From IMG/VR virus record IMGVR_UViG_3300000235_000002: DNA of 64,000 bases. One strand, given 5' to 3'. Shown here piece by piece: positions 1 through 64,000 of this stretch. A program made the position numbers and the translations under genes. This DNA comes from a virus. Position 1 is the stretch's first letter. The number at the start of each line of letters is the position of its first letter. Below the pieces are notes generated by a model. The model was not told the DNA's origin and did not search any database. It saw nothing but the letters and a program-made list of their open reading frames with translations.

Positions 1-123
1 TGATTCAGATGCGAGGGGATACCATGTAGATCCATCCGAATATTCAACTTTGCCAAGTGTCAATGTCAGTGGTTTGATAGAAGACGAGGAGACACCATTT
101 TTTCGTGTTTTTTTACGCGCCAT
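1..123 (-). CDS. 5' part of the 163-aa fibre tip protein, truncated by window start (full copy at 39103-39594)
   Basis: Same sequence as 39472-39594. Confidence 0.75.
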   Translation of the reverse strand, partial: MARKKTRKNGVSSSSIKPLTLTLGKVEYSDGSTWYPLASES

Positions 124-913
124 TATTGTATCGAATCATCCCTGCTACAAGTAAGGTTGGCCTCTGTGCCGTTGTTCCACCCGGCAGTGTTGTCGAAGCG
201 ATTCCGGGAAGAATAGGATTTGTTGCAAGACTGACCGTTGACGCACTGCCACTCGTCGTCACGGTAATCTGATTTGTTGTTCCTGAAACCGACTCAATAC
301 CGCTTTTAGCAAGCTTCACAAATGTAATGCTGCTCGTACCCACAGTCGTGACAGTGGCTGTCTGCATCCAAGCCGTAACGCCATTCACCGTTCCTGTTGC
401 AACAAAGATTGTATCACCAACAATCATCTGAGCAGCAGAATCAAAATCAGTCGCACGTGTTAAAACCCAAGGGGCGCTTGCTGTTCCGGCATTAGTTACC
501 GTATAGATCCCATTTTGAAAAGCTGTGCTTTGATCTTTGATCAGCACACGCGCGCCTACAGCAGGTGTTATACCATCAATCGTAAAAACCTGATTAGCTG
601 TACTTATCAGTGTTGCCCCAACGCCGGATGTACCATAAAAATAAGTAGCAAATAGACTCGTTGTCGTCGCTGATATACAGGGTTCATTACTAATTTTGGA
701 AATAGCATTAACAACATAACCTTCTGTTGCTAAATAATACCAGTTTGTCCCATCCGTGAATTCCGGTTTTCCTGAGGGTGTTGGAGGGATAGCCTTGAGA
801 CCTAATTTAGTCATAGCTCGAATGCCTTCAGGAGTGGGAACAAGAGGAATTCGGGTGTCTTTTCCCGAAGAATCGTCATCATAAATGTCATCTGTTTTGG
901 AAAGGTAACTCAT
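113..913 (-). CDS. Tail-fibre-like structural protein, middle module (~266 aa; track start 970, likely start MSYLSK at 913)
   Basis: Contains TIDGITPAVGARVLIKDQSTAFQNGIYTV...WVLTRATDFD, a motif I recognise from phage fibre proteins. Thr/Gly-rich; C-terminal GTTAQRP...GMIRYN. Confidence 0.72.
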   Translation of the reverse strand: MSYLSKTDDIYDDDSSGKDTRIPLVPTPEGIRAMTKLGLKAIPPTPSGKPEFTDGTNWYYLATEGYVVNAISKISNEPCISATTTSLFATYFYGTSGVGATLISTANQVFTIDGITPAVGARVLIKDQSTAFQNGIYTVTNAGTASAPWVLTRATDFDSAAQMIVGDTIFVATGTVNGVTAWMQTATVTTVGTSSITFVKLAKSGIESVSGTTNQITVTTSGSASTVSLATNPILPGIASTTLPGGTTAQRPTLLVAGMIRYNNGA

Positions 914-1112
914 TTTTTTTCCTTTAAAAATGGCGGAATTCATTATTAATAAATTACCATAAAACAGCAAAAAAGAAAATTCAAAAATACCAATTTATAC
1001 AATAATTTCTGTAAAAAAACTGTTTATTTGCAAAATGTTAGATCAAAAAATTTTCAAGACACTGTTTTGAAAAATCGTGTCTAACTACTCTCCAAAAAAA
1101 GAACATAATTCG

Positions 1113-2972
1113 TCAAGCAGGAGATGTGTTATATCTTATCATTCCGGAAATCGGTACAGAAGGACGCTGAGATGATGTTCCTTTAGGGATAATCATAGAT
1201 TCATTGCCTGGAAGTACCGCATTATTCTGAAAATATGTCGTGATGGGATTCAACAATCCTCCTGATCCATAAACGGCTCCTTGCAAGGTTATTCCTGTAT
1301 TGAGGAGAGTATTTAGGCTATTTTGCGCACTCGTCGCACTATTGGATGCGTTTGTTGCAGAGGTTTGAGATTGGGAAGCTGAAGAGGCTGCATCAGATGC
1401 TGAAGAAGAGGCACTAGAAGATGAGGAAGAAGCACTAAGGGCTGATGCCGCAGCAGCAACAGCTGATACGCCTGCACCTAAAGCTGATGCTGCCGCTGCC
1501 GCTGCTGATCCACTTGCAGCAGCAGCAGCCCCTGTGGCCTCTGCTGCTGCACCTGTAGCTTCTTCTGCTGCTGCTGTAGCTTCACTTGCGGATGCTGCTG
1601 CCTCCTCAGCTGACGCCGAAGCTTCATTTTTGAATGCTTCCGTTTCTGCCTTGATTTGCTCTAAAGTCTCTTTGGTTGCATAATCTTGATCGCGAATCGC
1701 CACTTCAATGCTACCATCTGCCGCCGCTTTCAAGATTTTTGGGGCAACTCCAACCAGTTGATTTAATGCCTGCGCATTGGGAAGACTATTATGGGACTGT
1801 TTTAAAATGTACGTCGCATCCACGGAAGGCATATTTGTGAAGGCAAGCTGTCGGTCTGTTGAAAGAGGAACATTACCAATATCCGTTAAGACTTGTCCTG
1901 TGGTGCTCACTGTATCGGGCATCACCCAATTGATATTCATCGCCACTGAAGCAGGTGCTTTTAAGCTGACATAGTTCGTATAGCGATGAGCAGGATTATA
2001 ATCATAAAAAATAAACTGACGCCCTTCCACTGTATTCAGAGATAAAACTTGCTGATCTGCTCTTATACTCCCTCCCGCTCCTCCCTGAACTGTAGCTAGT
2101 AGATCACGACACGTCACGGTATTGATTCCTGAAATATTATCGTGATCAGCATCAATATTGATAAGTTGAAGTTTCGATCTTGCAATCACCTTATCCCGTA
2201 AAACGATAGGAATAGTTCCATCCGCATATCCCTCATTGACCAGATCAAGATAATCTGTGCCAGGGGTCGCGTATTGGATGGTTTTTCCTGTTTTCTTCAG
2301 CATGCCATCCTGAAGATTAATCAAAAATTGTGATTTTGGCCATGTCGTTTGCACCAAGGCACTTCCCATGATAAATTCGCCAAGCAAAAAACGAGCATTG
2401 AGTAAAGCAATATCTGCTTCCACACCTAATAAAGCTGTTGATTCTTCAGGCCTATTGCTATCAGTTCCATGCCAAATTTTACCCCCAGAAATGGTTATAG
2501 GAGTAAGTGGGTCAATAGGGTTAGGAATGGTAATCGATGCTGTTCCTAAAGAAGGCAGATTAGATAAATTTATAGTTGCTTGAGGAGTTGCTATATTGTT
2601 GCCATTCCCCACAAAAAGATTTCCTGATGGAAGATAAGTGGATAAATAATCTGTTCCTGGAATAGCAATTTGAATCAGGCCACCTATATTCTTCATCATT
2701 CCGTCGTCAAGATCACTTAGAGCCTGGGCATTAGGAAAAGTAGAAACAGGCGTACTGATCACCACAGGAGCTTCAGAAATAGATTCAACCTGTTGCTGAA
2801 GAGATCTTACATCAATCGTTAAGTCTATTAGCTTGAAAGACGGCGTTGGTCGGTTATGCTTGTCACCGATCCAAACGTAACCACGCTCCAAATCTGGTAG
2901 TTGCAAATGTGATGCCAGAATGCCGGTGACAGGTGAGACGAACGGATCGGTATAGCCAGGAATATATTTCAT
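1113..2972 (-). CDS. Tail-fibre-like structural protein, proximal module (619 aa)
   Basis: Three internal PNAQAL...GTDY-type repeats, an Ala/Ser-rich coiled-coil-like stretch, C-terminal GTSSQRP...GMIRYNT. Start overlaps the patatin stop (TAATG). Confidence 0.65.
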   Translation of the reverse strand: MKYIPGYTDPFVSPVTGILASHLQLPDLERGYVWIGDKHNRPTPSFKLIDLTIDVRSLQQQVESISEAPVVISTPVSTFPNAQALSDLDDGMMKNIGGLIQIAIPGTDYLSTYLPSGNLFVGNGNNIATPQATINLSNLPSLGTASITIPNPIDPLTPITISGGKIWHGTDSNRPEESTALLGVEADIALLNARFLLGEFIMGSALVQTTWPKSQFLINLQDGMLKKTGKTIQYATPGTDYLDLVNEGYADGTIPIVLRDKVIARSKLQLINIDADHDNISGINTVTCRDLLATVQGGAGGSIRADQQVLSLNTVEGRQFIFYDYNPAHRYTNYVSLKAPASVAMNINWVMPDTVSTTGQVLTDIGNVPLSTDRQLAFTNMPSVDATYILKQSHNSLPNAQALNQLVGVAPKILKAAADGSIEVAIRDQDYATKETLEQIKAETEAFKNEASASAEEAAASASEATAAAEEATGAAAEATGAAAAASGSAAAAAASALGAGVSAVAAAASALSASSSSSSASSSASDAASSASQSQTSATNASNSATSAQNSLNTLLNTGITLQGAVYGSGGLLNPITTYFQNNAVLPGNESMIIPKGTSSQRPSVPISGMIRYNTSPA

Positions 2973-4105
2973 TATTCCCTCGCATTAAAATGGGCAATAA
3001 ATTTCTGAATGTTCAACAAATCAGCATCATATTGCGTCATCGCATATTGCTCTAGGTTCGCTAAATTTGCAGCAGAGTAGTTGTCTAAACTCGAATCTTG
3101 TCCCGGTAAAAATTGATACTGAAAGCGATTGAAAAAGATATCGTCATACACATCCGTTGCTTCAAATTCCATCACCTTCGCATTCAGTTCTTGTGGCCCG
3201 GGAATGAAAACGTTATCCATCAGATAGAAAATGTAGTCGACGTTATACGGTGCAATGCTATTCAGATTTTGCGTCAAAAACATCACCTGTTCTTTTTTAT
3301 CCGGATATTTTTTTAAAAGCTTTTGTCTGATTTTTTCGATTTCTTTTTTGGTTTCTTGTTCCAGCTCGGAATCAACGGTTTTCAATTTCAACGTCGTTTC
3401 CGGTATGAAGTCATTGTGCGCAACACCTGTACCGACGGAAAGAATGCAAAAACGTGCAACTCCGGGAAACATCTTCTTAGCTACCGAATAGGCAAGCGTT
3501 ACCGGATTGTTGACATAGACACCGCCGTCAATCATCGTATGGCTATTAACCGATGCAGGCGGAAAGTAAAGCGGCGCAGCACTTGTTGCAAGTCCAACAT
3601 CAACGACGGATCGACCGGCACCGCTCAAGAACGGTTCAAGACCTGAAATGTTGGAAAATATAGCGGCTTCATCTTCATGCGTATCCCACGCAGGAATGAT
3701 CACTTTTGTCAAAAGGGAGGAAAGAGGAAGTGTTTCACCAAAAACGTCTACTAAAGCTGTTCTGAGTGGAGCTTGAGCGTAAAAAGTTGATGGGTAGGTT
3801 GGTAATCCCATGATGACACTGAACTTGTAGACGGATAGCGGCAAGATAGAATTGTAGGCAAAAATACTAGAACCTTTACTTGCAAAAAACTGCCTCATCT
3901 CTTCAGGCGTTTTCCCATAAGCATATCCTAACGCCTGGATGCCACCAATACTTGTACCGGTAATAATATCAAATTCATCGTACAAGCGATTTGGCGCAAT
4001 GCCTGCGTCAAGGCAAAATCGCTTCAGAAAAGTAGCGGAAAAATATCCTCTCATACCGCCACCGTCCAAAGACAAGATCTTCACCGTTTTTGAAGATGAA
4101 TCCAT
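2972..4105 (-). CDS. Patatin-like phospholipase
   Basis: ILSLDGGGMRG glycine loop, GTSIG nucleophile elbow (GxSxG), DGG catalytic Asp motif. Confidence 0.93.
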   Translation of the reverse strand: MDSSSKTVKILSLDGGGMRGYFSATFLKRFCLDAGIAPNRLYDEFDIITGTSIGGIQALGYAYGKTPEEMRQFFASKGSSIFAYNSILPLSVYKFSVIMGLPTYPSTFYAQAPLRTALVDVFGETLPLSSLLTKVIIPAWDTHEDEAAIFSNISGLEPFLSGAGRSVVDVGLATSAAPLYFPPASVNSHTMIDGGVYVNNPVTLAYSVAKKMFPGVARFCILSVGTGVAHNDFIPETTLKLKTVDSELEQETKKEIEKIRQKLLKKYPDKKEQVMFLTQNLNSIAPYNVDYIFYLMDNVFIPGPQELNAKVMEFEATDVYDDIFFNRFQYQFLPGQDSSLDNYSAANLANLEQYAMTQYDADLLNIQKFIAHFNARE

Positions 4106-4107
4106 TG

Positions 4108-4377
4108 TTATCGTCTTGGCCTTCCTGCCTCGATTCTTACACTTCTTCTTTTGCTTTCCAAAGAATTAGAACTACTTTGGTATCTACCTAAACGCCTTTC
4201 CGGAAAATATGACGGCGGATATGCCGCTGCCCCCGGATACGGATGTAGTCGTTCTTCTTCGTCAACAACGTCATCCACAACTGTTCTTGCCTCTTCTTTA
4301 AAAAAAACAGCCGGAAGACATCCAACTAGGAAAGATCCTGCTAAAAAGATACATGTTACCAATTTTAAGTTACTCAT
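4108..4377 (-). CDS. Small predicted lipoprotein (89 aa)
   Basis: Basic N-terminus, hydrophobic stretch and LVGC lipobox (Cys20); packed tightly between terL and patatin. Confidence 0.62.
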   Translation of the reverse strand: MSNLKLVTCIFLAGSFLVGCLPAVFFKEEARTVVDDVVDEEERLHPYPGAAAYPPSYFPERRLGRYQSSSNSLESKRRSVRIEAGRPRR

Positions 4378-4386
4378 TTTTTCCTC

Positions 4387-5814
4387 TTAAATTAAACCTG
4401 AATTTGCCCATTTTGGGGTAGTATCGTAAGCAAACTCCACAGCTGTTCTTGCTTGCGCTAAACCATTCAGCGCATAGAACATCGCATCCAAGCAATGATC
4501 ATTCTTCTTAATGATGATGCCGTTCTCATCTCTGGCGTATTGCCGAAACTCATTCACCGCATGCCGACAACCAACACCTTTTTCACTATGGAATATCTTG
4601 AATCTGTCCCCACGAACCCGTTCATAGATTTCATCAATCACCGCTTCTTTGGCATTGTTCGTTTTGTGAGCTTTGACTAGACGAAGCCCCGACTTAATCT
4701 GCAGAAAATCTAACGTCTTTTCTTTTGTGTGCATGTTTTCACCGGCACCTGCGGGATCAACCATGCCCGTACACCAGTCAGGTACCATCTGAAGGATATT
4801 GTTTGCATGTTCGGTCGGTGTCGCATTACTCAGCTTGTAATCTCGTACCACATAGACAATATCCGAATCACGGTCATGAGCAAGAAGTACACAACCCCAT
4901 GTCCCTCCTGAGGAGGCCGATGGATCAAGCCCGTAAACGCAAGCGAAATGCTTTGGAATCTCAAACGGTTCAACGAACAATTCCGATTCCATCATCGTGA
5001 AAACCTTGCCTTGGCCAAACACAGGCACGCCGTGTTCACGCGCTTCTAATTGCCATTTTGGAATGGATTTTCTAAGGTGATCGATCGTTTCCTGTTTTAA
5101 ATACGGATTGTCTTGCCAAGATGCAGTAATATAGAAACGGCCGTCCTTGACTTCACCTTCCGCACCGTTGTCCAGAAAGTGCGCAATCAAATCGTCCTTG
5201 CCTTTTTCTGGCCACATACTCGCCACCAGAAACGTCTTCTCCTTGTCAAACTCCGAGATCCGAACCAACGCTTCTTGATAGACACGAAAGTTCGGCAACT
5301 CATCCATATGGATAAAATCCGCCTTCACACCTTGCCAAGACGACTCACCTTGTTGAAAAGCCTTAAACTTGAGTTCTGACCTGCCACCGGACACATGGTT
5401 GATCCACACCGTATCCCAAGCTCCTGCCACGTTGGTGTGTGTTTTGTCGGCAAGGTAGCTTTGGTGCAATATCGGTGGCATCGTGCCGTCCAAATCACCT
5501 AAAAACATCTTTCGTTGAAGAATATCGCGCGTATCTTTGAGGCTCACGGAAGAAGAAATGGCATTGATCGGACGTGAAAAACGATACCCCTTCCACCAAG
5601 GCGGATAAACACCTGTGAGGTGAAATGCCAGTTCCATGCAAACGGCATTCGTCTTGCCTGTTCTATTGCCGCCAAGAAACAGACGTTCTTTTGCCAAAAG
5701 ACTGGCTTCATGAAATTGTGCTTGCTTCGGTGTCGGCTTGTAAAATAAAAAGCTTTTTTCCGCGAAAGCCGTCAACTGATCAACTGAAAAACCAAGATGG
5801 GAAACGCCGCTCAA
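4387..5814 (-). CDS. terL: Terminase large subunit
   Basis: Walker A GGNRTGKT, Walker B IHMDE, nuclease motifs GLDPS and DHCLDA; TTG start. Confidence 0.93.
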   Translation of the reverse strand: MSGVSHLGFSVDQLTAFAEKSFLFYKPTPKQAQFHEASLLAKERLFLGGNRTGKTNAVCMELAFHLTGVYPPWWKGYRFSRPINAISSSVSLKDTRDILQRKMFLGDLDGTMPPILHQSYLADKTHTNVAGAWDTVWINHVSGGRSELKFKAFQQGESSWQGVKADFIHMDELPNFRVYQEALVRISEFDKEKTFLVASMWPEKGKDDLIAHFLDNGAEGEVKDGRFYITASWQDNPYLKQETIDHLRKSIPKWQLEAREHGVPVFGQGKVFTMMESELFVEPFEIPKHFACVYGLDPSASSGGTWGCVLLAHDRDSDIVYVVRDYKLSNATPTEHANNILQMVPDWCTGMVDPAGAGENMHTKEKTLDFLQIKSGLRLVKAHKTNNAKEAVIDEIYERVRGDRFKIFHSEKGVGCRHAVNEFRQYARDENGIIIKKNDHCLDAMFYALNGLAQARTAVEFAYDTTPKWANSGLI

Positions 5815-6043
5815 ACAAACAGTCCTTTTTACTCAAAAAAGGGCGATGGAATTCGCTCCTTCATTCTTTGAATATACCAAAATTCTGCTGAAAAAACAAC
5901 GATTTGAACAAAAAAAAGAGAAAATCTGCAAGGTATAACAGATCTTCTCTTTTTTGGAATTTGTGAAAAGTTTTAAAAAATAATGAAATTATAACAAACA
6001 AATATCTACCAGAATTAACGCGAAAAGCCAAGCATGAAAATCA

Positions 6044-6919
6044 TCAGCTATTTTTCAGCAGCTCTTCAATCTTGTCCATTGACAAACCGGTAGCTTCAAC
6101 GATCACAGGAGACGCGACACCTTGATTCAACAGTGCCATTGCCACCTGCAATATGCCTTTTTCGATACCTTTTTCGATACCTTTTTCGATACCTTCATCA
6201 TACCGCTGATCCATCGACGCTTTGTATGATCCTGCATACTTCTCCGCCTGATCATAGGTTAACAGCTCTTCCTCATTCCAGGAGAAGCGGTTCAACTCTT
6301 GATACACACGCTCAATGATCTCATCAGAGCCGATAATCGACGCTAAATCCTCTTCCCTCGTCTCTTCCGCGTGCAAGAAGAAGTAGCTCCATTTTTCGAC
6401 CATGTTTGATAGATCGTCTATCCGCTTTTTGAACTTCGGCAATTCCAAAAATGTAAATGAAAAATCCTTCAAATCGTTGGACTGGGTCACTCTATCCAAA
6501 ATGATATGATCGGACTTATACGCCTCATTCTTCGGAAACATGATGAAGTCTGCTATCGCAATGAAGATGATCTCTTTCAAATCCGCATAAGCACCGCCGA
6601 TTTTCATCTGGGAACTATAGGCTTTGGCGGCATAATACTGCGCTCGTTTCTCAAAGCCCTTTTCCTTGGCAACCTGTAGCTCAACAATGTACTGATGACC
6701 GTGTTCATCCCGACACAACACATCAACGATACTCGTCTTCTGCGCCGCCGTTTCAGGATCTTGAACGGTTTTAAGAAACGTCACGTCCGTAATCGGGTGT
6801 CTCTCTCTGAACGTTACCATGTCATTCAAAAAGTGAATCAGAATATCTTTGTTTTTTTCAGTCCCAAAGATCTTGCGAAAACAAACGTCATTCTTTGGGT
6901 CAAGAAATTTAGACAACAT
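6044..6919 (-). CDS. Rpn-family recombination-promoting nuclease / PD-(D/E)XK putative transposase (track start 6961)
   Basis: LDPKNDVCFRKIFG N-terminus, IVDVLC...YIVELQ, KRAQYYAAKAY, C-terminal EKGI repeats. Confidence 0.9.
   Translation of the reverse strand: MLSKFLDPKNDVCFRKIFGTEKNKDILIHFLNDMVTFRERHPITDVTFLKTVQDPETAAQKTSIVDVLCRDEHGHQYIVELQVAKEKGFEKRAQYYAAKAYSSQMKIGGAYADLKEIIFIAIADFIMFPKNEAYKSDHIILDRVTQSNDLKDFSFTFLELPKFKKRIDDLSNMVEKWSYFFLHAEETREEDLASIIGSDEIIERVYQELNRFSWNEEELLTYDQAEKYAGSYKASMDQRYDEGIEKGIEKGIEKGILQVAMALLNQGVASPVIVEATGLSMDKIEELLKNS
6156..6195 (-). repeat. 12-bp tandem repeat (3 copies) encoding EKGI in Rpn
   Basis: cctttttcgata x3 on the plus strand. Confidence 0.85.
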
Positions 6920-7111
6920 GAAATTAACCTTTCTGCAATTGATTTTTCCAAACAATAGCATGAACGGATTCCAAGAAGAAAGACGATCCTGTTATCCACA
7001 GAATCTGTGAGTAAGTTTGTGAATACGTATAGAGTCGACATACGTAACTCCACCCGGTTCCGCCGGAATCAACGATTTGCTCAAGAAATAGGCAGATAAA
7101 GTTCTTAAATT

Positions 7112-7157
7112 AAAAAAAGCTGCTAATTCCGATGGTTCAGAATTAGCAGCTTTTTTT
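7112..7157. terminator. Bidirectional rho-independent terminator downstream of the OMP gene
   Basis: AAAAAAAGCTGCTAATTC-10 nt-GAATTAGCAGCTTTTTTT perfect inverted repeat with T-tracts on both strands. Confidence 0.85.
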
Positions 7158-7324
7158 ACTTACTAAAGTCTCTTCAATTTAACACAATCTAAGTCATTGT
7201 GCAAAAAGAATATTTTTATTTTGAAGCAATTGTCACGCAAAGAAACGGACTAGCTTTCAATGATTCTAATGATCTTTTTTTCATGATTGACTCCTGTTGT
7301 TTCATATTGACATTTAAATTCTTA

Positions 7325-8116
7325 TCACATTTTGGCTGAAATGCCAACAAGCAAACCTTTTTGTGAACCAAACGTCTTGTTGTGAGAAATGTATGGCTTC
7401 CCAAAAAGTGATACATCTTTTGTCAAATCGTAAGCCACTTTAAATGATGCTGATTTTGTATCCAATTTAAAAGATGCGTTCTTCGTGTTGCGGCTGTGTT
7501 CGTAATGAATCATCGGTGTCACGGAAAGAGGAGAACCGGAGGAAAGTTTCATAGCCGTACCTAAATCAAACCCTACTAACACATTGTCAAGCGGGTTTTT
7601 GCTAACAAAAGCATTGGCTAATACAGAAAAGCATGGATTCACTTTAAAGGCGTTATCCGAAAAAAGAGTCATAGAAAAGCCACCAAGGTCTATTTCTTCT
7701 TTTCCTGATACGTAACCTTTAGAGTTGATTATTCCTGCCCTAATACCTGTTACTGTTGACCAAACCTGACCGGCGTATTTTCCAAATACACCCACTTCTT
7801 GTTTATTAAAAGAAAAACGCTTGTCTCCAGATCTTTGGCTTTGAATTTTTTTTTCAAGATTCATTTTGTGAGAAAGTGAGAACCCAAAAGCATCGTGACC
7901 GATATATTCCAAATATACTTTTGGCATGTGATTCGTTTTGGTTTTTATACCGGATTGAGTGGGGTATTTGTTTTGTGACATCTCGTTAGATATTGTTGCT
8001 ACAAAGTTTCTGTGGTCATTTTTAGCTTCAATACCTTTGTTGATTTCTGCGTGATTATCAACAGTGGCAAAAGCAGTACAGGCCATCAAGGCTAAAAGTG
8101 TTGCTGTTTTAATCAA
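7325..8116 (-). CDS. Secreted, probable outer-membrane beta-barrel protein (263 aa)
   Basis: TTG start after GGAG RBS; signal peptide ending AFA; alternating hydrophobic beta-strand pattern; C-terminal LLVGISAKM strand. Confidence 0.6.
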   Translation of the reverse strand: MIKTATLLALMACTAFATVDNHAEINKGIEAKNDHRNFVATISNEMSQNKYPTQSGIKTKTNHMPKVYLEYIGHDAFGFSLSHKMNLEKKIQSQRSGDKRFSFNKQEVGVFGKYAGQVWSTVTGIRAGIINSKGYVSGKEEIDLGGFSMTLFSDNAFKVNPCFSVLANAFVSKNPLDNVLVGFDLGTAMKLSSGSPLSVTPMIHYEHSRNTKNASFKLDTKSASFKVAYDLTKDVSLFGKPYISHNKTFGSQKGLLVGISAKM

Positions 8117-8271
8117 TTTAATTTCTCCGTGTTGGATTGATGAAAAACCTATCTTATAAAATTATTCGAGAATTGTCTGTAACACTTAAGTCACAGTGAG
8201 AAAGTTTCTCTATCGTGTTACCTATATCAATATAAAAATATTTTTTTGATTGGATGGATGCCCCACCCCCC

Positions 8272-8826
8272 CTAGCCCCCCCTTTTCAAAACTCTGTGGA
8301 TGGTCATGTGAGAAACAGCATATTTATTAGCTAGTTGCGGTAATGAAAAATGTTCTTCTTCCCGTAACCGCTTTATGTCATTCTCCTGATCCGATGTCAG
8401 AATAGCCTTACGTCCAAAAGATACGCCTTTCTCAAGAGCCTTCTTGATGCCTTCCATCTGCCTTGACCTCCTTATATCATTCTCAAACTCTGCAAACGAT
8501 CCAATGATATTGAACATCAAGCGACCCTCTGAGGTGGTTGTATCTATTGACTGATCAAGGACTTTAAGCTGCGCCTGTTTCTTCTGGATTCTTTTGGAGA
8601 TGATCAATAAATCTTGCATGGAACGAGCGAGTCTATCTAATTTGGTGACCACAAGAACATCTCCTTCCCGTAGTGTTCGTAAAGCTGTTTCTAATTCATT
8701 CCTTTTTTGAGAAAGCGCGGAGATTTTTTCTTCGAAGATTTCATCACAACTTTCCTGTTGAAGTTTTTCTTTCTGGACTTCCAAGGATTGTCCGTAACTA
8801 CTAACACGTGCATAACCTATTTTCAT
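8272..8826 (-). CDS. Serine recombinase (resolvase/invertase family) with C-terminal HTH
   Basis: MKIGYARVSS catalytic motif, VTKLDRLARS, GVSFGRK arm, HTH tail. Confidence 0.95.
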   Translation of the reverse strand: MKIGYARVSSYGQSLEVQKEKLQQESCDEIFEEKISALSQKRNELETALRTLREGDVLVVTKLDRLARSMQDLLIISKRIQKKQAQLKVLDQSIDTTTSEGRLMFNIIGSFAEFENDIRRSRQMEGIKKALEKGVSFGRKAILTSDQENDIKRLREEEHFSLPQLANKYAVSHMTIHRVLKRGG

Positions 8827-8835
8827 TTTCTACTC

Positions 8836-8930
8836 CATAACAAAATATATAGACTTTATGATAAAGCTATTATGTTATGGTTTTTGTTATGCGTCAAGAG
8901 GGTTTATCAAAATTTATACTTTTTGTTATG
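8836..8930. promoter_or_regulatory. Candidate res site / resolvase promoter region
   Basis: CATAACAAAA (8836-8845) with two inverse copies TTTTGTTATG (8882-8891, 8921-8930) directly upstream of the resolvase, the usual position of res. Confidence 0.45.
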
Positions 8931-9300
8931 ATTCATCATCTGTCACGTTGATCACGGCTGGTGTTCTGTTCTTAGCACGCATCAACAGCTGCCAAAGATC
9001 TGAATGCTCATCTTGGGACATGTTATTTAGCAGCGGTGCCATGTGAACGTTTAGATTGTTTTGTGTGGTGTTCTTTTCAACGGGTGCGTAAGTACCGGCT
9101 TTAGGATAGAACATTTCCATCGCAAGCTTAATTGCCCATGGTAGTTCTTCTTTGAGAGCTTTGTTCAGTAGCAGCTTGGCTACACTTTCAATGCTTTTCT
9201 CGTTCTTCTTGCAAAACTCTTGCACCATTTCAGATCGAGAATCAATTCTCTTTCTCGGCCTACCGGCGGGATTAGCATTATTACCAGGTTTGAATACCAT
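8926..9300 (-). CDS. terS: Probable terminase small subunit (track start 9327)
   Basis: N-terminal FKPGNNANPAGRP motif typical of DUF5681-type small terminases; size; same strand as and upstream of terL. Confidence 0.65.
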   Translation of the reverse strand: MVFKPGNNANPAGRPRKRIDSRSEMVQEFCKKNEKSIESVAKLLLNKALKEELPWAIKLAMEMFYPKAGTYAPVEKNTTQNNLNVHMAPLLNNMSQDEHSDLWQLLMRAKNRTPAVINVTDDES

Positions 9301-9637
9301 TGGCACATCTCTTTTATTAAAAATCAATCCATCGTGAGCGTTTTCTATCCTTCATCACTATTCCAAACAAGAATCTCTAGCATTTCTCATCCCTGCACTC
9401 ACCAACTTCGATGAGTACGTTCAAACGCTTACCGCCGAACACATCTTTAGCAAATCCGCCATTTCTACGCATCATCAACACTACATTTCCAGAGAACGCA
9501 ACATCATGACAACGAGATTGACAACGAACAAGCAACTAACAAATTCAATAGTTTCCAAGAAAGAACACTCACGATCGTTTCTCGATTAATCATAGCACAT
9601 TTCATGCTTTCAAAGAAGGACAATGAGACTCAAAAAG

Positions 9638-9980
9638 TTATCCACAGGAAAACCAATATCTTTCGTTTTTCGACGAAACAAAAACGTAACATTGACGAAC
9701 AATAAACGAATAATAATACATACTAATATATATATAAGTATATAATATATATATATTTTTTTTATTAAATAGATTATCTTTCGTCAATTTTGTTACAAAT
9801 ATTTCTCAATGAAAAATTCACTCTTGAGATATATTTTGACGAACAATAATTTTTGACAGCATTAAGTTATTGATTTAATTGTATTTTACTGGGAATATCT
9901 TTCGTTTATTGTTCGTAAATGTTTCGTTTATTTTTCGTTTGAAAAACGAAAGATAATTTAGAATTTAATAAAACGAAAGA
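9638..9980. promoter_or_regulatory. Origin-like intergenic region: DnaA box, repeated motifs, AT-rich core
   Basis: TTATCCACA at 9638-9646. ATCTTTCGT at 9658, 9776, 9897 and inverted at 9946. 23-bp inverted repeat 9688-9710 / 9901-9923 (1 mismatch) around a (TA)n-rich core. Confidence 0.5.
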
Positions 9981-10385
9981 AAAGAGATTTTGGGTAAGGC
10001 ATCGTCGGTTGCACACCGAGATACCTGTAACCAGCATACACATATTTTGCTTTGGAAATCAAGTACGTATGCAAAGTTTTTTGTTGGGAGAAAATTAACT
10101 AAAACACGAGTTACGCACTTTTATTTGATCAGAACGGATTACATTAGTACCAATATGGAAAATTCTGCCCGTGATCATATTAAAGTGATCATCAAAGCAC
10201 GTTGGAAAATCAAAGTCTATCAGCGGGAATTGAAATAGAAAAAAGTTAATATTGACATCTAGTCCTTTTCTCTAGGAAACCCGCCTATTTTATGAATTGG
10301 TTAATAAAACTCATATTTTCTCCTTATCAATCATGGAATTATCCATTGAGGTAAGTACCTATATAATTCTAGATAGAAAAACATT

Positions 10386-11738
10386 ATGGGCATCTTGTCT
10401 TCTTTAAATAGAGAACAGAAAGAGGCTGTTGGTCTCTTGCAGATCGGTACTTTTTTAGAGTATTTTGACCTCATGCTATATGTCCACATGGCTGTGTTAC
10501 TCAATGAGCTTTTCTTCCCTAAAACCGATCCTCATACCGCCGCACTTCTTACCGCTTTTGCTTTTTGTTCAACATTTGTTTTTAGGCCTTTTGGCGCCCT
10601 AATTTTTGGATATATTGGAGATCAAATCGGGAGAAAAACTACGGTTATCATCACCACCATCATGATGTCTATTTCATGTGTCATTATGGCAAATTTGCCA
10701 ACATATGCTCAGATAGGAATATCTTCCGCTTGGATTGTCACAATATGTCGTGTGGCACAGGGGCTTTCTTCGATGGGGGAAGTTGTAGGGGCACAGATTT
10801 ACGTAACAGAAATAACAAAGCCGCCGTGTCAATATCCAGCGGTTTCTTTTATTAGCATTGCATCGGCTATAGGTTCTATTATGGCGCTTGGAGTGGCTTC
10901 ATTAGTGACTCATTTTGAGTTTAACTGGCGAATCGCTTTTTGGATTGGAGCAGGGATTGCAGTTGTAGGCTCAATGGCGCGGATGAAACTTCGTGAAACA
11001 CCAGAATTTGTAGATATGAAAAGGAAAAAACAAAAAGAGATAGAACAATATGAATCCAACGAAAAAGTCAAACTTTCAAAGTTTCAACGTCTCAAAAAAC
11101 AAGTTCAACAAGAAAAAATAAGCAAAAAAAATCTAGCTGCTTATTTTTTTATTAATTGTGGGTGGCCTTTATCTTTTTATCTTACTTATATGTACTTTAA
11201 TCCATTACTGAAAGAAAACTATTATTATTCTGCAGAAGATATTATCTTCCACAATTTTTTAGTATCCATTAGCGTTTTTATGTTTGATGTACTTTGGACA
11301 TTTCTGAGCTATAAAGTTCACCCCCTAAAAATACTAAAAGGAAGAGGTATGATACTTCTTATCTTTTTTTGTTTATTCCCTTTCTTAATTGTAAACACTA
11401 CCCACCATTTTCAGATTTTTGGGTTGCAAGCTTTTCTCTTAATCCTTTCTTTGGCTCAAATGCCTGCTGCTTCTGTTTTTATAAAATATTTTCCTGTTTT
11501 TAAGAGGTTTACAGCAACAAGTTTTACATATGCGGTTACGCGGGCTCTGATGTATATCCTCACTTCTTTTGGGCTTGTATATCTCACAGAAGCATTTGGA
11601 CACTATGGTCTTTGGTTAATTATGTTGCCTGTAACAATATTATTTTTATGGGGTGTAAATCATTTCATCAAGCTAGAAAAAGAAGCTGGTAATTTTCCTG
11701 AATCTTCTTCCTCAAAGAAAGTCTTATTAACGGGATAA
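10386..11738 (+). CDS. MFS transporter, ProP/MHS-like metabolite:H+ symporter
   Basis: GTFLEYFDLMLY, FRPFGALIFGYIGDQIGRK, LRETPEF motifs; about 12 hydrophobic segments. Confidence 0.93.
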   Translation: MGILSSLNREQKEAVGLLQIGTFLEYFDLMLYVHMAVLLNELFFPKTDPHTAALLTAFAFCSTFVFRPFGALIFGYIGDQIGRKTTVIITTIMMSISCVIMANLPTYAQIGISSAWIVTICRVAQGLSSMGEVVGAQIYVTEITKPPCQYPAVSFISIASAIGSIMALGVASLVTHFEFNWRIAFWIGAGIAVVGSMARMKLRETPEFVDMKRKKQKEIEQYESNEKVKLSKFQRLKKQVQQEKISKKNLAAYFFINCGWPLSFYLTYMYFNPLLKENYYYSAEDIIFHNFLVSISVFMFDVLWTFLSYKVHPLKILKGRGMILLIFFCLFPFLIVNTTHHFQIFGLQAFLLILSLAQMPAASVFIKYFPVFKRFTATSFTYAVTRALMYILTSFGLVYLTEAFGHYGLWLIMLPVTILFLWGVNHFIKLEKEAGNFPESSSSKKVLLTG

Positions 11739-11796
11739 GTTGTTAAAAAATTATGCTTATTTTTTCCTAATTTTTTAAAAAGCCGTCGGCTAGGCA

Positions 11797-11934
11797 ATGG
11801 GAATTGTAGTTGTGGGTTCAGTAGCCAGAACGCGGCTTAGAGAAACGGCTGAGTTTTTAAATGGTAAAAAAGAAGGAGAGAAAAAATTATTTTTTGATGG
11901 AGATTTTCATGTCGATTTTTCAAAAACCAAGTAA
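11797..11934 (+). pseudogene. Relic fragment of a second MFS paralogue
   Basis: Reads MGIVVVGSVARTRLRETAEF..., matching GIAVVGSMARMKLRETPEF of the upstream MFS. Confidence 0.65.
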
Positions 11935-12544
11935 TTTAGTTTTTTTTCTTGATGCCTTCATCGCATATGCCAACTTTTTTTACGGGAAAGAGATGGCGAA
12001 AAAAATATACGTTTACTACATGGACAATTCAGAGGTAGTTTCTACAAACATCAAGCACAATAGTATTGGATCTGGTGAATTTTTCATTGAAACTCGCAAT
12101 ATCATTCAAATGATTGAATGCAACATTTTGAAAGAAAAAGAAAGTATATACTTCATGGAATATCCGTATATTAACTCACCAGAAACCTGTGTCCAATACA
12201 ATGACTTTCTCAAAATTAAACACATATTTTATTCTTCGAGAGGTGAGCCTATTTTTGATGGCGCGCATCCAACACGACTATTTTTTTCTAAATCTGTTTT
12301 GAATTATTTGACAAAAGAAGAGGATTTTTCGTTAAGACTAAATGATTTCGTGAGAAGAAAAATGGAATTGAAAAGATTATTGTACGACAATGAAGCAGAA
12401 ATCATTGATCAATACAAAAAACCATTCATAGAATTGAGTAGAAATCAATTTCGTGAGTGCATTTCCGTTTTTTTGAAACGGCCAGATAGTCAAAATCTAA
12501 TCGACAACTTGTGGCAAGATGTAAGAATAGACAGTTTTGACTAA
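11909..12544 (+). CDS. Hypothetical protein (~211 aa; track start 11861)
   Basis: Long AT-rich ORF; GGAG RBS ahead of ATG 11909; no recognised motif. Confidence 0.6.
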   Translation: MSIFQKPSNLVFFLDAFIAYANFFYGKEMAKKIYVYYMDNSEVVSTNIKHNSIGSGEFFIETRNIIQMIECNILKEKESIYFMEYPYINSPETCVQYNDFLKIKHIFYSSRGEPIFDGAHPTRLFFSKSVLNYLTKEEDFSLRLNDFVRRKMELKRLLYDNEAEIIDQYKKPFIELSRNQFRECISVFLKRPDSQNLIDNLWQDVRIDSFD

Positions 12545-12598
12545 TTAATTTTAATTTTTTTAAAAAAAATATTGTTTTTAGGTTTTTTCAAAATGGCT

Positions 12599-12754
12599 GG
12601 AAACCGTAAAACAGCCAAAAAATCGGAAACCGGTAACCGCTTCAAAAACACAAATTAAGTTATTGCCTTTAAACGATTTTTTAAATTATTTATATTTTTT
12701 ATTTGCTATTTTTTCCGATCGGTTGCCGGAAAATGCCTAAAAATCCGGAAACCG
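12599..12754. repeat. Cluster of GG[ATC]AACCG motifs around an AT-rich spacer, upstream of the primase operon
   Basis: GGAAACCG at 12599, 12625, 12747; GGTAACCG at 12632; inverted CGGTTGCC at 12720. Confidence 0.5.
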
Positions 12755-12833
12755 GCTCAAATCCACACAAATCATTTTTTTTATGCTTTACTAGTTTCCA
12801 CTATTTGAGGTTTTCGCCTCAAGAACGCAAAAA

Positions 12834-13040
12834 GTGGAACACGTAATGTTTAAAAAATTCATTGATGAACTCATCGTGCTGGATGAGTGTTCAGGTAAAG
12901 ACATTGAGTATCTCAAGGCTCTAAAAAAAGAAGATTTTAAAAGTATTTTGACGCGCATTGATATTGCTCACGCATGGATGCATGGCATTAGCTATTTAAG
13001 AAATGATTTGCCTTGTCGTAAATGCGGAGAGTGTCAATGA
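12834..13040 (+). CDS. Small hypothetical protein
   Basis: First ORF of the operon; stop overlaps the primase ATG (ATGA). Confidence 0.5.
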   Translation: MEHVMFKKFIDELIVLDECSGKDIEYLKALKKEDFKSILTRIDIAHAWMHGISYLRNDLPCRKCGECQ

Positions 13041-15385
13041 CCTTTTCCACGTTGCAAATATCGTTTTTCCAAAGCCTTGAAAACGTTCATCCTCAATTGA
13101 AAGAAATGTCTTGGCAATCGGTGTGTGACTACTTCACGCCGCAATTTCCACCCGTGCTTAGTCAAGAAGAAAGAAGATCAAGAGGACGACCTTTTTCTTT
13201 CAATATTTACAAACCCGACACGACACGTAAGAAAGAGAACGTATCGTTGATGACGGGGCTTGTTCTCGACTTCGACAACAAAGACGAGTTCGTGCCGGTT
13301 GCCGATGTCTTAAAGATTTTAGATCGTCACGGACTGATTCATGTTTGGTATTCCACTTGGTCAGATACGCCTGCAGTACCTCGTTGGCGACTGATCATTC
13401 CATTCTTGACACCGATTCCCGTTTCTGAATGGAAATCCCTTTATGATAAAATGATCATTCTTCTTGGTAATCCACCCGGGATAGATCATCAAGCCGGTAT
13501 GGATGTATCTCGTGTTTGGGCATCACCGTGCGTGAGAGTCTGTGGAACACTCAAGGCTCAAGCGTGTCGTACGGGATCGTTTTTAGATGCCGAGCGTGTT
13601 GATCAACTGCTGACATCTGACCAGAAAGAACAATATGATCGCCGACAGACTAAGAAGTCCGCTGAAACACATGACTTCCGTTCGTTCAACGATTTTCCTG
13701 ACGTTCAATACGGTGATATCACCGATATGCTGCAGTTCATTAGTCCTGATTGTGACTACAATACATGGATTCGTATCGGTATGGCCTTGCATCGCCATTT
13801 TGGAGGCACGACAACTGCTTTTGATATGTGGTCTAACTGGTCGCGTTGGTCAAAAAAATTCGAAGGTGAAAATAATCTTCTTTCACATTGGAGCAGCTTC
13901 TCGATGAAAGGTAATGCCATTGGTATCGGCACGCTCATCCACTACGCGAGAGAGAACGGCTATGATAGGTTTCCGAAAACCTATATCGCTCAAAAACCGT
14001 CTTTTGTGGAACAGAGAATCGACTTAAGGAAGTACGATGCTCCGGAGGAAGTTTTTCCAACTACCCCGGCTTTCAACATGCCGCCACAAGATGAAGCAAT
14101 AGAGGTTGTGGCGGCAAGTGAAGAGATTGGAAATCCGGAACTGTTTGACTTTTCGGAGTTCGTTAAGAAAGACATTCTTGACTTTCCAACCATTTTTTTG
14201 AAAGAGACTTACGGATTTTTGTTAAACTCTTCGAGTTATATAAATCCATTGTATGCTCTTTCATCAACGATCGTACTCGGTGGATTTCTTTTACGCAAGT
14301 TGATTTCAAAAAAAGGGAGAGAAGAAAGTCACACGAATTTCATGACGTTAGCGATCGGACAAAGCGGCACGGGAAAAACGCAGATACTCAAAGGCGTTCA
14401 AAAAATACTCACTGAGCTTGATCAAGAAAAACACTACACTCACTCGCTTGGAACTATCCAAGGTGCCTTGGAGGTTATTAAACAGCAAAAGGGCAGCATG
14501 TTTTTAATCCAGGATGAAGCGTCTTACGTTTTCAAGGCAATGAAGAACAGAAACATCAGCGTTCACGAAATGTTCATTGAGAAATTCAAGCTTGAAATGT
14601 TTAGCATGCCTGACTTTTACACGCCGCCTGCTACCAAAAGTACTGATATGACTCCGATCAAAAATCCGTTCTTCTGTGAAATTTCATTTTCGACACCCGA
14701 CATCCTGAAATATCTGTCACCAGAAGACTATGGAAAAGGCTTGCTACCGAGATATCTCGTCTTTCATGACACCGGCACAAATCGAATTCCAAATCCTACT
14801 CGCAATCTGATTGTTTCTGAAGATCTGAAGCTGCTTTTGAGAGAATACAGTACGATATCATTTCAATTTTCACCGGGGGTCGTGTTCGACACTGAGGCTG
14901 ACGCGGCATTGACCAAATTCAAAGAAAAGATTGATGAAACACGTAGCCTGATTCTTGAGCGTGAAGATCATCACTACTTAATGATGGATGCAACGCTTGG
15001 AAGAGTCCTTGAGCATGCAGCAAAATTATCGCTGTTAGGTGCCGAAAGAAGAAGCGGTAGTTACGTGATCACACAAGAGGCCGTTGAATGGGGAATTGCC
15101 GTTTCGGTTCATTCATTCAATACACTAATCGCCATGATCGAAAACGGCATCTATGAAAATTACGTCGAAGAAATGCGCGCACGTGTTCTTGGCATTGTTG
15201 AAAAAGCATCAAACGGCGAATGGATAACAAAATCTAGGATTAGCAAAAGCATTAAATTTCTCACATCTAAACAGATCAACGATCATCTTTTTAAATTGAA
15301 CGAAGAAGAAGTGATTCAGATTCAGTCCACAGGAAATCGTATTAAAATTAAATCGAACAAAAGAAAGGCAAAGAAAAAAGCATGA
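13037..15385 (+). CDS. Primase-helicase (AEP/prim-pol-like N-terminus, PriCT-2-like domain, P-loop ATPase; track start 13022)
   Basis: GLVLDFDN and YSTWS...PRWRLIIPF primase motifs; DYNTWIRIGMALH...FDMWSNWS PriCT-2 motif; GQSGTGKT Walker A; IQDE Walker B. Confidence 0.85.
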   Translation: MTFSTLQISFFQSLENVHPQLKEMSWQSVCDYFTPQFPPVLSQEERRSRGRPFSFNIYKPDTTRKKENVSLMTGLVLDFDNKDEFVPVADVLKILDRHGLIHVWYSTWSDTPAVPRWRLIIPFLTPIPVSEWKSLYDKMIILLGNPPGIDHQAGMDVSRVWASPCVRVCGTLKAQACRTGSFLDAERVDQLLTSDQKEQYDRRQTKKSAETHDFRSFNDFPDVQYGDITDMLQFISPDCDYNTWIRIGMALHRHFGGTTTAFDMWSNWSRWSKKFEGENNLLSHWSSFSMKGNAIGIGTLIHYARENGYDRFPKTYIAQKPSFVEQRIDLRKYDAPEEVFPTTPAFNMPPQDEAIEVVAASEEIGNPELFDFSEFVKKDILDFPTIFLKETYGFLLNSSSYINPLYALSSTIVLGGFLLRKLISKKGREESHTNFMTLAIGQSGTGKTQILKGVQKILTELDQEKHYTHSLGTIQGALEVIKQQKGSMFLIQDEASYVFKAMKNRNISVHEMFIEKFKLEMFSMPDFYTPPATKSTDMTPIKNPFFCEISFSTPDILKYLSPEDYGKGLLPRYLVFHDTGTNRIPNPTRNLIVSEDLKLLLREYSTISFQFSPGVVFDTEADAALTKFKEKIDETRSLILEREDHHYLMMDATLGRVLEHAAKLSLLGAERRSGSYVITQEAVEWGIAVSVHSFNTLIAMIENGIYENYVEEMRARVLGIVEKASNGEWITKSRISKSIKFLTSKQINDHLFKLNEEEVIQIQSTGNRIKIKSNKRKAKKKA

Positions 15386-16188
15386 CCGATCTAACTAGTC
15401 TTAAAGAGGCTAAATCCGTCTTCCAATACATGCCGCCGATGTTGCTCATCTACGGCAGAAACGGAATCGGAAAATCCTATTTTGCATCGCAGTTCAAGAA
15501 TCCCGTGTTTTTGGATTTAGACAAAAACATCTATGAACTTTCGGTTGATTCCAATCGATCTTTTGGCATTGAACTTGAGACGATCACCGATGTTTTAGAC
15601 TTTCTCAACCGTCTCATCAATGAAGAGCATGAACATGAGACGATCGTAATTGATTCATTGAGTTCACTGGAAAGGCTCATTGAGCGACACATCTTGAAAA
15701 CCAAAAACGCCAAGTCACTGGCGGAATTTCAATACGGTCAAGGCTATCAAATGATGATGCCTTTGTGGGAGCAGTTCTTGAGTAAAATGATGATTTTACG
15801 TACCCAAAGGAAGCTCACCGTTCTCATGCTTGGACACTACAAGGAAAAACGAGATCCCAATCTGCTTGGCGATGGATACCAGCAATATCAGATCGATCTC
15901 TATGAGAAAGCGACAAAGCTGCTGGTCAACAGTTGTTCTGCCGTCCTGTTTGCGGACTACAAGGTGGATGTCATCCATTACAAAGAAAAGTTCGGACAGG
16001 AAGTAGCCAAGGTGAGAGGTTCTGAACGCCGACTTTTCACCGATGAAGGCGTTCGGTTCATGGCGAAGAATACCTATGGCATGCCATATGATATTCCGAT
16101 GTCTTATGACGTTCTTGCAGATTACGTGCGAGAACATTTTTTAAAACTAAAAGAAACCTTCAATAATCGTTCAACAAAAGGAAATTAA
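15382..16188 (+). CDS. AAA-family ATPase, Sak4-like recombination protein
   Basis: LLIYGRNGIGKS Walker A, TIVIDSLS Walker B, VLMLGH, MAKN motifs. Confidence 0.82.
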   Translation: MTDLTSLKEAKSVFQYMPPMLLIYGRNGIGKSYFASQFKNPVFLDLDKNIYELSVDSNRSFGIELETITDVLDFLNRLINEEHEHETIVIDSLSSLERLIERHILKTKNAKSLAEFQYGQGYQMMMPLWEQFLSKMMILRTQRKLTVLMLGHYKEKRDPNLLGDGYQQYQIDLYEKATKLLVNSCSAVLFADYKVDVIHYKEKFGQEVAKVRGSERRLFTDEGVRFMAKNTYGMPYDIPMSYDVLADYVREHFLKLKETFNNRSTKGN

Positions 16189-16191
16189 ACA

Positions 16192-16674
16192 ATGGCAACA
16201 TTTACTTTTACACAATCTTCATATGATCCGGATGCAATTCTAGATGAAGGCATGCACCGTGCAACAATTTCAGAATTTAGAAATGTATACGACTTTGACG
16301 AAAACAACTCGTTGGTGGAAGTTAAGTGGAAAATTAACGGTTTTACCATTACTGAAAAGCTCAAGATCAATCATGCAGATGACCGCAAAAAAGGTTTTTT
16401 CCAATGGAAGCTTCGCAATATTGTCGCGGCGTTAGGACTACCTGCGGTGCCTGAAAAAAAACCAGGTGAAGACATCCAATGTGACTTTGATGCCGTTGGA
16501 AAGTCTTGCATGGTTGCAGTCGAACACTTTGTTATGAATAACGGCAACAAAATCGCCACCATTAAAAACTACATCGCCGAAACACCGGAAAAACAATATC
16601 AAGGAACAGGGATTCAAGCACCACAAAAACCCGCACCGACTCAACCTTTAGTTGATGATGCAATTCCATTTTAA
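16192..16674 (+). CDS. Phage ssDNA-binding protein-like (DUF669-like)
   Basis: Follows the Sak4-like gene; OB-fold-like body with acidic DDAIPF C-terminus. Confidence 0.7.
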   Translation: MATFTFTQSSYDPDAILDEGMHRATISEFRNVYDFDENNSLVEVKWKINGFTITEKLKINHADDRKKGFFQWKLRNIVAALGLPAVPEKKPGEDIQCDFDAVGKSCMVAVEHFVMNNGNKIATIKNYIAETPEKQYQGTGIQAPQKPAPTQPLVDDAIPF

Positions 16675-16708
16675 ATTAAAAAATATATAAAAAATAAGGA
16701 TTAAAATA

Positions 16709-17386
16709 ATGTTTAATTTTAACACGAAGCTTTTGAAAAAGATAGAAGACGAAAAAAACAATCATATACAAATGTTTCAGGAATTGAAGGAAGAACTTGA
16801 TGCCATCAAAAAGGATTTTAATATTTTTGATGAGAAAATTTCACAATTCAAAGCAACCGACTACGTAAAAAGTCCGGAAATAGTAAATATTATTAGGTCG
16901 GAAATATTTGAGGCTGCTAAAAAACTCCCTAAAATTAGGGATACATCCGTCAGCAAACCTGTTCCCACAGGAAATACTGACGAATACAAAAATCTGCCAA
17001 CGTTCCTCACTTGTTTTGAATTTGCCAGAGTCCTAGGGATTAATATTTCTCAATTTTTCAATAGAAAAAAACAAATAGACCAAAAAGTCCGCTGCTACAA
17101 TTTTGGAAAGAAAACATACAGGTACTACAAAAAAGATGTTTTAGGCTTCATTAAACACAAAAATACAGAAGACGATATATTTATTTTGCTGAAAAACAGC
17201 AAAGATCATCGCATATCAAGAAAAGATTTGATTAGTCTCCTATCCATTTCTTCGTCGGTATTCTACAGGGAACAAAAACGCATAGAAAAAATCATTTCAC
17301 CAATCGAGGTGTCAAAAAAGCTAATTTTTTACAAAAACACAGATGTCATCAACTTTCTTAAAAGAGGGGGCTTGAATGATCATTAA
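16709..17386 (+). CDS. DNA-binding protein with two AlpA/Xis-like winged-HTH repeats
   Basis: FLTCFEFARVLGINISQFF...YRYYKKDVLGFI and ISRKDLISLLSISSSVFY...IFYKNTDVINFL after an N-terminal coiled coil. Confidence 0.55.
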   Translation: MFNFNTKLLKKIEDEKNNHIQMFQELKEELDAIKKDFNIFDEKISQFKATDYVKSPEIVNIIRSEIFEAAKKLPKIRDTSVSKPVPTGNTDEYKNLPTFLTCFEFARVLGINISQFFNRKKQIDQKVRCYNFGKKTYRYYKKDVLGFIKHKNTEDDIFILLKNSKDHRISRKDLISLLSISSSVFYREQKRIEKIISPIEVSKKLIFYKNTDVINFLKRGGLNDH

Positions 17387-17486
17387 AAACCCCCGCTGGT
17401 GGTTTGAGTGGATATATGACACATATCCAACTAAATCACCTCTGATGATCACCAACGTTAGATTCTTCATCATCGAAAGACTGTGA
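17376..17486 (+). CDS. Possible 36-aa small protein (below track cut-off)
   Basis: Purine-rich RBS; fills the gap between flanking genes exactly. Confidence 0.35.
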   Translation: MIIKNPRWWFEWIYDTYPTKSPLMITNVRFFIIERL

Positions 17487-17487
17487 T

Positions 17488-18198
17488 ATGGAAAAAACGT
17501 TAAGACTCATACGCGAGTTGGAAAAGCTAACAACCGTTACTAATCCACGCGGCTATATAGGCTGCTCTGTCATTGGTCATGAGTGTGATCGCTATATCTG
17601 GCTAAACAAGTATGGAAAGCTCACATATGAGATTCCATTTAGGCTTGGAAGGATTTTTGAACGCGGCAATCTTGAGGAGGAGAGAATTTTCTCTTCCATC
17701 AAGAAACTTTCTTGCGTTGAACTGATCTCAACGCAACTATCTTTCGCGAGCAGTATTTTGCAAGGAAGTTGTGACGGTGTCATCAAAGACAAACAAGGGA
17801 ATCAATACATTCTGGAACTCAAGACCATTAATGACGGCAACTTCAAAAGACTCAAGAAACACGGTCTTTCCAAAAGTAACGTAACGTACTGGTCTCAGTG
17901 TCAGGCTTACATGCATCTTGCTCACCAAACAAACCAGATAGAAAATATCCGTCTATGGTCGCCCGTTCAAGGCTTGATCTTCCTAGTCGTCAACAAGAAC
18001 GATGAATCAATGTATGAGGAATTCATTGAATACGATCCTATTTTTGGTGAAGGACTTGTTGCTAAGGCAAATCGGATTGACGGGCTAGAAGAAATGCCGG
18101 ACGGAATATTCTCTGTCGAGAAGAAGCCGCAAGCCTGCTTCACCTGCTCATTCCACAAACATTGCTATGGAGAAACAGATGCTCAAACCAATAAGTAA
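17488..18198 (+). CDS. Cas4-like / PD-(D/E)XK phage exonuclease
   Basis: N-terminal Cys, CDG, LELKT, QCQAY and C-terminal CxxCxxxxxC (Fe-S cluster pattern). Confidence 0.82.
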   Translation: MEKTLRLIRELEKLTTVTNPRGYIGCSVIGHECDRYIWLNKYGKLTYEIPFRLGRIFERGNLEEERIFSSIKKLSCVELISTQLSFASSILQGSCDGVIKDKQGNQYILELKTINDGNFKRLKKHGLSKSNVTYWSQCQAYMHLAHQTNQIENIRLWSPVQGLIFLVVNKNDESMYEEFIEYDPIFGEGLVAKANRIDGLEEMPDGIFSVEKKPQACFTCSFHKHCYGETDAQTNK

Positions 18199-18358
18199 AG
18201 TTTGGCAAATCGTCCTGGAGAAGTTCCTTATAAAATATCCTAAACATTCAAGATCATTAGAGGTGAATCGCGGGTATAAAACAAGAAATCGACTAAGAAG
18301 AAATAAACAAAAGAGATGGCAAAAAATCAAAGAAACGATAGAGAAATACGATGTCTAA
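18179..18358 (+). CDS. Small basic hypothetical protein
   Basis: GGAG RBS before ATG 18179; overlaps both neighbours. Confidence 0.4.
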   Translation: MLKPISKVWQIVLEKFLIKYPKHSRSLEVNRGYKTRNRLRRNKQKRWQKIKETIEKYDV

Positions 18359-18824
18359 AATGAACATACTTGCACTTGATCTCGGCACAAAAACAGGCTG
18401 GGCACTTTCAACCAACGGTTTGATTTTGTTTGGTAGAGAAAACTTCCAAGCAGATAGATTTTCCGGTGGTGGCATGCGATTCTTGAAGTTTCAACGATGG
18501 TTAGATAATATCCACACCATTCGTGAAGGTATCACAGAGATCTGCTTCGAGGAAGTAAGGCGGCACCTTGGTACCGATGCAGCACATGTTTACGGCGGTA
18601 TGCTTGCAGTGTTAACATCATGGTGTGAAGATCACAAAATTCCTTATCAAGGAGTGCCGGTTAAAACAATAAAAAAACACATGACCGACAATGGTGGTGC
18701 ATCCAAGAAAGAAGTGATTGCTGCGGTCAGAGAAAAGGGACATGAGACAAAAGACGATAATGAAGCAGATGCAATCGCTTTGCTGTACTGGAGACTCAAT
18801 AGTGAAAGCGAGTCTTTCCAATGA
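18351..18824 (+). CDS. RuvC-like Holliday junction resolvase
   Basis: ILALDLGTKTGWA, ICFEEV, DDNEADAIALL catalytic motifs. Confidence 0.85.
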   Translation: MSKMNILALDLGTKTGWALSTNGLILFGRENFQADRFSGGGMRFLKFQRWLDNIHTIREGITEICFEEVRRHLGTDAAHVYGGMLAVLTSWCEDHKIPYQGVPVKTIKKHMTDNGGASKKEVIAAVREKGHETKDDNEADAIALLYWRLNSESESFQ

Positions 18825-19954
18825 CCGTTTTCAACAAGCTTTACTGCGGTGACAACTTAGAAATCATGAAAGAAAAAATGACGAGTAAAAGCGTAGATCT
18901 GATTTATATGGATCCCCCGTTCAATTCGGCACGTAATTTCTACATGGCGGGAGGAGAAGAAGCCTTTTGTGACGCATGGAAACTGGACGAGGCCGGTATA
19001 GCCAAGATGCATCGCATACCGTTGATCATGCGTGATTACGGGATAGATGCCCACCAGGTTCAGTTTTGGAAAGCATTTTTGATAGCACTCAAAAAAAAGA
19101 ATCCGTCTCTAATGGTGTACATGATCTACATGGTAGAACGATTGCTTGAGATGAAACGGATCTTGAAACCTACAGGATCGATTTACTTGCACTGTGATTC
19201 AACGGCGAGCCATTACATCAAGCTGATGATGGATGCGATTTTTGGTTACAAGAATTTCAGAAATGAGATTATTTGGAAGAGGAGTTCAGGAAATAACTGC
19301 ATCAAAAGCAAGTTTGGAGCAATCACAGACACAATCTTTTTCTACACGAAAAGCAGTAAATACTCATTTGAAAATCAATATGTTTGGGATGAAAAGTTTC
19401 AGAAGTACCTTGAAAAAGTCTATCGGTATATTGATGAAAATGGCAGAAGATATAGAGGCAACAGCATTACAAATTCTTTTTGCAAGCGGGGGTTTTACCA
19501 TACCTACAATGGGTACACGCCGCCTAAAAATGGCTGGCGTGTATCTCCTAAAACTATGGAAAAATTTGATGCTGAAGGACTATTAATATTTCCAAAATCC
19601 GCGAACGGAATAATACGAAAAAAGACGTATCTTGAGGATGCAAAAGGCAAGCTCATACCAAACCTTTGGGATGATGTCAAGGTATTGGGTTCAATGTCGA
19701 AAGAACGCCTTGGATATCCAACGCAAAAGCCGATCGCGCTAATAGAGAGAATCATCAAGGCTAGTTGTCCTGCAGGCGGCGTGGTATTTGATCCTTTTTG
19801 TGGTTCAGGCACAACGATCATAGCGGCAATCAAAAACAACATGCAATGGATAGGATGTGACATATCTGAACTAGCTGTTAAACTGGTAGAAAAACGCCTG
19901 ACAGGTGTTCATTCATCAGAGCGATCGGAGTCTAAACATGAAAAAAGAACCTGA
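18821..19954 (+). CDS. Orphan DNA methyltransferase (N6-A/N4-C, beta class)
   Basis: DPPF motif IV near N-terminus, YPTQKP and FDPFCGSGTT motif I near C-terminus; no adjacent restriction enzyme recognised. Confidence 0.93.
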   Translation: MTVFNKLYCGDNLEIMKEKMTSKSVDLIYMDPPFNSARNFYMAGGEEAFCDAWKLDEAGIAKMHRIPLIMRDYGIDAHQVQFWKAFLIALKKKNPSLMVYMIYMVERLLEMKRILKPTGSIYLHCDSTASHYIKLMMDAIFGYKNFRNEIIWKRSSGNNCIKSKFGAITDTIFFYTKSSKYSFENQYVWDEKFQKYLEKVYRYIDENGRRYRGNSITNSFCKRGFYHTYNGYTPPKNGWRVSPKTMEKFDAEGLLIFPKSANGIIRKKTYLEDAKGKLIPNLWDDVKVLGSMSKERLGYPTQKPIALIERIIKASCPAGGVVFDPFCGSGTTIIAAIKNNMQWIGCDISELAVKLVEKRLTGVHSSERSESKHEKRT

Positions 19955-20384
19955 TGTTTTAGAGATTAAGGCACACTATCAATTCTGGCGAGATCGGTAT
20001 GAACAAACGAAATCCGTGAAAGATTTAATCAACATGCAGAATCATTTGCAACAGTATTTGCGGCTCGTAAATGAACAGAAAGCCGACAAGGATTTTTTGA
20101 TAGATGAGGGAAATAGCCAATTAAAAAAACAACGAGAAGAGTCACTCAAACGAGAAGCGGCACAACGAAAATCAAGGCTCTCGGTTGCTTTGAAAATAGT
20201 CGAAGAACACATGAAAAATAGTGAAGGTCAACACAAAGCAATCACTATTTCTAAACAATACAGTCTTCTGTATAACGATGTGGCGAACAGTTTATACAAG
20301 CTGGAAAAGCTTGGTATGGTCAAAAAAACAAAGACTAAAGGCGTTCGAAATTACACTATTTCTTGGGAGAGATGCGATGATTAA
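19938..20384 (+). CDS. Hypothetical protein with C-terminal winged-HTH-like segment (track start 19905)
   Basis: GGAG RBS at 19927; VANSLYKLEKLGMVKK...RNYTI resembles a wHTH. Confidence 0.55.
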   Translation: MKKEPDVLEIKAHYQFWRDRYEQTKSVKDLINMQNHLQQYLRLVNEQKADKDFLIDEGNSQLKKQREESLKREAAQRKSRLSVALKIVEEHMKNSEGQHKAITISKQYSLLYNDVANSLYKLEKLGMVKKTKTKGVRNYTISWERCDD

Positions 20385-21337
20385 CCCACTTTTAGCTTTC
20401 TATAGACATCAGGTTTCCACTTTTCTTTGATCGCGGTTTGCAACATGGCTCTTGGGTTTTTAACCTGGCCTCTATCCATTTGAATGTTCACGGATTTTAA
20501 AGCATCGCTGACAGCGTCTTCACCGTTGTCGGTGATGAATCGTTTCGCAATCGCTCTGCTAAAGCCGTATTCAACCAATGAGTCAACTATGACTGATTCA
20601 GAACGGTATTCTTTTTGAAGTTGACGTACCTTTTCAGCGGTGCCTTCCGGTTGAATACGCTTCTTCTTGATCGTCCAGTCTAAGGCGACAACTTTCCGAG
20701 ATTCTTTGATTTCAACGTAATCAATTTCATACTCTGTTTTAGCGTTGATCTCGGTTTTTGCGCGATCTATAACTCTTGATTTAAGGTGAGCATAAAGTGT
20801 ATATTCGTCTTTTCGTATTCCACACCACGCGCGAATATCTTTAATACTGGTTTTTCTTTCTCCAATTGACTCATATTGAACTAGAAATTCAAGAATTCTC
20901 ATTGAATATGAACTATCTAACTTTAGATAGTTACCAAATTCCATGACCGTGAATTTCTCGTTAAGTTGAAGAAGGTAAGGCTTTAAGTCTGGATGAAATT
21001 TTAAATCGCAAATGCCCACTTTTGGATCCCACTCTGCAAAACAAAGCCATGCCATTTGCTTTGTTTTACCGGTCTCTTGATCTTCAATTTGAATCAGGCG
21101 AGTAATCAAAGACGCGGTTAATTTCTTCATTTCTCTGTATTGTGAATTTGGATCTAAGTTAACTTCTTGCGCAAATTCCTTAATGCTCACCCTATATTTT
21201 TTAAAATCAATATCATCTTTCCTTATTTTTTTTGAAAGCCACGCAACAAGTCTTTTCTCTTGAAAAGTTAGTCTATAGCTCGACTCAACTAAATAATTAC
21301 TTTGAACAACGATTTCCTTACCGATTGTTTTGATCAT
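20381..21337 (-). CDS. repB: Plasmid replication initiator, Rep_3 (RepB/RepA) family
   Basis: VVQSNYLVESSYRLTFQEKRL, LKFHPDLKPYLLQL, SSYSMRILE and VIDRAKTEIN motifs; iterons directly upstream. Confidence 0.93.
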   Translation of the reverse strand: MIKTIGKEIVVQSNYLVESSYRLTFQEKRLVAWLSKKIRKDDIDFKKYRVSIKEFAQEVNLDPNSQYREMKKLTASLITRLIQIEDQETGKTKQMAWLCFAEWDPKVGICDLKFHPDLKPYLLQLNEKFTVMEFGNYLKLDSSYSMRILEFLVQYESIGERKTSIKDIRAWCGIRKDEYTLYAHLKSRVIDRAKTEINAKTEYEIDYVEIKESRKVVALDWTIKKKRIQPEGTAEKVRQLQKEYRSESVIVDSLVEYGFSRAIAKRFITDNGEDAVSDALKSVNIQMDRGQVKNPRAMLQTAIKEKWKPDVYRKLKVG

Positions 21338-21375
21338 GAAAAAGACTCTCTATGGTTAGTTAATTCATTATCAAC

Positions 21376-21592
21376 TTATCCACAAAGTTATTAAATCACA
21401 AGTGATAGTTCACAGCGTAAATGTGATAGTTCACAGCGTAAATGTGATAGTTCACAGCGTAAATGTGATAGTTCACCCAGAAAAACACAATAAATACAAC
21501 GCATTAAAACCGCCTAAAATACTTAAAACTTAGTAAAAGTATAAAACTAAAGCAAAAAGGAAAAACAGAAAGTGAAGATTTTCTGTGGATAA
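21376..21592. promoter_or_regulatory. Iteron-type plasmid origin flanked by two inverted DnaA boxes
   Basis: TTATCCACA 21376-21384, iterons, AT-rich tract, TGTGGATAA 21584-21592. Confidence 0.9.
21402..21476 (+). repeat. Iterons: GTGATAGTTCACAGCGTAAAT x3 plus a 12-bp partial copy
   Basis: Perfect 21-bp tandem repeat with no spacers. Confidence 0.95.
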
Positions 21593-21643
21593 CTTTCTTC
21601 CAAGTGATAATATCTTGGTAGATGTTCAAAGCAGCAAGAGAAG

Positions 21644-22189
21644 TTGATCATGCAAGAAAAGAAAACACTTGGTCTCAAAACACCCATTCAGTTACCGCTT
21701 GGAAAGTCAATCCATGAACTGCCAAAAAAAGCTAAACAAAAACCACACGCTGAACTTCGTGAAGAAAAACTAAAAGCTGTTACACGCAAAGAAGCTGATG
21801 AGAAAAAAGCTGCTTTTGCACTGATCAAGCAGAAAAGGCAGCAAATTCTTGAATGAGCAGTTCAAGAATTTCCAAACTGCTTTTCATTGGAAGATCCAAA
21901 ACCGCTCAAGCAGAAAATACATGCAGATATTCAAAATCACTTTAGTGAAGAGGTTTCAAAGCGTCAGTTCAAAGACCTCAGAGGTTGTTTGCATCGGTAT
22001 ACCAATTCCAAACAATACCATCAATCAATACTAGTGAAACCTAATCGCATTGACTTGAATGGCAATCCTGTTGAAGAAATCTCACAAGAACATCGCGATC
22101 ATTCCAAACAAAGACTTGGCAGGTTTGTTAAACGTGATAGAAAAAAGAATGTCAAAAAGACGTTTAAGAAGTTGATTGAAAACAATTAA
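21644..22189 (+). pseudogene. ProQ/FinO-family RNA chaperone interrupted by one in-frame TGA (21854-21856)
   Basis: Track ORFs 21644-21856 and 21887-22189 share a frame: ILE*AVQEFPNCFSLEDPKPLK...LHRYTNSKQY...RIDLNGNP, the ProQ/FinO signature. Confidence 0.75.
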
Positions 22190-22200
22190 TGTGGTATATT
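22172..22200 (+). promoter_or_regulatory. Sigma70-like promoter
   Basis: TTGATT-17 nt-TATATT with TG extension, 22 nt before the ATG at 22223. Confidence 0.45.
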
Positions 22201-22222
22201 GATCTGAAAAGGTTTATCGCTA

Positions 22223-22414
22223 ATGAAAATATTTCACATAGCCATCTTTTCAATCTTCACCGTCTACTTCTCGTATGTTTCTTTCTTGACCTGGTTGTCA
22301 CAACAGCCTATCGATCAAACTCTTCTGGACTATCGCAAAGAACGAGATGAAAAATTCAAGAAGAGACGTGATCAACTCAATAGCACTTCTGGCTTCTCTT
22401 TCAAAAACTTGTAA
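22223..22414 (+). CDS. Small membrane-anchored protein (63 aa)
   Basis: N-terminal hydrophobic helix, charged C-terminus. Confidence 0.55.
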   Translation: MKIFHIAIFSIFTVYFSYVSFLTWLSQQPIDQTLLDYRKERDEKFKKRRDQLNSTSGFSFKNL

Positions 22415-22555
22415 CTAACACTTACCAAACCAGTTTAGAACATTCATTAAAACCTCATACGTGACCGCTGAGTGGCCTTTAGTCTTTTATCTATCAAAGG
22501 TGAAGCCTCTACCGCTTTAAGGCGATAATTTTAACTCATTTTCAGGACTATAAAA

Positions 22556-23287
22556 ATGTTGGTTACTAAAACTAATGATTGGACTCTAGATTTTTTGCAA
22601 GAAGATATAAAATTAACTCCCACAAGTTTATATCATTTATTGTATCCTAATAGTTCAAGCGCTAACAAAAAAAGTAAAATGGAATTAATAGAGGATTTAA
22701 TTAATTGCTATGAGAAATATGACAAAAAGTCTAAAAAATACAAAGTTTTAGATACACTATCAGAAATAAATACTTTTGATATGAATGCTTGGCGCTGGAT
22801 TAAAATACAGAGAAAAGAGCTACAAGAAATATGCAGAAGATACACTGATAATGTAGAGCTATGGAGCGAAGAAGCGACAGAATTTATTGTTGGCAGGCTA
22901 ATATTTGCGGAGTTTATTGGAACATATGAGTTACTGTATGGCTCTAAATCACCTGCATGGGGAATGTTTAAAAAAATTTACAAATGGACATTTAGAGCTT
23001 TTGTTATCTACTTATGCATAGATTTTAAAAACGTATATCTATTGGGGGGCTATATTGCTTGGATAATAAATTCGGAATTTACTGATTATATGGCTACTAA
23101 TGCTCGGAATAAAATAATACAACAAATGTGTTGCACCTTAAGAGTATTCGACTTTAGACATACTGTAAACTTTGGTTTGTTATTAGAGAAAATAAAAAAT
23201 GATTGCTTAAACTATCTAATACATTGGGATCATGAAGTTTATACTTTGCTAGAAAAAGTAATCAACAGAAAAATGACTGATAAATAA
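22556..23287 (+). CDS. AT-rich hypothetical protein (243 aa), possibly with one membrane segment
   Basis: Long ORF, AGGA RBS, hydrophobic segment near aa 145-175; no recognised motif. Confidence 0.65.
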   Translation: MLVTKTNDWTLDFLQEDIKLTPTSLYHLLYPNSSSANKKSKMELIEDLINCYEKYDKKSKKYKVLDTLSEINTFDMNAWRWIKIQRKELQEICRRYTDNVELWSEEATEFIVGRLIFAEFIGTYELLYGSKSPAWGMFKKIYKWTFRAFVIYLCIDFKNVYLLGGYIAWIINSEFTDYMATNARNKIIQQMCCTLRVFDFRHTVNFGLLLEKIKNDCLNYLIHWDHEVYTLLEKVINRKMTDK

Positions 23288-23390
23288 AGTGTAACGTTTT
23301 GTTAATTCAATTTTTTAATCAATTTCGTTGAAAAACATCTGTTTTTTCACCTATGTATGTTTTATCAGAGTCTTATCCTAATGACATTGG

Positions 23391-23419
23391 AGATCAGCAA
23401 GCACCGTGCTTGCTGATCT
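23391..23419. repeat. Perfect 29-bp palindrome
   Basis: AGATCAGCAAGCAC-C-GTGCTTGCTGATCT. Confidence 0.9.
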
Positions 23420-23680
23420 GAAAGCGCAACAGACTAGAGTTCAAATCTCCAGCCTGCTGCTAACCACCACAGAATAGACAGGAACCCGTGATGGCTAAAG
23501 AAATATTAAGTCAACTGATGTCGTTAAAGCAAGTGCTTTTCCGCCAAGAAATCCTTTTTAGATGCTGTACTTTCATCGAATTTACAAGCTACTTTTTCTG
23601 GCCTGATTTTCCACCTTTTCTTTTGTCTCCGCGTGATTTTTTCTGTGGTATCATTCCATCCATCAACAGGAAATAATCCC

Positions 23681-24121
23681 ATGGAAATACCAATCTACAA
23701 CGATTACCGCGATCATACCTATGCAAAGCTGATCAGTATACTCTTCTCAAGCGACAGCAAACCGCTATGCTCCAAGAACGAACATGATCTTTGGCAGCTC
23801 ATTCATGATATCGTCACGTTAAACAAGGATGCATACAAATTTTTCATTGATGCATTGCAAAGAATGCGAGCAGTCCATGAATTAACTGACGTAATTTTTC
23901 GACGACTTTTGACAGATCAAGAACAGGCTGAAGCATTCGAAGAACTCAGAAATCGCAAGATGTCGATATCACCGCCATTCAAGAAACAGTACCTCATCCT
24001 GATTTCTGAATTGGCGTCTTTGCCGGAAGAAAGTTACCAATGCTTTCTGGTGCTGATAGAAAGTCTAAGAGATGAGAGGGTTCACTCTGTCTTAGACTAT
24101 TTCACTCCGCATTTGCCTTGA
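23681..24121 (+). CDS. Hypothetical helical protein (~146 aa; track start 23633)
   Basis: AGGA RBS before ATG 23681. Confidence 0.55.
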   Translation: MEIPIYNDYRDHTYAKLISILFSSDSKPLCSKNEHDLWQLIHDIVTLNKDAYKFFIDALQRMRAVHELTDVIFRRLLTDQEQAEAFEELRNRKMSISPPFKKQYLILISELASLPEESYQCFLVLIESLRDERVHSVLDYFTPHLP

Positions 24122-24184
24122 TTGTAGGAGGTAGGTGTGAAAAAGTAGTTTCAATTTGAGAAACAAAAGAATGGAGATGTCACA

Positions 24185-24442
24185 ATGGACTGGACACAAA
24201 CAATCGCTTTAGGTGGTACTTTAATAGGTTCCATGGTTGGGATGGTCGTATTCTTATATAAGATTAACGATAAATCTATTCATGAATGGCGGTCAGAGCA
24301 TAAGGATCAGATGCAGAAGAGTGATTCACGGTTTGAGAAAGCAATGAGCATAATTGATGCTCGTTTAGAAAAGAACGAAGCACACTGGCGGGAGATGTTC
24401 ATGTACATGAATGACCGTATTGATAAAGTTAGGGAGAAGTGA
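24185..24442 (+). CDS. Membrane-anchored coiled-coil protein (85 aa)
   Basis: GGAG RBS, N-terminal TM helix, charged helical tail. Confidence 0.65.
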   Translation: MDWTQTIALGGTLIGSMVGMVVFLYKINDKSIHEWRSEHKDQMQKSDSRFEKAMSIIDARLEKNEAHWREMFMYMNDRIDKVREK

Positions 24443-24443
24443 G

Positions 24444-24611
24444 ATGGACTGGAAAACAATCTTGGGAACAATAATTAACTGTATATCGATAGTGTTACTT
24501 TTATTGGCATTCATTCAACTGTACTTTATTGAAAGAAGAAACTAATCACATTGGCGAGAAATGTTTCGGTACATGAACGATCGTTTGGATAGAAGCGTGG
24601 AGAAGAAATGA
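24444..24611 (+). pseudogene. Degenerate tandem paralogue of the 85-aa gene with an in-frame TAA
   Basis: MDWKTILG...ERRN*SHWREMFRYMNDRLD versus MDWTQTI...EKNEAHWREMFMYMNDRID. Confidence 0.65.
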
Positions 24612-24910
24612 AATTTATTGAAAAAACTAGAAAAGTAATAGACGATTTTTTTGACCTTGTTTCATCATTACCACAAAAGAAGTTTGTTAAATTGATGCAA
24701 TTTCTGATTGATCTGCGTGATCTAAAAGCCGCAACTCAAAAAGAAGATTTTAGAGAGATGCATACGTTTTTAATTTCAAAAAACCAAGATTTCCGCGACT
24801 TGTTCGCGTGGTTAATTTGTATAGGTGATGCTGAATTTAACGAAAGAATTACGACAATACGTATTTATCGACTGACCAACGGCGCTACTTTTAAACAAAC
24901 AAAAATGTGA
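24608..24910 (+). CDS. Hypothetical protein (100 aa)
   Basis: ATGA overlap with the preceding stop; last gene of the plus-strand arm. Confidence 0.55.
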   Translation: MKFIEKTRKVIDDFFDLVSSLPQKKFVKLMQFLIDLRDLKAATQKEDFREMHTFLISKNQDFRDLFAWLICIGDAEFNERITTIRIYRLTNGATFKQTKM

Positions 24911-24923
24911 TTTTTGGATAACT

Positions 24924-26846
24924 TCATTCCTCTTTCTTCTCATGCATGATCTTGTTCGCTGTTTGAATGCTCATGCCTGTTTCTTTCTGGAATATATTTG
25001 ATATCTGATTCGAAAGAGCAGGTGTCGGTTCTTTAGCATATCGGGTTGCCAGATTCAGAAATCTCTTGTTGGTCAGCAACTGATACGCAGCGGTTGATCC
25101 TACGGCGGCTTTGACTAGCATCACAGGATTAAATATCATACCTAGCACAAAGTTTGTTGTGGCAGTACCTGACGAATTAGGATTGTTTTTCGTCATCAAT
25201 GCAAGCGATTCTGCCGCTTCAACGAAATCATTCAATCTTTTGTGTTCGCTACCAAGATTGTTTTTCAGCATCTTCTCGTTTTTGTGTTTCTTCAATAGCG
25301 TTGCAAGCGATTGGTAAGCGACTTCTTCTTTGTCTGAACCCAGTTTCAATTTGTCCGAAAGCAATTGATCCAATGCGTCACGCCTCGCTGTTTTCGCATA
25401 CGTCTTGTTGGCATCCTTTAATCTTTCCAGAAACTCAGGGTTTTTTGATCTACCGTATGCTTCCAGTTCTCGATTTGTTGCACCTTGAACTCTCTTCAAC
25501 AAATTCAGCGTATCGGCATCTGAACGATCAAACAGATTTTTGTCTTTCATGAATTTGTTCAATTCAGTATTTTGGCGAATTAGCTTTTTCACTGAAATCG
25601 GCTTCAATTCTGTTTGCGCATTAACCAATTCTCTGATCTTCGCTTGTGCTTCGGGTGCCATCTTCTCAAAGCCTTCAGGCAAAGACGGTACCTTTCCGAC
25701 TATTTGATCTTTGATTTTTCCCGTAATATCCAACAGTGCTTTCGTCGGCGCAGCATGAACCGTCGAGTCAAGACTGTTTTCCAGTTGGTGAATCGTGTTC
25801 AACAAGTCTTTCGCCAAAACCGTATCGGATTCAGGAACAGATTTGCGCATCAAGTCATATTTGCTTGATATCTCTTTTGAGACTTCGTCTGTTGTTGATG
25901 AACCAACGCTATCCAGCATTTCTTCAAACTTGTTTTTGTATTCTTGAGAGGCTTTCGTGAATCGATCTTTGAGCTTGTCGCCGACAAAAGGAGTTTTACC
26001 GACGAGTTGAGCCGCAAGATTTGCAGCCTTGCTATCCGTGAATCCGATATTTGGAATATCTATACCAAGTCTTTCAGCCGCTTCAACGCCTTTGACGTTC
26101 AGGTTTCCTTTTCCAAACCCGGTCAAACTGACAACTCCTCTTTTGAGACTTTCAGGACTTAGCTTTCTCACCGCCAAATCTGCCAGCAAGCCCGCACCAA
26201 GCCCTTCTCCTAAAGATCTTCCGCCTGAGTGTCCTGCTTGTTGTGCTGCCTCTGTAGCGGCTCCTGCAGCACCTGCACCCGCTAAAGCAGACGGTTTGAG
26301 ACTGCCGATCGCATTGAATGCAGATCCAAGCGTCTTAGCCCCTAAATGTGTAGCCGCCTTTCCAAGCCCACCCCCTGTAGCAACGGACGCGGCCATTTTC
26401 AGCCCGTCAAAAAACCATTTCTGATTTTCCGGTGTGGTCGTATAGCCGTCAGTCATTTTGTCGATCCGCTTGTCGATCGCCTCAGTTGCCGATGGAATCA
26501 TCGGTAAATCTACATCGTACGGCATGTCGGGCGCATCAGGATTGAAAGCCGCGCCGATTCTTCTAATTTCGGGATCTATCGCTTGACGTTGTGTGTTGTG
26601 CGCTGTGGCAAGTAGGTTATACGGCATCGTTAAAGTGTCGGCAATACCACCTACAGCCCCTGATACTAGTCCCTTGCTAGTCGTGGCAGCAAAATTTCCC
26701 AAAGACGACTCAGCAGGCTTTATTTGCGGTTTTTGTTTAAACTGATCCCAAAACTGATCTTCGGACATCTTTTTTGGGGCGGAAACTTTGAATTGATCCC
26801 AGAAAGCATCAACACTTGATTGAGAAGTATTAGTTAATTTAGTCAA
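24924..26846 (-). CDS. Probable internal virion / DNA ejection protein (640 aa)
   Basis: Last gene of the tail operon; Gly/Ala-rich hydrophobic N-half and helical C-half, typical of podovirus ejection proteins. Confidence 0.55.
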   Translation of the reverse strand: MTKLTNTSQSSVDAFWDQFKVSAPKKMSEDQFWDQFKQKPQIKPAESSLGNFAATTSKGLVSGAVGGIADTLTMPYNLLATAHNTQRQAIDPEIRRIGAAFNPDAPDMPYDVDLPMIPSATEAIDKRIDKMTDGYTTTPENQKWFFDGLKMAASVATGGGLGKAATHLGAKTLGSAFNAIGSLKPSALAGAGAAGAATEAAQQAGHSGGRSLGEGLGAGLLADLAVRKLSPESLKRGVVSLTGFGKGNLNVKGVEAAERLGIDIPNIGFTDSKAANLAAQLVGKTPFVGDKLKDRFTKASQEYKNKFEEMLDSVGSSTTDEVSKEISSKYDLMRKSVPESDTVLAKDLLNTIHQLENSLDSTVHAAPTKALLDITGKIKDQIVGKVPSLPEGFEKMAPEAQAKIRELVNAQTELKPISVKKLIRQNTELNKFMKDKNLFDRSDADTLNLLKRVQGATNRELEAYGRSKNPEFLERLKDANKTYAKTARRDALDQLLSDKLKLGSDKEEVAYQSLATLLKKHKNEKMLKNNLGSEHKRLNDFVEAAESLALMTKNNPNSSGTATTNFVLGMIFNPVMLVKAAVGSTAAYQLLTNKRFLNLATRYAKEPTPALSNQISNIFQKETGMSIQTANKIMHEKKEE

Positions 26847-28095
26847 TGATTTCTGCTCCGTTTTTCTGTGCTTCTTCCGCCTGTTCGAGTGTCATGGAGA
26901 TGACATCAACCCCAATTCGTTTGGCTTGTTCTGGTGGTACTTTGACATCGACCATGAGCGGTTGATCCTGAGAAACCGGTGCAGTCGGTATTTGGCTTGA
27001 CGATGGATCAACACCGAGTTTCTTCAGTTCAGCTTCAATTAACTTTGAAGCTTGTTCCCGCGGCAAATTTTCCGGTAGCGTTTGAATGTGGTCAAACTCG
27101 GCTTGGTTTCGGTAGCCGAACTTCTTGAACACTTGGCCTTTCAAATCGGAAAGCATTTGGCGATATTGTTGCTGTTCCGCCGTGAGCGGGTTGCTGCCCA
27201 GCACGGGAATATTGCCCCATGTGTTTTCGAGAAGTTTTGTACCGGCACCAATCGTCGGATCACCGTTCTTTAACAACTCATGCAATTGAAGATAGGTTTC
27301 TCTCTGCATGTCTTCGGGTGTTTTTTCCGGTTGTTTTTGTGCTACTGCCCCACCATCGCGATTTGATCCGGACTTTTCCGTGACTGCCATTTGACGATCT
27401 TCCATTTGCTGTTGGCGCAGTAACTGACTTTGGTAGATCGGATTCGCCATCAGCACTTTTTCTTCGAGGTCAGGTGATGTCAGCGAACTCCACGGCAATA
27501 TTGCACTTTCTCCGGTTTTGGAGTTGACAACGGCAATACCTTTACCGTTGCCCATTTCGTATTCCCAGTTTTCACCCGTTGATTGATTATACCGACGAGT
27601 CAGATCCATACCCGCCAGATCAATACGCTCTTGCGGAGCTTTTTCGAGAATCAAATCAAGCGTTCTGGAAACGTACGGTGTCAAACTTTCTTTTACTTGT
27701 TCCTGCTTTTGAAAACTCGCTAAACGCTCGCCTGATTGTGCAGCAACATTCTCAAGTTTCGCCAATGTGTCATTGTATTTTTTGAGTCGTTCTTTGTCGT
27801 CTAAAATGCTTTTTTTCTTCTCGCCGAGAGAAAAGCCTTCCAAGACACCTGATGCAAGAGCCGCCCAACCCGTCGGCTTGTCTCCCAGAGATTTTTGTAA
27901 ACTACCTGCCGCCTCAATGTTTGCATGCTCGGTTTTCGGCATCTTGATTGCGTTTTCAAGTCCTTGTTGTGCTAATTGAGATTGAGCGGAAACGTTTCTG
28001 AGCTGTGCTTCTTGACTCTCAAACGGTGATCGCTTTTTACCTTGTGATAATTTGTAAATATCTAGAATGGGTATTGATGATTTTGTCATTTTCAC
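26839..28095 (-). CDS. Probable internal virion / ejection protein (418 aa)
   Basis: Position in the operon; helical Q/E/K-rich composition. Confidence 0.5.
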   Translation of the reverse strand: MKMTKSSIPILDIYKLSQGKKRSPFESQEAQLRNVSAQSQLAQQGLENAIKMPKTEHANIEAAGSLQKSLGDKPTGWAALASGVLEGFSLGEKKKSILDDKERLKKYNDTLAKLENVAAQSGERLASFQKQEQVKESLTPYVSRTLDLILEKAPQERIDLAGMDLTRRYNQSTGENWEYEMGNGKGIAVVNSKTGESAILPWSSLTSPDLEEKVLMANPIYQSQLLRQQQMEDRQMAVTEKSGSNRDGGAVAQKQPEKTPEDMQRETYLQLHELLKNGDPTIGAGTKLLENTWGNIPVLGSNPLTAEQQQYRQMLSDLKGQVFKKFGYRNQAEFDHIQTLPENLPREQASKLIEAELKKLGVDPSSSQIPTAPVSQDQPLMVDVKVPPEQAKRIGVDVISMTLEQAEEAQKNGAEIID

Positions 28096-29393
28096 TTTCC
28101 TCTCTTCATCAAATCACCGCCAATCTTAGCACCTTCAGTGCCGCCAAGCGCATAGCCAACGCCCATTCCGCCTAATCGCATTGCAAAATCACCAAAGCTT
28201 GGCGGGCGCGCATTAAACCGGTTCATTTGCATGCCGTATGAATCTTTTTGAGCCTGATTGTGTTGATCTATTTTTCCAAGCTGCATATTGTACATGTCTT
28301 TTTTGACTTGATTTCCTTGGTTGAAGGAGTTCATTCCCATATCGTACATATCTCTTTTGACTTGGTTCTGTTGATTCATCGCATTCAGATTCATCATGTA
28401 TGGATCCAGTTGCATCTGATGTTGCTGGACGAGCCGATTCACATCAGCGTTGTAGTTGCCCATCTGAGCTTGATTTACAAGCTGCATCTGATTCATCGCA
28501 TCGGCATTTGCACGTGTTCTCATCGATCTGTCAAGATCACTTCCGACCAGATTGCCCGCTAACTGGAATTGACTCTGATTTTCGCCAATTGCACTCTGAC
28601 GCATTTGTTCCAAATCCGCTTGCCTCTTTTGAGCCAATTCATAGTCTAGTTGAGCTGCCTGCAAGCGACTTTGGCGACCCATCTCATTCATGTTGTAGAG
28701 ATTAGCATTGCGATTGAGACGCCGATCAGCCAAACCCTCTCCAAAGTTCATAGCATTCAGATCTGCTTGTTGGGATGTGAGATTCTGATTGCGTGAAAGA
28801 AGATTCCGTTCTTCGCGGCCAACAGTGCTATCTTCTAGACCGTTGTGGGCTAATCGTTCGTTCAGCCTGTTGTTTTCAGTTAAAAACTGTTCTTTAAGAA
28901 GACTCGACTGCATCGCCTTGAAATCATCAATGTCATTCTTGATATTACCAAAATCCGCGATCTGAGAAAGATTGTTCATTCTTTCGCTGTTGATGTTTGC
29001 AAATGTATCAATTATAGGTTGAAAATCAATTGCGGAAGCCGGGTCGTATTGATACAGATTTGTGATGTTTTGAAGTGCCGTTTTCATCATCCCTTGACCT
29101 TTTTGGAACAACGCTTCTTCTTCTTTGGTTCTTGGAAGTCGGCGCACGACACGTCGCTTCTTACCGTCAGCACCTTTAACGGTAATAGCCTCTGTTCCGG
29201 AAATTTCATCAATGACATCTTCAAGATCTTGAACAGACGGTGGTTTTTCCAAATTAGGAATGTTCATTTTAGGTGGCTTATAAGCCCCTAACTCAGGAAC
29301 CTTGACATTAGGCGCATTGAGTTGTGGTACATTGACGTTTGGTATCATCAACTTCGGTGGTTCAGGCGGTTGTCGCTGTTTAAAAAGTCCCAT
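28092..29393 (-). CDS. Probable internal virion / ejection protein (433 aa)
   Basis: Follows the GNAT-like gene; Q/N/M-rich coiled coil with Gly-rich hydrophobic C-terminus. Confidence 0.55.
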   Translation of the reverse strand: MGLFKQRQPPEPPKLMIPNVNVPQLNAPNVKVPELGAYKPPKMNIPNLEKPPSVQDLEDVIDEISGTEAITVKGADGKKRRVVRRLPRTKEEEALFQKGQGMMKTALQNITNLYQYDPASAIDFQPIIDTFANINSERMNNLSQIADFGNIKNDIDDFKAMQSSLLKEQFLTENNRLNERLAHNGLEDSTVGREERNLLSRNQNLTSQQADLNAMNFGEGLADRRLNRNANLYNMNEMGRQSRLQAAQLDYELAQKRQADLEQMRQSAIGENQSQFQLAGNLVGSDLDRSMRTRANADAMNQMQLVNQAQMGNYNADVNRLVQQHQMQLDPYMMNLNAMNQQNQVKRDMYDMGMNSFNQGNQVKKDMYNMQLGKIDQHNQAQKDSYGMQMNRFNARPPSFGDFAMRLGGMGVGYALGGTEGAKIGGDLMKRGK

Positions 29394-29394
29394 T

Positions 29395-29754
29395 TTATGC
29401 TCTCACGAAATAGGTTGTTTGGTTCATCATTTCTGTGTTTATTTTACCATTTTTTTCAAGAAAATCAAAGAAGTGGCGTACAGAATTATGCTCCGGTAGC
29501 ATATACGTTTTCTCAAATCCAAGCTGCTTTGGAAAATCCATGACCAAGAACGCGAACTGTCTGGTAATGTACCTTCGATAATCCGGATTAATATAGACTT
29601 CCAATTCTACACTTTTTTGATCAATAGACCTGATGCCGACAAATCCTATACATTTTTCCTGCTTCAATATCTCAAAAAACCGCCCGTTTTCATCAAAGAA
29701 ATCAGGAAAAGATTGTTTGACATCATTGGCGGCTAACTCTGTAAATACAAACAT
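29395..29754 (-). CDS. GNAT-like small protein (podovirus gp13-like position)
   Basis: CIGFVGIR...ELEVYINPDYRR pattern; sits between fibre and ejection genes. Confidence 0.5.
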   Translation of the reverse strand: MFVFTELAANDVKQSFPDFFDENGRFFEILKQEKCIGFVGIRSIDQKSVELEVYINPDYRRYITRQFAFLVMDFPKQLGFEKTYMLPEHNSVRHFFDFLEKNGKINTEMMNQTTYFVRA

Positions 29755-29766
29755 TTGGCTACATTT

Positions 29767-31122
29767 CTAAATATCGTACACAATCATGTCAAATCCGCCA
29801 TAAAGGTAATTGTTGTTAGAGTCTCTTACCACAATGTCTACCTGTGTCGTGCTTTGTGCGTCGTTGCTAGCTGAAATTGCGTAAACACTTACAGATGTAT
29901 CATTAGGTGTCAAAATGACAATAGCGTTTGCAGAAGAAGCTGCAGTTGTGAACACTACCCTAAATATACGTTTGTTATTAGGAAGTTCTACTTGCGTAAC
30001 GCTAGTTATGTTGAGGGACTTTAGTATAGTCGCATTTGAGGCCACCGAAAGTATAGCAAACGGTGCGATTTGACCTGCATTTTGCAGTTTTGTTTTTGGA
30101 ATGGTACTGTTGGCAATTAAAGCACCTGTGATGGTACCATCAAGAATTTGAACATTTGTGACGGTATTGTTGGCAAGTTTAGCACCTGTGATGGAAAGGT
30201 TCGCATATAAAGCAGTAGTGATGGTACCATCGGCAATTTGAGCATTTGTGACGGTATTGTTGGCAAGTTTAGCACCTGTGATAGAAAGGTTCGCATATAA
30301 AGCAGTAGTGATGGTACCGTCAGCAATTTGAACATTTGTGACGGTATTGTTGGCAAGTTTAGCACCTGTGATGGAACCGTTCGCATATAGAGCCGTTGTG
30401 ATGGTACCGTCAGCAATTTGAACATTTGTGACGGTATTATTTAAAAGCTTAGCTCCGACAACGGATCCATCTATGAGTTTTGCACCGGAAACAGAAGTGC
30501 TGATGAGTTTTGTACCGTCAATGCTATTGTCGACAATCTTAGATCCTGTAATCGTTAAATTAGCAATTTGACTCCCTGTGATCGTTGCGTCAGCTACTTT
30601 AACTCCTGTAACTGCTTTATCCTGTAGATGGCTAGTGATGATGCTGTTATTGGAAATTTTGTTAGTTGTGACGGCGTTATTTGCTATTTTTGATGTTGTA
30701 ACGGCACCGTCGTATATTTTCGTCCCCCAAACCGCATTGTTTTCTATGTGCTGCGTTTGGATTGCTTGCGGTTGAATCTTAGCCGATGTCACTACCGCAT
30801 CAATGATGTTGTTTGTTCCAACAGAGGCAACGCCAAGGTTGACCTGATTAATCGGTGTCCAACTGATATTGCCGTTGCCGTCTGTCGTGAGGAGAAAATT
30901 CGCATTCAATGGATCATTTGCACCCGGAAGCGCACCGACAACGATGCCGTTGATTTCAGCAGATTGCGTATTTAGAAGATCAATGATCCGATTCATATCG
31001 CCGTCTAGCTGTTGAGCTGTCGGCGGAAACTGTCCGAGGTTCTCATATCGATTGTAGTTAGGTAAGATCTGCTCAGGTTGATACGGAATAGCCGGTCTGC
31101 TATTATTTGTTGGAAGTGGCAT
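29767..31122 (-). CDS. Tail fibre protein with decapeptide repeats (451 aa)
   Basis: Many [ST][IV]TxxK[IL]A-type 10-aa repeats; N-terminal anchor; directly after the nozzle gene. Confidence 0.75.
   Translation of the reverse strand: MPLPTNNSRPAIPYQPEQILPNYNRYENLGQFPPTAQQLDGDMNRIIDLLNTQSAEINGIVVGALPGANDPLNANFLLTTDGNGNISWTPINQVNLGVASVGTNNIIDAVVTSAKIQPQAIQTQHIENNAVWGTKIYDGAVTTSKIANNAVTTNKISNNSIITSHLQDKAVTGVKVADATITGSQIANLTITGSKIVDNSIDGTKLISTSVSGAKLIDGSVVGAKLLNNTVTNVQIADGTITTALYANGSITGAKLANNTVTNVQIADGTITTALYANLSITGAKLANNTVTNAQIADGTITTALYANLSITGAKLANNTVTNVQILDGTITGALIANSTIPKTKLQNAGQIAPFAILSVASNATILKSLNITSVTQVELPNNKRIFRVVFTTAASSANAIVILTPNDTSVSVYAISASNDAQSTTQVDIVVRDSNNNYLYGGFDMIVYDI
30131..30440 (-). 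repeat. 90-bp tandem repeat (~3.4 copies) encoding NNTVTNVQIADGTITTALYANxSITGAKLA
   Basis: agcacctgtgat recurs at 30181, 30271, 30361; catttgtgacggtatt recurs every 90 bp. Confidence 0.88.
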
Positions 31123-31125
31123 ATT

Positions 31126-33249
31126 TTAAGTCCTCTCGATAACGCCGTAAAGTTTGCATTTGCTGATGCCGACCGGTCCATCTCTCGTCATCCCTGACAG
31201 CGTCATCCAAAAACGAGACGCAACGAACTTGAATCTGTCTTTAAAAATTCCGTAAGGTTGATCAAAACGAAAGCCAATGGAATTTTCCTCAGGAGGATTG
31301 TTTGTAGTGAGCGGTACGGTTTGAAGTAAATCACCCCTTAAATCAAAACGACATGGACTATTGATTTGATAGGATTTTGGAAGATCGCCACTGATACTAA
31401 GGGTCATCTCGTTTTGTTGTCGAACGGTAAAGCTCGACGGATAGGACATCTGGATTTCATAGCGTTTTGCAGCAAATCTTTTGCCGTTCAATTGAATGAC
31501 GGGAAGTGTCCACGAAAACAAAACAGGCGCACTCCCATTTTCATCGCCGTAAATAGGAAGTGATCCATCTTTTCCGTCACCGTACTGATATAATCTGTTT
31601 TTGGCCGAAATATACAAAGCATTTCCAAGAGGAAGGAATGAGATCGCTTTCTCAAAATCTCCTGAAAAGAGTGACCACGATTCAATTGATGTCGAAAACA
31701 AGCAAACAAGCGTTTTGTTCACACCTATCTTCAAACCTGCAAAACCACCTGCATCATATTTGAAAGAACAGGCGCGCCAATAGTTCCTATTCGAATTTAA
31801 CAACGTGGAGACCTGCTGATTGATTAATGGATCAATCGCATTGAGACTCGTTGCGGCAAACTGCTTTGCAACATTCAGCGTGCTGAAAGATTGAAGTCCG
31901 TACGGCGTGATAAAAAACGTATCATTGGGCAATTCCAAGACGAGATCACCTTGAATCACGCCTGTTGAAAGAATTGAATTGAAGACAAAATCACCGCCTT
32001 CATTAGCAGGAAGTGGATTTTGCCCTTGATAGACTTGCGTTTTCTGCCTTCCGACAAACGCCATCAGTCCACCGACAAGGCAGATCGCTTCAAGATTGTC
32101 GGGTTCTCCGTGTTTTTTAGAAAGATCAATACTCGGCACCGTTTTAGTGCGCTCATTGAACCAGCCTGTGATCGTATTGGGTTTCGATGTGTAATACACT
32201 TTTAACGCTTCCTGAGGCGATCTAAAACCAATACCTGCTGCGCCTTCCCCCAACGCCCACAAGCGATCATGAGCCACGTACAGAAAGCTAAAGCGTGGCG
32301 GAAATGCTCGGTAGAAAACTTCGGTGTGGTTAGGAACAAACTGTGGAAGATCTGTTGTAGTCGTGATCGTCAGTGTTTGTAGATTCAGAACTCTTGCGGC
32401 AATACTTGTGTTTGTCGTCACGCCGTTCACTTTGATTTGCAAAGAATTACCGATAGCGTAATCGGCAATATTGAAGTTTGCCGGTGTCGTAAATGAAAAA
32501 TTTCGATTGTCCGCCCTTGTCAGATTCGCCGTTTCTTCCTTGATGAAATCAAAAACGTCTACAAGATCAGTTCCGTTCCAAGACATCATCCTATCAACAC
32601 CGTTGCAAATGAGAAGTCGGTTCAGATATGTCGTGAAACGAGGAATGCAGCCAACGGCAAGATTCTGTCGAAGCACAGCACTGAGTGTCTGCGTCTCTAG
32701 ATCAAAAGCATACAATGAGCCGGATGAAAAAAACACGGATGTAATAACCGGTGACGGATTGCCGCCTGTGGGTGGAAAGGAATTTGTCGCTAAATCAATA
32801 GTGACTATATCTCCGGCATTACTCACGTGAGTAATTGCGTCAATGAGCGTGGTGATACCGTTGTAGGTGTAAGTGATTTTGATCGGCGTGTCTTTAACAT
32901 ATCGAGCTTTATTGTTGGGACTCGAAAAAGAAAATCGATACGGATTGTTAGGCGATACCAAAAAAGTTGTTGCGGTTGTATCCTGAATGTATTCTTGGAC
33001 GTACAGAAGCAGTTGTTTTGAGCCGTCCGATTTGACAAAGGGAAAAAGCTTTAGAATCGTCAAGTCCGGTGAAATTGTCGTGATGGTTCTTGTTCCAAAT
33101 CGAACAACGCCTTCACCTAAAGGCTTTGGGAGAATGTTTTCTAGAAGATACGCAAATGAGAAAGGAAGCGTCTCAGGCGAGATGTTTTGGTTCATCCCGC
33201 TTGACGGCGGTGAAAACTCCAAAATGTCGTAATTTCCTTGCTGTAACAT
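31126..33249 (-). CDS. Tail nozzle / tail tubular protein B-like (707 aa)
   Basis: Beta-rich large protein after the adaptor; GGMN..ISP and NILP..G....RFG N-terminal pattern of podovirus nozzle proteins. Confidence 0.68.
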   Translation of the reverse strand: MLQQGNYDILEFSPPSSGMNQNISPETLPFSFAYLLENILPKPLGEGVVRFGTRTITTISPDLTILKLFPFVKSDGSKQLLLYVQEYIQDTTATTFLVSPNNPYRFSFSSPNNKARYVKDTPIKITYTYNGITTLIDAITHVSNAGDIVTIDLATNSFPPTGGNPSPVITSVFFSSGSLYAFDLETQTLSAVLRQNLAVGCIPRFTTYLNRLLICNGVDRMMSWNGTDLVDVFDFIKEETANLTRADNRNFSFTTPANFNIADYAIGNSLQIKVNGVTTNTSIAARVLNLQTLTITTTTDLPQFVPNHTEVFYRAFPPRFSFLYVAHDRLWALGEGAAGIGFRSPQEALKVYYTSKPNTITGWFNERTKTVPSIDLSKKHGEPDNLEAICLVGGLMAFVGRQKTQVYQGQNPLPANEGGDFVFNSILSTGVIQGDLVLELPNDTFFITPYGLQSFSTLNVAKQFAATSLNAIDPLINQQVSTLLNSNRNYWRACSFKYDAGGFAGLKIGVNKTLVCLFSTSIESWSLFSGDFEKAISFLPLGNALYISAKNRLYQYGDGKDGSLPIYGDENGSAPVLFSWTLPVIQLNGKRFAAKRYEIQMSYPSSFTVRQQNEMTLSISGDLPKSYQINSPCRFDLRGDLLQTVPLTTNNPPEENSIGFRFDQPYGIFKDRFKFVASRFWMTLSGMTRDGPVGISKCKLYGVIERT

Positions 33250-33252
33250 GGC

Positions 33253-33891
33253 TTATACATTGCTAAATGTTGAAAGGGAATTTGGCCGTCTTGAGTAGAA
33301 ATACGAAAGCAGAAATGATTTTCCGGTGTTCCATCTCTCTCGAGCTTCACCTTCTTTCACGGTGTTTTTAAATCCGCCTTCCTGTTGAAACAGGTAGTAC
33401 AACGCGCCGTCAACTAACACGGGATGAAATGCAACTGGATAGGGAATGTCTGTTTCTTCGCTATCGTTTGTCAATGAAGTCGGCTGTGGTGTGTGCCACA
33501 CTTTTACTTCGATGATATTGGACGGTACCGGGTAAAAATTAAGCTGATCCTTGATCAAATAAAAACTGTTTGGCTTTCCGATTGCACTAAAACTCGGATC
33601 TTCAACAATGAGATCTTGAATGGATTTTTGTGAAAGTGTTCGTTTGTCGGTATTATCAAAAACGCTGGTCATTACAAACGGAATTTGAGAAAGAGTGATC
33701 ACCGGTGATTCAGCAGACGTACTTAAAATTTCGGCCACCAATAAATCATCGTTCCAATTCGCTGTTTCTTGATACAATTGAAAATGGGCAAGGTTCAGAT
33801 ACTGCAAGAAAATAGCTCTCTCAGCGGTAGTGACATTGTCACTACCGACTGAGAGAGTACCCATAAGCGTGATGAGATCGCTTACCTGCAT
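33253..33891 (-). CDS. Head-tail adaptor / tail tubular protein A-like (212 aa)
   Basis: FLQYLNLA helix and DIPYPVAFHPVLVDGALYY motif; conserved position. Confidence 0.7.
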   Translation of the reverse strand: MQVSDLITLMGTLSVGSDNVTTAERAIFLQYLNLAHFQLYQETANWNDDLLVAEILSTSAESPVITLSQIPFVMTSVFDNTDKRTLSQKSIQDLIVEDPSFSAIGKPNSFYLIKDQLNFYPVPSNIIEVKVWHTPQPTSLTNDSEETDIPYPVAFHPVLVDGALYYLFQQEGGFKNTVKEGEARERWNTGKSFLLSYFYSRRPNSLSTFSNV

Positions 33892-34250
33892 TAATAGTTG
33901 CCTATCACCAAAAGTAACTTGATGACGCTGTTGGCCGCAATAGCCGTACCGCCGTTCGCCACAGCCACGTTAATTATTTTTCCGGTCGCATCAATCGTCA
34001 CTGATGTTGTGGCCGCAGCAACAGGAACATTGATAGCTCCTGCATTACTTAGGACTTGGAAATTCATGACGGATTGTATTTTACCCGCTCCTGTCCACTG
34101 TAGAATATTTAAGTTGGTGTTAGCCGCTACACCGGCCACACAAGTGATATCAAAAGCAATGAGCTGCGAATCTTTGCCGGTAGAACCGGTTTTAATATTG
34201 TCGATCGGATCGGTAGTCGAATCCTGGACGTAACGAATAGTTGCTGTCAT
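33891..34250 (-). CDS. Small virion protein, possible capsid decoration (track start 34301)
   Basis: Directly after the capsid gene; AGGAG RBS before ATG 34250; beta-rich. Confidence 0.5.
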   Translation of the reverse strand: MTATIRYVQDSTTDPIDNIKTGSTGKDSQLIAFDITCVAGVAANTNLNILQWTGAGKIQSVMNFQVLSNAGAINVPVAAATTSVTIDATGKIINVAVANGGTAIAANSVIKLLLVIGNY

Positions 34251-34260
34251 TTTTTTCTCC

Positions 34261-35463
34261 TTAGAAACTGACGAATGAATGGATGATACCCTGTTCAACA
34301 ACCGTGTTTGAGCCTGCTTGTGCGCCTACGGTTGCTGCGTATTGACTTGGGAACTGAAGCATCTTCTGACCACGGAATTCATGACCGAAGTAGAGCTGAA
34401 TGCGTTCAACAAGATCGTTTTCCATGCCGAGCATCGGCTCCTGCGCCCATCCGAGAGAAAGCGCACCCGCTCCCATAAAGATGTTCCAGGCCGCTGTTTT
34501 GTTGCCATCTTGACTTGTCAGCGCGTATTGGTATAGGTCACGGCATGAATAGATCGCAATCCCACGATACTCACCGACATAGTCTGCACCGTTCAACATT
34601 TGCGGCGTATTTTCAGGATCGATGACAACGCCGCGATTGAATGTGGAATTGGCAAACAACGGATCTGAAAACAAACTTGTTAATGTTTGTGGGTGGGCTA
34701 AATAGATATATTTGTTCATTGGAAAGCCGGCTTTGCTACGCACATACGCCGGTTGAATAGCATCTTCAAGTCCAACGGCAGATCCACCGCGTTCTGCATA
34801 TTGTTTTAGAGCCTCAAGGTGAGACGCTGAAAGTCCTGAAGTCGCAGGTGTTGTTGCTGCCGGTAATGACATACCGTTAATAAGAGTCGGAAACGTAGCG
34901 TTTGCCTGATAAGCCGCACGAGTAGGAACTAATCCTGTAGCCAGCTTGAAAACAGCACGGTCATAGGAAGGTAGCGTTCCGGCAACGTTGCAGTTAGCCG
35001 TTTTAATAGTCGGATACGCAGTGACTGTCATTGCATTGAACAGATCGTAGTTTAAGGCACGGGAAAACGCTTCAACCAACTGGGATCGTGCATAAGGCGG
35101 CAAATCAATAGGTGTCCCAAAATCGAGAATGTCATAGCCTTTGATTTGAGCGAGAAAACTCTTAAAATCCACATCAACTTTGTCGTAATCGACTCGTTGC
35201 TGCATAGCATTACCCCGACGTTGATCGAAGTTGGTGATCGGATTTTTATAATCGAGGGCTTGGAGTTTGCCCATCCGATATTGCAAACCTTCACCTTTTT
35301 TGAGCTGCTTGCGAACGATGGGACGACTAGGTTCATCACCCATTAAATTGAAAAGAGGCGTGATCTGAACCCACTCACGAAAAAGCTGGCTAGAAACACT
35401 AAATGGAAATAAGTTTTGATTAATGCCGTTGTAACCTGCGGCCGGTACCGGATAGAGTGCCAT
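34261..35463 (-). CDS. Major capsid protein (DUF4043/N4-gp56-like)
   Basis: 400 aa; follows the scaffold; KGEGLQYRMGKL and FMGAGALSLGW patterns. Confidence 0.8.
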   Translation of the reverse strand: MALYPVPAAGYNGINQNLFPFSVSSQLFREWVQITPLFNLMGDEPSRPIVRKQLKKGEGLQYRMGKLQALDYKNPITNFDQRRGNAMQQRVDYDKVDVDFKSFLAQIKGYDILDFGTPIDLPPYARSQLVEAFSRALNYDLFNAMTVTAYPTIKTANCNVAGTLPSYDRAVFKLATGLVPTRAAYQANATFPTLINGMSLPAATTPATSGLSASHLEALKQYAERGGSAVGLEDAIQPAYVRSKAGFPMNKYIYLAHPQTLTSLFSDPLFANSTFNRGVVIDPENTPQMLNGADYVGEYRGIAIYSCRDLYQYALTSQDGNKTAAWNIFMGAGALSLGWAQEPMLGMENDLVERIQLYFGHEFRGQKMLQFPSQYAATVGAQAGSNTVVEQGIIHSFVSF

Positions 35464-35660
35464 TGTGAAATCCTAATTTAAAAAACAAAAAAAACATCGC
35501 AATAAAAATCACGACAAATAGCTATTTTTTCGTCTTTTCAAAATTAGGAAGCTATTCAGGAGTGCTCAGGGAAGAGTTTTTAGGCTGTCCTTTGCGGCTC
35601 AAAAACGGGCTAATTCATCCAAGGTGACGGGTAAGCGGGGCGAACTAAGGCGAGGCCACT

Positions 35661-36548
35661 TTACCGTCTAGGTCGATCTCTTTCTTTGAAGATGGAACCG
35701 ACAATGTCGGCATCAGGTGAATTTTCAGTTTCACCCATCTCTCCAAGTCGATAGATCGGCTTATCATAGTCTTCGTATTGTGCCAGTCTTTTCAACAACT
35801 TGTCAACTTTTTTCTTCAAATTTTCATTGTTTTTTTGAATGTCTGAGATGTAGTTTTTTATGCCCCCGGACTTCATGATGTCACGATACGAAGAGTCAAG
35901 AGATTCTTGACCGAGTGAGAGAATCTTCTTCGTCAATTTCAGTGGTTCTTCAACTAAATCTTTCAACTCATCAAAAAGATCGGCTACCTCTTCTTGAGAA
36001 GATGTACCGAGAAGATACTCAAAGGCGTTCAACTTTTCTTCCAGTTGAGGATCATCGCTATATTTTCGCAAATGCTCTAATTCACCGTTAACAACCTTGA
36101 AAATAGGAGCAAAGGGGTGTGGTGATACGGATGGTGTCTCGTCTTCTTCATCTTGATCAATTTGAATAGATTCCAAAACGCTACGACCTTCATCCTCGTT
36201 CAAAACGCCTTCCATAATCATGTTTTGGACAGTCTTGATCGCTGTTTTGACTTTCTGAGCATTCTTGCGTCCAAAGCTCCGATTAGTCTGCAGTTCTTTG
36301 CGCGTCTTTTCCAATTCATTTTTGAGTTTTACTAATTCGCTATCTTCTTGCGGTTCATCATCAATGTCATCATCATCAGAAGGCTTTTCTTTCTGTTTTG
36401 TCACTGAAAGAGGTGTTTCTTGCTTTTCTTCTTTCACCGGTTCAGCAGTCGGCCGATCCCTTCCTTCAAACAGAGAAGAGATTGTCTCATTCACGGATTC
36501 TTGTGGTATTTCTTTTTCTTCCATATTTTCTTTTAGGTCACTCATCAA
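35661..36548 (-). CDS. Probable scaffolding protein (295 aa)
   Basis: Very acidic N-terminus and coiled coils; lies between portal and capsid. Confidence 0.68.
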   Translation of the reverse strand: MMSDLKENMEEKEIPQESVNETISSLFEGRDRPTAEPVKEEKQETPLSVTKQKEKPSDDDDIDDEPQEDSELVKLKNELEKTRKELQTNRSFGRKNAQKVKTAIKTVQNMIMEGVLNEDEGRSVLESIQIDQDEEDETPSVSPHPFAPIFKVVNGELEHLRKYSDDPQLEEKLNAFEYLLGTSSQEEVADLFDELKDLVEEPLKLTKKILSLGQESLDSSYRDIMKSGGIKNYISDIQKNNENLKKKVDKLLKRLAQYEDYDKPIYRLGEMGETENSPDADIVGSIFKERDRPRR

Positions 36549-36555
36549 AAAACTC

Positions 36556-36909
36556 CTAAAGTTCAGTTAATTCTCGGTAGTTAACAAAGATATTAAAACT
36601 ATTGCCGGCATAGTCACTGTTGGCGTATAGCAGATCACCCGGCTCTAACGTCAACGTCATGTTCAAAAGCGCATCAATACGCTCAAACGGCTGAAGCGGC
36701 AGTTGTTGTGCCAATACAAACGTTGTTTCAATGCCGATCTCAATTTCTCTTGCAACAGAAAGGCTCACCAAAATGATAGCATCCGTCAGATTGCTCAAAA
36801 TGATACCGTCCACGATGCATGTGTGTTGATCGTTTCCAAACACTAGTGTCGGTGTGCTGTTGATGTTGGCTGTCGGCGACATCTTCCAGTTAACGAAAGA
36901 TCCGCTCAT
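36556..36909 (-). CDS. Hypothetical virion-associated protein (117 aa)
   Basis: ATGA overlap with the portal stop; beta-rich. Confidence 0.55.
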   Translation of the reverse strand: MSGSFVNWKMSPTANINSTPTLVFGNDQHTCIVDGIILSNLTDAIILVSLSVAREIEIGIETTFVLAQQLPLQPFERIDALLNMTLTLEPGDLLYANSDYAGNSFNIFVNYRELTEL

Positions 36910-38735
36910 TGAGTACCGCCTGACGGAATGGGCAATCCATTAGCTGCAGGTGCACCCGCAAACTGAACAGGTGCGCCTCTGCCCGCAACTCCCTGCTCCA
37001 TCGTCGTCTTTTCTTGCAATGCCTGACGCATCTCAGCAGCTATTTTCTCAGGGTTTCTCACGCCGAGACGGCGCATCAAGTCCGGAGAAAGCATGAGCCA
37101 CTGTGCATGAGCATTGGATAGCAACGATTCAAACGTCGCGCGCTGTTCCTCAAACGTGCTTTGGTAATCAGGCACTTCTTCAACGTACAAAGACACGGGT
37201 AGTGTTCGAATATCGTTAAAGAAAAAAGCTTTTCCGTTCACTTCACGCTTCAAATTCATCACAATGATGTCACGTTCTTCAGGTGAGAGAATTTCCACAG
37301 AAATATTTTCGTCACCGCCGCTTTGAATCATATCAAGAATGAACCGTGCTTCTCGTTTCTTCATGGAAGAGAAATTGTCGAAAGCAAACACGTTGTTGCG
37401 AACGCTATTGATTTGACGAATGTTTTGAGAAACACCGCTCGTGGCATTCGTTGGGATCCCTAGCATTTCATCATAGATGCCCGTCACACGCTGCATCAAA
37501 TCCAGATACAGTTGAACGATTTTGATCTGTTCTTCACCAAGCGGCGCATTAGAGGTAATCTGAAATTTTGACTCTTTCGGCAGCACAATCACCGAATCTG
37601 TATTCTTTAATTCTTGTCGTATTTTCTCAATGTCTTTGCCCGGCATTGGATTGCCTTCAAAAATCACACGCGATGAATTGATTGCATGAACCGATTTGGT
37701 GATTCTCACATTGCAATCTCTTTGGATGTCTTTCATCGATTCCAACAAGCCATACGGAACACCGGTCTTGAACCGTCGCTGATAGACAATCGGAATATAG
37801 CTAAAGTCTTTTTGATTCGGAAATGTCGCATCAAGGGGGGCGTGTTCAAGCAGTGTATTGTCCAGAAAAAGAGTTCGCATTATTCGCTCGCCCTTTTTTT
37901 CTTCAATATCGGCTTCTTTTTCCGCTAATTCCTCTGCTTCTTCCATATTGAATGTTTCAAACGGTCGACCGTATGAATCAATACCCGTATAATATTTATG
38001 CGGGACTTTATATTGAACTTCGACCACAAGAACACGACTTTGATTGATTGGCGTAGCAACACCCATGCTTCCACTATCCGTATAGGTACTATTTCTGTCC
38101 ATCATTTCAGGCGAAAAAATACCTTCGTAATAGGAAAAGTTTTCAAAATCAACGTTAGGTGCCTTTGGCCAGTAAGATTTGACCATATCCGGTCGCATCC
38201 AACGCTTGCGACAAACGTATTTCATCGCGGTATACTGGGGCGTTAGATCATCGGGATCAGGAATGACATTGAATGGATGAATGTAGTCGTAGAAAATGCG
38301 ACCGTCATCTTGAGCGAGATGACTCCAGCCAATGCCGCAGATCAGAGAGTCTCGGAACTTTAATGAGCCTTGATAGGGAATTGACTCCGACTCTTGGATG
38401 TAAAACAACTGGTGCGTCAGTGCTTCTGCCAGTCGATCATCTTCATCTCTGTACGAATGAGATCTAACCGCACATCGATATCGAGATTGAATTTCCACAC
38501 CTGAAAGGTTGTCGATGTATCCTTTGCAAATGTTCACCGTGATCGGACTCTGAAGCCGCTGTTGTAGTTTTTGAAGATCAACGGTAGACCACTGCTCCGT
38601 TCCATCGTAAAAACCATAATCACTCATACATTTAGTACGAAATTCCTGTGATGATGGATGAAGATTCGCTATCCGAAAATAGTCTTGCGCTTTTTGCAAG
38701 GCATCTTGTCGTGTTTTAGAAATAGGAAATGACAT
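36906..38735 (-). CDS. Portal protein (P22-like)
   Basis: DYGFYDGTEQW, ITVNICKGYIDNLSGVE, PYGLLESMKDIQRDCN, GIPTNATSG motifs. Confidence 0.88.
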   Translation of the reverse strand: MSFPISKTRQDALQKAQDYFRIANLHPSSQEFRTKCMSDYGFYDGTEQWSTVDLQKLQQRLQSPITVNICKGYIDNLSGVEIQSRYRCAVRSHSYRDEDDRLAEALTHQLFYIQESESIPYQGSLKFRDSLICGIGWSHLAQDDGRIFYDYIHPFNVIPDPDDLTPQYTAMKYVCRKRWMRPDMVKSYWPKAPNVDFENFSYYEGIFSPEMMDRNSTYTDSGSMGVATPINQSRVLVVEVQYKVPHKYYTGIDSYGRPFETFNMEEAEELAEKEADIEEKKGERIMRTLFLDNTLLEHAPLDATFPNQKDFSYIPIVYQRRFKTGVPYGLLESMKDIQRDCNVRITKSVHAINSSRVIFEGNPMPGKDIEKIRQELKNTDSVIVLPKESKFQITSNAPLGEEQIKIVQLYLDLMQRVTGIYDEMLGIPTNATSGVSQNIRQINSVRNNVFAFDNFSSMKKREARFILDMIQSGGDENISVEILSPEERDIIVMNLKREVNGKAFFFNDIRTLPVSLYVEEVPDYQSTFEEQRATFESLLSNAHAQWLMLSPDLMRRLGVRNPEKIAAEMRQALQEKTTMEQGVAGRGAPVQFAGAPAANGLPIPSGGTQ

Positions 38736-38761
38736 TGATCATCCAAGGTGAAGAAACGCTT

Positions 38762-38986
38762 TTATGCGTTTCTTTGAGTTGTTGGAATTTGTGCTTGAAT
38801 GGCTTGAATGTCAGTGGTGATGTCATTCAATACAGAAGATAAGTTCGCACATAGTTGTTGATATTGTGGTGTAATCTCGCCGCTATAATTGAATACTTGG
38901 GTGCCGTATTGTTGGCAGAATTGAGAATCGACATTTAATGCTGACAAATCTTTTATAGCTTGTCGATTCGGAGTAATAGTTGCCAT
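38762..38986 (-). CDS. Small hypothetical protein (74 aa)
   Basis: ORF between a promoter-like sequence and the portal gene. Confidence 0.5.
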   Translation of the reverse strand: MATITPNRQAIKDLSALNVDSQFCQQYGTQVFNYSGEITPQYQQLCANLSSVLNDITTDIQAIQAQIPTTQRNA

Positions 38987-39056
38987 TTTCGTTATCCATT
39001 AAAGTAAAAGGTTAAACATGAAAAAAGACTTGTAAAAATCTTCTTTTTAATACCTT

Positions 39057-39085
39057 ATTATACCTGAAAAATGCTATTAAGACAA
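39057..39085 (-). promoter_or_regulatory. Sigma70-like promoter facing the portal-capsid-tail operon
   Basis: TTGTCT-17 nt-TATAAT on the minus strand. Confidence 0.55.
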
Positions 39086-39102
39086 TGATTTAACATCATT
39101 TT

Positions 39103-39594
39103 TTAAGTAATATTCGTTAATTGAAAGTTATTAACCACTTGGACTAAATAGAGTTTCCCAATTTCACCGGAAATTTTGAAAATGAGACAATCAACGGCAT
39201 TAGCTGTACTCGATAGAGGCATCAATGTTGATGTATTCCCTGCCCTGTAAATATTAGATATATTTAGAGATCTGTTGCCATTAGCATCTTGCTTTGCAAA
39301 TAACGTCAACGTTGATGGTCCGGCTGTATTCCAGCTAATATTCGTGATGACGCAATTTCCGGAAAGCGTTAGAAAAGCAACATTGCCAAGTGTTGCATTC
39401 CAACTCATAGAACTCGTAAAATTAAGTGTCTGGTATTTATCTAATCTTTGATCAGTGGTGTTTTCTACCCATGATTCAGATGCGAGGGGATACCATGTAG
39501 ATCCATCCGAATATTCAACTTTGCCAAGTGTCAATGTCAGTGGTTTGATAGAAGACGAGGAGACACCATTTTTTCGTGTTTTTTTACGCGCCAT
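39103..39594 (-). CDS. Tail-fibre tip / receptor-binding-like module (163 aa)
   Basis: N-terminal GKVEYSDGSTWYPLASE half-motif; C-terminal beta domain (LTLSGN...QDANGNRSL...STANAVD) resembling phage fibre ends. Confidence 0.62.
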   Translation of the reverse strand: MARKKTRKNGVSSSSIKPLTLTLGKVEYSDGSTWYPLASESWVENTTDQRLDKYQTLNFTSSMSWNATLGNVAFLTLSGNCVITNISWNTAGPSTLTLFAKQDANGNRSLNISNIYRAGNTSTLMPLSSTANAVDCLIFKISGEIGKLYLVQVVNNFQLTNIT

Positions 39595-40384
39595 TATTGT
39601 ATCGAATCATCCCTGCTACAAGTAAGGTTGGCCTCTGTGCCGTTGTTCCACCCGGCAGTGTTGTCGAAGCGATTCCGGGAAGAATAGGATTTGTTGCAAG
39701 ACTGACCGTTGACGCACTGCCACTCGTCGTCACGGTAATCTGATTTGTTGTTCCTGAAACCGACTCAATACCGCTTTTAGCAAGCTTCACAAATGTAATG
39801 CTGCTCGTACCCACAGTCGTGACAGTGGCTGTCTGCATCCAAGCCGTAACGCCATTCACCGTTCCTGTTGCAACAAAGATTGTATCACCAACAATCATCT
39901 GAGCAGCAGAATCAAAATCAGTCGCACGTGTTAAAACCCAAGGGGCGCTTGCTGTTCCGGCATTAGTTACCGTATAGATCCCATTTTGAAAAGCTGTGCT
40001 TTGATCTTTGATCAGCACACGCGCGCCTACAGCAGGTGTTATACCATCAATCGTAAAAACCTGATTAGCTGTACTTATCAGTGTTGCCCCAACGCCGGAT
40101 GTACCATAAAAATAAGTAGCAAATAGACTCGTTGTCGTCGCTGATATACAGGGTTCATTACTAATTTTGGAAATAGCATTAACAACATAACCTTCTGTTG
40201 CTAAATAATACCAGTTTGTCCCATCCGTGAATTCCGGTTTTCCTGAGGGTGTTGGAGGGATAGCCTTGAGACCTAATTTAGTCATAGCTCGAATGCCTTC
40301 AGGAGTGGGAACAAGAGGAATTCGGGTGTCTTTTCCCGAAGAATCGTCATCATAAATGTCATCTGTTTTGGAAAGGTAACTCAT
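39584..40384 (-). CDS. Copy 2: fibre middle module
   Basis: Same translation as 113-913. Confidence 0.72.
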   Translation of the reverse strand: MSYLSKTDDIYDDDSSGKDTRIPLVPTPEGIRAMTKLGLKAIPPTPSGKPEFTDGTNWYYLATEGYVVNAISKISNEPCISATTTSLFATYFYGTSGVGATLISTANQVFTIDGITPAVGARVLIKDQSTAFQNGIYTVTNAGTASAPWVLTRATDFDSAAQMIVGDTIFVATGTVNGVTAWMQTATVTTVGTSSITFVKLAKSGIESVSGTTNQITVTTSGSASTVSLATNPILPGIASTTLPGGTTAQRPTLLVAGMIRYNNGA

Positions 40385-40583
40385 TTTTTTTCCTTTAAAA
40401 ATGGCGGAATTCATTATTAATAAATTACCATAAAACAGCAAAAAAGAAAATTCAAAAATACCAATTTATACAATAATTTCTGTAAAAAAACTGTTTATTT
40501 GCAAAATGTTAGATCAAAAAATTTTCAAGACACTGTTTTGAAAAATCGTGTCTAACTACTCTCCAAAAAAAGAACATAATTCG

Positions 40584-42443
40584 TCAAGCAGGAGATGTGT
40601 TATATCTTATCATTCCGGAAATCGGTACAGAAGGACGCTGAGATGATGTTCCTTTAGGGATAATCATAGATTCATTGCCTGGAAGTACCGCATTATTCTG
40701 AAAATATGTCGTGATGGGATTCAACAATCCTCCTGATCCATAAACGGCTCCTTGCAAGGTTATTCCTGTATTGAGGAGAGTATTTAGGCTATTTTGCGCA
40801 CTCGTCGCACTATTGGATGCGTTTGTTGCAGAGGTTTGAGATTGGGAAGCTGAAGAGGCTGCATCAGATGCTGAAGAAGAGGCACTAGAAGATGAGGAAG
40901 AAGCACTAAGGGCTGATGCCGCAGCAGCAACAGCTGATACGCCTGCACCTAAAGCTGATGCTGCCGCTGCCGCTGCTGATCCACTTGCAGCAGCAGCAGC
41001 CCCTGTGGCCTCTGCTGCTGCACCTGTAGCTTCTTCTGCTGCTGCTGTAGCTTCACTTGCGGATGCTGCTGCCTCCTCAGCTGACGCCGAAGCTTCATTT
41101 TTGAATGCTTCCGTTTCTGCCTTGATTTGCTCTAAAGTCTCTTTGGTTGCATAATCTTGATCGCGAATCGCCACTTCAATGCTACCATCTGCCGCCGCTT
41201 TCAAGATTTTTGGGGCAACTCCAACCAGTTGATTTAATGCCTGCGCATTGGGAAGACTATTATGGGACTGTTTTAAAATGTACGTCGCATCCACGGAAGG
41301 CATATTTGTGAAGGCAAGCTGTCGGTCTGTTGAAAGAGGAACATTACCAATATCCGTTAAGACTTGTCCTGTGGTGCTCACTGTATCGGGCATCACCCAA
41401 TTGATATTCATCGCCACTGAAGCAGGTGCTTTTAAGCTGACATAGTTCGTATAGCGATGAGCAGGATTATAATCATAAAAAATAAACTGACGCCCTTCCA
41501 CTGTATTCAGAGATAAAACTTGCTGATCTGCTCTTATACTCCCTCCCGCTCCTCCCTGAACTGTAGCTAGTAGATCACGACACGTCACGGTATTGATTCC
41601 TGAAATATTATCGTGATCAGCATCAATATTGATAAGTTGAAGTTTCGATCTTGCAATCACCTTATCCCGTAAAACGATAGGAATAGTTCCATCCGCATAT
41701 CCCTCATTGACCAGATCAAGATAATCTGTGCCAGGGGTCGCGTATTGGATGGTTTTTCCTGTTTTCTTCAGCATGCCATCCTGAAGATTAATCAAAAATT
41801 GTGATTTTGGCCATGTCGTTTGCACCAAGGCACTTCCCATGATAAATTCGCCAAGCAAAAAACGAGCATTGAGTAAAGCAATATCTGCTTCCACACCTAA
41901 TAAAGCTGTTGATTCTTCAGGCCTATTGCTATCAGTTCCATGCCAAATTTTACCCCCAGAAATGGTTATAGGAGTAAGTGGGTCAATAGGGTTAGGAATG
42001 GTAATCGATGCTGTTCCTAAAGAAGGCAGATTAGATAAATTTATAGTTGCTTGAGGAGTTGCTATATTGTTGCCATTCCCCACAAAAAGATTTCCTGATG
42101 GAAGATAAGTGGATAAATAATCTGTTCCTGGAATAGCAATTTGAATCAGGCCACCTATATTCTTCATCATTCCGTCGTCAAGATCACTTAGAGCCTGGGC
42201 ATTAGGAAAAGTAGAAACAGGCGTACTGATCACCACAGGAGCTTCAGAAATAGATTCAACCTGTTGCTGAAGAGATCTTACATCAATCGTTAAGTCTATT
42301 AGCTTGAAAGACGGCGTTGGTCGGTTATGCTTGTCACCGATCCAAACGTAACCACGCTCCAAATCTGGTAGTTGCAAATGTGATGCCAGAATGCCGGTGA
42401 CAGGTGAGACGAACGGATCGGTATAGCCAGGAATATATTTCAT
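40584..42443 (-). CDS. Copy 2: fibre proximal module
   Basis: Same as 1113-2972. Confidence 0.65.
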   Translation of the reverse strand: MKYIPGYTDPFVSPVTGILASHLQLPDLERGYVWIGDKHNRPTPSFKLIDLTIDVRSLQQQVESISEAPVVISTPVSTFPNAQALSDLDDGMMKNIGGLIQIAIPGTDYLSTYLPSGNLFVGNGNNIATPQATINLSNLPSLGTASITIPNPIDPLTPITISGGKIWHGTDSNRPEESTALLGVEADIALLNARFLLGEFIMGSALVQTTWPKSQFLINLQDGMLKKTGKTIQYATPGTDYLDLVNEGYADGTIPIVLRDKVIARSKLQLINIDADHDNISGINTVTCRDLLATVQGGAGGSIRADQQVLSLNTVEGRQFIFYDYNPAHRYTNYVSLKAPASVAMNINWVMPDTVSTTGQVLTDIGNVPLSTDRQLAFTNMPSVDATYILKQSHNSLPNAQALNQLVGVAPKILKAAADGSIEVAIRDQDYATKETLEQIKAETEAFKNEASASAEEAAASASEATAAAEEATGAAAEATGAAAAASGSAAAAAASALGAGVSAVAAAASALSASSSSSSASSSASDAASSASQSQTSATNASNSATSAQNSLNTLLNTGITLQGAVYGSGGLLNPITTYFQNNAVLPGNESMIIPKGTSSQRPSVPISGMIRYNTSPA

Positions 42444-43576
42444 TATTCCCTCGCATTAAAATGGGCAATAAATTTCTGAATGTTCAACAAATCAGCATCA
42501 TATTGCGTCATCGCATATTGCTCTAGGTTCGCTAAATTTGCAGCAGAGTAGTTGTCTAAACTCGAATCTTGTCCCGGTAAAAATTGATACTGAAAGCGAT
42601 TGAAAAAGATATCGTCATACACATCCGTTGCTTCAAATTCCATCACCTTCGCATTCAGTTCTTGTGGCCCGGGAATGAAAACGTTATCCATCAGATAGAA
42701 AATGTAGTCGACGTTATACGGTGCAATGCTATTCAGATTTTGCGTCAAAAACATCACCTGTTCTTTTTTATCCGGATATTTTTTTAAAAGCTTTTGTCTG
42801 ATTTTTTCGATTTCTTTTTTGGTTTCTTGTTCCAGCTCGGAATCAACGGTTTTCAATTTCAACGTCGTTTCCGGTATGAAGTCATTGTGCGCAACACCTG
42901 TACCGACGGAAAGAATGCAAAAACGTGCAACTCCGGGAAACATCTTCTTAGCTACCGAATAGGCAAGCGTTACCGGATTGTTGACATAGACACCGCCGTC
43001 AATCATCGTATGGCTATTAACCGATGCAGGCGGAAAGTAAAGCGGCGCAGCACTTGTTGCAAGTCCAACATCAACGACGGATCGACCGGCACCGCTCAAG
43101 AACGGTTCAAGACCTGAAATGTTGGAAAATATAGCGGCTTCATCTTCATGCGTATCCCACGCAGGAATGATCACTTTTGTCAAAAGGGAGGAAAGAGGAA
43201 GTGTTTCACCAAAAACGTCTACTAAAGCTGTTCTGAGTGGAGCTTGAGCGTAAAAAGTTGATGGGTAGGTTGGTAATCCCATGATGACACTGAACTTGTA
43301 GACGGATAGCGGCAAGATAGAATTGTAGGCAAAAATACTAGAACCTTTACTTGCAAAAAACTGCCTCATCTCTTCAGGCGTTTTCCCATAAGCATATCCT
43401 AACGCCTGGATGCCACCAATACTTGTACCGGTAATAATATCAAATTCATCGTACAAGCGATTTGGCGCAATGCCTGCGTCAAGGCAAAATCGCTTCAGAA
43501 AAGTAGCGGAAAAATATCCTCTCATACCGCCACCGTCCAAAGACAAGATCTTCACCGTTTTTGAAGATGAATCCAT
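42443..43576 (-). CDS. Copy 2: patatin-like phospholipase
   Basis: Same as 2972-4105. Confidence 0.93.
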   Translation of the reverse strand: MDSSSKTVKILSLDGGGMRGYFSATFLKRFCLDAGIAPNRLYDEFDIITGTSIGGIQALGYAYGKTPEEMRQFFASKGSSIFAYNSILPLSVYKFSVIMGLPTYPSTFYAQAPLRTALVDVFGETLPLSSLLTKVIIPAWDTHEDEAAIFSNISGLEPFLSGAGRSVVDVGLATSAAPLYFPPASVNSHTMIDGGVYVNNPVTLAYSVAKKMFPGVARFCILSVGTGVAHNDFIPETTLKLKTVDSELEQETKKEIEKIRQKLLKKYPDKKEQVMFLTQNLNSIAPYNVDYIFYLMDNVFIPGPQELNAKVMEFEATDVYDDIFFNRFQYQFLPGQDSSLDNYSAANLANLEQYAMTQYDADLLNIQKFIAHFNARE

Positions 43577-43578
43577 TG

Positions 43579-43848
43579 TTATCGTCTTGGCCTTCCTGCC
43601 TCGATTCTTACACTTCTTCTTTTGCTTTCCAAAGAATTAGAACTACTTTGGTATCTACCTAAACGCCTTTCCGGAAAATATGACGGCGGATATGCCGCTG
43701 CCCCCGGATACGGATGTAGTCGTTCTTCTTCGTCAACAACGTCATCCACAACTGTTCTTGCCTCTTCTTTAAAAAAAACAGCCGGAAGACATCCAACTAG
43801 GAAAGATCCTGCTAAAAAGATACATGTTACCAATTTTAAGTTACTCAT
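43579..43848 (-). CDS. Copy 2: small lipoprotein
   Basis: Same as 4108-4377. Confidence 0.62.
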   Translation of the reverse strand: MSNLKLVTCIFLAGSFLVGCLPAVFFKEEARTVVDDVVDEEERLHPYPGAAAYPPSYFPERRLGRYQSSSNSLESKRRSVRIEAGRPRR

Positions 43849-43857
43849 TTTTTCCTC

Positions 43858-45285
43858 TTAAATTAAACCTGAATTTGCCCATTTTGGGGTAGTATCGTAA
43901 GCAAACTCCACAGCTGTTCTTGCTTGCGCTAAACCATTCAGCGCATAGAACATCGCATCCAAGCAATGATCATTCTTCTTAATGATGATGCCGTTCTCAT
44001 CTCTGGCGTATTGCCGAAACTCATTCACCGCATGCCGACAACCAACACCTTTTTCACTATGGAATATCTTGAATCTGTCCCCACGAACCCGTTCATAGAT
44101 TTCATCAATCACCGCTTCTTTGGCATTGTTCGTTTTGTGAGCTTTGACTAGACGAAGCCCCGACTTAATCTGCAGAAAATCTAACGTCTTTTCTTTTGTG
44201 TGCATGTTTTCACCGGCACCTGCGGGATCAACCATGCCCGTACACCAGTCAGGTACCATCTGAAGGATATTGTTTGCATGTTCGGTCGGTGTCGCATTAC
44301 TCAGCTTGTAATCTCGTACCACATAGACAATATCCGAATCACGGTCATGAGCAAGAAGTACACAACCCCATGTCCCTCCTGAGGAGGCCGATGGATCAAG
44401 CCCGTAAACGCAAGCGAAATGCTTTGGAATCTCAAACGGTTCAACGAACAATTCCGATTCCATCATCGTGAAAACCTTGCCTTGGCCAAACACAGGCACG
44501 CCGTGTTCACGCGCTTCTAATTGCCATTTTGGAATGGATTTTCTAAGGTGATCGATCGTTTCCTGTTTTAAATACGGATTGTCTTGCCAAGATGCAGTAA
44601 TATAGAAACGGCCGTCCTTGACTTCACCTTCCGCACCGTTGTCCAGAAAGTGCGCAATCAAATCGTCCTTGCCTTTTTCTGGCCACATACTCGCCACCAG
44701 AAACGTCTTCTCCTTGTCAAACTCCGAGATCCGAACCAACGCTTCTTGATAGACACGAAAGTTCGGCAACTCATCCATATGGATAAAATCCGCCTTCACA
44801 CCTTGCCAAGACGACTCACCTTGTTGAAAAGCCTTAAACTTGAGTTCTGACCTGCCACCGGACACATGGTTGATCCACACCGTATCCCAAGCTCCTGCCA
44901 CGTTGGTGTGTGTTTTGTCGGCAAGGTAGCTTTGGTGCAATATCGGTGGCATCGTGCCGTCCAAATCACCTAAAAACATCTTTCGTTGAAGAATATCGCG
45001 CGTATCTTTGAGGCTCACGGAAGAAGAAATGGCATTGATCGGACGTGAAAAACGATACCCCTTCCACCAAGGCGGATAAACACCTGTGAGGTGAAATGCC
45101 AGTTCCATGCAAACGGCATTCGTCTTGCCTGTTCTATTGCCGCCAAGAAACAGACGTTCTTTTGCCAAAAGACTGGCTTCATGAAATTGTGCTTGCTTCG
45201 GTGTCGGCTTGTAAAATAAAAAGCTTTTTTCCGCGAAAGCCGTCAACTGATCAACTGAAAAACCAAGATGGGAAACGCCGCTCAA
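43858..45285 (-). CDS. terL: Copy 2: terminase large subunit
   Basis: Same as 4387-5814. Confidence 0.93.
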   Translation of the reverse strand: MSGVSHLGFSVDQLTAFAEKSFLFYKPTPKQAQFHEASLLAKERLFLGGNRTGKTNAVCMELAFHLTGVYPPWWKGYRFSRPINAISSSVSLKDTRDILQRKMFLGDLDGTMPPILHQSYLADKTHTNVAGAWDTVWINHVSGGRSELKFKAFQQGESSWQGVKADFIHMDELPNFRVYQEALVRISEFDKEKTFLVASMWPEKGKDDLIAHFLDNGAEGEVKDGRFYITASWQDNPYLKQETIDHLRKSIPKWQLEAREHGVPVFGQGKVFTMMESELFVEPFEIPKHFACVYGLDPSASSGGTWGCVLLAHDRDSDIVYVVRDYKLSNATPTEHANNILQMVPDWCTGMVDPAGAGENMHTKEKTLDFLQIKSGLRLVKAHKTNNAKEAVIDEIYERVRGDRFKIFHSEKGVGCRHAVNEFRQYARDENGIIIKKNDHCLDAMFYALNGLAQARTAVEFAYDTTPKWANSGLI

Positions 45286-45514
45286 ACAAACAGTCCTTTT
45301 TACTCAAAAAAGGGCGATGGAATTCGCTCCTTCATTCTTTGAATATACCAAAATTCTGCTGAAAAAACAACGATTTGAACAAAAAAAAGAGAAAATCTGC
45401 AAGGTATAACAGATCTTCTCTTTTTTGGAATTTGTGAAAAGTTTTAAAAAATAATGAAATTATAACAAACAAATATCTACCAGAATTAACGCGAAAAGCC
45501 AAGCATGAAAATCA

Positions 45515-46390
45515 TCAGCTATTTTTCAGCAGCTCTTCAATCTTGTCCATTGACAAACCGGTAGCTTCAACGATCACAGGAGACGCGACACCTTGATTCA
45601 ACAGTGCCATTGCCACCTGCAATATGCCTTTTTCGATACCTTTTTCGATACCTTTTTCGATACCTTCATCATACCGCTGATCCATCGACGCTTTGTATGA
45701 TCCTGCATACTTCTCCGCCTGATCATAGGTTAACAGCTCTTCCTCATTCCAGGAGAAGCGGTTCAACTCTTGATACACACGCTCAATGATCTCATCAGAG
45801 CCGATAATCGACGCTAAATCCTCTTCCCTCGTCTCTTCCGCGTGCAAGAAGAAGTAGCTCCATTTTTCGACCATGTTTGATAGATCGTCTATCCGCTTTT
45901 TGAACTTCGGCAATTCCAAAAATGTAAATGAAAAATCCTTCAAATCGTTGGACTGGGTCACTCTATCCAAAATGATATGATCGGACTTATACGCCTCATT
46001 CTTCGGAAACATGATGAAGTCTGCTATCGCAATGAAGATGATCTCTTTCAAATCCGCATAAGCACCGCCGATTTTCATCTGGGAACTATAGGCTTTGGCG
46101 GCATAATACTGCGCTCGTTTCTCAAAGCCCTTTTCCTTGGCAACCTGTAGCTCAACAATGTACTGATGACCGTGTTCATCCCGACACAACACATCAACGA
46201 TACTCGTCTTCTGCGCCGCCGTTTCAGGATCTTGAACGGTTTTAAGAAACGTCACGTCCGTAATCGGGTGTCTCTCTCTGAACGTTACCATGTCATTCAA
46301 AAAGTGAATCAGAATATCTTTGTTTTTTTCAGTCCCAAAGATCTTGCGAAAACAAACGTCATTCTTTGGGTCAAGAAATTTAGACAACAT
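45515..46390 (-). CDS. Copy 2: Rpn-family nuclease
   Basis: Same as 6044-6919. Confidence 0.9.
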   Translation of the reverse strand: MLSKFLDPKNDVCFRKIFGTEKNKDILIHFLNDMVTFRERHPITDVTFLKTVQDPETAAQKTSIVDVLCRDEHGHQYIVELQVAKEKGFEKRAQYYAAKAYSSQMKIGGAYADLKEIIFIAIADFIMFPKNEAYKSDHIILDRVTQSNDLKDFSFTFLELPKFKKRIDDLSNMVEKWSYFFLHAEETREEDLASIIGSDEIIERVYQELNRFSWNEEELLTYDQAEKYAGSYKASMDQRYDEGIEKGIEKGIEKGILQVAMALLNQGVASPVIVEATGLSMDKIEELLKNS

Positions 46391-46582
46391 GAAATTAACC
46401 TTTCTGCAATTGATTTTTCCAAACAATAGCATGAACGGATTCCAAGAAGAAAGACGATCCTGTTATCCACAGAATCTGTGAGTAAGTTTGTGAATACGTA
46501 TAGAGTCGACATACGTAACTCCACCCGGTTCCGCCGGAATCAACGATTTGCTCAAGAAATAGGCAGATAAAGTTCTTAAATT

Positions 46583-46628
46583 AAAAAAAGCTGCTAATTC
46601 CGATGGTTCAGAATTAGCAGCTTTTTTT
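46583..46628. terminator. Copy 2: bidirectional terminator
   Basis: Same as 7112-7157. Confidence 0.85.
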
Positions 46629-46795
46629 ACTTACTAAAGTCTCTTCAATTTAACACAATCTAAGTCATTGTGCAAAAAGAATATTTTTATTTTGAAGCAA
46701 TTGTCACGCAAAGAAACGGACTAGCTTTCAATGATTCTAATGATCTTTTTTTCATGATTGACTCCTGTTGTTTCATATTGACATTTAAATTCTTA

Positions 46796-47587
46796 TCACA
46801 TTTTGGCTGAAATGCCAACAAGCAAACCTTTTTGTGAACCAAACGTCTTGTTGTGAGAAATGTATGGCTTCCCAAAAAGTGATACATCTTTTGTCAAATC
46901 GTAAGCCACTTTAAATGATGCTGATTTTGTATCCAATTTAAAAGATGCGTTCTTCGTGTTGCGGCTGTGTTCGTAATGAATCATCGGTGTCACGGAAAGA
47001 GGAGAACCGGAGGAAAGTTTCATAGCCGTACCTAAATCAAACCCTACTAACACATTGTCAAGCGGGTTTTTGCTAACAAAAGCATTGGCTAATACAGAAA
47101 AGCATGGATTCACTTTAAAGGCGTTATCCGAAAAAAGAGTCATAGAAAAGCCACCAAGGTCTATTTCTTCTTTTCCTGATACGTAACCTTTAGAGTTGAT
47201 TATTCCTGCCCTAATACCTGTTACTGTTGACCAAACCTGACCGGCGTATTTTCCAAATACACCCACTTCTTGTTTATTAAAAGAAAAACGCTTGTCTCCA
47301 GATCTTTGGCTTTGAATTTTTTTTTCAAGATTCATTTTGTGAGAAAGTGAGAACCCAAAAGCATCGTGACCGATATATTCCAAATATACTTTTGGCATGT
47401 GATTCGTTTTGGTTTTTATACCGGATTGAGTGGGGTATTTGTTTTGTGACATCTCGTTAGATATTGTTGCTACAAAGTTTCTGTGGTCATTTTTAGCTTC
47501 AATACCTTTGTTGATTTCTGCGTGATTATCAACAGTGGCAAAAGCAGTACAGGCCATCAAGGCTAAAAGTGTTGCTGTTTTAATCAA
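46796..47587 (-). CDS. Copy 2: probable outer-membrane protein
   Basis: Same as 7325-8116. Confidence 0.6.
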   Translation of the reverse strand: MIKTATLLALMACTAFATVDNHAEINKGIEAKNDHRNFVATISNEMSQNKYPTQSGIKTKTNHMPKVYLEYIGHDAFGFSLSHKMNLEKKIQSQRSGDKRFSFNKQEVGVFGKYAGQVWSTVTGIRAGIINSKGYVSGKEEIDLGGFSMTLFSDNAFKVNPCFSVLANAFVSKNPLDNVLVGFDLGTAMKLSSGSPLSVTPMIHYEHSRNTKNASFKLDTKSASFKVAYDLTKDVSLFGKPYISHNKTFGSQKGLLVGISAKM

Positions 47588-47742
47588 TTTAATTTCTCCG
47601 TGTTGGATTGATGAAAAACCTATCTTATAAAATTATTCGAGAATTGTCTGTAACACTTAAGTCACAGTGAGAAAGTTTCTCTATCGTGTTACCTATATCA
47701 ATATAAAAATATTTTTTTGATTGGATGGATGCCCCACCCCCC

Positions 47743-48297
47743 CTAGCCCCCCCTTTTCAAAACTCTGTGGATGGTCATGTGAGAAACAGCATATTTATTA
47801 GCTAGTTGCGGTAATGAAAAATGTTCTTCTTCCCGTAACCGCTTTATGTCATTCTCCTGATCCGATGTCAGAATAGCCTTACGTCCAAAAGATACGCCTT
47901 TCTCAAGAGCCTTCTTGATGCCTTCCATCTGCCTTGACCTCCTTATATCATTCTCAAACTCTGCAAACGATCCAATGATATTGAACATCAAGCGACCCTC
48001 TGAGGTGGTTGTATCTATTGACTGATCAAGGACTTTAAGCTGCGCCTGTTTCTTCTGGATTCTTTTGGAGATGATCAATAAATCTTGCATGGAACGAGCG
48101 AGTCTATCTAATTTGGTGACCACAAGAACATCTCCTTCCCGTAGTGTTCGTAAAGCTGTTTCTAATTCATTCCTTTTTTGAGAAAGCGCGGAGATTTTTT
48201 CTTCGAAGATTTCATCACAACTTTCCTGTTGAAGTTTTTCTTTCTGGACTTCCAAGGATTGTCCGTAACTACTAACACGTGCATAACCTATTTTCAT
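47743..48297 (-). CDS. Copy 2: serine resolvase
   Basis: Same as 8272-8826. Confidence 0.95.
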   Translation of the reverse strand: MKIGYARVSSYGQSLEVQKEKLQQESCDEIFEEKISALSQKRNELETALRTLREGDVLVVTKLDRLARSMQDLLIISKRIQKKQAQLKVLDQSIDTTTSEGRLMFNIIGSFAEFENDIRRSRQMEGIKKALEKGVSFGRKAILTSDQENDIKRLREEEHFSLPQLANKYAVSHMTIHRVLKRGG

Positions 48298-48396
48298 TTT
48301 CTACTCCATAACAAAATATATAGACTTTATGATAAAGCTATTATGTTATGGTTTTTGTTATGCGTCAAGAGGGTTTATCAAAATTTATACTTTTTG

Positions 48397-48771
48397 TTAT
48401 GATTCATCATCTGTCACGTTGATCACGGCTGGTGTTCTGTTCTTAGCACGCATCAACAGCTGCCAAAGATCTGAATGCTCATCTTGGGACATGTTATTTA
48501 GCAGCGGTGCCATGTGAACGTTTAGATTGTTTTGTGTGGTGTTCTTTTCAACGGGTGCGTAAGTACCGGCTTTAGGATAGAACATTTCCATCGCAAGCTT
48601 AATTGCCCATGGTAGTTCTTCTTTGAGAGCTTTGTTCAGTAGCAGCTTGGCTACACTTTCAATGCTTTTCTCGTTCTTCTTGCAAAACTCTTGCACCATT
48701 TCAGATCGAGAATCAATTCTCTTTCTCGGCCTACCGGCGGGATTAGCATTATTACCAGGTTTGAATACCAT
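48397..48771 (-). CDS. terS: Copy 2: probable terminase small subunit
   Basis: Same as 8926-9300. Confidence 0.65.
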   Translation of the reverse strand: MVFKPGNNANPAGRPRKRIDSRSEMVQEFCKKNEKSIESVAKLLLNKALKEELPWAIKLAMEMFYPKAGTYAPVEKNTTQNNLNVHMAPLLNNMSQDEHSDLWQLLMRAKNRTPAVINVTDDES

Positions 48772-49108
48772 TGGCACATCTCTTTTATTAAAAATCAATC
48801 CATCGTGAGCGTTTTCTATCCTTCATCACTATTCCAAACAAGAATCTCTAGCATTTCTCATCCCTGCACTCACCAACTTCGATGAGTACGTTCAAACGCT
48901 TACCGCCGAACACATCTTTAGCAAATCCGCCATTTCTACGCATCATCAACACTACATTTCCAGAGAACGCAACATCATGACAACGAGATTGACAACGAAC
49001 AAGCAACTAACAAATTCAATAGTTTCCAAGAAAGAACACTCACGATCGTTTCTCGATTAATCATAGCACATTTCATGCTTTCAAAGAAGGACAATGAGAC
49101 TCAAAAAG

Positions 49109-49451
49109 TTATCCACAGGAAAACCAATATCTTTCGTTTTTCGACGAAACAAAAACGTAACATTGACGAACAATAAACGAATAATAATACATACTAATAT
49201 ATATATAAGTATATAATATATATATATTTTTTTTATTAAATAGATTATCTTTCGTCAATTTTGTTACAAATATTTCTCAATGAAAAATTCACTCTTGAGA
49301 TATATTTTGACGAACAATAATTTTTGACAGCATTAAGTTATTGATTTAATTGTATTTTACTGGGAATATCTTTCGTTTATTGTTCGTAAATGTTTCGTTT
49401 ATTTTTCGTTTGAAAAACGAAAGATAATTTAGAATTTAATAAAACGAAAGA
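49109..49451. promoter_or_regulatory. Copy 2: origin-like AT-rich repeat region
   Basis: Same as 9638-9980. Confidence 0.5.
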
Positions 49452-49856
49452 AAAGAGATTTTGGGTAAGGCATCGTCGGTTGCACACCGAGATACCTGTA
49501 ACCAGCATACACATATTTTGCTTTGGAAATCAAGTACGTATGCAAAGTTTTTTGTTGGGAGAAAATTAACTAAAACACGAGTTACGCACTTTTATTTGAT
49601 CAGAACGGATTACATTAGTACCAATATGGAAAATTCTGCCCGTGATCATATTAAAGTGATCATCAAAGCACGTTGGAAAATCAAAGTCTATCAGCGGGAA
49701 TTGAAATAGAAAAAAGTTAATATTGACATCTAGTCCTTTTCTCTAGGAAACCCGCCTATTTTATGAATTGGTTAATAAAACTCATATTTTCTCCTTATCA
49801 ATCATGGAATTATCCATTGAGGTAAGTACCTATATAATTCTAGATAGAAAAACATT

Positions 49857-51209
49857 ATGGGCATCTTGTCTTCTTTAAATAGAGAACAGAAAGAGGCTGT
49901 TGGTCTCTTGCAGATCGGTACTTTTTTAGAGTATTTTGACCTCATGCTATATGTCCACATGGCTGTGTTACTCAATGAGCTTTTCTTCCCTAAAACCGAT
50001 CCTCATACCGCCGCACTTCTTACCGCTTTTGCTTTTTGTTCAACATTTGTTTTTAGGCCTTTTGGCGCCCTAATTTTTGGATATATTGGAGATCAAATCG
50101 GGAGAAAAACTACGGTTATCATCACCACCATCATGATGTCTATTTCATGTGTCATTATGGCAAATTTGCCAACATATGCTCAGATAGGAATATCTTCCGC
50201 TTGGATTGTCACAATATGTCGTGTGGCACAGGGGCTTTCTTCGATGGGGGAAGTTGTAGGGGCACAGATTTACGTAACAGAAATAACAAAGCCGCCGTGT
50301 CAATATCCAGCGGTTTCTTTTATTAGCATTGCATCGGCTATAGGTTCTATTATGGCGCTTGGAGTGGCTTCATTAGTGACTCATTTTGAGTTTAACTGGC
50401 GAATCGCTTTTTGGATTGGAGCAGGGATTGCAGTTGTAGGCTCAATGGCGCGGATGAAACTTCGTGAAACACCAGAATTTGTAGATATGAAAAGGAAAAA
50501 ACAAAAAGAGATAGAACAATATGAATCCAACGAAAAAGTCAAACTTTCAAAGTTTCAACGTCTCAAAAAACAAGTTCAACAAGAAAAAATAAGCAAAAAA
50601 AATCTAGCTGCTTATTTTTTTATTAATTGTGGGTGGCCTTTATCTTTTTATCTTACTTATATGTACTTTAATCCATTACTGAAAGAAAACTATTATTATT
50701 CTGCAGAAGATATTATCTTCCACAATTTTTTAGTATCCATTAGCGTTTTTATGTTTGATGTACTTTGGACATTTCTGAGCTATAAAGTTCACCCCCTAAA
50801 AATACTAAAAGGAAGAGGTATGATACTTCTTATCTTTTTTTGTTTATTCCCTTTCTTAATTGTAAACACTACCCACCATTTTCAGATTTTTGGGTTGCAA
50901 GCTTTTCTCTTAATCCTTTCTTTGGCTCAAATGCCTGCTGCTTCTGTTTTTATAAAATATTTTCCTGTTTTTAAGAGGTTTACAGCAACAAGTTTTACAT
51001 ATGCGGTTACGCGGGCTCTGATGTATATCCTCACTTCTTTTGGGCTTGTATATCTCACAGAAGCATTTGGACACTATGGTCTTTGGTTAATTATGTTGCC
51101 TGTAACAATATTATTTTTATGGGGTGTAAATCATTTCATCAAGCTAGAAAAAGAAGCTGGTAATTTTCCTGAATCTTCTTCCTCAAAGAAAGTCTTATTA
51201 ACGGGATAA
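49857..51209 (+). CDS. Copy 2: MFS transporter
   Basis: Same as 10386-11738. Confidence 0.93.
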   Translation: MGILSSLNREQKEAVGLLQIGTFLEYFDLMLYVHMAVLLNELFFPKTDPHTAALLTAFAFCSTFVFRPFGALIFGYIGDQIGRKTTVIITTIMMSISCVIMANLPTYAQIGISSAWIVTICRVAQGLSSMGEVVGAQIYVTEITKPPCQYPAVSFISIASAIGSIMALGVASLVTHFEFNWRIAFWIGAGIAVVGSMARMKLRETPEFVDMKRKKQKEIEQYESNEKVKLSKFQRLKKQVQQEKISKKNLAAYFFINCGWPLSFYLTYMYFNPLLKENYYYSAEDIIFHNFLVSISVFMFDVLWTFLSYKVHPLKILKGRGMILLIFFCLFPFLIVNTTHHFQIFGLQAFLLILSLAQMPAASVFIKYFPVFKRFTATSFTYAVTRALMYILTSFGLVYLTEAFGHYGLWLIMLPVTILFLWGVNHFIKLEKEAGNFPESSSSKKVLLTG

Positions 51210-51267
51210 GTTGTTAAAAAATTATGCTTATTTTTTCCTAATTTTTTAAAAAGCCGTCGGCTAGGCA

Positions 51268-51405
51268 ATGGGAATTGTAGTTGTGGGTTCAGTAGCCAGA
51301 ACGCGGCTTAGAGAAACGGCTGAGTTTTTAAATGGTAAAAAAGAAGGAGAGAAAAAATTATTTTTTGATGGAGATTTTCATGTCGATTTTTCAAAAACCA
51401 AGTAA
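51268..51405 (+). pseudogene. Copy 2: MFS relic fragment
   Basis: Same as 11797-11934. Confidence 0.65.
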
Positions 51406-52015
51406 TTTAGTTTTTTTTCTTGATGCCTTCATCGCATATGCCAACTTTTTTTACGGGAAAGAGATGGCGAAAAAAATATACGTTTACTACATGGACAATT
51501 CAGAGGTAGTTTCTACAAACATCAAGCACAATAGTATTGGATCTGGTGAATTTTTCATTGAAACTCGCAATATCATTCAAATGATTGAATGCAACATTTT
51601 GAAAGAAAAAGAAAGTATATACTTCATGGAATATCCGTATATTAACTCACCAGAAACCTGTGTCCAATACAATGACTTTCTCAAAATTAAACACATATTT
51701 TATTCTTCGAGAGGTGAGCCTATTTTTGATGGCGCGCATCCAACACGACTATTTTTTTCTAAATCTGTTTTGAATTATTTGACAAAAGAAGAGGATTTTT
51801 CGTTAAGACTAAATGATTTCGTGAGAAGAAAAATGGAATTGAAAAGATTATTGTACGACAATGAAGCAGAAATCATTGATCAATACAAAAAACCATTCAT
51901 AGAATTGAGTAGAAATCAATTTCGTGAGTGCATTTCCGTTTTTTTGAAACGGCCAGATAGTCAAAATCTAATCGACAACTTGTGGCAAGATGTAAGAATA
52001 GACAGTTTTGACTAA
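51380..52015 (+). CDS. Copy 2: hypothetical protein
   Basis: Same as 11909-12544. Confidence 0.6.
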   Translation: MSIFQKPSNLVFFLDAFIAYANFFYGKEMAKKIYVYYMDNSEVVSTNIKHNSIGSGEFFIETRNIIQMIECNILKEKESIYFMEYPYINSPETCVQYNDFLKIKHIFYSSRGEPIFDGAHPTRLFFSKSVLNYLTKEEDFSLRLNDFVRRKMELKRLLYDNEAEIIDQYKKPFIELSRNQFRECISVFLKRPDSQNLIDNLWQDVRIDSFD

Positions 52016-52304
52016 TTAATTTTAATTTTTTTAAAAAAAATATTGTTTTTAGGTTTTTTCAAAATGGCTGGAAACCGTAAAACAGCCAAAAAATCGGAAA
52101 CCGGTAACCGCTTCAAAAACACAAATTAAGTTATTGCCTTTAAACGATTTTTTAAATTATTTATATTTTTTATTTGCTATTTTTTCCGATCGGTTGCCGG
52201 AAAATGCCTAAAAATCCGGAAACCGGCTCAAATCCACACAAATCATTTTTTTTATGCTTTACTAGTTTCCACTATTTGAGGTTTTCGCCTCAAGAACGCA
52301 AAAA

Positions 52305-52511
52305 GTGGAACACGTAATGTTTAAAAAATTCATTGATGAACTCATCGTGCTGGATGAGTGTTCAGGTAAAGACATTGAGTATCTCAAGGCTCTAAAAAAA
52401 GAAGATTTTAAAAGTATTTTGACGCGCATTGATATTGCTCACGCATGGATGCATGGCATTAGCTATTTAAGAAATGATTTGCCTTGTCGTAAATGCGGAG
52501 AGTGTCAATGA
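52305..52511 (+). CDS. Copy 2: small hypothetical protein
   Basis: Same as 12834-13040. Confidence 0.5.
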   Translation: MEHVMFKKFIDELIVLDECSGKDIEYLKALKKEDFKSILTRIDIAHAWMHGISYLRNDLPCRKCGECQ

Positions 52512-54856
52512 CCTTTTCCACGTTGCAAATATCGTTTTTCCAAAGCCTTGAAAACGTTCATCCTCAATTGAAAGAAATGTCTTGGCAATCGGTGTGTGAC
52601 TACTTCACGCCGCAATTTCCACCCGTGCTTAGTCAAGAAGAAAGAAGATCAAGAGGACGACCTTTTTCTTTCAATATTTACAAACCCGACACGACACGTA
52701 AGAAAGAGAACGTATCGTTGATGACGGGGCTTGTTCTCGACTTCGACAACAAAGACGAGTTCGTGCCGGTTGCCGATGTCTTAAAGATTTTAGATCGTCA
52801 CGGACTGATTCATGTTTGGTATTCCACTTGGTCAGATACGCCTGCAGTACCTCGTTGGCGACTGATCATTCCATTCTTGACACCGATTCCCGTTTCTGAA
52901 TGGAAATCCCTTTATGATAAAATGATCATTCTTCTTGGTAATCCACCCGGGATAGATCATCAAGCCGGTATGGATGTATCTCGTGTTTGGGCATCACCGT
53001 GCGTGAGAGTCTGTGGAACACTCAAGGCTCAAGCGTGTCGTACGGGATCGTTTTTAGATGCCGAGCGTGTTGATCAACTGCTGACATCTGACCAGAAAGA
53101 ACAATATGATCGCCGACAGACTAAGAAGTCCGCTGAAACACATGACTTCCGTTCGTTCAACGATTTTCCTGACGTTCAATACGGTGATATCACCGATATG
53201 CTGCAGTTCATTAGTCCTGATTGTGACTACAATACATGGATTCGTATCGGTATGGCCTTGCATCGCCATTTTGGAGGCACGACAACTGCTTTTGATATGT
53301 GGTCTAACTGGTCGCGTTGGTCAAAAAAATTCGAAGGTGAAAATAATCTTCTTTCACATTGGAGCAGCTTCTCGATGAAAGGTAATGCCATTGGTATCGG
53401 CACGCTCATCCACTACGCGAGAGAGAACGGCTATGATAGGTTTCCGAAAACCTATATCGCTCAAAAACCGTCTTTTGTGGAACAGAGAATCGACTTAAGG
53501 AAGTACGATGCTCCGGAGGAAGTTTTTCCAACTACCCCGGCTTTCAACATGCCGCCACAAGATGAAGCAATAGAGGTTGTGGCGGCAAGTGAAGAGATTG
53601 GAAATCCGGAACTGTTTGACTTTTCGGAGTTCGTTAAGAAAGACATTCTTGACTTTCCAACCATTTTTTTGAAAGAGACTTACGGATTTTTGTTAAACTC
53701 TTCGAGTTATATAAATCCATTGTATGCTCTTTCATCAACGATCGTACTCGGTGGATTTCTTTTACGCAAGTTGATTTCAAAAAAAGGGAGAGAAGAAAGT
53801 CACACGAATTTCATGACGTTAGCGATCGGACAAAGCGGCACGGGAAAAACGCAGATACTCAAAGGCGTTCAAAAAATACTCACTGAGCTTGATCAAGAAA
53901 AACACTACACTCACTCGCTTGGAACTATCCAAGGTGCCTTGGAGGTTATTAAACAGCAAAAGGGCAGCATGTTTTTAATCCAGGATGAAGCGTCTTACGT
54001 TTTCAAGGCAATGAAGAACAGAAACATCAGCGTTCACGAAATGTTCATTGAGAAATTCAAGCTTGAAATGTTTAGCATGCCTGACTTTTACACGCCGCCT
54101 GCTACCAAAAGTACTGATATGACTCCGATCAAAAATCCGTTCTTCTGTGAAATTTCATTTTCGACACCCGACATCCTGAAATATCTGTCACCAGAAGACT
54201 ATGGAAAAGGCTTGCTACCGAGATATCTCGTCTTTCATGACACCGGCACAAATCGAATTCCAAATCCTACTCGCAATCTGATTGTTTCTGAAGATCTGAA
54301 GCTGCTTTTGAGAGAATACAGTACGATATCATTTCAATTTTCACCGGGGGTCGTGTTCGACACTGAGGCTGACGCGGCATTGACCAAATTCAAAGAAAAG
54401 ATTGATGAAACACGTAGCCTGATTCTTGAGCGTGAAGATCATCACTACTTAATGATGGATGCAACGCTTGGAAGAGTCCTTGAGCATGCAGCAAAATTAT
54501 CGCTGTTAGGTGCCGAAAGAAGAAGCGGTAGTTACGTGATCACACAAGAGGCCGTTGAATGGGGAATTGCCGTTTCGGTTCATTCATTCAATACACTAAT
54601 CGCCATGATCGAAAACGGCATCTATGAAAATTACGTCGAAGAAATGCGCGCACGTGTTCTTGGCATTGTTGAAAAAGCATCAAACGGCGAATGGATAACA
54701 AAATCTAGGATTAGCAAAAGCATTAAATTTCTCACATCTAAACAGATCAACGATCATCTTTTTAAATTGAACGAAGAAGAAGTGATTCAGATTCAGTCCA
54801 CAGGAAATCGTATTAAAATTAAATCGAACAAAAGAAAGGCAAAGAAAAAAGCATGA
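52508..54856 (+). CDS. Copy 2: primase-helicase
   Basis: Same as 13037-15385. Confidence 0.85.
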   Translation: MTFSTLQISFFQSLENVHPQLKEMSWQSVCDYFTPQFPPVLSQEERRSRGRPFSFNIYKPDTTRKKENVSLMTGLVLDFDNKDEFVPVADVLKILDRHGLIHVWYSTWSDTPAVPRWRLIIPFLTPIPVSEWKSLYDKMIILLGNPPGIDHQAGMDVSRVWASPCVRVCGTLKAQACRTGSFLDAERVDQLLTSDQKEQYDRRQTKKSAETHDFRSFNDFPDVQYGDITDMLQFISPDCDYNTWIRIGMALHRHFGGTTTAFDMWSNWSRWSKKFEGENNLLSHWSSFSMKGNAIGIGTLIHYARENGYDRFPKTYIAQKPSFVEQRIDLRKYDAPEEVFPTTPAFNMPPQDEAIEVVAASEEIGNPELFDFSEFVKKDILDFPTIFLKETYGFLLNSSSYINPLYALSSTIVLGGFLLRKLISKKGREESHTNFMTLAIGQSGTGKTQILKGVQKILTELDQEKHYTHSLGTIQGALEVIKQQKGSMFLIQDEASYVFKAMKNRNISVHEMFIEKFKLEMFSMPDFYTPPATKSTDMTPIKNPFFCEISFSTPDILKYLSPEDYGKGLLPRYLVFHDTGTNRIPNPTRNLIVSEDLKLLLREYSTISFQFSPGVVFDTEADAALTKFKEKIDETRSLILEREDHHYLMMDATLGRVLEHAAKLSLLGAERRSGSYVITQEAVEWGIAVSVHSFNTLIAMIENGIYENYVEEMRARVLGIVEKASNGEWITKSRISKSIKFLTSKQINDHLFKLNEEEVIQIQSTGNRIKIKSNKRKAKKKA

Positions 54857-55659
54857 CCGATCTAACTAGTCTTAAAGAGGCTAAATCCGTCTTCCAATAC
54901 ATGCCGCCGATGTTGCTCATCTACGGCAGAAACGGAATCGGAAAATCCTATTTTGCATCGCAGTTCAAGAATCCCGTGTTTTTGGATTTAGACAAAAACA
55001 TCTATGAACTTTCGGTTGATTCCAATCGATCTTTTGGCATTGAACTTGAGACGATCACCGATGTTTTAGACTTTCTCAACCGTCTCATCAATGAAGAGCA
55101 TGAACATGAGACGATCGTAATTGATTCATTGAGTTCACTGGAAAGGCTCATTGAGCGACACATCTTGAAAACCAAAAACGCCAAGTCACTGGCGGAATTT
55201 CAATACGGTCAAGGCTATCAAATGATGATGCCTTTGTGGGAGCAGTTCTTGAGTAAAATGATGATTTTACGTACCCAAAGGAAGCTCACCGTTCTCATGC
55301 TTGGACACTACAAGGAAAAACGAGATCCCAATCTGCTTGGCGATGGATACCAGCAATATCAGATCGATCTCTATGAGAAAGCGACAAAGCTGCTGGTCAA
55401 CAGTTGTTCTGCCGTCCTGTTTGCGGACTACAAGGTGGATGTCATCCATTACAAAGAAAAGTTCGGACAGGAAGTAGCCAAGGTGAGAGGTTCTGAACGC
55501 CGACTTTTCACCGATGAAGGCGTTCGGTTCATGGCGAAGAATACCTATGGCATGCCATATGATATTCCGATGTCTTATGACGTTCTTGCAGATTACGTGC
55601 GAGAACATTTTTTAAAACTAAAAGAAACCTTCAATAATCGTTCAACAAAAGGAAATTAA
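54853..55659 (+). CDS. Copy 2: Sak4-like ATPase
   Basis: Same as 15382-16188. Confidence 0.82.
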   Translation: MTDLTSLKEAKSVFQYMPPMLLIYGRNGIGKSYFASQFKNPVFLDLDKNIYELSVDSNRSFGIELETITDVLDFLNRLINEEHEHETIVIDSLSSLERLIERHILKTKNAKSLAEFQYGQGYQMMMPLWEQFLSKMMILRTQRKLTVLMLGHYKEKRDPNLLGDGYQQYQIDLYEKATKLLVNSCSAVLFADYKVDVIHYKEKFGQEVAKVRGSERRLFTDEGVRFMAKNTYGMPYDIPMSYDVLADYVREHFLKLKETFNNRSTKGN

Positions 55660-55662
55660 ACA

Positions 55663-56145
55663 ATGGCAACATTTACTTTTACACAATCTTCATATGATCC
55701 GGATGCAATTCTAGATGAAGGCATGCACCGTGCAACAATTTCAGAATTTAGAAATGTATACGACTTTGACGAAAACAACTCGTTGGTGGAAGTTAAGTGG
55801 AAAATTAACGGTTTTACCATTACTGAAAAGCTCAAGATCAATCATGCAGATGACCGCAAAAAAGGTTTTTTCCAATGGAAGCTTCGCAATATTGTCGCGG
55901 CGTTAGGACTACCTGCGGTGCCTGAAAAAAAACCAGGTGAAGACATCCAATGTGACTTTGATGCCGTTGGAAAGTCTTGCATGGTTGCAGTCGAACACTT
56001 TGTTATGAATAACGGCAACAAAATCGCCACCATTAAAAACTACATCGCCGAAACACCGGAAAAACAATATCAAGGAACAGGGATTCAAGCACCACAAAAA
56101 CCCGCACCGACTCAACCTTTAGTTGATGATGCAATTCCATTTTAA
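55663..56145 (+). CDS. Copy 2: SSB-like protein
   Basis: Same as 16192-16674. Confidence 0.7.
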   Translation: MATFTFTQSSYDPDAILDEGMHRATISEFRNVYDFDENNSLVEVKWKINGFTITEKLKINHADDRKKGFFQWKLRNIVAALGLPAVPEKKPGEDIQCDFDAVGKSCMVAVEHFVMNNGNKIATIKNYIAETPEKQYQGTGIQAPQKPAPTQPLVDDAIPF

Positions 56146-56179
56146 ATTAAAAAATATATAAAAAATAAGGATTAAAATA

Positions 56180-56857
56180 ATGTTTAATTTTAACACGAAG
56201 CTTTTGAAAAAGATAGAAGACGAAAAAAACAATCATATACAAATGTTTCAGGAATTGAAGGAAGAACTTGATGCCATCAAAAAGGATTTTAATATTTTTG
56301 ATGAGAAAATTTCACAATTCAAAGCAACCGACTACGTAAAAAGTCCGGAAATAGTAAATATTATTAGGTCGGAAATATTTGAGGCTGCTAAAAAACTCCC
56401 TAAAATTAGGGATACATCCGTCAGCAAACCTGTTCCCACAGGAAATACTGACGAATACAAAAATCTGCCAACGTTCCTCACTTGTTTTGAATTTGCCAGA
56501 GTCCTAGGGATTAATATTTCTCAATTTTTCAATAGAAAAAAACAAATAGACCAAAAAGTCCGCTGCTACAATTTTGGAAAGAAAACATACAGGTACTACA
56601 AAAAAGATGTTTTAGGCTTCATTAAACACAAAAATACAGAAGACGATATATTTATTTTGCTGAAAAACAGCAAAGATCATCGCATATCAAGAAAAGATTT
56701 GATTAGTCTCCTATCCATTTCTTCGTCGGTATTCTACAGGGAACAAAAACGCATAGAAAAAATCATTTCACCAATCGAGGTGTCAAAAAAGCTAATTTTT
56801 TACAAAAACACAGATGTCATCAACTTTCTTAAAAGAGGGGGCTTGAATGATCATTAA
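56180..56857 (+). CDS. Copy 2: tandem HTH protein
   Basis: Same as 16709-17386. Confidence 0.55.
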   Translation: MFNFNTKLLKKIEDEKNNHIQMFQELKEELDAIKKDFNIFDEKISQFKATDYVKSPEIVNIIRSEIFEAAKKLPKIRDTSVSKPVPTGNTDEYKNLPTFLTCFEFARVLGINISQFFNRKKQIDQKVRCYNFGKKTYRYYKKDVLGFIKHKNTEDDIFILLKNSKDHRISRKDLISLLSISSSVFYREQKRIEKIISPIEVSKKLIFYKNTDVINFLKRGGLNDH

Positions 56858-56958
56858 AAACCCCCGCTGGTGGTTTGAGTGGATATATGACACATATCCA
56901 ACTAAATCACCTCTGATGATCACCAACGTTAGATTCTTCATCATCGAAAGACTGTGAT

Positions 56959-57669
56959 ATGGAAAAAACGTTAAGACTCATACGCGAGTTGGAAAAGCTA
57001 ACAACCGTTACTAATCCACGCGGCTATATAGGCTGCTCTGTCATTGGTCATGAGTGTGATCGCTATATCTGGCTAAACAAGTATGGAAAGCTCACATATG
57101 AGATTCCATTTAGGCTTGGAAGGATTTTTGAACGCGGCAATCTTGAGGAGGAGAGAATTTTCTCTTCCATCAAGAAACTTTCTTGCGTTGAACTGATCTC
57201 AACGCAACTATCTTTCGCGAGCAGTATTTTGCAAGGAAGTTGTGACGGTGTCATCAAAGACAAACAAGGGAATCAATACATTCTGGAACTCAAGACCATT
57301 AATGACGGCAACTTCAAAAGACTCAAGAAACACGGTCTTTCCAAAAGTAACGTAACGTACTGGTCTCAGTGTCAGGCTTACATGCATCTTGCTCACCAAA
57401 CAAACCAGATAGAAAATATCCGTCTATGGTCGCCCGTTCAAGGCTTGATCTTCCTAGTCGTCAACAAGAACGATGAATCAATGTATGAGGAATTCATTGA
57501 ATACGATCCTATTTTTGGTGAAGGACTTGTTGCTAAGGCAAATCGGATTGACGGGCTAGAAGAAATGCCGGACGGAATATTCTCTGTCGAGAAGAAGCCG
57601 CAAGCCTGCTTCACCTGCTCATTCCACAAACATTGCTATGGAGAAACAGATGCTCAAACCAATAAGTAA
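56959..57669 (+). CDS. Copy 2: Cas4-like exonuclease
   Basis: Same as 17488-18198. Confidence 0.82.
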   Translation: MEKTLRLIRELEKLTTVTNPRGYIGCSVIGHECDRYIWLNKYGKLTYEIPFRLGRIFERGNLEEERIFSSIKKLSCVELISTQLSFASSILQGSCDGVIKDKQGNQYILELKTINDGNFKRLKKHGLSKSNVTYWSQCQAYMHLAHQTNQIENIRLWSPVQGLIFLVVNKNDESMYEEFIEYDPIFGEGLVAKANRIDGLEEMPDGIFSVEKKPQACFTCSFHKHCYGETDAQTNK

Positions 57670-57821
57670 AGTTTGGCAAATCGTCCTGGAGAAGTTCCTT
57701 ATAAAATATCCTAAACATTCAAGATCATTAGAGGTGAATCGCGGGTATAAAACAAGAAATCGACTAAGAAGAAATAAACAAAAGAGATGGCAAAAAATCA
57801 AAGAAACGATAGAGAAATACG

Positions 57822-58295
57822 ATGTCTAAAATGAACATACTTGCACTTGATCTCGGCACAAAAACAGGCTGGGCACTTTCAACCAACGGTTTGATTTTGT
57901 TTGGTAGAGAAAACTTCCAAGCAGATAGATTTTCCGGTGGTGGCATGCGATTCTTGAAGTTTCAACGATGGTTAGATAATATCCACACCATTCGTGAAGG
58001 TATCACAGAGATCTGCTTCGAGGAAGTAAGGCGGCACCTTGGTACCGATGCAGCACATGTTTACGGCGGTATGCTTGCAGTGTTAACATCATGGTGTGAA
58101 GATCACAAAATTCCTTATCAAGGAGTGCCGGTTAAAACAATAAAAAAACACATGACCGACAATGGTGGTGCATCCAAGAAAGAAGTGATTGCTGCGGTCA
58201 GAGAAAAGGGACATGAGACAAAAGACGATAATGAAGCAGATGCAATCGCTTTGCTGTACTGGAGACTCAATAGTGAAAGCGAGTCTTTCCAATGA
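57822..58295 (+). CDS. Copy 2: RuvC-like resolvase
   Basis: Same as 18351-18824. Confidence 0.85.
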   Translation: MSKMNILALDLGTKTGWALSTNGLILFGRENFQADRFSGGGMRFLKFQRWLDNIHTIREGITEICFEEVRRHLGTDAAHVYGGMLAVLTSWCEDHKIPYQGVPVKTIKKHMTDNGGASKKEVIAAVREKGHETKDDNEADAIALLYWRLNSESESFQ

Positions 58296-59425
58296 CCGTT
58301 TTCAACAAGCTTTACTGCGGTGACAACTTAGAAATCATGAAAGAAAAAATGACGAGTAAAAGCGTAGATCTGATTTATATGGATCCCCCGTTCAATTCGG
58401 CACGTAATTTCTACATGGCGGGAGGAGAAGAAGCCTTTTGTGACGCATGGAAACTGGACGAGGCCGGTATAGCCAAGATGCATCGCATACCGTTGATCAT
58501 GCGTGATTACGGGATAGATGCCCACCAGGTTCAGTTTTGGAAAGCATTTTTGATAGCACTCAAAAAAAAGAATCCGTCTCTAATGGTGTACATGATCTAC
58601 ATGGTAGAACGATTGCTTGAGATGAAACGGATCTTGAAACCTACAGGATCGATTTACTTGCACTGTGATTCAACGGCGAGCCATTACATCAAGCTGATGA
58701 TGGATGCGATTTTTGGTTACAAGAATTTCAGAAATGAGATTATTTGGAAGAGGAGTTCAGGAAATAACTGCATCAAAAGCAAGTTTGGAGCAATCACAGA
58801 CACAATCTTTTTCTACACGAAAAGCAGTAAATACTCATTTGAAAATCAATATGTTTGGGATGAAAAGTTTCAGAAGTACCTTGAAAAAGTCTATCGGTAT
58901 ATTGATGAAAATGGCAGAAGATATAGAGGCAACAGCATTACAAATTCTTTTTGCAAGCGGGGGTTTTACCATACCTACAATGGGTACACGCCGCCTAAAA
59001 ATGGCTGGCGTGTATCTCCTAAAACTATGGAAAAATTTGATGCTGAAGGACTATTAATATTTCCAAAATCCGCGAACGGAATAATACGAAAAAAGACGTA
59101 TCTTGAGGATGCAAAAGGCAAGCTCATACCAAACCTTTGGGATGATGTCAAGGTATTGGGTTCAATGTCGAAAGAACGCCTTGGATATCCAACGCAAAAG
59201 CCGATCGCGCTAATAGAGAGAATCATCAAGGCTAGTTGTCCTGCAGGCGGCGTGGTATTTGATCCTTTTTGTGGTTCAGGCACAACGATCATAGCGGCAA
59301 TCAAAAACAACATGCAATGGATAGGATGTGACATATCTGAACTAGCTGTTAAACTGGTAGAAAAACGCCTGACAGGTGTTCATTCATCAGAGCGATCGGA
59401 GTCTAAACATGAAAAAAGAACCTGA
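58292..59425 (+). CDS. Copy 2: DNA methyltransferase
   Basis: Same as 18821-19954. Confidence 0.93.
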   Translation: MTVFNKLYCGDNLEIMKEKMTSKSVDLIYMDPPFNSARNFYMAGGEEAFCDAWKLDEAGIAKMHRIPLIMRDYGIDAHQVQFWKAFLIALKKKNPSLMVYMIYMVERLLEMKRILKPTGSIYLHCDSTASHYIKLMMDAIFGYKNFRNEIIWKRSSGNNCIKSKFGAITDTIFFYTKSSKYSFENQYVWDEKFQKYLEKVYRYIDENGRRYRGNSITNSFCKRGFYHTYNGYTPPKNGWRVSPKTMEKFDAEGLLIFPKSANGIIRKKTYLEDAKGKLIPNLWDDVKVLGSMSKERLGYPTQKPIALIERIIKASCPAGGVVFDPFCGSGTTIIAAIKNNMQWIGCDISELAVKLVEKRLTGVHSSERSESKHEKRT

Positions 59426-59855
59426 TGTTTTAGAGATTAAGGCACACTATCAATTCTGGCGAGATCGGTATGAACAAACGAAATCCGTGAAAGATTTAAT
59501 CAACATGCAGAATCATTTGCAACAGTATTTGCGGCTCGTAAATGAACAGAAAGCCGACAAGGATTTTTTGATAGATGAGGGAAATAGCCAATTAAAAAAA
59601 CAACGAGAAGAGTCACTCAAACGAGAAGCGGCACAACGAAAATCAAGGCTCTCGGTTGCTTTGAAAATAGTCGAAGAACACATGAAAAATAGTGAAGGTC
59701 AACACAAAGCAATCACTATTTCTAAACAATACAGTCTTCTGTATAACGATGTGGCGAACAGTTTATACAAGCTGGAAAAGCTTGGTATGGTCAAAAAAAC
59801 AAAGACTAAAGGCGTTCGAAATTACACTATTTCTTGGGAGAGATGCGATGATTAA
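59409..59855 (+). CDS. Copy 2: wHTH-like protein
   Basis: Same as 19938-20384. Confidence 0.55.
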   Translation: MKKEPDVLEIKAHYQFWRDRYEQTKSVKDLINMQNHLQQYLRLVNEQKADKDFLIDEGNSQLKKQREESLKREAAQRKSRLSVALKIVEEHMKNSEGQHKAITISKQYSLLYNDVANSLYKLEKLGMVKKTKTKGVRNYTISWERCDD

Positions 59856-60808
59856 CCCACTTTTAGCTTTCTATAGACATCAGGTTTCCACTTTTCTTTG
59901 ATCGCGGTTTGCAACATGGCTCTTGGGTTTTTAACCTGGCCTCTATCCATTTGAATGTTCACGGATTTTAAAGCATCGCTGACAGCGTCTTCACCGTTGT
60001 CGGTGATGAATCGTTTCGCAATCGCTCTGCTAAAGCCGTATTCAACCAATGAGTCAACTATGACTGATTCAGAACGGTATTCTTTTTGAAGTTGACGTAC
60101 CTTTTCAGCGGTGCCTTCCGGTTGAATACGCTTCTTCTTGATCGTCCAGTCTAAGGCGACAACTTTCCGAGATTCTTTGATTTCAACGTAATCAATTTCA
60201 TACTCTGTTTTAGCGTTGATCTCGGTTTTTGCGCGATCTATAACTCTTGATTTAAGGTGAGCATAAAGTGTATATTCGTCTTTTCGTATTCCACACCACG
60301 CGCGAATATCTTTAATACTGGTTTTTCTTTCTCCAATTGACTCATATTGAACTAGAAATTCAAGAATTCTCATTGAATATGAACTATCTAACTTTAGATA
60401 GTTACCAAATTCCATGACCGTGAATTTCTCGTTAAGTTGAAGAAGGTAAGGCTTTAAGTCTGGATGAAATTTTAAATCGCAAATGCCCACTTTTGGATCC
60501 CACTCTGCAAAACAAAGCCATGCCATTTGCTTTGTTTTACCGGTCTCTTGATCTTCAATTTGAATCAGGCGAGTAATCAAAGACGCGGTTAATTTCTTCA
60601 TTTCTCTGTATTGTGAATTTGGATCTAAGTTAACTTCTTGCGCAAATTCCTTAATGCTCACCCTATATTTTTTAAAATCAATATCATCTTTCCTTATTTT
60701 TTTTGAAAGCCACGCAACAAGTCTTTTCTCTTGAAAAGTTAGTCTATAGCTCGACTCAACTAAATAATTACTTTGAACAACGATTTCCTTACCGATTGTT
60801 TTGATCAT
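59852..60808 (-). CDS. repB: Copy 2: Rep_3 initiator
   Basis: Same as 20381-21337. Confidence 0.93.
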   Translation of the reverse strand: MIKTIGKEIVVQSNYLVESSYRLTFQEKRLVAWLSKKIRKDDIDFKKYRVSIKEFAQEVNLDPNSQYREMKKLTASLITRLIQIEDQETGKTKQMAWLCFAEWDPKVGICDLKFHPDLKPYLLQLNEKFTVMEFGNYLKLDSSYSMRILEFLVQYESIGERKTSIKDIRAWCGIRKDEYTLYAHLKSRVIDRAKTEINAKTEYEIDYVEIKESRKVVALDWTIKKKRIQPEGTAEKVRQLQKEYRSESVIVDSLVEYGFSRAIAKRFITDNGEDAVSDALKSVNIQMDRGQVKNPRAMLQTAIKEKWKPDVYRKLKVG

Positions 60809-60846
60809 GAAAAAGACTCTCTATGGTTAGTTAATTCATTATCAAC

Positions 60847-61063
60847 TTATCCACAAAGTTATTAAATCACAAGTGATAGTTCACAGCGTAAATGTGATAG
60901 TTCACAGCGTAAATGTGATAGTTCACAGCGTAAATGTGATAGTTCACCCAGAAAAACACAATAAATACAACGCATTAAAACCGCCTAAAATACTTAAAAC
61001 TTAGTAAAAGTATAAAACTAAAGCAAAAAGGAAAAACAGAAAGTGAAGATTTTCTGTGGATAA
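60847..61063. promoter_or_regulatory. Copy 2: iteron origin (iterons 60873-60947) with DnaA boxes
   Basis: Same as 21376-21592. Confidence 0.9.
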
Positions 61064-61114
61064 CTTTCTTCCAAGTGATAATATCTTGGTAGATGTTCAA
61101 AGCAGCAAGAGAAG

Positions 61115-61660
61115 TTGATCATGCAAGAAAAGAAAACACTTGGTCTCAAAACACCCATTCAGTTACCGCTTGGAAAGTCAATCCATGAACTGCCAAAAAA
61201 AGCTAAACAAAAACCACACGCTGAACTTCGTGAAGAAAAACTAAAAGCTGTTACACGCAAAGAAGCTGATGAGAAAAAAGCTGCTTTTGCACTGATCAAG
61301 CAGAAAAGGCAGCAAATTCTTGAATGAGCAGTTCAAGAATTTCCAAACTGCTTTTCATTGGAAGATCCAAAACCGCTCAAGCAGAAAATACATGCAGATA
61401 TTCAAAATCACTTTAGTGAAGAGGTTTCAAAGCGTCAGTTCAAAGACCTCAGAGGTTGTTTGCATCGGTATACCAATTCCAAACAATACCATCAATCAAT
61501 ACTAGTGAAACCTAATCGCATTGACTTGAATGGCAATCCTGTTGAAGAAATCTCACAAGAACATCGCGATCATTCCAAACAAAGACTTGGCAGGTTTGTT
61601 AAACGTGATAGAAAAAAGAATGTCAAAAAGACGTTTAAGAAGTTGATTGAAAACAATTAA
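61115..61660 (+). pseudogene. Copy 2: ProQ/FinO gene with in-frame TGA (61325-61327)
   Basis: Same as 21644-22189. Confidence 0.75.
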
Positions 61661-61693
61661 TGTGGTATATTGATCTGAAAAGGTTTATCGCTA

Positions 61694-61885
61694 ATGAAAA
61701 TATTTCACATAGCCATCTTTTCAATCTTCACCGTCTACTTCTCGTATGTTTCTTTCTTGACCTGGTTGTCACAACAGCCTATCGATCAAACTCTTCTGGA
61801 CTATCGCAAAGAACGAGATGAAAAATTCAAGAAGAGACGTGATCAACTCAATAGCACTTCTGGCTTCTCTTTCAAAAACTTGTAA
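61694..61885 (+). CDS. Copy 2: small membrane protein
   Basis: Same as 22223-22414. Confidence 0.55.
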   Translation: MKIFHIAIFSIFTVYFSYVSFLTWLSQQPIDQTLLDYRKERDEKFKKRRDQLNSTSGFSFKNL

Positions 61886-62026
61886 CTAACACTTACCAAA
61901 CCAGTTTAGAACATTCATTAAAACCTCATACGTGACCGCTGAGTGGCCTTTAGTCTTTTATCTATCAAAGGTGAAGCCTCTACCGCTTTAAGGCGATAAT
62001 TTTAACTCATTTTCAGGACTATAAAA

Positions 62027-62758
62027 ATGTTGGTTACTAAAACTAATGATTGGACTCTAGATTTTTTGCAAGAAGATATAAAATTAACTCCCACAAGTTT
62101 ATATCATTTATTGTATCCTAATAGTTCAAGCGCTAACAAAAAAAGTAAAATGGAATTAATAGAGGATTTAATTAATTGCTATGAGAAATATGACAAAAAG
62201 TCTAAAAAATACAAAGTTTTAGATACACTATCAGAAATAAATACTTTTGATATGAATGCTTGGCGCTGGATTAAAATACAGAGAAAAGAGCTACAAGAAA
62301 TATGCAGAAGATACACTGATAATGTAGAGCTATGGAGCGAAGAAGCGACAGAATTTATTGTTGGCAGGCTAATATTTGCGGAGTTTATTGGAACATATGA
62401 GTTACTGTATGGCTCTAAATCACCTGCATGGGGAATGTTTAAAAAAATTTACAAATGGACATTTAGAGCTTTTGTTATCTACTTATGCATAGATTTTAAA
62501 AACGTATATCTATTGGGGGGCTATATTGCTTGGATAATAAATTCGGAATTTACTGATTATATGGCTACTAATGCTCGGAATAAAATAATACAACAAATGT
62601 GTTGCACCTTAAGAGTATTCGACTTTAGACATACTGTAAACTTTGGTTTGTTATTAGAGAAAATAAAAAATGATTGCTTAAACTATCTAATACATTGGGA
62701 TCATGAAGTTTATACTTTGCTAGAAAAAGTAATCAACAGAAAAATGACTGATAAATAA
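62027..62758 (+). CDS. Copy 2: AT-rich hypothetical protein
   Basis: Same as 22556-23287. Confidence 0.65.
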   Translation: MLVTKTNDWTLDFLQEDIKLTPTSLYHLLYPNSSSANKKSKMELIEDLINCYEKYDKKSKKYKVLDTLSEINTFDMNAWRWIKIQRKELQEICRRYTDNVELWSEEATEFIVGRLIFAEFIGTYELLYGSKSPAWGMFKKIYKWTFRAFVIYLCIDFKNVYLLGGYIAWIINSEFTDYMATNARNKIIQQMCCTLRVFDFRHTVNFGLLLEKIKNDCLNYLIHWDHEVYTLLEKVINRKMTDK

Positions 62759-62861
62759 AGTGTAACGTTTTGTTAATTCAATTTTTTAATCAATTTCGTT
62801 GAAAAACATCTGTTTTTTCACCTATGTATGTTTTATCAGAGTCTTATCCTAATGACATTGG

Positions 62862-62890
62862 AGATCAGCAAGCACCGTGCTTGCTGATCT
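62862..62890. repeat. Copy 2: 29-bp palindrome
   Basis: Same as 23391-23419. Confidence 0.9.
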
Positions 62891-63151
62891 GAAAGCGCAA
62901 CAGACTAGAGTTCAAATCTCCAGCCTGCTGCTAACCACCACAGAATAGACAGGAACCCGTGATGGCTAAAGAAATATTAAGTCAACTGATGTCGTTAAAG
63001 CAAGTGCTTTTCCGCCAAGAAATCCTTTTTAGATGCTGTACTTTCATCGAATTTACAAGCTACTTTTTCTGGCCTGATTTTCCACCTTTTCTTTTGTCTC
63101 CGCGTGATTTTTTCTGTGGTATCATTCCATCCATCAACAGGAAATAATCCC

Positions 63152-63592
63152 ATGGAAATACCAATCTACAACGATTACCGCGATCATACCTATGCAAAGC
63201 TGATCAGTATACTCTTCTCAAGCGACAGCAAACCGCTATGCTCCAAGAACGAACATGATCTTTGGCAGCTCATTCATGATATCGTCACGTTAAACAAGGA
63301 TGCATACAAATTTTTCATTGATGCATTGCAAAGAATGCGAGCAGTCCATGAATTAACTGACGTAATTTTTCGACGACTTTTGACAGATCAAGAACAGGCT
63401 GAAGCATTCGAAGAACTCAGAAATCGCAAGATGTCGATATCACCGCCATTCAAGAAACAGTACCTCATCCTGATTTCTGAATTGGCGTCTTTGCCGGAAG
63501 AAAGTTACCAATGCTTTCTGGTGCTGATAGAAAGTCTAAGAGATGAGAGGGTTCACTCTGTCTTAGACTATTTCACTCCGCATTTGCCTTGA
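63152..63592 (+). CDS. Copy 2: hypothetical protein
   Basis: Same as 23681-24121. Confidence 0.55.
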   Translation: MEIPIYNDYRDHTYAKLISILFSSDSKPLCSKNEHDLWQLIHDIVTLNKDAYKFFIDALQRMRAVHELTDVIFRRLLTDQEQAEAFEELRNRKMSISPPFKKQYLILISELASLPEESYQCFLVLIESLRDERVHSVLDYFTPHLP

Positions 63593-63655
63593 TTGTAGGA
63601 GGTAGGTGTGAAAAAGTAGTTTCAATTTGAGAAACAAAAGAATGGAGATGTCACA

Positions 63656-63913
63656 ATGGACTGGACACAAACAATCGCTTTAGGTGGTACTTTAATAGGT
63701 TCCATGGTTGGGATGGTCGTATTCTTATATAAGATTAACGATAAATCTATTCATGAATGGCGGTCAGAGCATAAGGATCAGATGCAGAAGAGTGATTCAC
63801 GGTTTGAGAAAGCAATGAGCATAATTGATGCTCGTTTAGAAAAGAACGAAGCACACTGGCGGGAGATGTTCATGTACATGAATGACCGTATTGATAAAGT
63901 TAGGGAGAAGTGA
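63656..63913 (+). CDS. Copy 2: membrane-anchored coiled-coil protein
   Basis: Same as 24185-24442. Confidence 0.65.
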   Translation: MDWTQTIALGGTLIGSMVGMVVFLYKINDKSIHEWRSEHKDQMQKSDSRFEKAMSIIDARLEKNEAHWREMFMYMNDRIDKVREK

Positions 63914-64000
63914 GATGGACTGGAAAACAATCTTGGGAACAATAATTAACTGTATATCGATAGTGTTACTTTTATTGGCATTCATTCAACTGTACTTTAT

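Follow-up and report, generated by a model that had tools for sequence, protein, structure and literature searches.

The 64,000-nt window (the whole stretch of viral DNA analysed here, IMG/VR record IMGVR_UViG_3300000235_000002) probably carries a functional, temperate podovirus whose host is an endosymbiont of the Paracaedibacterales (Holosporales sensu lato) and whose prophage is kept as a circular plasmid and not integrated. Its first 24529 bases (1-24529) are repeated at 39472-64000 with 0 mismatches, so positions 1-39471 make up one complete circular or terminally redundant unit, which the record covers 1.6 times. By its gene content the element looks like a phage-plasmid in the sense of Pfeifer et al. 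(2021): virion and packaging genes are intact, a plasmid-type replication module is present and there is no integrase. For partition and stable inheritance, searches of Pfam, NCBIfam and PADLOC, and tblastn with pKAP298 ParA, gave no ParA/ParB or toxin-antitoxin match; several ORFs are without annotation. An earlier note on this DNA had proposed a temperate phage maintained as a plasmid in an intracellular bacterium. This is still the best-supported reading, with a presumed extrachromosomal state. The features are listed in Table 1.

Table 1. Features of the 39,471 bp unit and the evidence for each
Feature	Coordinates	Strand	Evidence
Whole circular unit, 39,471 bp	1..39471	.	Exact wrap; GC 40.6%; ~88% coding
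285-aa tail fibre module	113..970	-	PHROG tail-fibre and virion-structural families, down to 5.8e-23
619-aa tail fibre	1113..2972	-	phrog_3279 tail fibre, weak
Patatin-like phospholipase	2972..4105	-	Pfam Patatin 1.5e-28; PADLOC phospholipase effector model 3e-56
89-aa proline-rich lipobox protein	4108..4377	-	Signal peptide and Cys in sequence
Large terminase TerL	4387..5814	-	Terminase_6N/6C; phrog_2
Rpn-family PD-(D/E)XK nuclease, cargo	6044..6961	-	PDDEXK_2 6.4e-52
263-aa secreted protein, cargo	7325..8116	-	Signal-peptide-like N-terminus
Small serine recombinase, resolvase/invertase type, 184 aa	8272..8826	-	Resolvase 1e-38 and HTH
Putative small terminase, DUF5681 protein	8926..9327	-	DUF5681 1.3e-6
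Repeat-rich, AT-rich divergent intergenic region, candidate operator or second origin	9600..10000	.	
ProP-like MFS transporter, cargo	10386..11738	+	MFS_1/Sugar_tr
Primase-helicase, phage replication	13022..15385	+	PriCT_2 7e-20; phrog_3022 DNA primase 7.8e-39
AAA_24 ATPase	15382..16188	+	AAA_24 6e-34; AAA_24 also in prophage cousin
PD-(D/E)XK exonuclease	17488..18198	+	PDDEXK_1/YqaJ
RuvC-like Holliday junction resolvase	18351..18824	+	phrog_159 1.6e-29; 57-62% in relatives
Orphan N6/N4 DNA methyltransferase	18821..19954	+	N6_N4_Mtase 7e-46; PADLOC MTase_II
Rep_3 replication initiator	20381..21337	-	Rep3_N 3e-34 and Rep3_C 5.5e-13
oriV: DnaA box, 4 x 21-bp iterons, AT-rich stretch, inverted DnaA box	21376..21592	.	
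ProQ/FinO-domain gene, in-frame TGA at 21854	21650..22189	+	ProQ 1.9e-18, distal ORF only
Three large proteins (640, 418, 433 aa), ejection/internal virion by position	24924..29393	-	
GNAT acetyltransferase within virion module	29395..29754	-	Acetyltransf_1 8e-5
451-aa repeat-containing tail fibre/spike protein	29767..31122	-	phrog_892 tail fibre 1.4e-43
Tail nozzle	31126..33249	-	AF2 pLDDT 87.8, pTM 0.86; Foldseek
Head-to-tail adaptor	33253..33891	-	SU10_adaptor 6e-13
Small conserved virion-module protein	33891..34301	-	Viral-only unnamed clusters
Major capsid protein	34261..35463	-	phrog_334 2.8e-14; Phage_capsid_3 23.4 bits vs cut-off 23
Scaffold, by position	35661..36548	-	Between portal and capsid
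Portal	36906..38735	-	P22_portal 5.7e-77; phrog_156 3.7e-82; PDB 8jov portal 1e-37
163-aa distal fibre module	39103..39594	-	ORF list; spans record join

Replication module and recombinases

A Rep_3 initiator with iterons and DnaA boxes had been described on the virion unit, and this was borne out. The four 21-bp iterons are found at 21402-21476, between two perfect DnaA boxes (21376 and 21584); TTATCCACA is present in 4 copies per unit (about 0.4 expected). The oriV layout is identical in the sibling G001, and the relative G075 has its own, different 21-bp iterons upstream of its rep. Two winged-helix Rep_3 domains, together with iterons, DnaA boxes and an AT-rich region beside rep, are what is predicted for a theta replicon of the Rep_3 iteron type. 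The rep gene is under purifying selection (dN/dS 0.09). In the Rep phylogeny, a check that the earlier note had suggested, the protein shares a clade (support 99/98) with Reps from small, phage-free contigs of Paracaedibacterales, one of which assembles as a 6.1 kb circle. Two observations count against the plasmid reading: Rep_3-like initiators also occur in phage databases (phrog_4402), and the ProQ gene adjoining oriV is interrupted. TGA terminates 12 of the 39 genes of the element, so the in-frame TGA in the ProQ gene is a true stop. In the repeat-rich region at 9600..10000, a DnaA box (9638) is accompanied by six repeats of the TATCTTTCGT type, a (TA)n tract and a 50-nt imperfect inverted repeat.

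No tyrosine integrase was found in a six-frame search with an HMM built from the integrases of prophage cousins (the positive control, pKAP298, worked). The earlier statement that an integrase is absent is correct to that extent, but it had overlooked the 184-aa serine resolvase, the only recombinase of the element. This gene is missing from 17 IMG/VR relatives, the closest siblings included, which also counts against the plasmid reading; the phage MAnkyphage has a serine resolvase at the same slot (31%). Phage-plasmids can do without an integrase, and recombinases that resolve dimers may be part of them (Pfeifer et al. 2021, PMC7969092).

The cousin prophages in Paracaedibacterales genomes are att-bounded and inserted in tRNA-Lys (41.3 kb) and tRNA-Thr (46.2 kb); the integrated prophages of the MAGs are G023:C1:28525-69881 and G037:C1:300114-346354. 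The lineage is therefore temperate. In G018 and G023 an integrase of ~390 aa is located beside the distal end of the virion module, which is the position of Rep_3/oriV in the element. Two siblings, L196 and G001 (the latter with direct terminal repeats), likewise carry Rep_3 where the early and late regions meet. Full-length integrase and Rep_3 were never found together among the relatives surveyed: in G075, which has direct terminal repeats (capsid at 78%, Rep at 48%), Rep_3 is accompanied by nothing more than a 200-aa tyrosine recombinase, and both genes are missing from G080, a relative that is complete and likewise has direct terminal repeats. A prophage cousin retains its own phage replication genes (AAA_25, DEAD helicase, AAA_24), which argues that Rep_3 is an extra module and not the sole replication system.

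These findings bear on an alternative that we consider unlikely, namely a virulent or pseudolysogenic phage that has no plasmid stage. Rep_3, iterons and DnaA boxes would then be an early theta origin comparable to lambda O/ori, and the circle would reflect terminal redundancy. The lack of any recognised partition, addiction or repressor gene is consistent with it, as are the Rep_3-like proteins in PHROGs, the direct terminal repeats of IMG/VR relatives, and G080, where both integrase and Rep_3 are missing. However, the separate primase-helicase module already supplies phage replication, and Rep_3 occupies the integrase junction of G018/G023 and avoids full-length integrases. The grouping with Reps of phage-free contigs from the same host order, the resolvase, and the conversion-type cargo (MFS, Rpn) typical of temperate elements also argue for a plasmid-borne prophage.

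Packaging and virion genes

The packaging and virion genes listed in the earlier note (terS/terL, portal, scaffold, capsid, adaptor, nozzle, fibres and ejection-like genes) are all present and all open; the labels scaffold and ejection-like were assigned solely by gene position and synteny and are putative. In MAnkyphage, as in the prophage cousins, a DUF5681 gene adjoins the terminase region. The presumed scaffold gave no match in family searches and shows 37-99% identity in relatives and 29% in pKAP298. The major capsid protein is 66-98% identical across 17 IMG/VR records. For the HK97 fold expected of Caudoviricetes, the AF2 model was low (pLDDT 33) and a PDB profile search gave no match, leaving sequence-family matches only. 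The small protein encoded next to it is found in relatives (34-80%) and in pKAP298 (31%); it shows no similarity to the MAnkyphage transglycosylase. The three ejection-like proteins have no family match, and their syntenic homologs are found in MAnkyphage (30%), pKAP298 (23-31%) and the prophage cousins. The GNAT acetyltransferase shows 25-34% identity in relatives, and MAnkyphage has an acetyltransferase annotated at the same slot.

The tail type is podovirus (T7/P22/SU10-like), as indicated by P22_portal, SU10_adaptor and the nozzle fold; no tube, sheath or tape-measure family was found in any ORF of the element. In the Foldseek search against PDB, the best 30 matches of the nozzle were all podovirus nozzle chains or podovirus tail complexes, and the cyanophage A4, SU10, T7 gp12 and P22 gp10 nozzles were matched at E 1e-18 to 1e-9. 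Nozzle homologs were found in at least 118 clusters. The 451-aa fibre/spike gene has 30-nt periodic repeats inside. The 619-aa fibre shares 23% identity with the MAnkyphage tail fibre at its N-terminus, and the 163-aa distal fibre module, with no family match, has 62-73% aa identity in G001, G066, G068, G069 and G070.

That the element is a phage-derived plasmid which has lost the ability to form infectious virions, comparable to pKAP298 or to a domesticated particle system, is quite improbable. pKAP298 shows that this backbone can persist as a plasmid, and lysis genes are not recognisable in the element. Yet the virion and packaging genes are open, full length compared with the siblings and under purifying selection (dN/dS 0.04-0.25 for virion genes), and the element has no transposon insertions, in contrast to pKAP298. 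G001 carries near-identical virion modules next to divergent cargo and fibres, a pattern which fits an actively spreading phage.

Topology of the unit

That the podovirus-like unit is complete, as claimed earlier, is supported by the exact wrap and an independent assembly. Logan contig L101 (15,248 bp, run SRR1560850) matches record positions 45656-30409 at 100% and thus crosses the record join, which falls inside the 163-aa fibre gene. Two JGI metagenomes contain pieces of the element at 100% identity. A terminally redundant virion genome would assemble as a circle too, which counts against the plasmid reading. An integrated prophage or chromosomal island wrongly circularised in assembly, although its cousins are integrated prophages, is already contradicted and highly improbable: the join is spanned by L101, the 39,471 bp unit has no integrase, tRNA or att-like long direct repeat, and typical host housekeeping genes are absent from the 39 called genes.

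Host, cargo and proposed life cycle

The host is most likely a member of the Paracaedibacterales, endosymbionts of protists, as judged from the relatives and the cargo. The earlier note had called such cargo genes abundant in Rickettsiales/Holosporales; here Paracaedibacterales (Holosporales sensu lato) are preferred over Rickettsiales. The note had also pointed to endosymbiont-type cargo and suggested a best-match check, which traced two of the genes to Paracaedibacterales/Holosporales. The MFS transporter has its best matches (60-71%) in Paracaedibacteraceae genomes, and MFS genes recur among the phage relatives at 24-59%. The Rpn nuclease is multicopy in Paracaedibacterales genomes (best 64%). 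The 263-aa secreted protein has no family match and a single homolog, in G001 (81%). The patatin, counted earlier as cargo, is instead a late gene that most of the phage lineage has retained: 11 of 15 relatives carry it (30-98%), as does MAnkyphage (27%), and its dN/dS is 0.12.

Family searches of the ORFs recognised no lysozyme/endolysin, holin or repressor. Candidates for lysis or lysogeny control are the patatin, the lipobox protein and an 85-aa membrane protein. The lipobox protein has no family match, is found in several relatives (51-92%) and may be spanin-like.

In the lysogenic state, Rep_3 would bind the four iterons and host DnaA the two flanking boxes; the AT-rich stretch would melt and theta replication by the host replisome would follow, with plasmid multimers resolved by the serine resolvase. 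Upon induction, replication and concatemer processing would fall to the phage-encoded primase-helicase, AAA_24 ATPase, exonuclease and RuvC. The DNA would be packaged by DUF5681/TerL via the P22-type portal, and adaptor, nozzle, fibres and three internal proteins would complete a short-tailed virion. Because no endolysin is recognisable, the late-operon patatin phospholipase and the lipoprotein are proposed to disrupt the membrane at exit. The MFS transporter, the Rpn nuclease and the secreted protein may be exchangeable lysogenic-conversion cargo.

Comparison with known systems

The earlier note had assumed few described phages in this host group apart from Wolbachia WO. Two described, distant relatives were found, syntenic with 23-38% aa identity: MAnkyphage of Megaira, reportedly from George et al. 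2023, Curr Biol 33:1982, and the plasmid pKAP298, said to be phage-derived by Jeblick & Kusch 2005. Of the outcomes named in advance as contrary to the phage-plasmid reading (att-bounded integration, tight clustering with a described genus, cargo of free-living origin), none was observed for the element.

The Megaira polyxenophila phage MAnkyphage_25.80 (OP381185.1) is the best phage-database match for portal and TerL. It is also circular (38.4 kb), lives in an intracellular alphaproteobacterium of a protist, and has an annotated replication initiator and no integrase. The shared order runs through portal, fibre, patatin, terminase, resolvase and DUF5681, and continues with ejection-like genes, acetyltransferase, gp12/gp11-type tail tubular proteins and capsid. 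However, identity is only 23-38% aa over 10 shared genes (TerL 38%), with no nucleotide similarity, and megablast of the element against INPHARED phages gave no match; the high genome-wide nucleotide similarity expected within one genus is absent, which places the element outside that of MAnkyphage, as far as sequence comparison goes. The early/replication module of MAnkyphage is unrelated (Bet/exonuclease), its initiator has no detectable similarity to the Rep_3, it carries a lysozyme, a RelE/ParE pair and ankyrin genes, and its host belongs to Rickettsiales, not Paracaedibacterales.

pKAP298 of Caedibacter taeniospiralis (NC_005915.1) is the only PLSDB plasmid with this capsid type. Its packaging and virion module is syntenic throughout (TerL 35%, portal 38%, nozzle 38%, capsid 28%, ejection-like proteins 23-31%), and it too is a circular extrachromosomal element of a protist endosymbiont with an Rpn-family gene. 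It differs in its gammaproteobacterial host, in having ParA and a tyrosine recombinase and no Rep_3 detectably similar to that of the element, in the Tn3 and IS elements that interrupt it, and in its reb R-body operon. RebB has no match anywhere in the unit, so the element is not an R-body (kappa) plasmid of the pKAP type. In the literature (PMC7297999, PMC3583457) pKAP298 is treated as derived from a phage and not as a live one.

The prophage cousins are closer: capsid, portal and TerL are 72-79% identical and nozzle and adaptor about 48-50%, the virion gene order is shared, and one has MFS cargo. They carry a tyrosine integrase and tRNA att sites (attL/attR in G023 and G037) instead of Rep_3/oriV, the patatin and the fibre set were not detected in them, and their replication genes are different. 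R-body (reb) operons with RebB genes are present in G023 and G037, one of which also has a polymorphic toxin.

P1, N15 and SSU5 (PMC7969092) likewise combine a phage core with a plasmid replicon and no integrase, and have a recombinase able to resolve dimers and variable accessory genes. They have no sequence relationship to the element, which is podovirus-type, has no recognised partition system and belongs to an obligate intracellular host lineage. Podovirus-type members were rare among tailed phage-plasmids in a survey (Pfeifer et al. 2021, PMC7969092).

The element belongs to an unnamed phage lineage that also takes in pKAP298, the R-body 'killer' plasmid of Paramecium symbionts. More tentatively, it may be a reb-less but live phage of the 'kappa phage' lineage that has long been suspected. 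Such a lineage would form a single podovirus family infecting protist endosymbionts, whose members would change between integrase, Rep_3-plasmid and ParA-plasmid lifestyles and would carry R-body operons, transporters and toxins from one symbiont to another across alpha- and gammaproteobacteria, with pKAP298 as a decayed offshoot.

Unit, Gene Content and Virion

Window positions 1-24529 and 39472-64000 are identical, so the record is a circular or terminally redundant molecule of 39,471 bp that was read 1.6 times. The span 1-39471 proposed in the earlier note is exactly one unit. The circle is not an artefact of a single assembly, because a 15,248 bp Logan contig from an independent assembly (run SRR1560850) matches 45656-30409 at 100% and crosses the record ends inside a fibre gene, and two contigs from JGI metagenomes reproduce 5082-7692 and 5798-8110 with 100% identity. 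The unit has a GC content of 40.6% and is ~88% coding; GC falls to 35-37% in the accessory stretches (8-12 kb and 20-24 kb), below most of the late-gene block (39-48%). No tRNA genes were found in the window, megablast of the window against phages and plasmids gave no match, and a promoter/terminator scan stayed at chance level. A hairpin with a 25-nt perfect stem and flanking A-run and T-run, located between Rpn and the 263-aa gene, looks like a bidirectional terminator that would insulate the cargo genes as separate units.

Features of the unit (window coordinates, or place in the gene order)
Feature	Position or order	Strand	Evidence
portal	first in late-gene order	-	P22_portal 5.7e-77; phrog_156; PDB 8jov 1e-37
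117-aa protein	after portal	-	
scaffold	after 117-aa protein	-	called by position
major head protein		-	phrog_334 2.8e-14
136-aa protein	between major head protein and adaptor	-	
adaptor		-	SU10-type
nozzle, 707 aa	after adaptor	-	fold match
fibre/spike, 451 aa	after nozzle	-	
periodic repeat in fibre/spike gene	30086-30445		
GNAT	after 451-aa fibre/spike	-	
three large proteins	slot of podovirus internal/ejection proteins	-	no family match
three fibre modules, patatin phospholipase, lipobox protein, TerL	downstream of portal, across record join	-	
patatin and proline-rich lipobox protein genes	2972-4377		
Rpn, secreted 263-aa protein, 184-aa serine resolvase, DUF5681 (putative TerS)	after TerL	-	
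hairpin	7108-7161		
DUF5681/MFS divergent intergenic region	9600-10000		perfect DnaA box at 9638
MFS transporter, primase-helicase, AAA_24 ATPase, PD-(D/E)XK exonuclease, RuvC, orphan methyltransferase		+	
rep	20381-21337	-	both Rep_3 winged-helix domains
DnaA box	21376		perfect
iterons	21402-21476		four exact 21-bp copies
inverted DnaA box	21584		perfect
ProQ/FinO-domain gene	21650-22189		
85-aa protein	24185-24442		one N-terminal transmembrane helix

The AF2 model of the nozzle, built with 32 homologues, has a pLDDT of 87.8. Every one of its best 30 PDB matches is a nozzle chain or tail complex of a podovirus, including cyanophage A4, SU10, T7 gp12, P22 gp10, Sf6, GP4 and crAss001. No tape-measure, tube or sheath family was found anywhere in the unit. 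The capsid model was too poor to use (pLDDT 33), and searching the PDB by sequence or profile with nozzle, adaptor and capsid produced nothing beyond chance-level matches. The 227, 160, 159, 243, 162, 100 and 263-aa proteins have no match in NCBIfam, PHROGs or PADLOC. The 136-aa protein was considered as kin of the transglycosylase of MAnkyphage_25.80, a phage of Megaira polyxenophila (OP381185.1), and rejected; the two are unrelated.

Comparison with G001, a collinear IMG/VR sibling, gave dN/dS values of 0.04-0.25 in the packaging and virion genes; the values of rep, patatin and Rpn were 0.09, 0.12 and 0.11. The unit carries no transposon insertions or truncated core genes. No virion gene differs more between the two than that of the 451-aa fibre/spike (65% aa identity), which contains a 30-nt periodic internal repeat with six copies in register.

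The patatin gene, which the earlier note had listed as endosymbiont cargo, is better described as a lineage-conserved late gene, since 11 of 15 relatives and MAnkyphage have it, in every case within the fibre/terminase region. Among PADLOC models, it matches those of phospholipase effectors at 3e-56. T4-type lysozyme is found in MAnkyphage and three other relatives (G077, G080 and G081) and is missing from the window's sub-lineage; no endolysin or holin was recognisable in the window or its closest relatives. Patatin is followed by a proline-rich lipoprotein, the lipobox protein of the table, which also lists the 85-aa protein.

Rep_3 Replicon

A perfect DnaA box stands directly upstream of the rep start, followed by the iterons with a degenerate copy in front of them; next come a stretch of 73% AT and an inverted perfect DnaA box. 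The unit has four copies of the DnaA-box 9-mer, where ~0.4 would be expected. An HMM made from the integrases of the prophage cousins found no integrase in six frames of the unit, and the same HMM recovered the recombinase of Caedibacter taeniospiralis plasmid pKAP298 (NC_005915.1) as a control.

Rep homologues with 42-50% identity are found in Paracaedibacterales MAGs on small contigs (4.6-20.4 kb) that match no window phage gene. One of the contigs, 6,121 bp long, has ends that overlap by 75 bp. Two of the small-contig Reps fall into one clade with the phage-borne Reps in a maximum-likelihood tree (support 99/98). The Rep of a Ca. Megaira plasmid falls outside this clade, and those of Methylomagnum and Geobacillus plasmids lie farthest away.

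Besides its DnaA box, the DUF5681/MFS intergenic region contains a (TA)n tract, an imperfect inverted repeat of 50 nt and six 10-mers of the TATCTTTCGT type; its conservation in G001 is 79%. The region may serve as an operator, a res site or a second, lytic origin.

The ProQ/FinO-domain gene adjoining oriV is absent from all relatives examined. It has an in-frame TGA at 21854, at a position that is an aromatic residue in E. coli ProQ; the first ~23 positions of the ProQ Pfam domain lie upstream of it. Reading TGA as Trp under an alternative genetic code was rejected, because TGA terminates 12 of 39 genes; the codon at 21854 is therefore a nonsense mutation or a site of local read-through.

Relatives and Exchange of the Lifestyle Module

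G001 (IMGVR_UViG_3300037487_002876; 41.5 kb) has direct terminal repeats and virion proteins 94-99% identical to those of the window. It carries a different MFS gene in the same slot, has divergent fibres and lacks resolvase, methyltransferase and ProQ. G001 has two Rep_3 genes, at 34278-34706 and 15253-15684. The second lies between portal and fibre genes with one DnaA box upstream; no exact tandem iterons were detected there. In a second sibling, L196, a Rep with 85% identity is located at the same junction as in the window. Capsids 66-87% identical to the window's were found in 15 further IMG/VR records.

The same virion module lies inside large contigs of three Paracaedibacterales genomes, and two of these copies are cleanly bounded. 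The G023 prophage (41.3 kb) is enclosed by a 51-bp direct repeat with one copy in tRNA-Lys(CTT), and the G037 prophage (46.2 kb) by a 49-bp repeat in tRNA-Thr(TGT); in both, a tyrosine integrase of ~390 aa is encoded just inside attL. In G023 and in the third genome, G018, the integrase adjoins the distal end of the virion module, the junction at which the window has Rep_3/oriV/ProQ. Rep_3 is carried by the window, G001, L196, G075 and G076, and full-length integrase by G068, G069, G072, G074 and the prophages. The two did not co-occur in any relative surveyed. G075 has direct terminal repeats and a Rep_3 48% identical to the window's with its own unrelated 21-bp iterons; its tyrosine recombinase, only 200 aa long and 1.4 kb from Rep_3, is a plausible analogue of the window's resolvase. 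One backbone is found with integrase/att, with Rep_3/iterons, or with neither.

The G023 prophage keeps a phage replication module (AAA_25, DEAD helicase and AAA_24), which argues that Rep_3 is an addition and not the sole replication system of the phage. Homologues of the 640-aa and 418-aa proteins were not found in G023, so this prophage may be partly defective.

From family knowledge, Rep_3 and its iterons, with host DnaA, would most likely keep the prophage as a plasmid and the resolvase would separate plasmid multimers; the primase-helicase module would power lytic replication, and TerS/TerL would fill P22-portal capsids with a T7-like tail. The unit has no recognisable partition, addiction, repressor or lysis genes, which we count as a weak point. 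The main rival reading is that the phage uses Rep_3 solely as a replication origin. We consider it unlikely, because Rep_3 and integrase exclude each other among the relatives, Rep_3 takes the place of the cousins' integrase, and the phage has a second replication module.

Host, Cargo and R-body Genes

The window MFS protein is 60-71% identical to genes of Ca. Paracaedibacter symbiosus, Ca. Odyssella and Ca. Finniella, and many Paracaedibacteraceae MAGs hold homologues in the same range. Rpn homologues (up to 64% identity) are multicopy in Paracaedibacterales, and portal homologues (71-74%) are present in 6 of 62 Paracaedibacterales genomes. One plasmid of unclear type is reported in each of Ca. 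Paracaedibacter acanthamoebae and Ca. P. symbiosus (Wang and Wu, 2017; PMC5751055); we claim no link between these and the unit.

The cargo of the phage lineage is highly variable. The G023 prophage encodes a 2,652-aa polymorphic toxin (DUF637 + Tox-URI2) next to an Imm39 immunity gene; rhodanese and MFS transporter genes are also found in this segment (G023:C1:51044-59504 = L122:11044-19504, L122 being a stretch of the same contig). It also has four RebB-family genes (PF11747, about 1e-30 to 1e-6; C1:46541-47955 = L122:6541-7955), and the G037 prophage has three RebB matches (C1, about 302344-303322). These Reb proteins are 42-55% identical to those of pKAP298. No reb genes were found in the window, G001, G075 or MAnkyphage. 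The same podovirus backbone thus bears reb operons in two bacterial classes, and by sequence comparison the reb genes are tied to an identifiable phage backbone common with pKAP298. Raymann et al. (2013; PMC3583457) found no Reb homologue in any phage, and their other Reb-bearing taxa had no pKAP298 homologue; a 2026 Reb phylogeny paper makes no mention of phages. The att-bounded, reb-bearing prophages bear on the phage-reb link sought in vain in 2013.

Comparison with Known Systems

Holosporales and Paracaedibacterales are genetically intractable endosymbionts, and to our knowledge almost no phages of these groups have been characterised. To develop vectors and transduction for such bacteria, one would naturally begin with a native rep-oriV cassette of 1.2 kb and a phage competent for packaging.

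In the phage database, portal and TerL both match MAnkyphage_25.80 best, a phage that George et al. (2023; cited in PMC10925606) described. Its record is circular, 38.4 kb long and has nearly the same gene order as the window, including patatin, terminase, resolvase and DUF5681, but its proteins are only 23-38% identical. pKAP298 is the only PLSDB plasmid with the window's capsid and holds the whole virion module in order, also at 23-38% identity. A phage origin has been suspected for this plasmid since Jeblick and Kusch (2005; as cited in PMC7297999 and PMC3583457). Because both share the module and gene order at this distance, the unit is, to judge from these alignments, a new and distant addition to a lineage of which two members have been described. 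A 131 kb contig of Cysteiniphilum halobium, which belongs to the same family as C. taeniospiralis (Fastidiosibacteraceae), encodes a nozzle homologue (P0118, 36% identity); this hints at further relatives of the pKAP298 backbone in the family.

Phage-plasmids do not need an integrase and may carry dimer-resolving recombinases (Pfeifer et al., 2021; PMC7969092). With a predicted plasmid state, the unit is a new member of this class, to which it adds the podovirus type, rare among known phage-plasmids (PMC7969092). It links MAnkyphage, pKAP298 and uncultured freshwater viral contigs, three things so far treated apart.

Follow-up and report, generated by a model that had tools for sequence, protein, structure and literature searches.

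A patatin phospholipase coupled to the tail-fibre gene of a phage-plasmid

The window, i.e., the whole 64,000-nucleotide stretch of viral DNA analysed here (IMG/VR record IMGVR_UViG_3300000235_000002), encodes a stand-alone patatin-like phospholipase that is coupled to a tail-fibre gene, and most of its relatives keep the two genes side by side. We propose, with a probability of about 40%, that this enzyme is a tail-module, particle-associated phospholipase with a periplasmic partner; we infer its association with the virion, its substrate membrane, and the role of the partner, a small lipoprotein encoded directly upstream. Because the patatin sits by the tail-fibre gene in most relatives, it more likely aids membrane crossing than replaces a missing lysin.

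The window contains a circular podovirus-like phage-plasmid of 39,471 bp that was read on past its own end (self-period, 39,471 bp), so the terL, lipoprotein, and patatin region is seen twice in it. Profile searches identified a P22-type portal (PF16510, E = 6e-77) and an SU10/T7 gp11-type adaptor (PF24175, E = 6e-13), and the genes for terL, patatin, fibre, portal, capsid, adaptor, and nozzle follow one another in the order found in MAnkyphage-like phages. A megablast search with 20 kb of the window found zero matches among phages and plasmids; synteny and pairwise similarity tied it to OP381185.1 and to dozens of IMG/VR records. The unit has a plasmid-like replicon (Rep_3) and host-type cargo, namely, a ProP-like MFS transporter, an Rpn nuclease, and an OMP-like gene, and it contains neither an ankyrin gene nor a PLD gene. 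The nearest proteins to the MFS and Rpn cargo come from Paracaedibacter, Bealeia, and Holosporales, which, on cargo similarity alone, points to a host of the Holosporales/Paracaedibacter type; the host of this small phage-plasmid is probably a protist-dwelling bacterium. The 263-aa OMP-like protein gave no family match, its copies in two relatives (L003 and G001) are 81 to 88% identical, and OMP-like genes turn up repeatedly in other relatives.

The junctions read from the sequence agree with the order given in an earlier note on this DNA, which had placed a lipobox protein and a patatin between terL and a fibre gene. The terL stop codon TAA is followed by GAGGAAAAA, a Shine-Dalgarno-like stretch of 9 nt, and then by the ATG of the lipoprotein gene; only CA separates the TAA of the latter from the patatin ATG (2-nt gap), and the patatin stop overlaps the fibre start in TAATG. 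Within the late structural operon, translational coupling joins the patatin to both of its neighbours. A scan of positions 1 to 9600 returned promoter and terminator counts at or below the shuffled expectation and no signal of the patatin's own above chance; there is therefore no evidence for a separate patatin transcription unit. The N-terminal ~200 residues of the 619-aa fibre are the portion conserved beside the patatin in relatives, where the second fibre segment is also kept downstream of the first, and homologues of the third fibre-associated ORF occupy the same position in three relatives (L002, L086, and L087).

Table 1 Features of the patatin module and other genes discussed in the text (positions in the window)
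Feature	Position	Strand	Basis
285-aa second fibre segment	113..970	-	PHROG tail fibre and virion structural families
619-aa fibre, start overlapping the patatin stop	1113..2972	-	Weak PHROG tail-fibre matches
377-aa stand-alone patatin-like phospholipase, CapV/CapE type	2972..4105	-	PF01734, motifs, PDB profile search, AF2
89-aa lipoprotein; lipobox LVGC, Cys20, acidic helix, Pro/Tyr-rich stretch, basic tail	4108..4377	-	Sequence
terL, large terminase, directly upstream of the module	4387..5814	-	Pfam Terminase_6N/6C, PHROG terL
263-aa signal-peptide protein, probably an outer-membrane beta-barrel; envelope cargo, same operon	7325..8116	-	Sequence
85-aa protein with N-terminal TMD and charged coiled-coil tail, 20 kb from the patatin	24185..24442	+	Sequence
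Short ORF with one TMD that overlaps the end of the 85-aa gene; candidate membrane protein	24411..24545	+	Sequence; no PHROG match
163-aa third fibre-associated ORF, before the portal via the wrap round the circle	39103..39594	-	ORF list
Patatin and lipoprotein, second copy in the window	42443..43848	-	39,471-bp self-period

The enzyme is a single-domain patatin of the CapV/CapE type

PF01734 matched residues 11 to 205 of the patatin with 100.7 bits (Pfam; cut-off 27.7, E = 1.5e-28). The catalytic motifs, which the earlier note had described as intact, are invariant in an 18-sequence alignment (G15-G-G-x-R19-G20, G50-T-S52-I-G54, and D193-G-G195), and GGGx[RK]G, GxSxG, and DGG were present in all 80 patatin-selected IMG/VR loci. 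The Lys/Glu-rich helical insert noticed earlier is also real, appearing as helices 247-266 and 268-279 in an AF2 model (pLDDT 87), and it is missing from some patatin homologues. Homologues recovered when genome contigs were scanned with degenerate patterns from the patatin alignment were, among the matches listed, generic patatins with ~30 to 39% identity, which pointed to no host; further homologues came from a Sphagnum assembly and from Cysteiniphilum.

In a profile search of the PDB (hmmsearch), CapV was matched at E = 4e-45 (range, 4e-45 to 9e-43), and the best Foldseek matches of the AF2 model were CapV, CapE, and patatin-17, with E = 9e-23, TMq 0.72, and TMt 0.81 for the CapV type. CapV and CapE (PDB 8ZR9, 9KH6, and 9IOM) are thus the closest solved homologues by both profile and fold, and they share with the window patatin a compact single domain with a Ser-Asp dyad. 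By contrast, the C-terminal third (residues ~240 to 377), which gives no sequence alignment to CapV, and the Lys/Glu-rich hairpin belong to the phage family of the window patatin. VipD and ExoU aligned poorly with the model (Foldseek TMq 0.30 to 0.39), and neither was among the PDB sequence matches. The patatin has no signal peptide, TMD, or extra domain in sequence or model; a recognisable virion-attachment domain was not found, and the C-terminal cofactor-binding or membrane-localisation domain and the secretion signal of effectors such as ExoU, VipD, and Pat1/Pat2 are absent. On its sequence, the window patatin (377 aa) is a phospholipase A of the CapV/CapE type that has one domain and all of its catalytic motifs, and its activity is predicted.

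The CapV/CapE resemblance links phage patatins structurally to CBASS effectors and bears on the origin of defence phospholipases. The same best matches in sequence and structure would be expected if the gene were a captured CapV-like effector, serving abortive infection, the exclusion of competing phages, or as a cyclic-nucleotide decoy, but this is hardly credible here. CapV and CapE are encoded beside a CD-NTase and respond to cyclic nucleotides, which activate them, whereas the window patatin lies in a phage tail module, and searches of the ORFs in the 39.5-kb unit turned up neither a CD-NTase nor any further component of CBASS. The phage-family-specific C-terminal third and a constant position in the fibre module, which has no parallel in defence islands, also speak against it.

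The patatin and fibre genes travel together

Approximately 370 IMG/VR stretches encode full-length patatin relatives. Downstream sequence was sufficient in 71 patatin loci, and in at least 49 of these a gene similar to the fibre N-terminus begins no more than ~60 nt from the end of the patatin gene. This is a lower bound because BLAST missed further pairs, e.g., that of L103, that are visible by eye; in most of the fibre-adjacent loci the two genes overlap by 1 to 13 nt. The pair keeps its order at three genome positions, namely, after terL, after the portal, or after ejection-like genes, and in phages further removed, as in a Megaira plasmid, the patatin sits between fibre genes. When relatives were selected by their portal, independently of the patatin, nearly all loci with sufficient flanking sequence had the pair; five partial records selected in this way (13 to 55% complete) showed no patatin but, being incomplete, say nothing about its loss. 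In all 113 loci the patatin was a stand-alone ORF, and no patatin-fibre "Rosetta stone" fusion was seen in these or among the best 150 representative library matches.

These relatives form a large clade of podovirus-like phages and phage-plasmids with a P22-type portal and an SU10-type adaptor, in which, judging from the loci compared, the patatin is near-universal in the tail-fibre module. The known or inferred hosts are intracellular alphaproteobacteria, and MAnkyphage is the only member with a name. The earlier note had reasoned that its proposal would fail if an endolysin turned up among the hypothetical ORFs or if the patatin were absent from most relatives or inactive; no endolysin was recognised in ORFs of at least 80 aa, and the patatin gene proved to be retained and intact, with synteny in agreement. 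The second option raised there, in which the phospholipase is tied to the fibre, agrees with the most marked pattern in the data, in that the pair is adjacent, coupled, and moves together. Adjacency in compact phage genomes could also stem from shared late expression alone.

MAnkyphage_25.80 (OP381185.1), a phage of Megaira polyxenophila whose record is annotated "terminase, patatin, tail fiber," is a circular element of ~38 kb in an intracellular alphaproteobacterium; the study that described it is reportedly that of George et al. (2023) in Current Biology. It shares with the window the order DUF5681 protein, resolvase, terminase, patatin, tail fibre, portal, capsid, gp11/gp12-like tail, acetyltransferase, and three large proteins, with identities of 38% for terL, 27% for the patatin (over 98% of its length), and 32% for p640. 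MAnkyphage differs in having ankyrin genes, another replication module, and no lipoprotein between terminase and patatin, whereas the window has the Rep_3 replicon with MFS, Rpn, and OMP-like cargo.

A gene beside fibre genes, on a Rep_3 plasmid-like replicon with ProP-like MFS, Rpn, and OMP-like cargo, might also be a moron, since morons are often placed next to fibre genes. The patatin, the lipoprotein, and the OMP-like protein would then be envelope or effector products of lysogenic conversion, of use to the bacterium while it lives inside a eukaryote, in the manner of the plasmid-borne Pat1 and Pat2 of Rickettsia; patatins are indeed common on Rickettsia and Megaira plasmids. Pat1 and Pat2 are secreted effectors serving phagosome escape (PMC11077975). 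We regard this reading as unlikely for the window patatin, which has no secretion signal or effector-type C-terminal domain and no promoter or terminator signal above chance, and which is translationally coupled on both sides in a late structural operon. In addition, patatin and portal identities are 74/78%, 68/72%, and 64/64% in near relatives; the patatin, which is kept in nearly all relatives, diverges approximately as the portal does and so behaves as a core gene rather than a moron.

A small lipoprotein precedes the patatin in some lineages

As read from its sequence, the lipoprotein carries the lipobox L-V-G-C20 behind a hydrophobic core and the n-region MSNLK, giving a predicted mature protein of 70 aa. 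It had no Pfam or PHROG match. Copies in L002 and L003 are 92 to 98% identical, and the core LFWEEEVRxVVDDxVxEEE and the lipobox are kept in relatives with 74% and 68% identical patatins. Non-homologous acidic lipoproteins occupy the same position in other lineages: a lipobox ORF abuts the patatin in 18 of the 114 loci (nine distinct sequences from at least five lineages) and is missing from ~84%. Such an ORF abutted none of the control genes (portal, 0/60; terL, 0/47; MCP, 0/41), showing enrichment at the patatin.

The lipobox reported by the earlier note stands, whereas the likeness to an o-spanin that the note had also suggested is not borne out. The protein is encoded between terL and patatin with no i-spanin gene beside it, matched no spanin HMM, and is present in only 18 of the 114 loci. 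True Rz/Rz1-like pairs in relatives were detected by PHROG and are unrelated to it. A parallel may lie in the Tle/Tli effector-immunity pairs of the T6SS, which consist of a lipase and an adjacent periplasmic lipoprotein. The lipase (Tle) reaches the periplasm by secretion, and an adjacent periplasmic or lipoprotein immunity protein neutralises it there; these pairs lie in secretion-system loci and have no sequence relationship to the window proteins, so that the likeness is an analogy only.

Lysis genes and the patatin coexist in several relatives

Pfam and PHROG profiles matched no lysin, holin, or spanin family in any ORF of at least 80 aa in the 39.5-kb unit, and most small membrane-protein ORFs in the unit had no PHROG match. 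The profile check thus bears out the earlier observation that the unit has no recognisable muralytic enzyme, and its nearest relative, G001, is also without one. G001 and four complete relatives gave no matches to 11 muralytic or peptidoglycan-binding families; GH108, whose control was silent everywhere, was uninformative. Judged by its profile matches, the window's own sub-clade is without any recognisable lysin, and a known lysin family was not seen in at least 7 of the 12 near-complete relatives.

By contrast, a PF00959 lysozyme was found in 10 of 35 patatin-bearing records, including a relative with a 75% identical patatin. In MAnkyphage (L163) and several patatin-bearing relatives, the canonical cassette comprises a 1-TMD protein, a T4-type lysozyme, and an overlapping Rz/Rz1-like pair, all of which the window lacks; the cassettes of MAnkyphage, L165, L166, and L168 are complete and include genes that PHROG profiles match as Rz-like spanins. 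Because the patatin coexists with complete canonical cassettes, its conserved role cannot be that of replacing them, and it is unlikely to be an endolysin replacement. In the sub-clade without a recognisable endolysin or spanin, the patatin may also contribute to release.

The non-canonical lysis module suggested by the earlier note is consequently weakened, although the unit has no recognisable lysin. In such a module the late patatin would degrade the inner membrane from within or, after a breach of that membrane, the phospholipids that line the inner face of the outer one. It would thereby take the place of the holin and/or the spanin, an endolysin being dispensable in a thin-walled endosymbiont, and the lipoprotein would serve as an outer-membrane helper or regulator. 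The negative searches in the unit, G001, and the four complete relatives, together with the many near-complete relatives that have no known lysin family, leave room for a lytic function, and CapV and CapE kill from the cytoplasm by digesting the cell's own inner membrane. However, a cytoplasmic phospholipase active throughout late infection would have to be gated if the cell is to survive until particles are assembled, and nothing that could act as a gate is apparent. The patatin is also embedded in the fibre module rather than beside the lysozyme and spanins where those exist, and the lipoprotein is not a recognisable spanin. With the coexisting cassettes pointing to some other conserved function, we judge lipid-directed lysis somewhat unlikely.

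A phage lipolytic enzyme with a part in lysis is known in LysB of mycobacteriophages, which detaches the outer membrane to complete lysis. LysB lies in the lysis cassette beside LysA and has no sequence relationship to the window patatin, so this is also an analogy only. The lysis reading has a further parallel in phage WO, where Bordenstein and Bordenstein (2022, PMC9203015) proposed that a patatin beside the tail module belongs to a lytic cassette. Both WO and the window have a patatin beside tail genes, an intracellular alphaproteobacterial host (inferred for the window), no recognisable endolysin, and a one-TMD coiled-coil protein. WO, however, is a P2-like, myovirus-type prophage; its 309-aa patatin is 28% identical to that of the window over the N-terminal 229 residues, which is generic domain similarity and not orthology. 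The comparison that the earlier note drew with WO is therefore fair as an analogy and does not extend to the patatins beyond their common domain. Moreover, the holin-like gene of WO is near its patatin, beside an ankyrin gene, whereas the 85-aa protein of the window, encoded 20 kb away, is not homologous to it.

This 85-aa protein is the only one in the unit with a holin- or i-spanin-like architecture. It had no Pfam or PHROG match and was not alignable to the WO holin-like protein (E = 13) or to the Rz-like proteins of relatives. Two further ORFs are lysin-sized: that at 22556-23287 gave no ESM Atlas match, and that at 23633-24121 gave weak death-fold leads (score, 0.80) with an unusable AF2 model (pLDDT 52). 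The annotated "lytic transglycosylase" of MAnkyphage has no Pfam support, and the window protein at that position (33891-34301) is unrelated.

A possible route for the enzyme to its membrane

Under our preferred reading of a particle-associated phospholipase, the patatin would be made late in the cytoplasm, without an export signal and translationally coupled to the fibre gene, and would most likely leave the cell with or attached to the particle. It could then attack phospholipid at adsorption or entry, either in the envelope of the target bacterium or in a surrounding host-derived membrane. Points against this reading are that neither an attachment domain nor a fusion with the fibre was found, that CapV and CapE act in a way that would suit lysis, and that ~84% of loci have no lipoprotein. 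In lineages that have it, the acidic lipoprotein may be an accessory, periplasm-facing partner, which, by analogy with immunity proteins, would most plausibly shield the carrier cell from the patatin as an immunity or superinfection-exclusion factor. A more specific version, which we put forward tentatively and consider possible rather than probable, is that throughout the clade the free-standing CapV-like phospholipase is a particle-borne entry enzyme docked on the fibre apparatus and cutting the bacterial outer membrane or a host-derived one, with some lineages adding a periplasmic immunity lipoprotein. If true, this would be a phage counterpart of the T6SS lipase/immunity pairs and of the parvovirus capsid PLA2.

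Alternatively, the patatin might be a soluble factor that is freed at bacterial lysis inside a protist and opens the symbiosome, vacuole, or host cell membrane, the role also proposed for the WO patatin (PMC9203015). Known and inferred hosts are intracellular (Megaira for MAnkyphage and for the Megaira plasmids), the MFS and Rpn cargo of the window has its nearest matches in Paracaedibacter, Bealeia, and Holosporales, 3 of the 12 near-complete relatives carry ankyrin-repeat genes, and coexisting canonical lysis cassettes would be compatible with such egress. We nevertheless consider it unlikely, since the compact fold of CapV, CapE, and plant patatin is without the cofactor-binding C-terminal domains of ExoU and VipD, and since the tight fibre coupling and the periplasmic lipoprotein would be left unexplained. 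The host is, moreover, known for only a minority of the ~370 metagenomic relatives.

These findings bear on how phages of intracellular bacteria exit and enter bacteria across eukaryotic and bacterial membranes, which has so far been argued mainly from WO. Beside WO, the clade adds another set of genomes that is far larger and simpler, and here the patatin comes close to being a core gene and is physically linked with the fibre genes. It also contains natural contrasts, in that its members occur with or without a canonical lysis cassette and with or without the lipoprotein, and these contrasts make roles in entry, lysis, and egress across host membranes separable.

The repeated unit and its probable host

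In a k-mer self-comparison the 64-kb window repeats itself exactly, with a single period of 39,471 bp; it therefore covers 1.6 lengths of a unit that is circular or concatemeric. The MFS protein of the window is listed in a protein collection on a 158,067-bp sequence; because this length is almost exactly four units, the source sequence may be a four-fold concatemer. Judged by sequence, the gene content of the unit (see the table) agrees with a podovirus-like phage-plasmid. Named relatives of the cargo come from Ca. Paracaedibacter symbiosus (66%), Ca. Bealeia (64%), and Holosporales or alphaproteobacterial MAGs, which suggests a protist endosymbiont of the Paracaedibacter/Bealeia/Holosporales group as the probable host. 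A small GNAT acetyltransferase gene lies between the beta-helical fibre and ejection-like genes in the window, in Megaira polyxenophila phage MAnkyphage_25.80 (OP381185.1; hereafter MAnkyphage), and in several IMG/VR relatives; patatin is thus not the only conserved enzyme encoded in the structural operon.

The patatin gene is linked to the tail fibre gene

The order terL, lipobox protein, patatin, and fibre, with gaps of 9 and 2 nt and a final TAATG overlap, is exactly as the earlier note described. Approximately 370 IMG/VR stretches encode full-length patatin relatives (64 clusters at E ≤1e-30 in a representative library), and the three catalytic motifs are kept in 80 of 80 fetched loci. A BLAST-called homologue of the fibre N-terminus starts no more than about 60 nt from the patatin stop codon, mostly overlapping it, in at least 49 of the 71 loci with enough downstream sequence, and further pairs missed by BLAST were visible on inspection. 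The pair follows terL in most loci, the portal gene in others (e.g., fetched loci L140, L161, and L198–L216), and the ejection-like genes in L004, L118, and L119, with patatin and fibre in an unchanged order; a more distant group has fibre genes on both sides of patatin. Among relatives selected by their portal regardless of patatin, almost all loci with sufficient flanking sequence had the pair; the five records that lacked it are 13 to 55% complete. Patatin and its linkage to the fibre are near-universal in the relatives, and its catalytic motifs are intact. In near relatives patatin diverges at about the rate of the portal, while the adjoining fibre recombines freely: in G001, the nearest relative of the window, the patatin is 98% identical and the fibre N-terminus 54%. 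Patatin was always a separate ORF, never fused, in the loci compared.

Two IMG/VR records each hold two different portal loci (L178/L181 in IMGVR_UViG_3300042333_000684; L182/L196 in IMGVR_UViG_3300034050_001176), in one of which the patatin-fibre pair separates terL from portal, whereas in the other those two genes abut. Such records may have arisen when sequences of two related phages were joined in a chimeric or concatenated assembly.

A tblastn search of a phage collection retrieved MAnkyphage with a match spanning 98% of the patatin, and the matched features are annotated "patatin | tail Fiber"; a patatin in the exact same position is already deposited for this phage. MAnkyphage is collinear with the window over a DUF5681 protein, resolvase, terminase, patatin, tail fibre, portal, capsid, gp11/gp12-like tail proteins, acetyltransferase, and three large proteins. 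The remaining matches, six Wolbachia WO records and two unannotated "uncultured phage" records, cover the N-terminal domain only. Full-length relatives beside tail genes also occur on Megaira plasmids and a Paracaedimonas plasmid. The literature searched, with MAnkyphage's own paper outside its scope, was not found to describe how large the clade is, the near-universal patatin-fibre linkage, genomes that combine patatin with a canonical lysis cassette, the CapV-type fold, or the recurrent lipoprotein.

The patatin is a compact single-domain enzyme resembling CapV

The window patatin scores 100.7 bits against PF01734, and its catalytic motifs (oxyanion loop, Ser52, and Asp193) are all present. 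The reported Lys/Glu-rich insert is a helical hairpin at residues 247 to 279, which several homologues lack. In a profile search of PDB sequences, the top match was the CBASS effector CapV (E about 4e-45), plant patatin gave E = 2e-25, and ExoU and VipD were absent among the matches. For the AF2 model (pLDDT 87), CapV and CapE gave the best superpositions, followed by patatin-17, and TM scores against VipD and ExoU were just 0.30 to 0.39. Eukaryote-activated effectors of the ExoU/VipD type have cofactor-binding domains, whereas the window patatin is a compact single domain without them; it also has no signal peptide or TMD. Despite the likeness to CapV, a CBASS-derived role is very improbable: CBASS has a CD-NTase partner, none is encoded in the unit, and the patatin is therefore not a CBASS system. 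A role as conversion cargo also appears quite improbable.

A small lipoprotein recurs upstream of patatin

The 89-aa ORF has the textbook lipobox LVGC20, and its mature 70 residues comprise an acidic helix, a stretch rich in Pro and Tyr, and a tail rich in Arg. Homologues sharing its lipobox and acidic core lie upstream of patatin in relatives whose patatins are 74% and 68% identical, and in at least three more lineages the same slot holds small acidic lipoproteins that are unrelated or very diverged. A lipobox ORF abuts patatin in 18 of 114 loci (9 distinct sequences). Upstream of control genes the counts were 0/60 (portal), 0/47 (terL), 0/41 (capsid gene), 0/38 (adaptor), 1/85 (fibre), and 6/36 (nozzle, one repeated sequence). 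The patatin-lipoprotein association is real but accessory. The protein does not look like an o-spanin, because it has neither a partner gene nor a family match, although genuine spanins can be recognised in relatives.

Patatin coexists with canonical lysis genes

A search of every ORF of at least 80 aa against Pfam and PHROGs gave no lysin, holin, or spanin family in the unit, in line with the earlier reading of no recognisable endolysin or holin. None of seven lysin families tried was found in 7 of 12 near-complete relatives, and none of 11 muralytic or peptidoglycan-binding families in G001 and four of those seven (the complete relatives G005, G013, G014, and G023), where the GH108 negative carries no weight since its control was silent. 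The lack of a recognisable lysin in the sub-clade of the window is a real feature. Elsewhere, 10 of 35 patatin-bearing records encode a PF00959 lysozyme, among them MAnkyphage and a complete record with a patatin 75% identical to that of the window, and one further record has a GH19. In several genomes the lysozyme belongs to a textbook cassette. That of MAnkyphage consists of a 77-aa one-TMD protein, the lysozyme, and two overlapping genes, one for a coiled-coil protein with an N-terminal TMD and one for a lipobox protein; such a pair recurs in L165, L166, and L168, with PHROG "Rz-like spanin" matches down to 5.6e-6. Several relatives thus have patatin as well as the full set of canonical lysis genes, and its conserved role cannot be replacing that machinery.

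Patatin-based lysis has been proposed for WO (Bordenstein and Bordenstein 2022, PMC9203015), and a lytic role here would accord with the CapV-like fold and with the lack of any lysin found in the sub-clade. We nevertheless consider it the less likely reading, though a serious rival, as the patatin lies in the tail module, travels with the fibre, and coexists with canonical lysis genes. These features, together with production without an export signal, point towards adsorption or entry, and we tentatively favour, at a probability of about 40%, a particle-associated phospholipase of that apparatus over a dedicated lysis enzyme. Of the two readings offered earlier, the lipid-directed lysis module thus loses ground to the canonical cassettes, and the fibre-coupled phospholipase gains it. 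Release at lysis and opening of eukaryotic membranes, as proposed for the WO patatin (PMC9203015), would suit the hosts but fits neither the fold nor the lipoprotein, and is improbable.

A phospholipase of the adsorption or entry apparatus would leave associated with the particle, which would give the lipoprotein a role: in the periplasm, it might protect the carrier cell from phospholipase arriving from outside. Lipase/immunity pairs are known in type VI secretion, and the layout of patatin and lipoprotein may be likened to theirs.

Other genes of the unit and its relatives

The 85-aa TMD/coiled-coil protein starts with MDW, and an in-frame MDW at residue 12 of the short TMD ORF that follows may be the true start of that ORF; in G001 the 85-aa gene is present twice, in diverged form (49% and 44%). 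Pfam lends no support to the "lytic transglycosylase" annotation of the MAnkyphage ORF that lies between its capsid and adaptor genes, and the window ORF in the same position is beta-rich, decoration-protein-like, and unrelated to it. In L221 (patatin 75% identical), a soluble T4-type lysozyme without an obvious holin or spanin beside it is followed by a 531-aa protein that has a TMD at its N-terminus. Several phages of the clade encode OMP-like proteins with a signal peptide and beta-barrel character; in relatives these genes often adjoin the lysozyme cassette or immediately precede the lipoprotein and patatin genes, and similarity of the window copy to the others is marginal (E 0.01). For an all-helical protein, ESM Atlas gave weak leads to death-fold domains (DED/CARD/PYRIN) at a score of 0.80, which is lower than the range considered reliable, and AF2 models it at low confidence with seven helices (pLDDT 52); two low-GC neighbours look similar in style.

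Features of the window and of related loci (L, fetched IMG/VR or phage loci)
Feature	Position	Strand	Remarks
Fibre	1113-2972	-	619 aa
Patatin	2972-4105	-	377 aa
Lipoprotein	4108-4377	-	89 aa
terL	4387-5814	-	
Patatin and lipoprotein, second appearance	42443-43848		Wrap of the 39,471-bp unit
P22-type portal		-	PF16510, E 6e-77
Major head protein, SU10-type adaptor, large nozzle-like protein	Adaptor, 33253-33891; nozzle, 31126-33249	-	Structural genes
Beta-helical fibre, three large ejection-like proteins		-	
GNAT	29395-29754	-	
Primase/helicase, AAA_24 ATPase, exonuclease, RuvC-like resolvase, DNA methylase		+	
Rep_3 initiator, ProQ-like gene, ProP-like MFS transporter, Rpn/PDDEXK_2 nuclease, serine invertase		+	
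85-aa protein	24185-24442	+	Sole holin-/i-spanin-like architecture (TMD/coiled-coil); 20 kb from patatin
Tiny one-TMD ORF after 85-aa gene	24411-24545	+	20 kb from patatin
Copies of 85-aa gene in G001	L222:16575-16712; L222:18189-18407		
MAnkyphage "lytic transglycosylase"	L085:35566-36069		
Window ORF in the same position	33891-34301		
T4-type lysozyme locus	L221:3920-6003		IMGVR_UViG_3300014720_003399
OMP-like protein, window	7325-8116	-	
OMP-like genes, relatives	L124:5742-6425; L165:713-1381; L167:1902-2570; L170:524-1198; L172:2236-2883		
All-helical protein	23633-24121	+	
Low-GC neighbours	24608-24910; 11861-12544

Follow-up and report, generated by a model that had tools for sequence, protein, structure and literature searches.

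Three neighbouring fibre genes on one strand of a virus genome raise the question of how their products could become one fibre, when a small folding unit is divided between each gene and the next. The window analysed here is a stretch of 64,000 nucleotides (IMG/VR record IMGVR_UViG_3300000235_000002). It consists of a circular, phage-plasmid-like genome of 39,471 bp present 1.6 times, with the second copy offset by 39,471. Three successive ORFs encoding proteins of 619, 266 and 163 aa lie on the minus strand between the patatin and portal genes, as described in the initial annotation. We designated them gene A for the proximal fibre protein (40584..42443; 1113-2972 in the first copy), gene B for the middle cassette (39584..40384; 113-913 in the first copy) and gene C for the distal tip protein (39103..39594). 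Since the window repeats the circular genome at the offset of 39,471, the first-copy positions proposed for the half-motifs, namely about 1113-1220 and 113-217 for the C-terminal ones and 713-772 for an N-terminal one, were correct. The length of 266 aa for B is counted from an ATG, and it would be 285 aa if an upstream TTG is taken as the start. The reading frames of A and B differ, and a non-coding, AT-rich spacer (40385..40583) lies between the two genes; the stop of B overlaps the start of C by 11 nt (ATGGCGCGTAA, 39584..39594). An inverted repeat and a T-run are visible after A, but the consensus scan calls no terminator, and none is claimed here.

The intact unit and its division between genes

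In hundreds of other phage proteins, the two halves discussed below are contiguous in one polypeptide, as the initial annotation had stated. The intact unit is about 45 aa long (LPxGTTAQRP..GMIRYNT..ExYxGxxW) and is composed of the LPxGTTAQRP loop, the IRYN strand, a turn, the xExY strand, another turn and the Wxx strand. Giant single-chain fibres hold up to 15 copies each. The unit is very common in fibres and has no Pfam family; a profile (A3) was built for this analysis from 54 contiguous units of other phages. The AF2 model of the intact unit (pLDDT 90) was a three-stranded meander, with strands at 29-32, 37-41 and 46-48. From the positions of the first two strands, the cut falls in the first turn, 33-36.

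A Foldseek search with the modelled unit found the N-terminus of TSP3 (6NW9, 5W6F) and that of TSP4 from phage CBA120 as the best matches (TMq 0.53-0.61, probability 0.84-0.98). In the TSP4 anchor (PDB 7REJ/7RFO/7RFV), each subunit has a small three-stranded antiparallel sheet, and the three sheets make up a trimeric beta-prism II where the tailspike is attached (PMC8825819). Residues 54-78 of TSP4 (VRYN...EFEGY...W) fitted the unit profile marginally (E 0.014-0.067) with the LPxGTTAQRP part unaligned, and the RYN...E.Y...W hairpin lies on the three-stranded antiparallel sheet according to the AF2 strands. In TSP3 and TSP4 the sheet is made from one chain and no split is described, whereas here the unit is divided between two genes. 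Mtd of Bordetella phage BPP-1 (PDB 1YU0), to which a likeness had been proposed, is a receptor-binding protein whose N-terminal trimeric beta-prism lies in one chain. It was also found, with TMq 0.49 (E 0.2, rmsd 2.1 over 37 columns for the monomer model), but behind the two CBA120 proteins. The Pfam family Mtd_N (PF18454) gave zero matches for A, B, C or the contiguous units, even at E 10. Matches to Kelch-repeat proteins in the PDB (designed SAKe proteins) were set aside as a hairpin-level YN...vE.Y...W likeness summed over six repeats, not homology.

In the fibre genes, the first part of the unit, i.e., the LPxGTTAQRP loop and the G-x-IRYN strand, stands at the C-termini of A and B (C-half), and the second part stands near the N-termini of B and C (N-half). 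A recount gave 17 identities over the first 32 positions for the pair of C-terminal strings and 11 of 20 for the N-terminal pair; the N-half is missing from A and the C-half from C, as had been reported. When the whole genome was translated in six frames (45.5 k residues), the ends of A and B were the sole sites of the IRYN-type pattern, and E[FYW]x[DNTS]GxxW was confined to the regions near the starts of B and C. The unit HMM matched the C-termini of A (E 2.8e-13) and B (E 2.4e-12), and nowhere else in the genome. By hhalign, the C-halves occupied unit columns 3-36 (E 1.6e-18) and the N-halves columns 35-55 in the right register (E 0.0027, probability 11%); the N-half alone is short, and its HMMER E values within the genome were 3-15. 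B and C have the invariant E, G and W, and their E-to-W spacing of 7 is the spacing of contiguous units. In A and B the unit is interrupted by a stop 3-4 residues after IRYN, and its second part lies in the next gene.

Protein A begins with a putative virion-anchor region (residues 1-246, 41706..42443), which aligned from residue 1 with the N-terminus of the fibre of the Megaira phage MAnkyphage_25.80 in BLASTP (E 5e-7). That phage has one 1520-aa 'tail Fiber' with the anchor of A in the same patatin-to-portal slot. Its reading as a 'Rosetta stone', a fusion in which the units would be contiguous, was rejected, as it holds zero units in 1520 aa; it shows just that a single fibre fills this slot. 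The Ala/Ser-rich low-complexity stalk of A, read from the translation (residues ~437-545, 40809..41135), is probably a coiled coil. A 21-nt tandem repeat (1531-1597 in the first copy) lies in the stalk, and the PHROG tail-fibre matches to A were weak and confined to the Ala/Ser-rich part, residues 410-557. The C-half (residues 584-619, 40587..40694) was delimited by the unit HMM, hhalign and the predicted interface described below, and the stop follows 4 residues past IRYN.

Protein B starts with a leader (residues 1-47, 40244..40384), in which residues 21-47 are conserved in the sub-clade and the first ~20 are variable (alignment A5); its AF2 pLDDT was below 50. The short unstructured leader of the initial annotation is peculiar to this sub-clade and does not hold for most relatives, in which the N-half begins at residue 2-11, and most members of the B family do not have the 47-aa leader. 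The N-half of B (residues 48-67, 40184..40243), comprising the ExxxGxxW hairpin and the following residues, was placed by hhalign and the predicted interface. Among 53 family members, no variation was seen at E51, D54 and G55, and almost none at G48, K49 and W58. The globular central domain (residues ~76-205, 39770..40159; AF2 pLDDT 82-95) is common to many tail fibres, including those of Pelagibacter, Limnohabitans and Roseobacter phages and cyanophages (tblastn), and also has PHROG matches; a structure search of the PDB gave no fold match for it (best probability 0.30). The second C-half (residues 232-266, 39587..39691), located by the unit HMM and alignment A4, ends with the stop 3 residues past IRYN. 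The lone halves were poorly ordered in the AF2 monomer model of B. A search of genome contigs with B gave no matches.

Protein C has a basic leader of 23 aa (39526-39594) preceding the second N-half (residues 24-43, 39466..39525). This half was the top genome-wide match of the second-half profile and is included in alignment A5, and the B+C fusion gained 15 bits. The remaining residues 44-163 (39106..39465) form the putative tip domain. Its predicted structure was similar to ESM Atlas clusters carrying Phage_phiTE_241_C (feature score 0.95, TM 0.77), which suggests a resemblance to phage tail-fibre C-terminal domains of the PF26209 type. No Pfam HMM, PF26209 included, matched C even at E 10. 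The fibre of the Roseobacter phage CRP-603 was considered as having a C-terminus similar to this tip, but the likeness was dropped (BLASTP E 2). The Peptidase_S74 chaperone domain is absent from the 163-aa C of the window in the Pfam search; the longer C proteins of relatives gave weak or faint S74 matches.

A proposed joint completed by two proteins

The profile scores of artificial fusions were compared with those of the halves. Cognate fusions regained a full-length match to the unit profile, with a gain of 13 to 15 bits. The C-terminus of A alone scored 46.2 bits at profile positions 3-34, and the score was increased to 59.3 bits at positions 3-55 when it was fused to B from K49. Similarly, B scored 43.0 bits alone and 57.9 bits when fused to C. 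Sixty shuffled or random fusions used as controls had a mean of 45.5 bits (sd 0.8, maximum 48.3), and the gain was about zero. Non-cognate fusions also gained, by 8.8 bits for A+C and 7.4 bits for B+B.

The A-B junction was then modelled as a complex of three copies of A545-619 and three copies of B1-80. The ipSAE was 0.72, compared with 0.00 for the best control. Of 78 solved complexes, 51 attain the mark used for this score, as do 2 of 108 mismatched pairs; the present job differs from the calibration set of the tool. The predicted interface consisted of residues 595, 603-604 and 607-618 of A and residues 47-58 and 60 of B, which are the two halves. The model was made by a language-model folder without alignments, at pLDDT 55-64, and may merely recall the contiguous fold.

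Since each gene boundary halves one small folding unit, the neighbouring fibre proteins probably clip together by completing the cut unit. We consider it likely that A, B and C are separate trimeric pieces of one fibre, connected head-to-tail via the split beta-prism unit. The plug-and-socket reading first put forward for this locus was supported in silico by the fusions, the 3+3 model and the junction survey described below, and no check refuted it. In this lineage the gene is cut in the first turn of the unit, which leaves the loop and first strand at the end of the upstream protein and a two-strand hairpin at the start of the downstream one. In the proposed mechanism, three upstream tails and three downstream heads would co-fold into one prism; because the tails and heads fold together, the joint would form only with both partners present. 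The order may be set by two joint flavours, in which ...RYNT-x-P.. goes with KPEFTDGTNWYY, and ...RYNNG-x goes with K-x-EY-x-DG..WYP. The analysis shows the anatomy of the sequence, the tiling of the unit by the halves, their conservation in relatives and the separate translation of A and B; we infer the folding in trans, the 3+3 stoichiometry and the specificity of pairing. The stalk, middle knob and tip cassettes could be exchanged or added, since different modules flank a conserved joint sequence. More tentatively, the joint may belong to a general connector code, with a self-assembling 3+3 clasp in at least two orthogonal flavours, from which a whole phage lineage, with at least 650 cassette clusters, could build fibres of variable length and branching out of exchangeable cassettes; the giant fibres with up to 15 units would be the covalent form.

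Junctions in relatives and alternative explanations

In the survey of homologous loci, a cut C-half was followed by a gene with an N-half at all 22 distinct testable junctions; one more, the 23rd, was left out because a contig end interrupts it. The cut was always 3-4 residues past R-x-N. The same two cuts were present in at least 12 contigs from independent assemblies as well as one complete bacterial genome, and one locus (L169) has four junctions, making two three-protein chains. The sizes of the proteins in relatives were 357-651 aa for A, 226-367 aa for B and 163-776 aa for C. The B-type cassette family comprises 652 clusters, and both halves were found in 120 of 120 examined. Two proteins, P0129 and P0266, have a bare N-half at the start and complete internal units of the same type. 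Among the matches listed for the AGMIRYN DNA pattern in IMG/VR, a sample that does not include this clade, 0 of 93 units were split. A search of representatives with the C-half profile gave no cut ends in the best 150, where giant multi-unit proteins dominate.

Conserved gene ends may instead be recombination linkers or chain caps, with the proteins attached via other surfaces and the N-half likeness incidental. Homologous recombination would also profit from conserved junctions, and the stand-alone statistics of the N-half are weak. In addition, some phage proteins (7 of 93 in that listing) and gp49 of Shigella phage B2 end directly after a complete unit, so that a terminal unit is possible without any split. 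However, the register and position were exact at 22 of 22 junctions, with a constant distance from R-x-N, and the fusion gains far exceeded the controls. The halves themselves form the predicted interface, and in P0129 and P0266 the N-terminal half is paralogous to the second halves found in their own internal units. We therefore judge this explanation unlikely. Joints formed in trans could, on the other hand, be promiscuous, B attaching to B or A taking C directly, which would give variable length and no fixed A-B-C order. B bears both halves, the A+C and B+B fusions raised the profile score, and in the relative L168, A and B share the ending ...NTSL. Such promiscuity, a variant of the head-to-tail chain rather than a denial of it, seems to us slightly less probable than linkers or caps. 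Against it, the two flavours are conserved in the sub-clade of the window and the cognate fusions gained more.

It is far less probable that B and C are fused during translation, through +1 frameshifting or bypass at their 11-nt overlap, and perhaps A and B through read-through, so that the unit would be completed in cis around an inserted loop. The overlap is kept as ATGGNNCNTAA in close relatives, and C has no clear Shine-Dalgarno sequence. Such an overlap, however, fits ordinary termination-reinitiation coupling. The flanking A-runs are not conserved, being different or absent in L007/L145, so there is no conserved slippery run, and every relative has an ATG for C. The wider family shows no overlap, with C beginning 1-29 nt past the B stop (1, 2, 6, 19 and 29 nt). 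Neither a conserved slippery site nor a downstream frame without a start, by which programmed frameshifting is recognized, is present at the B-C junction. A and B are translated separately: in addition to the different frames, their spacer in relatives is 11-800 nt, often follows double stops and, in L143/L144, contains two opposite-strand genes. These features exclude an intron, an intein or read-through; A and B cannot be fused by translation, and for B and C such a fusion is unsupported. The last alternative, one long fibre gene interrupted through misassembly or recent pseudogenising mutation, is negligible. The single-gene fibre of MAnkyphage_25.80 in the same slot and a frameshifted A gene in L165 would agree with it, but the recurrence of the cuts in contigs and a bacterial genome, the number of cassette clusters, the own start codon of each downstream gene, the differing frames and the variable spacer lengths are against it. 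For practical purposes, conservation refutes it.

Relation to known fibre connections

The long tail fibre of phage T4 is made of four proteins, gp34, gp35, gp36 and gp37, joined end to end. To our knowledge, it contains no shared domain cut at gene boundaries, and no sequence relation between these proteins and the present system was found. In Shigella phage B2, the tailspike proteins gp48 and gp49 (PDB 9D83) co-purify and correspond to one gene, gp82, in the related phage Moo19; how gp48 and gp49 meet is not described (PMC11654681). Residues 370-408 of the 410-residue gp49 are a complete unit of this family, unlike the half found here. In Klebsiella podophages of the KP32 type, two reports describe a short conserved N-terminal peptide of RBP2 that docks on the branching domain of RBP1, with exchangeable modules (PMC13352976, PMC6872550). 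There, the docking site is a complete T4 gp10-like domain and the arrangement is branched, whereas a serial chain and a half-fold are proposed here. Podophage A1002 has fibre dimers that form an augmented beta-sheet with the dock domain of a rope protein (PMC13730344). In this phage and in chaperone-usher pili, a fold is completed by one or more strands of a neighbour, as proposed here, but the proteins are unrelated and form no trimeric prisms, whereas in our locus a normally single-chain domain is split, with one strand on one side and two on the other.

Fibres made of several proteins and docking peptides are already known, and a small trimerisation fold cut at gene boundaries to serve as a serial joint was not described in the literature searched. 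If the joint folds in trans, it would explain how stalks and tips are swapped with the joint untouched; in relatives, A and C of the size ranges given above stand on the same junctions. It would also provide an annotation rule for grouping neighbouring 'hypothetical' genes into one fibre, an inter-module role for a common motif without a Pfam family, and a compact natural heterohexameric clasp for protein assembly. Predictions would follow on the key residues, on the pairs that bind and on the halves being unfolded alone. A cluster of 164-aa proteins in the Atlas combines Mtd_N with a tip domain of the same kind as that of C.

Split fibre unit in the A, B and C genes

The three consecutive minus-strand fibre genes at 39103-42443, A (619 aa), B (266 aa) and C (163 aa), encode putative proximal, middle and tip proteins. 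The open reading frames, their lengths and the termini quoted in the initial annotation were all correct when the sequence was read again, and its first-copy coordinates were those of the identical genes minus 39,471. A ends with GMIRYNTSPA and B with GMIRYNNGA, i.e., each with the C-half (loop and IRYN strand) of a fibre joint of about 45 aa, LPxGTTAQRP..GMIRYNT..ExYxGxxW, which we call the unit. The N-half (ExxxGxxW hairpin) is located near the start of the next protein, at residues 48-60 of B (GKPEFTDGTNWYY) and 24-36 of C (GKVEYSDGSTWYP). A six-frame translation covering the entire genome contains each half pattern exactly twice, only at these four sites.

According to the initial annotation, the halves usually run on within one polypeptide. 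Contiguous units were collected from other phages by tblastn and DNA-pattern scans, and in many phage proteins LPxGTTAQRP..GMIRYNT is indeed followed after 4-6 residues by ExYxGxxW. The E-to-W spacing is 7 in these units and equal in B and C, and P, G, R, G, R, N, E and W are invariant in the profile of 54 contiguous units (A3). When 1.84 billion representatives were searched with the C-half profile, 4,285 proteins matched at an E-value of at most 0.001; the top matches were giant fibres, some longer than 5,000 aa, with up to 15 units each. In the best 150 of these 4,285 matches (P0127-P0276), 372 of 380 units look contiguous, with a median spacing of 229 residues. Two of the proteins, P0129 and P0266, carry a bare N-half at the start and also have complete units further inside, with second halves that look the same as this N-half. 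The unit is thus very common; it has no Pfam family, its sole Pfam match, DUF7360, being sub-threshold.

Some fibre proteins in IMG/VR loci (L013-L015, L017 and L118) have a complete unit directly before the stop (...IEGYDGANWRQIIQP-stop), and therefore the intact unit may have a further use as a docking platform at the fibre end. Shigella phage B2 gp49 (PDB 9D83 chain D) likewise ends right after a complete unit, whereas A and B end in the C-half only.

Complementarity of the halves and fold of the unit

By hhalign, the C-halves were placed on columns 3-36 of the unit profile (E 1.6e-18). The N-halves align to columns 35-55 (E 0.0027), at a low probability owing to the short alignment of 21 columns, and the two stretches adjoin exactly. 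In the fusion test proposed in the initial annotation, joining of the cognate halves in silico restored a full-length match. The C-terminus of A alone scored 46.2 bits over profile positions 3-34, and 59.3 bits over positions 3-55 when joined to B from K49. Similarly, the C-terminus of B scored 43.0 bits (positions 8-33) alone and 57.9 bits (positions 8-53) when joined to C from G24. Sixty shuffled or random fusion controls gave a mean of 45.5 bits (sd 0.8, max 48.3) with a median end at 34-35, and natural units score 59-90 bits. Direct joining of the last residue of A to K49 of B generates the canonical six-residue turn, and the break thus acts as if a hairpin loop had been nicked.

A complex of three copies each of A545-619 and B1-80 was predicted with ESMFold2. 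The score was 0.72, against 0.00 for the best control. In the calibration set, which differs from the A-B job, 51 of 78 solved complexes scored this high, as did 2 of 108 mismatched pairs. The predicted contacts (A 595, 603-604 and 607-618; B 47-58 and 60) correspond to the two halves, at a pLDDT of only 55-64. The model indicates compatibility of A and B rather than binding, and it may reflect recall of the contiguous fold. In the AlphaFold2 monomer of B, the central domain had a pLDDT of 82-95 and the N-terminal 75 residues were below 62; the C-half was at 60-78 and its IRYN strand was not formed. Such poor order in the model is what would be expected if the halves need a partner.

AlphaFold2 on the unit alignment (pLDDT 90) predicted strands at 29-32 (IRYN), 37-41 (xLEFY) and 46-48 (Wxx), which puts the stops of A and B within the turn that links strand one to strand two. 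In a Foldseek search with the modelled unit, the leading matches were CBA120 TSP3 and TSP4-N, at TMq 0.53-0.61 and a probability of up to 1.0, followed by Mtd (TMq 0.49) and then the HylP fibre and collagen XV/XVIII trimerisation domains; the E-values were weak because the model has only 58 residues. The likeness to the Mtd prism suggested earlier therefore probably holds for the kind of fold, but the unit gives no match to the Pfam family Mtd_N, even at E 10. Residues 54-78 of CBA120 TSP4 align to the unit profile. After residue 42, each TSP4 subunit forms a three-stranded antiparallel sheet, and three such sheets make a beta-prism II (PMC8825819).

Conservation of the cuts and alternative explanations

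Both cuts are kept in the close relatives, which come from IMG/VR and from metagenomes (L007, L008 and L139-L145). In these, B is 74-85% identical, and both the A bodies (357, 372, 403 and 619 aa) and the C tips (163, 454, 580, 681 and 776 aa) vary in length. Synteny and cuts are the same in more distant loci, including a prophage of the complete Candidatus Megaira polyxenophila genome, which has a ...NTSL flavour of the C-half, and the N-half of the downstream protein there usually starts at residue 2-11. At an E-value cut-off of 1e-5, the B-type cassette family comprises 652 clusters; in all 120 of its best members examined, the N-half lies within the first ~60 residues and the stop comes 3-4 residues after R-x-N. 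A scripted census of junctions found 23 distinct cut C-halves, of which 22 are followed by an N-half gene and one is at a contig end. The split-unit gene arrangement is real, conserved and widespread. The nearest portal relative, Megaira polyxenophila phage MAnkyphage_25.80, has in the same slot a single 1520-aa fibre with the N-terminal anchor of A (E 5e-7), and thus A, B and C stand in place of one fibre gene.

The chain also varies in its layout. The central domain is duplicated in the B cassette of locus L167, and locus L169 has four junctions in two three-protein chains, 155 -> 159 -> 197 aa (L169:3711-5356) and 185 -> 251 -> 572 aa (L169:5368-8489). The N-termini of the two first proteins look alike by eye, which would suggest that both chains dock on one anchor protein of 363 aa. 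In locus L165 (6136-7981), the A gene is frameshifted with the cut C-half in another frame, owing either to an error of assembly or to decay of this copy; the gene is intact in the near-twin L166.

Translational fusion of A and B was rejected, as the frames differ, the spacers range from 11 to 800 nt, double stops are common, and two opposite-strand genes separate A and B in two relatives (L143:729-1458 and L144:1294-2023). These two genes encode a 133-aa predicted membrane protein and a 111-aa protein with CxxC...CxxC, and may be a moron or defence pair. For B and C, fusion at their 11-nt overlap could be considered from the conservation of this overlap in the close sub-clade. However, the flanking A-runs are not conserved and the genes are separated by gaps of 1-29 nt in the wider family, so that ordinary translational coupling fits better. 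An assembly artefact was dismissed because the cuts recur across independent assemblies.

The conserved gene ends might also be mere recombination linkers, but this cannot explain the exact register of the halves or their tiling of the unit. From sequence, models and comparative genomics, the best-supported explanation, and in our judgement a likely one, is that the halves rebuild the unit in trans and couple A, B and C into one fibre. A less likely variant is that such pairing is promiscuous, with B joined to another B or A directly to C.

The T4 fibre is a chain of four proteins. The Shigella phage B2 tailspike consists of two co-purified gene products (PMC11654681), fibre dimers of podophage A1002 are docked by beta-sheet augmentation (PMC13730344), and in KP32-type phages a second receptor-binding protein is docked via a conserved peptide (abstract of PMC13352976). 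In none of the four systems is a single small fold described as split at gene boundaries and used serially. Text searches of the literature found nothing on the motif or the split-fold concept.

Genome and neighbouring genes

The genome is circular and 39,471 bp long, and is written 1.6 times in the window (k-mer self-comparison; exact self-match at offset 39,471), so that features before 24,529 all recur later. It encodes a P22-type portal, large terminase, capsid protein and patatin, as well as a Rep3 plasmid initiator, resolvase, primase, DNA methylase and MFS transporter. The late genes are ordered TerL, small protein, patatin, A, B, C, 74-aa protein and portal, as in every relative found. 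The patatin-like phospholipase gene (42443-43576, minus strand) lies directly upstream of A, its stop overlapping the start of A, and every relative keeps the patatin-fibre pairing, the Megaira prophage and MAnkyphage_25.80 among them. The 74-aa protein directly downstream of C (38762-38986, minus strand) is conserved in L007 and L008, where it likewise starts with MATITPNR, and may act in fibre assembly or as a neck protein.

With a plasmid-type Rep3 initiator (20381-21337, minus strand), adjoining iterons (3.6 perfect 21-bp copies, 21402-21476) and a serine resolvase (8272-8826, minus strand) within a phage genome, the element looks like a phage-plasmid; L008 additionally has a ParA-like ATPase. 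The 450-aa MFS/sugar-transporter-family gene (10386-11738 = 49857-51209, plus strand) is unusual cargo for a phage and is perhaps linked to an intracellular host. A 451-aa tail-fibre-like gene in the tail module (29767-31122), with a 90-nt (30-aa) tandem repeat of 3.5 copies at 93% identity (30101-30438), is a second fibre or spike gene separate from A-B-C. By the terminase region lies an Rpn/PD-(D/E)XK-type transposase-like gene (45515-46432, minus strand; PHROG 3300, E 3e-44).
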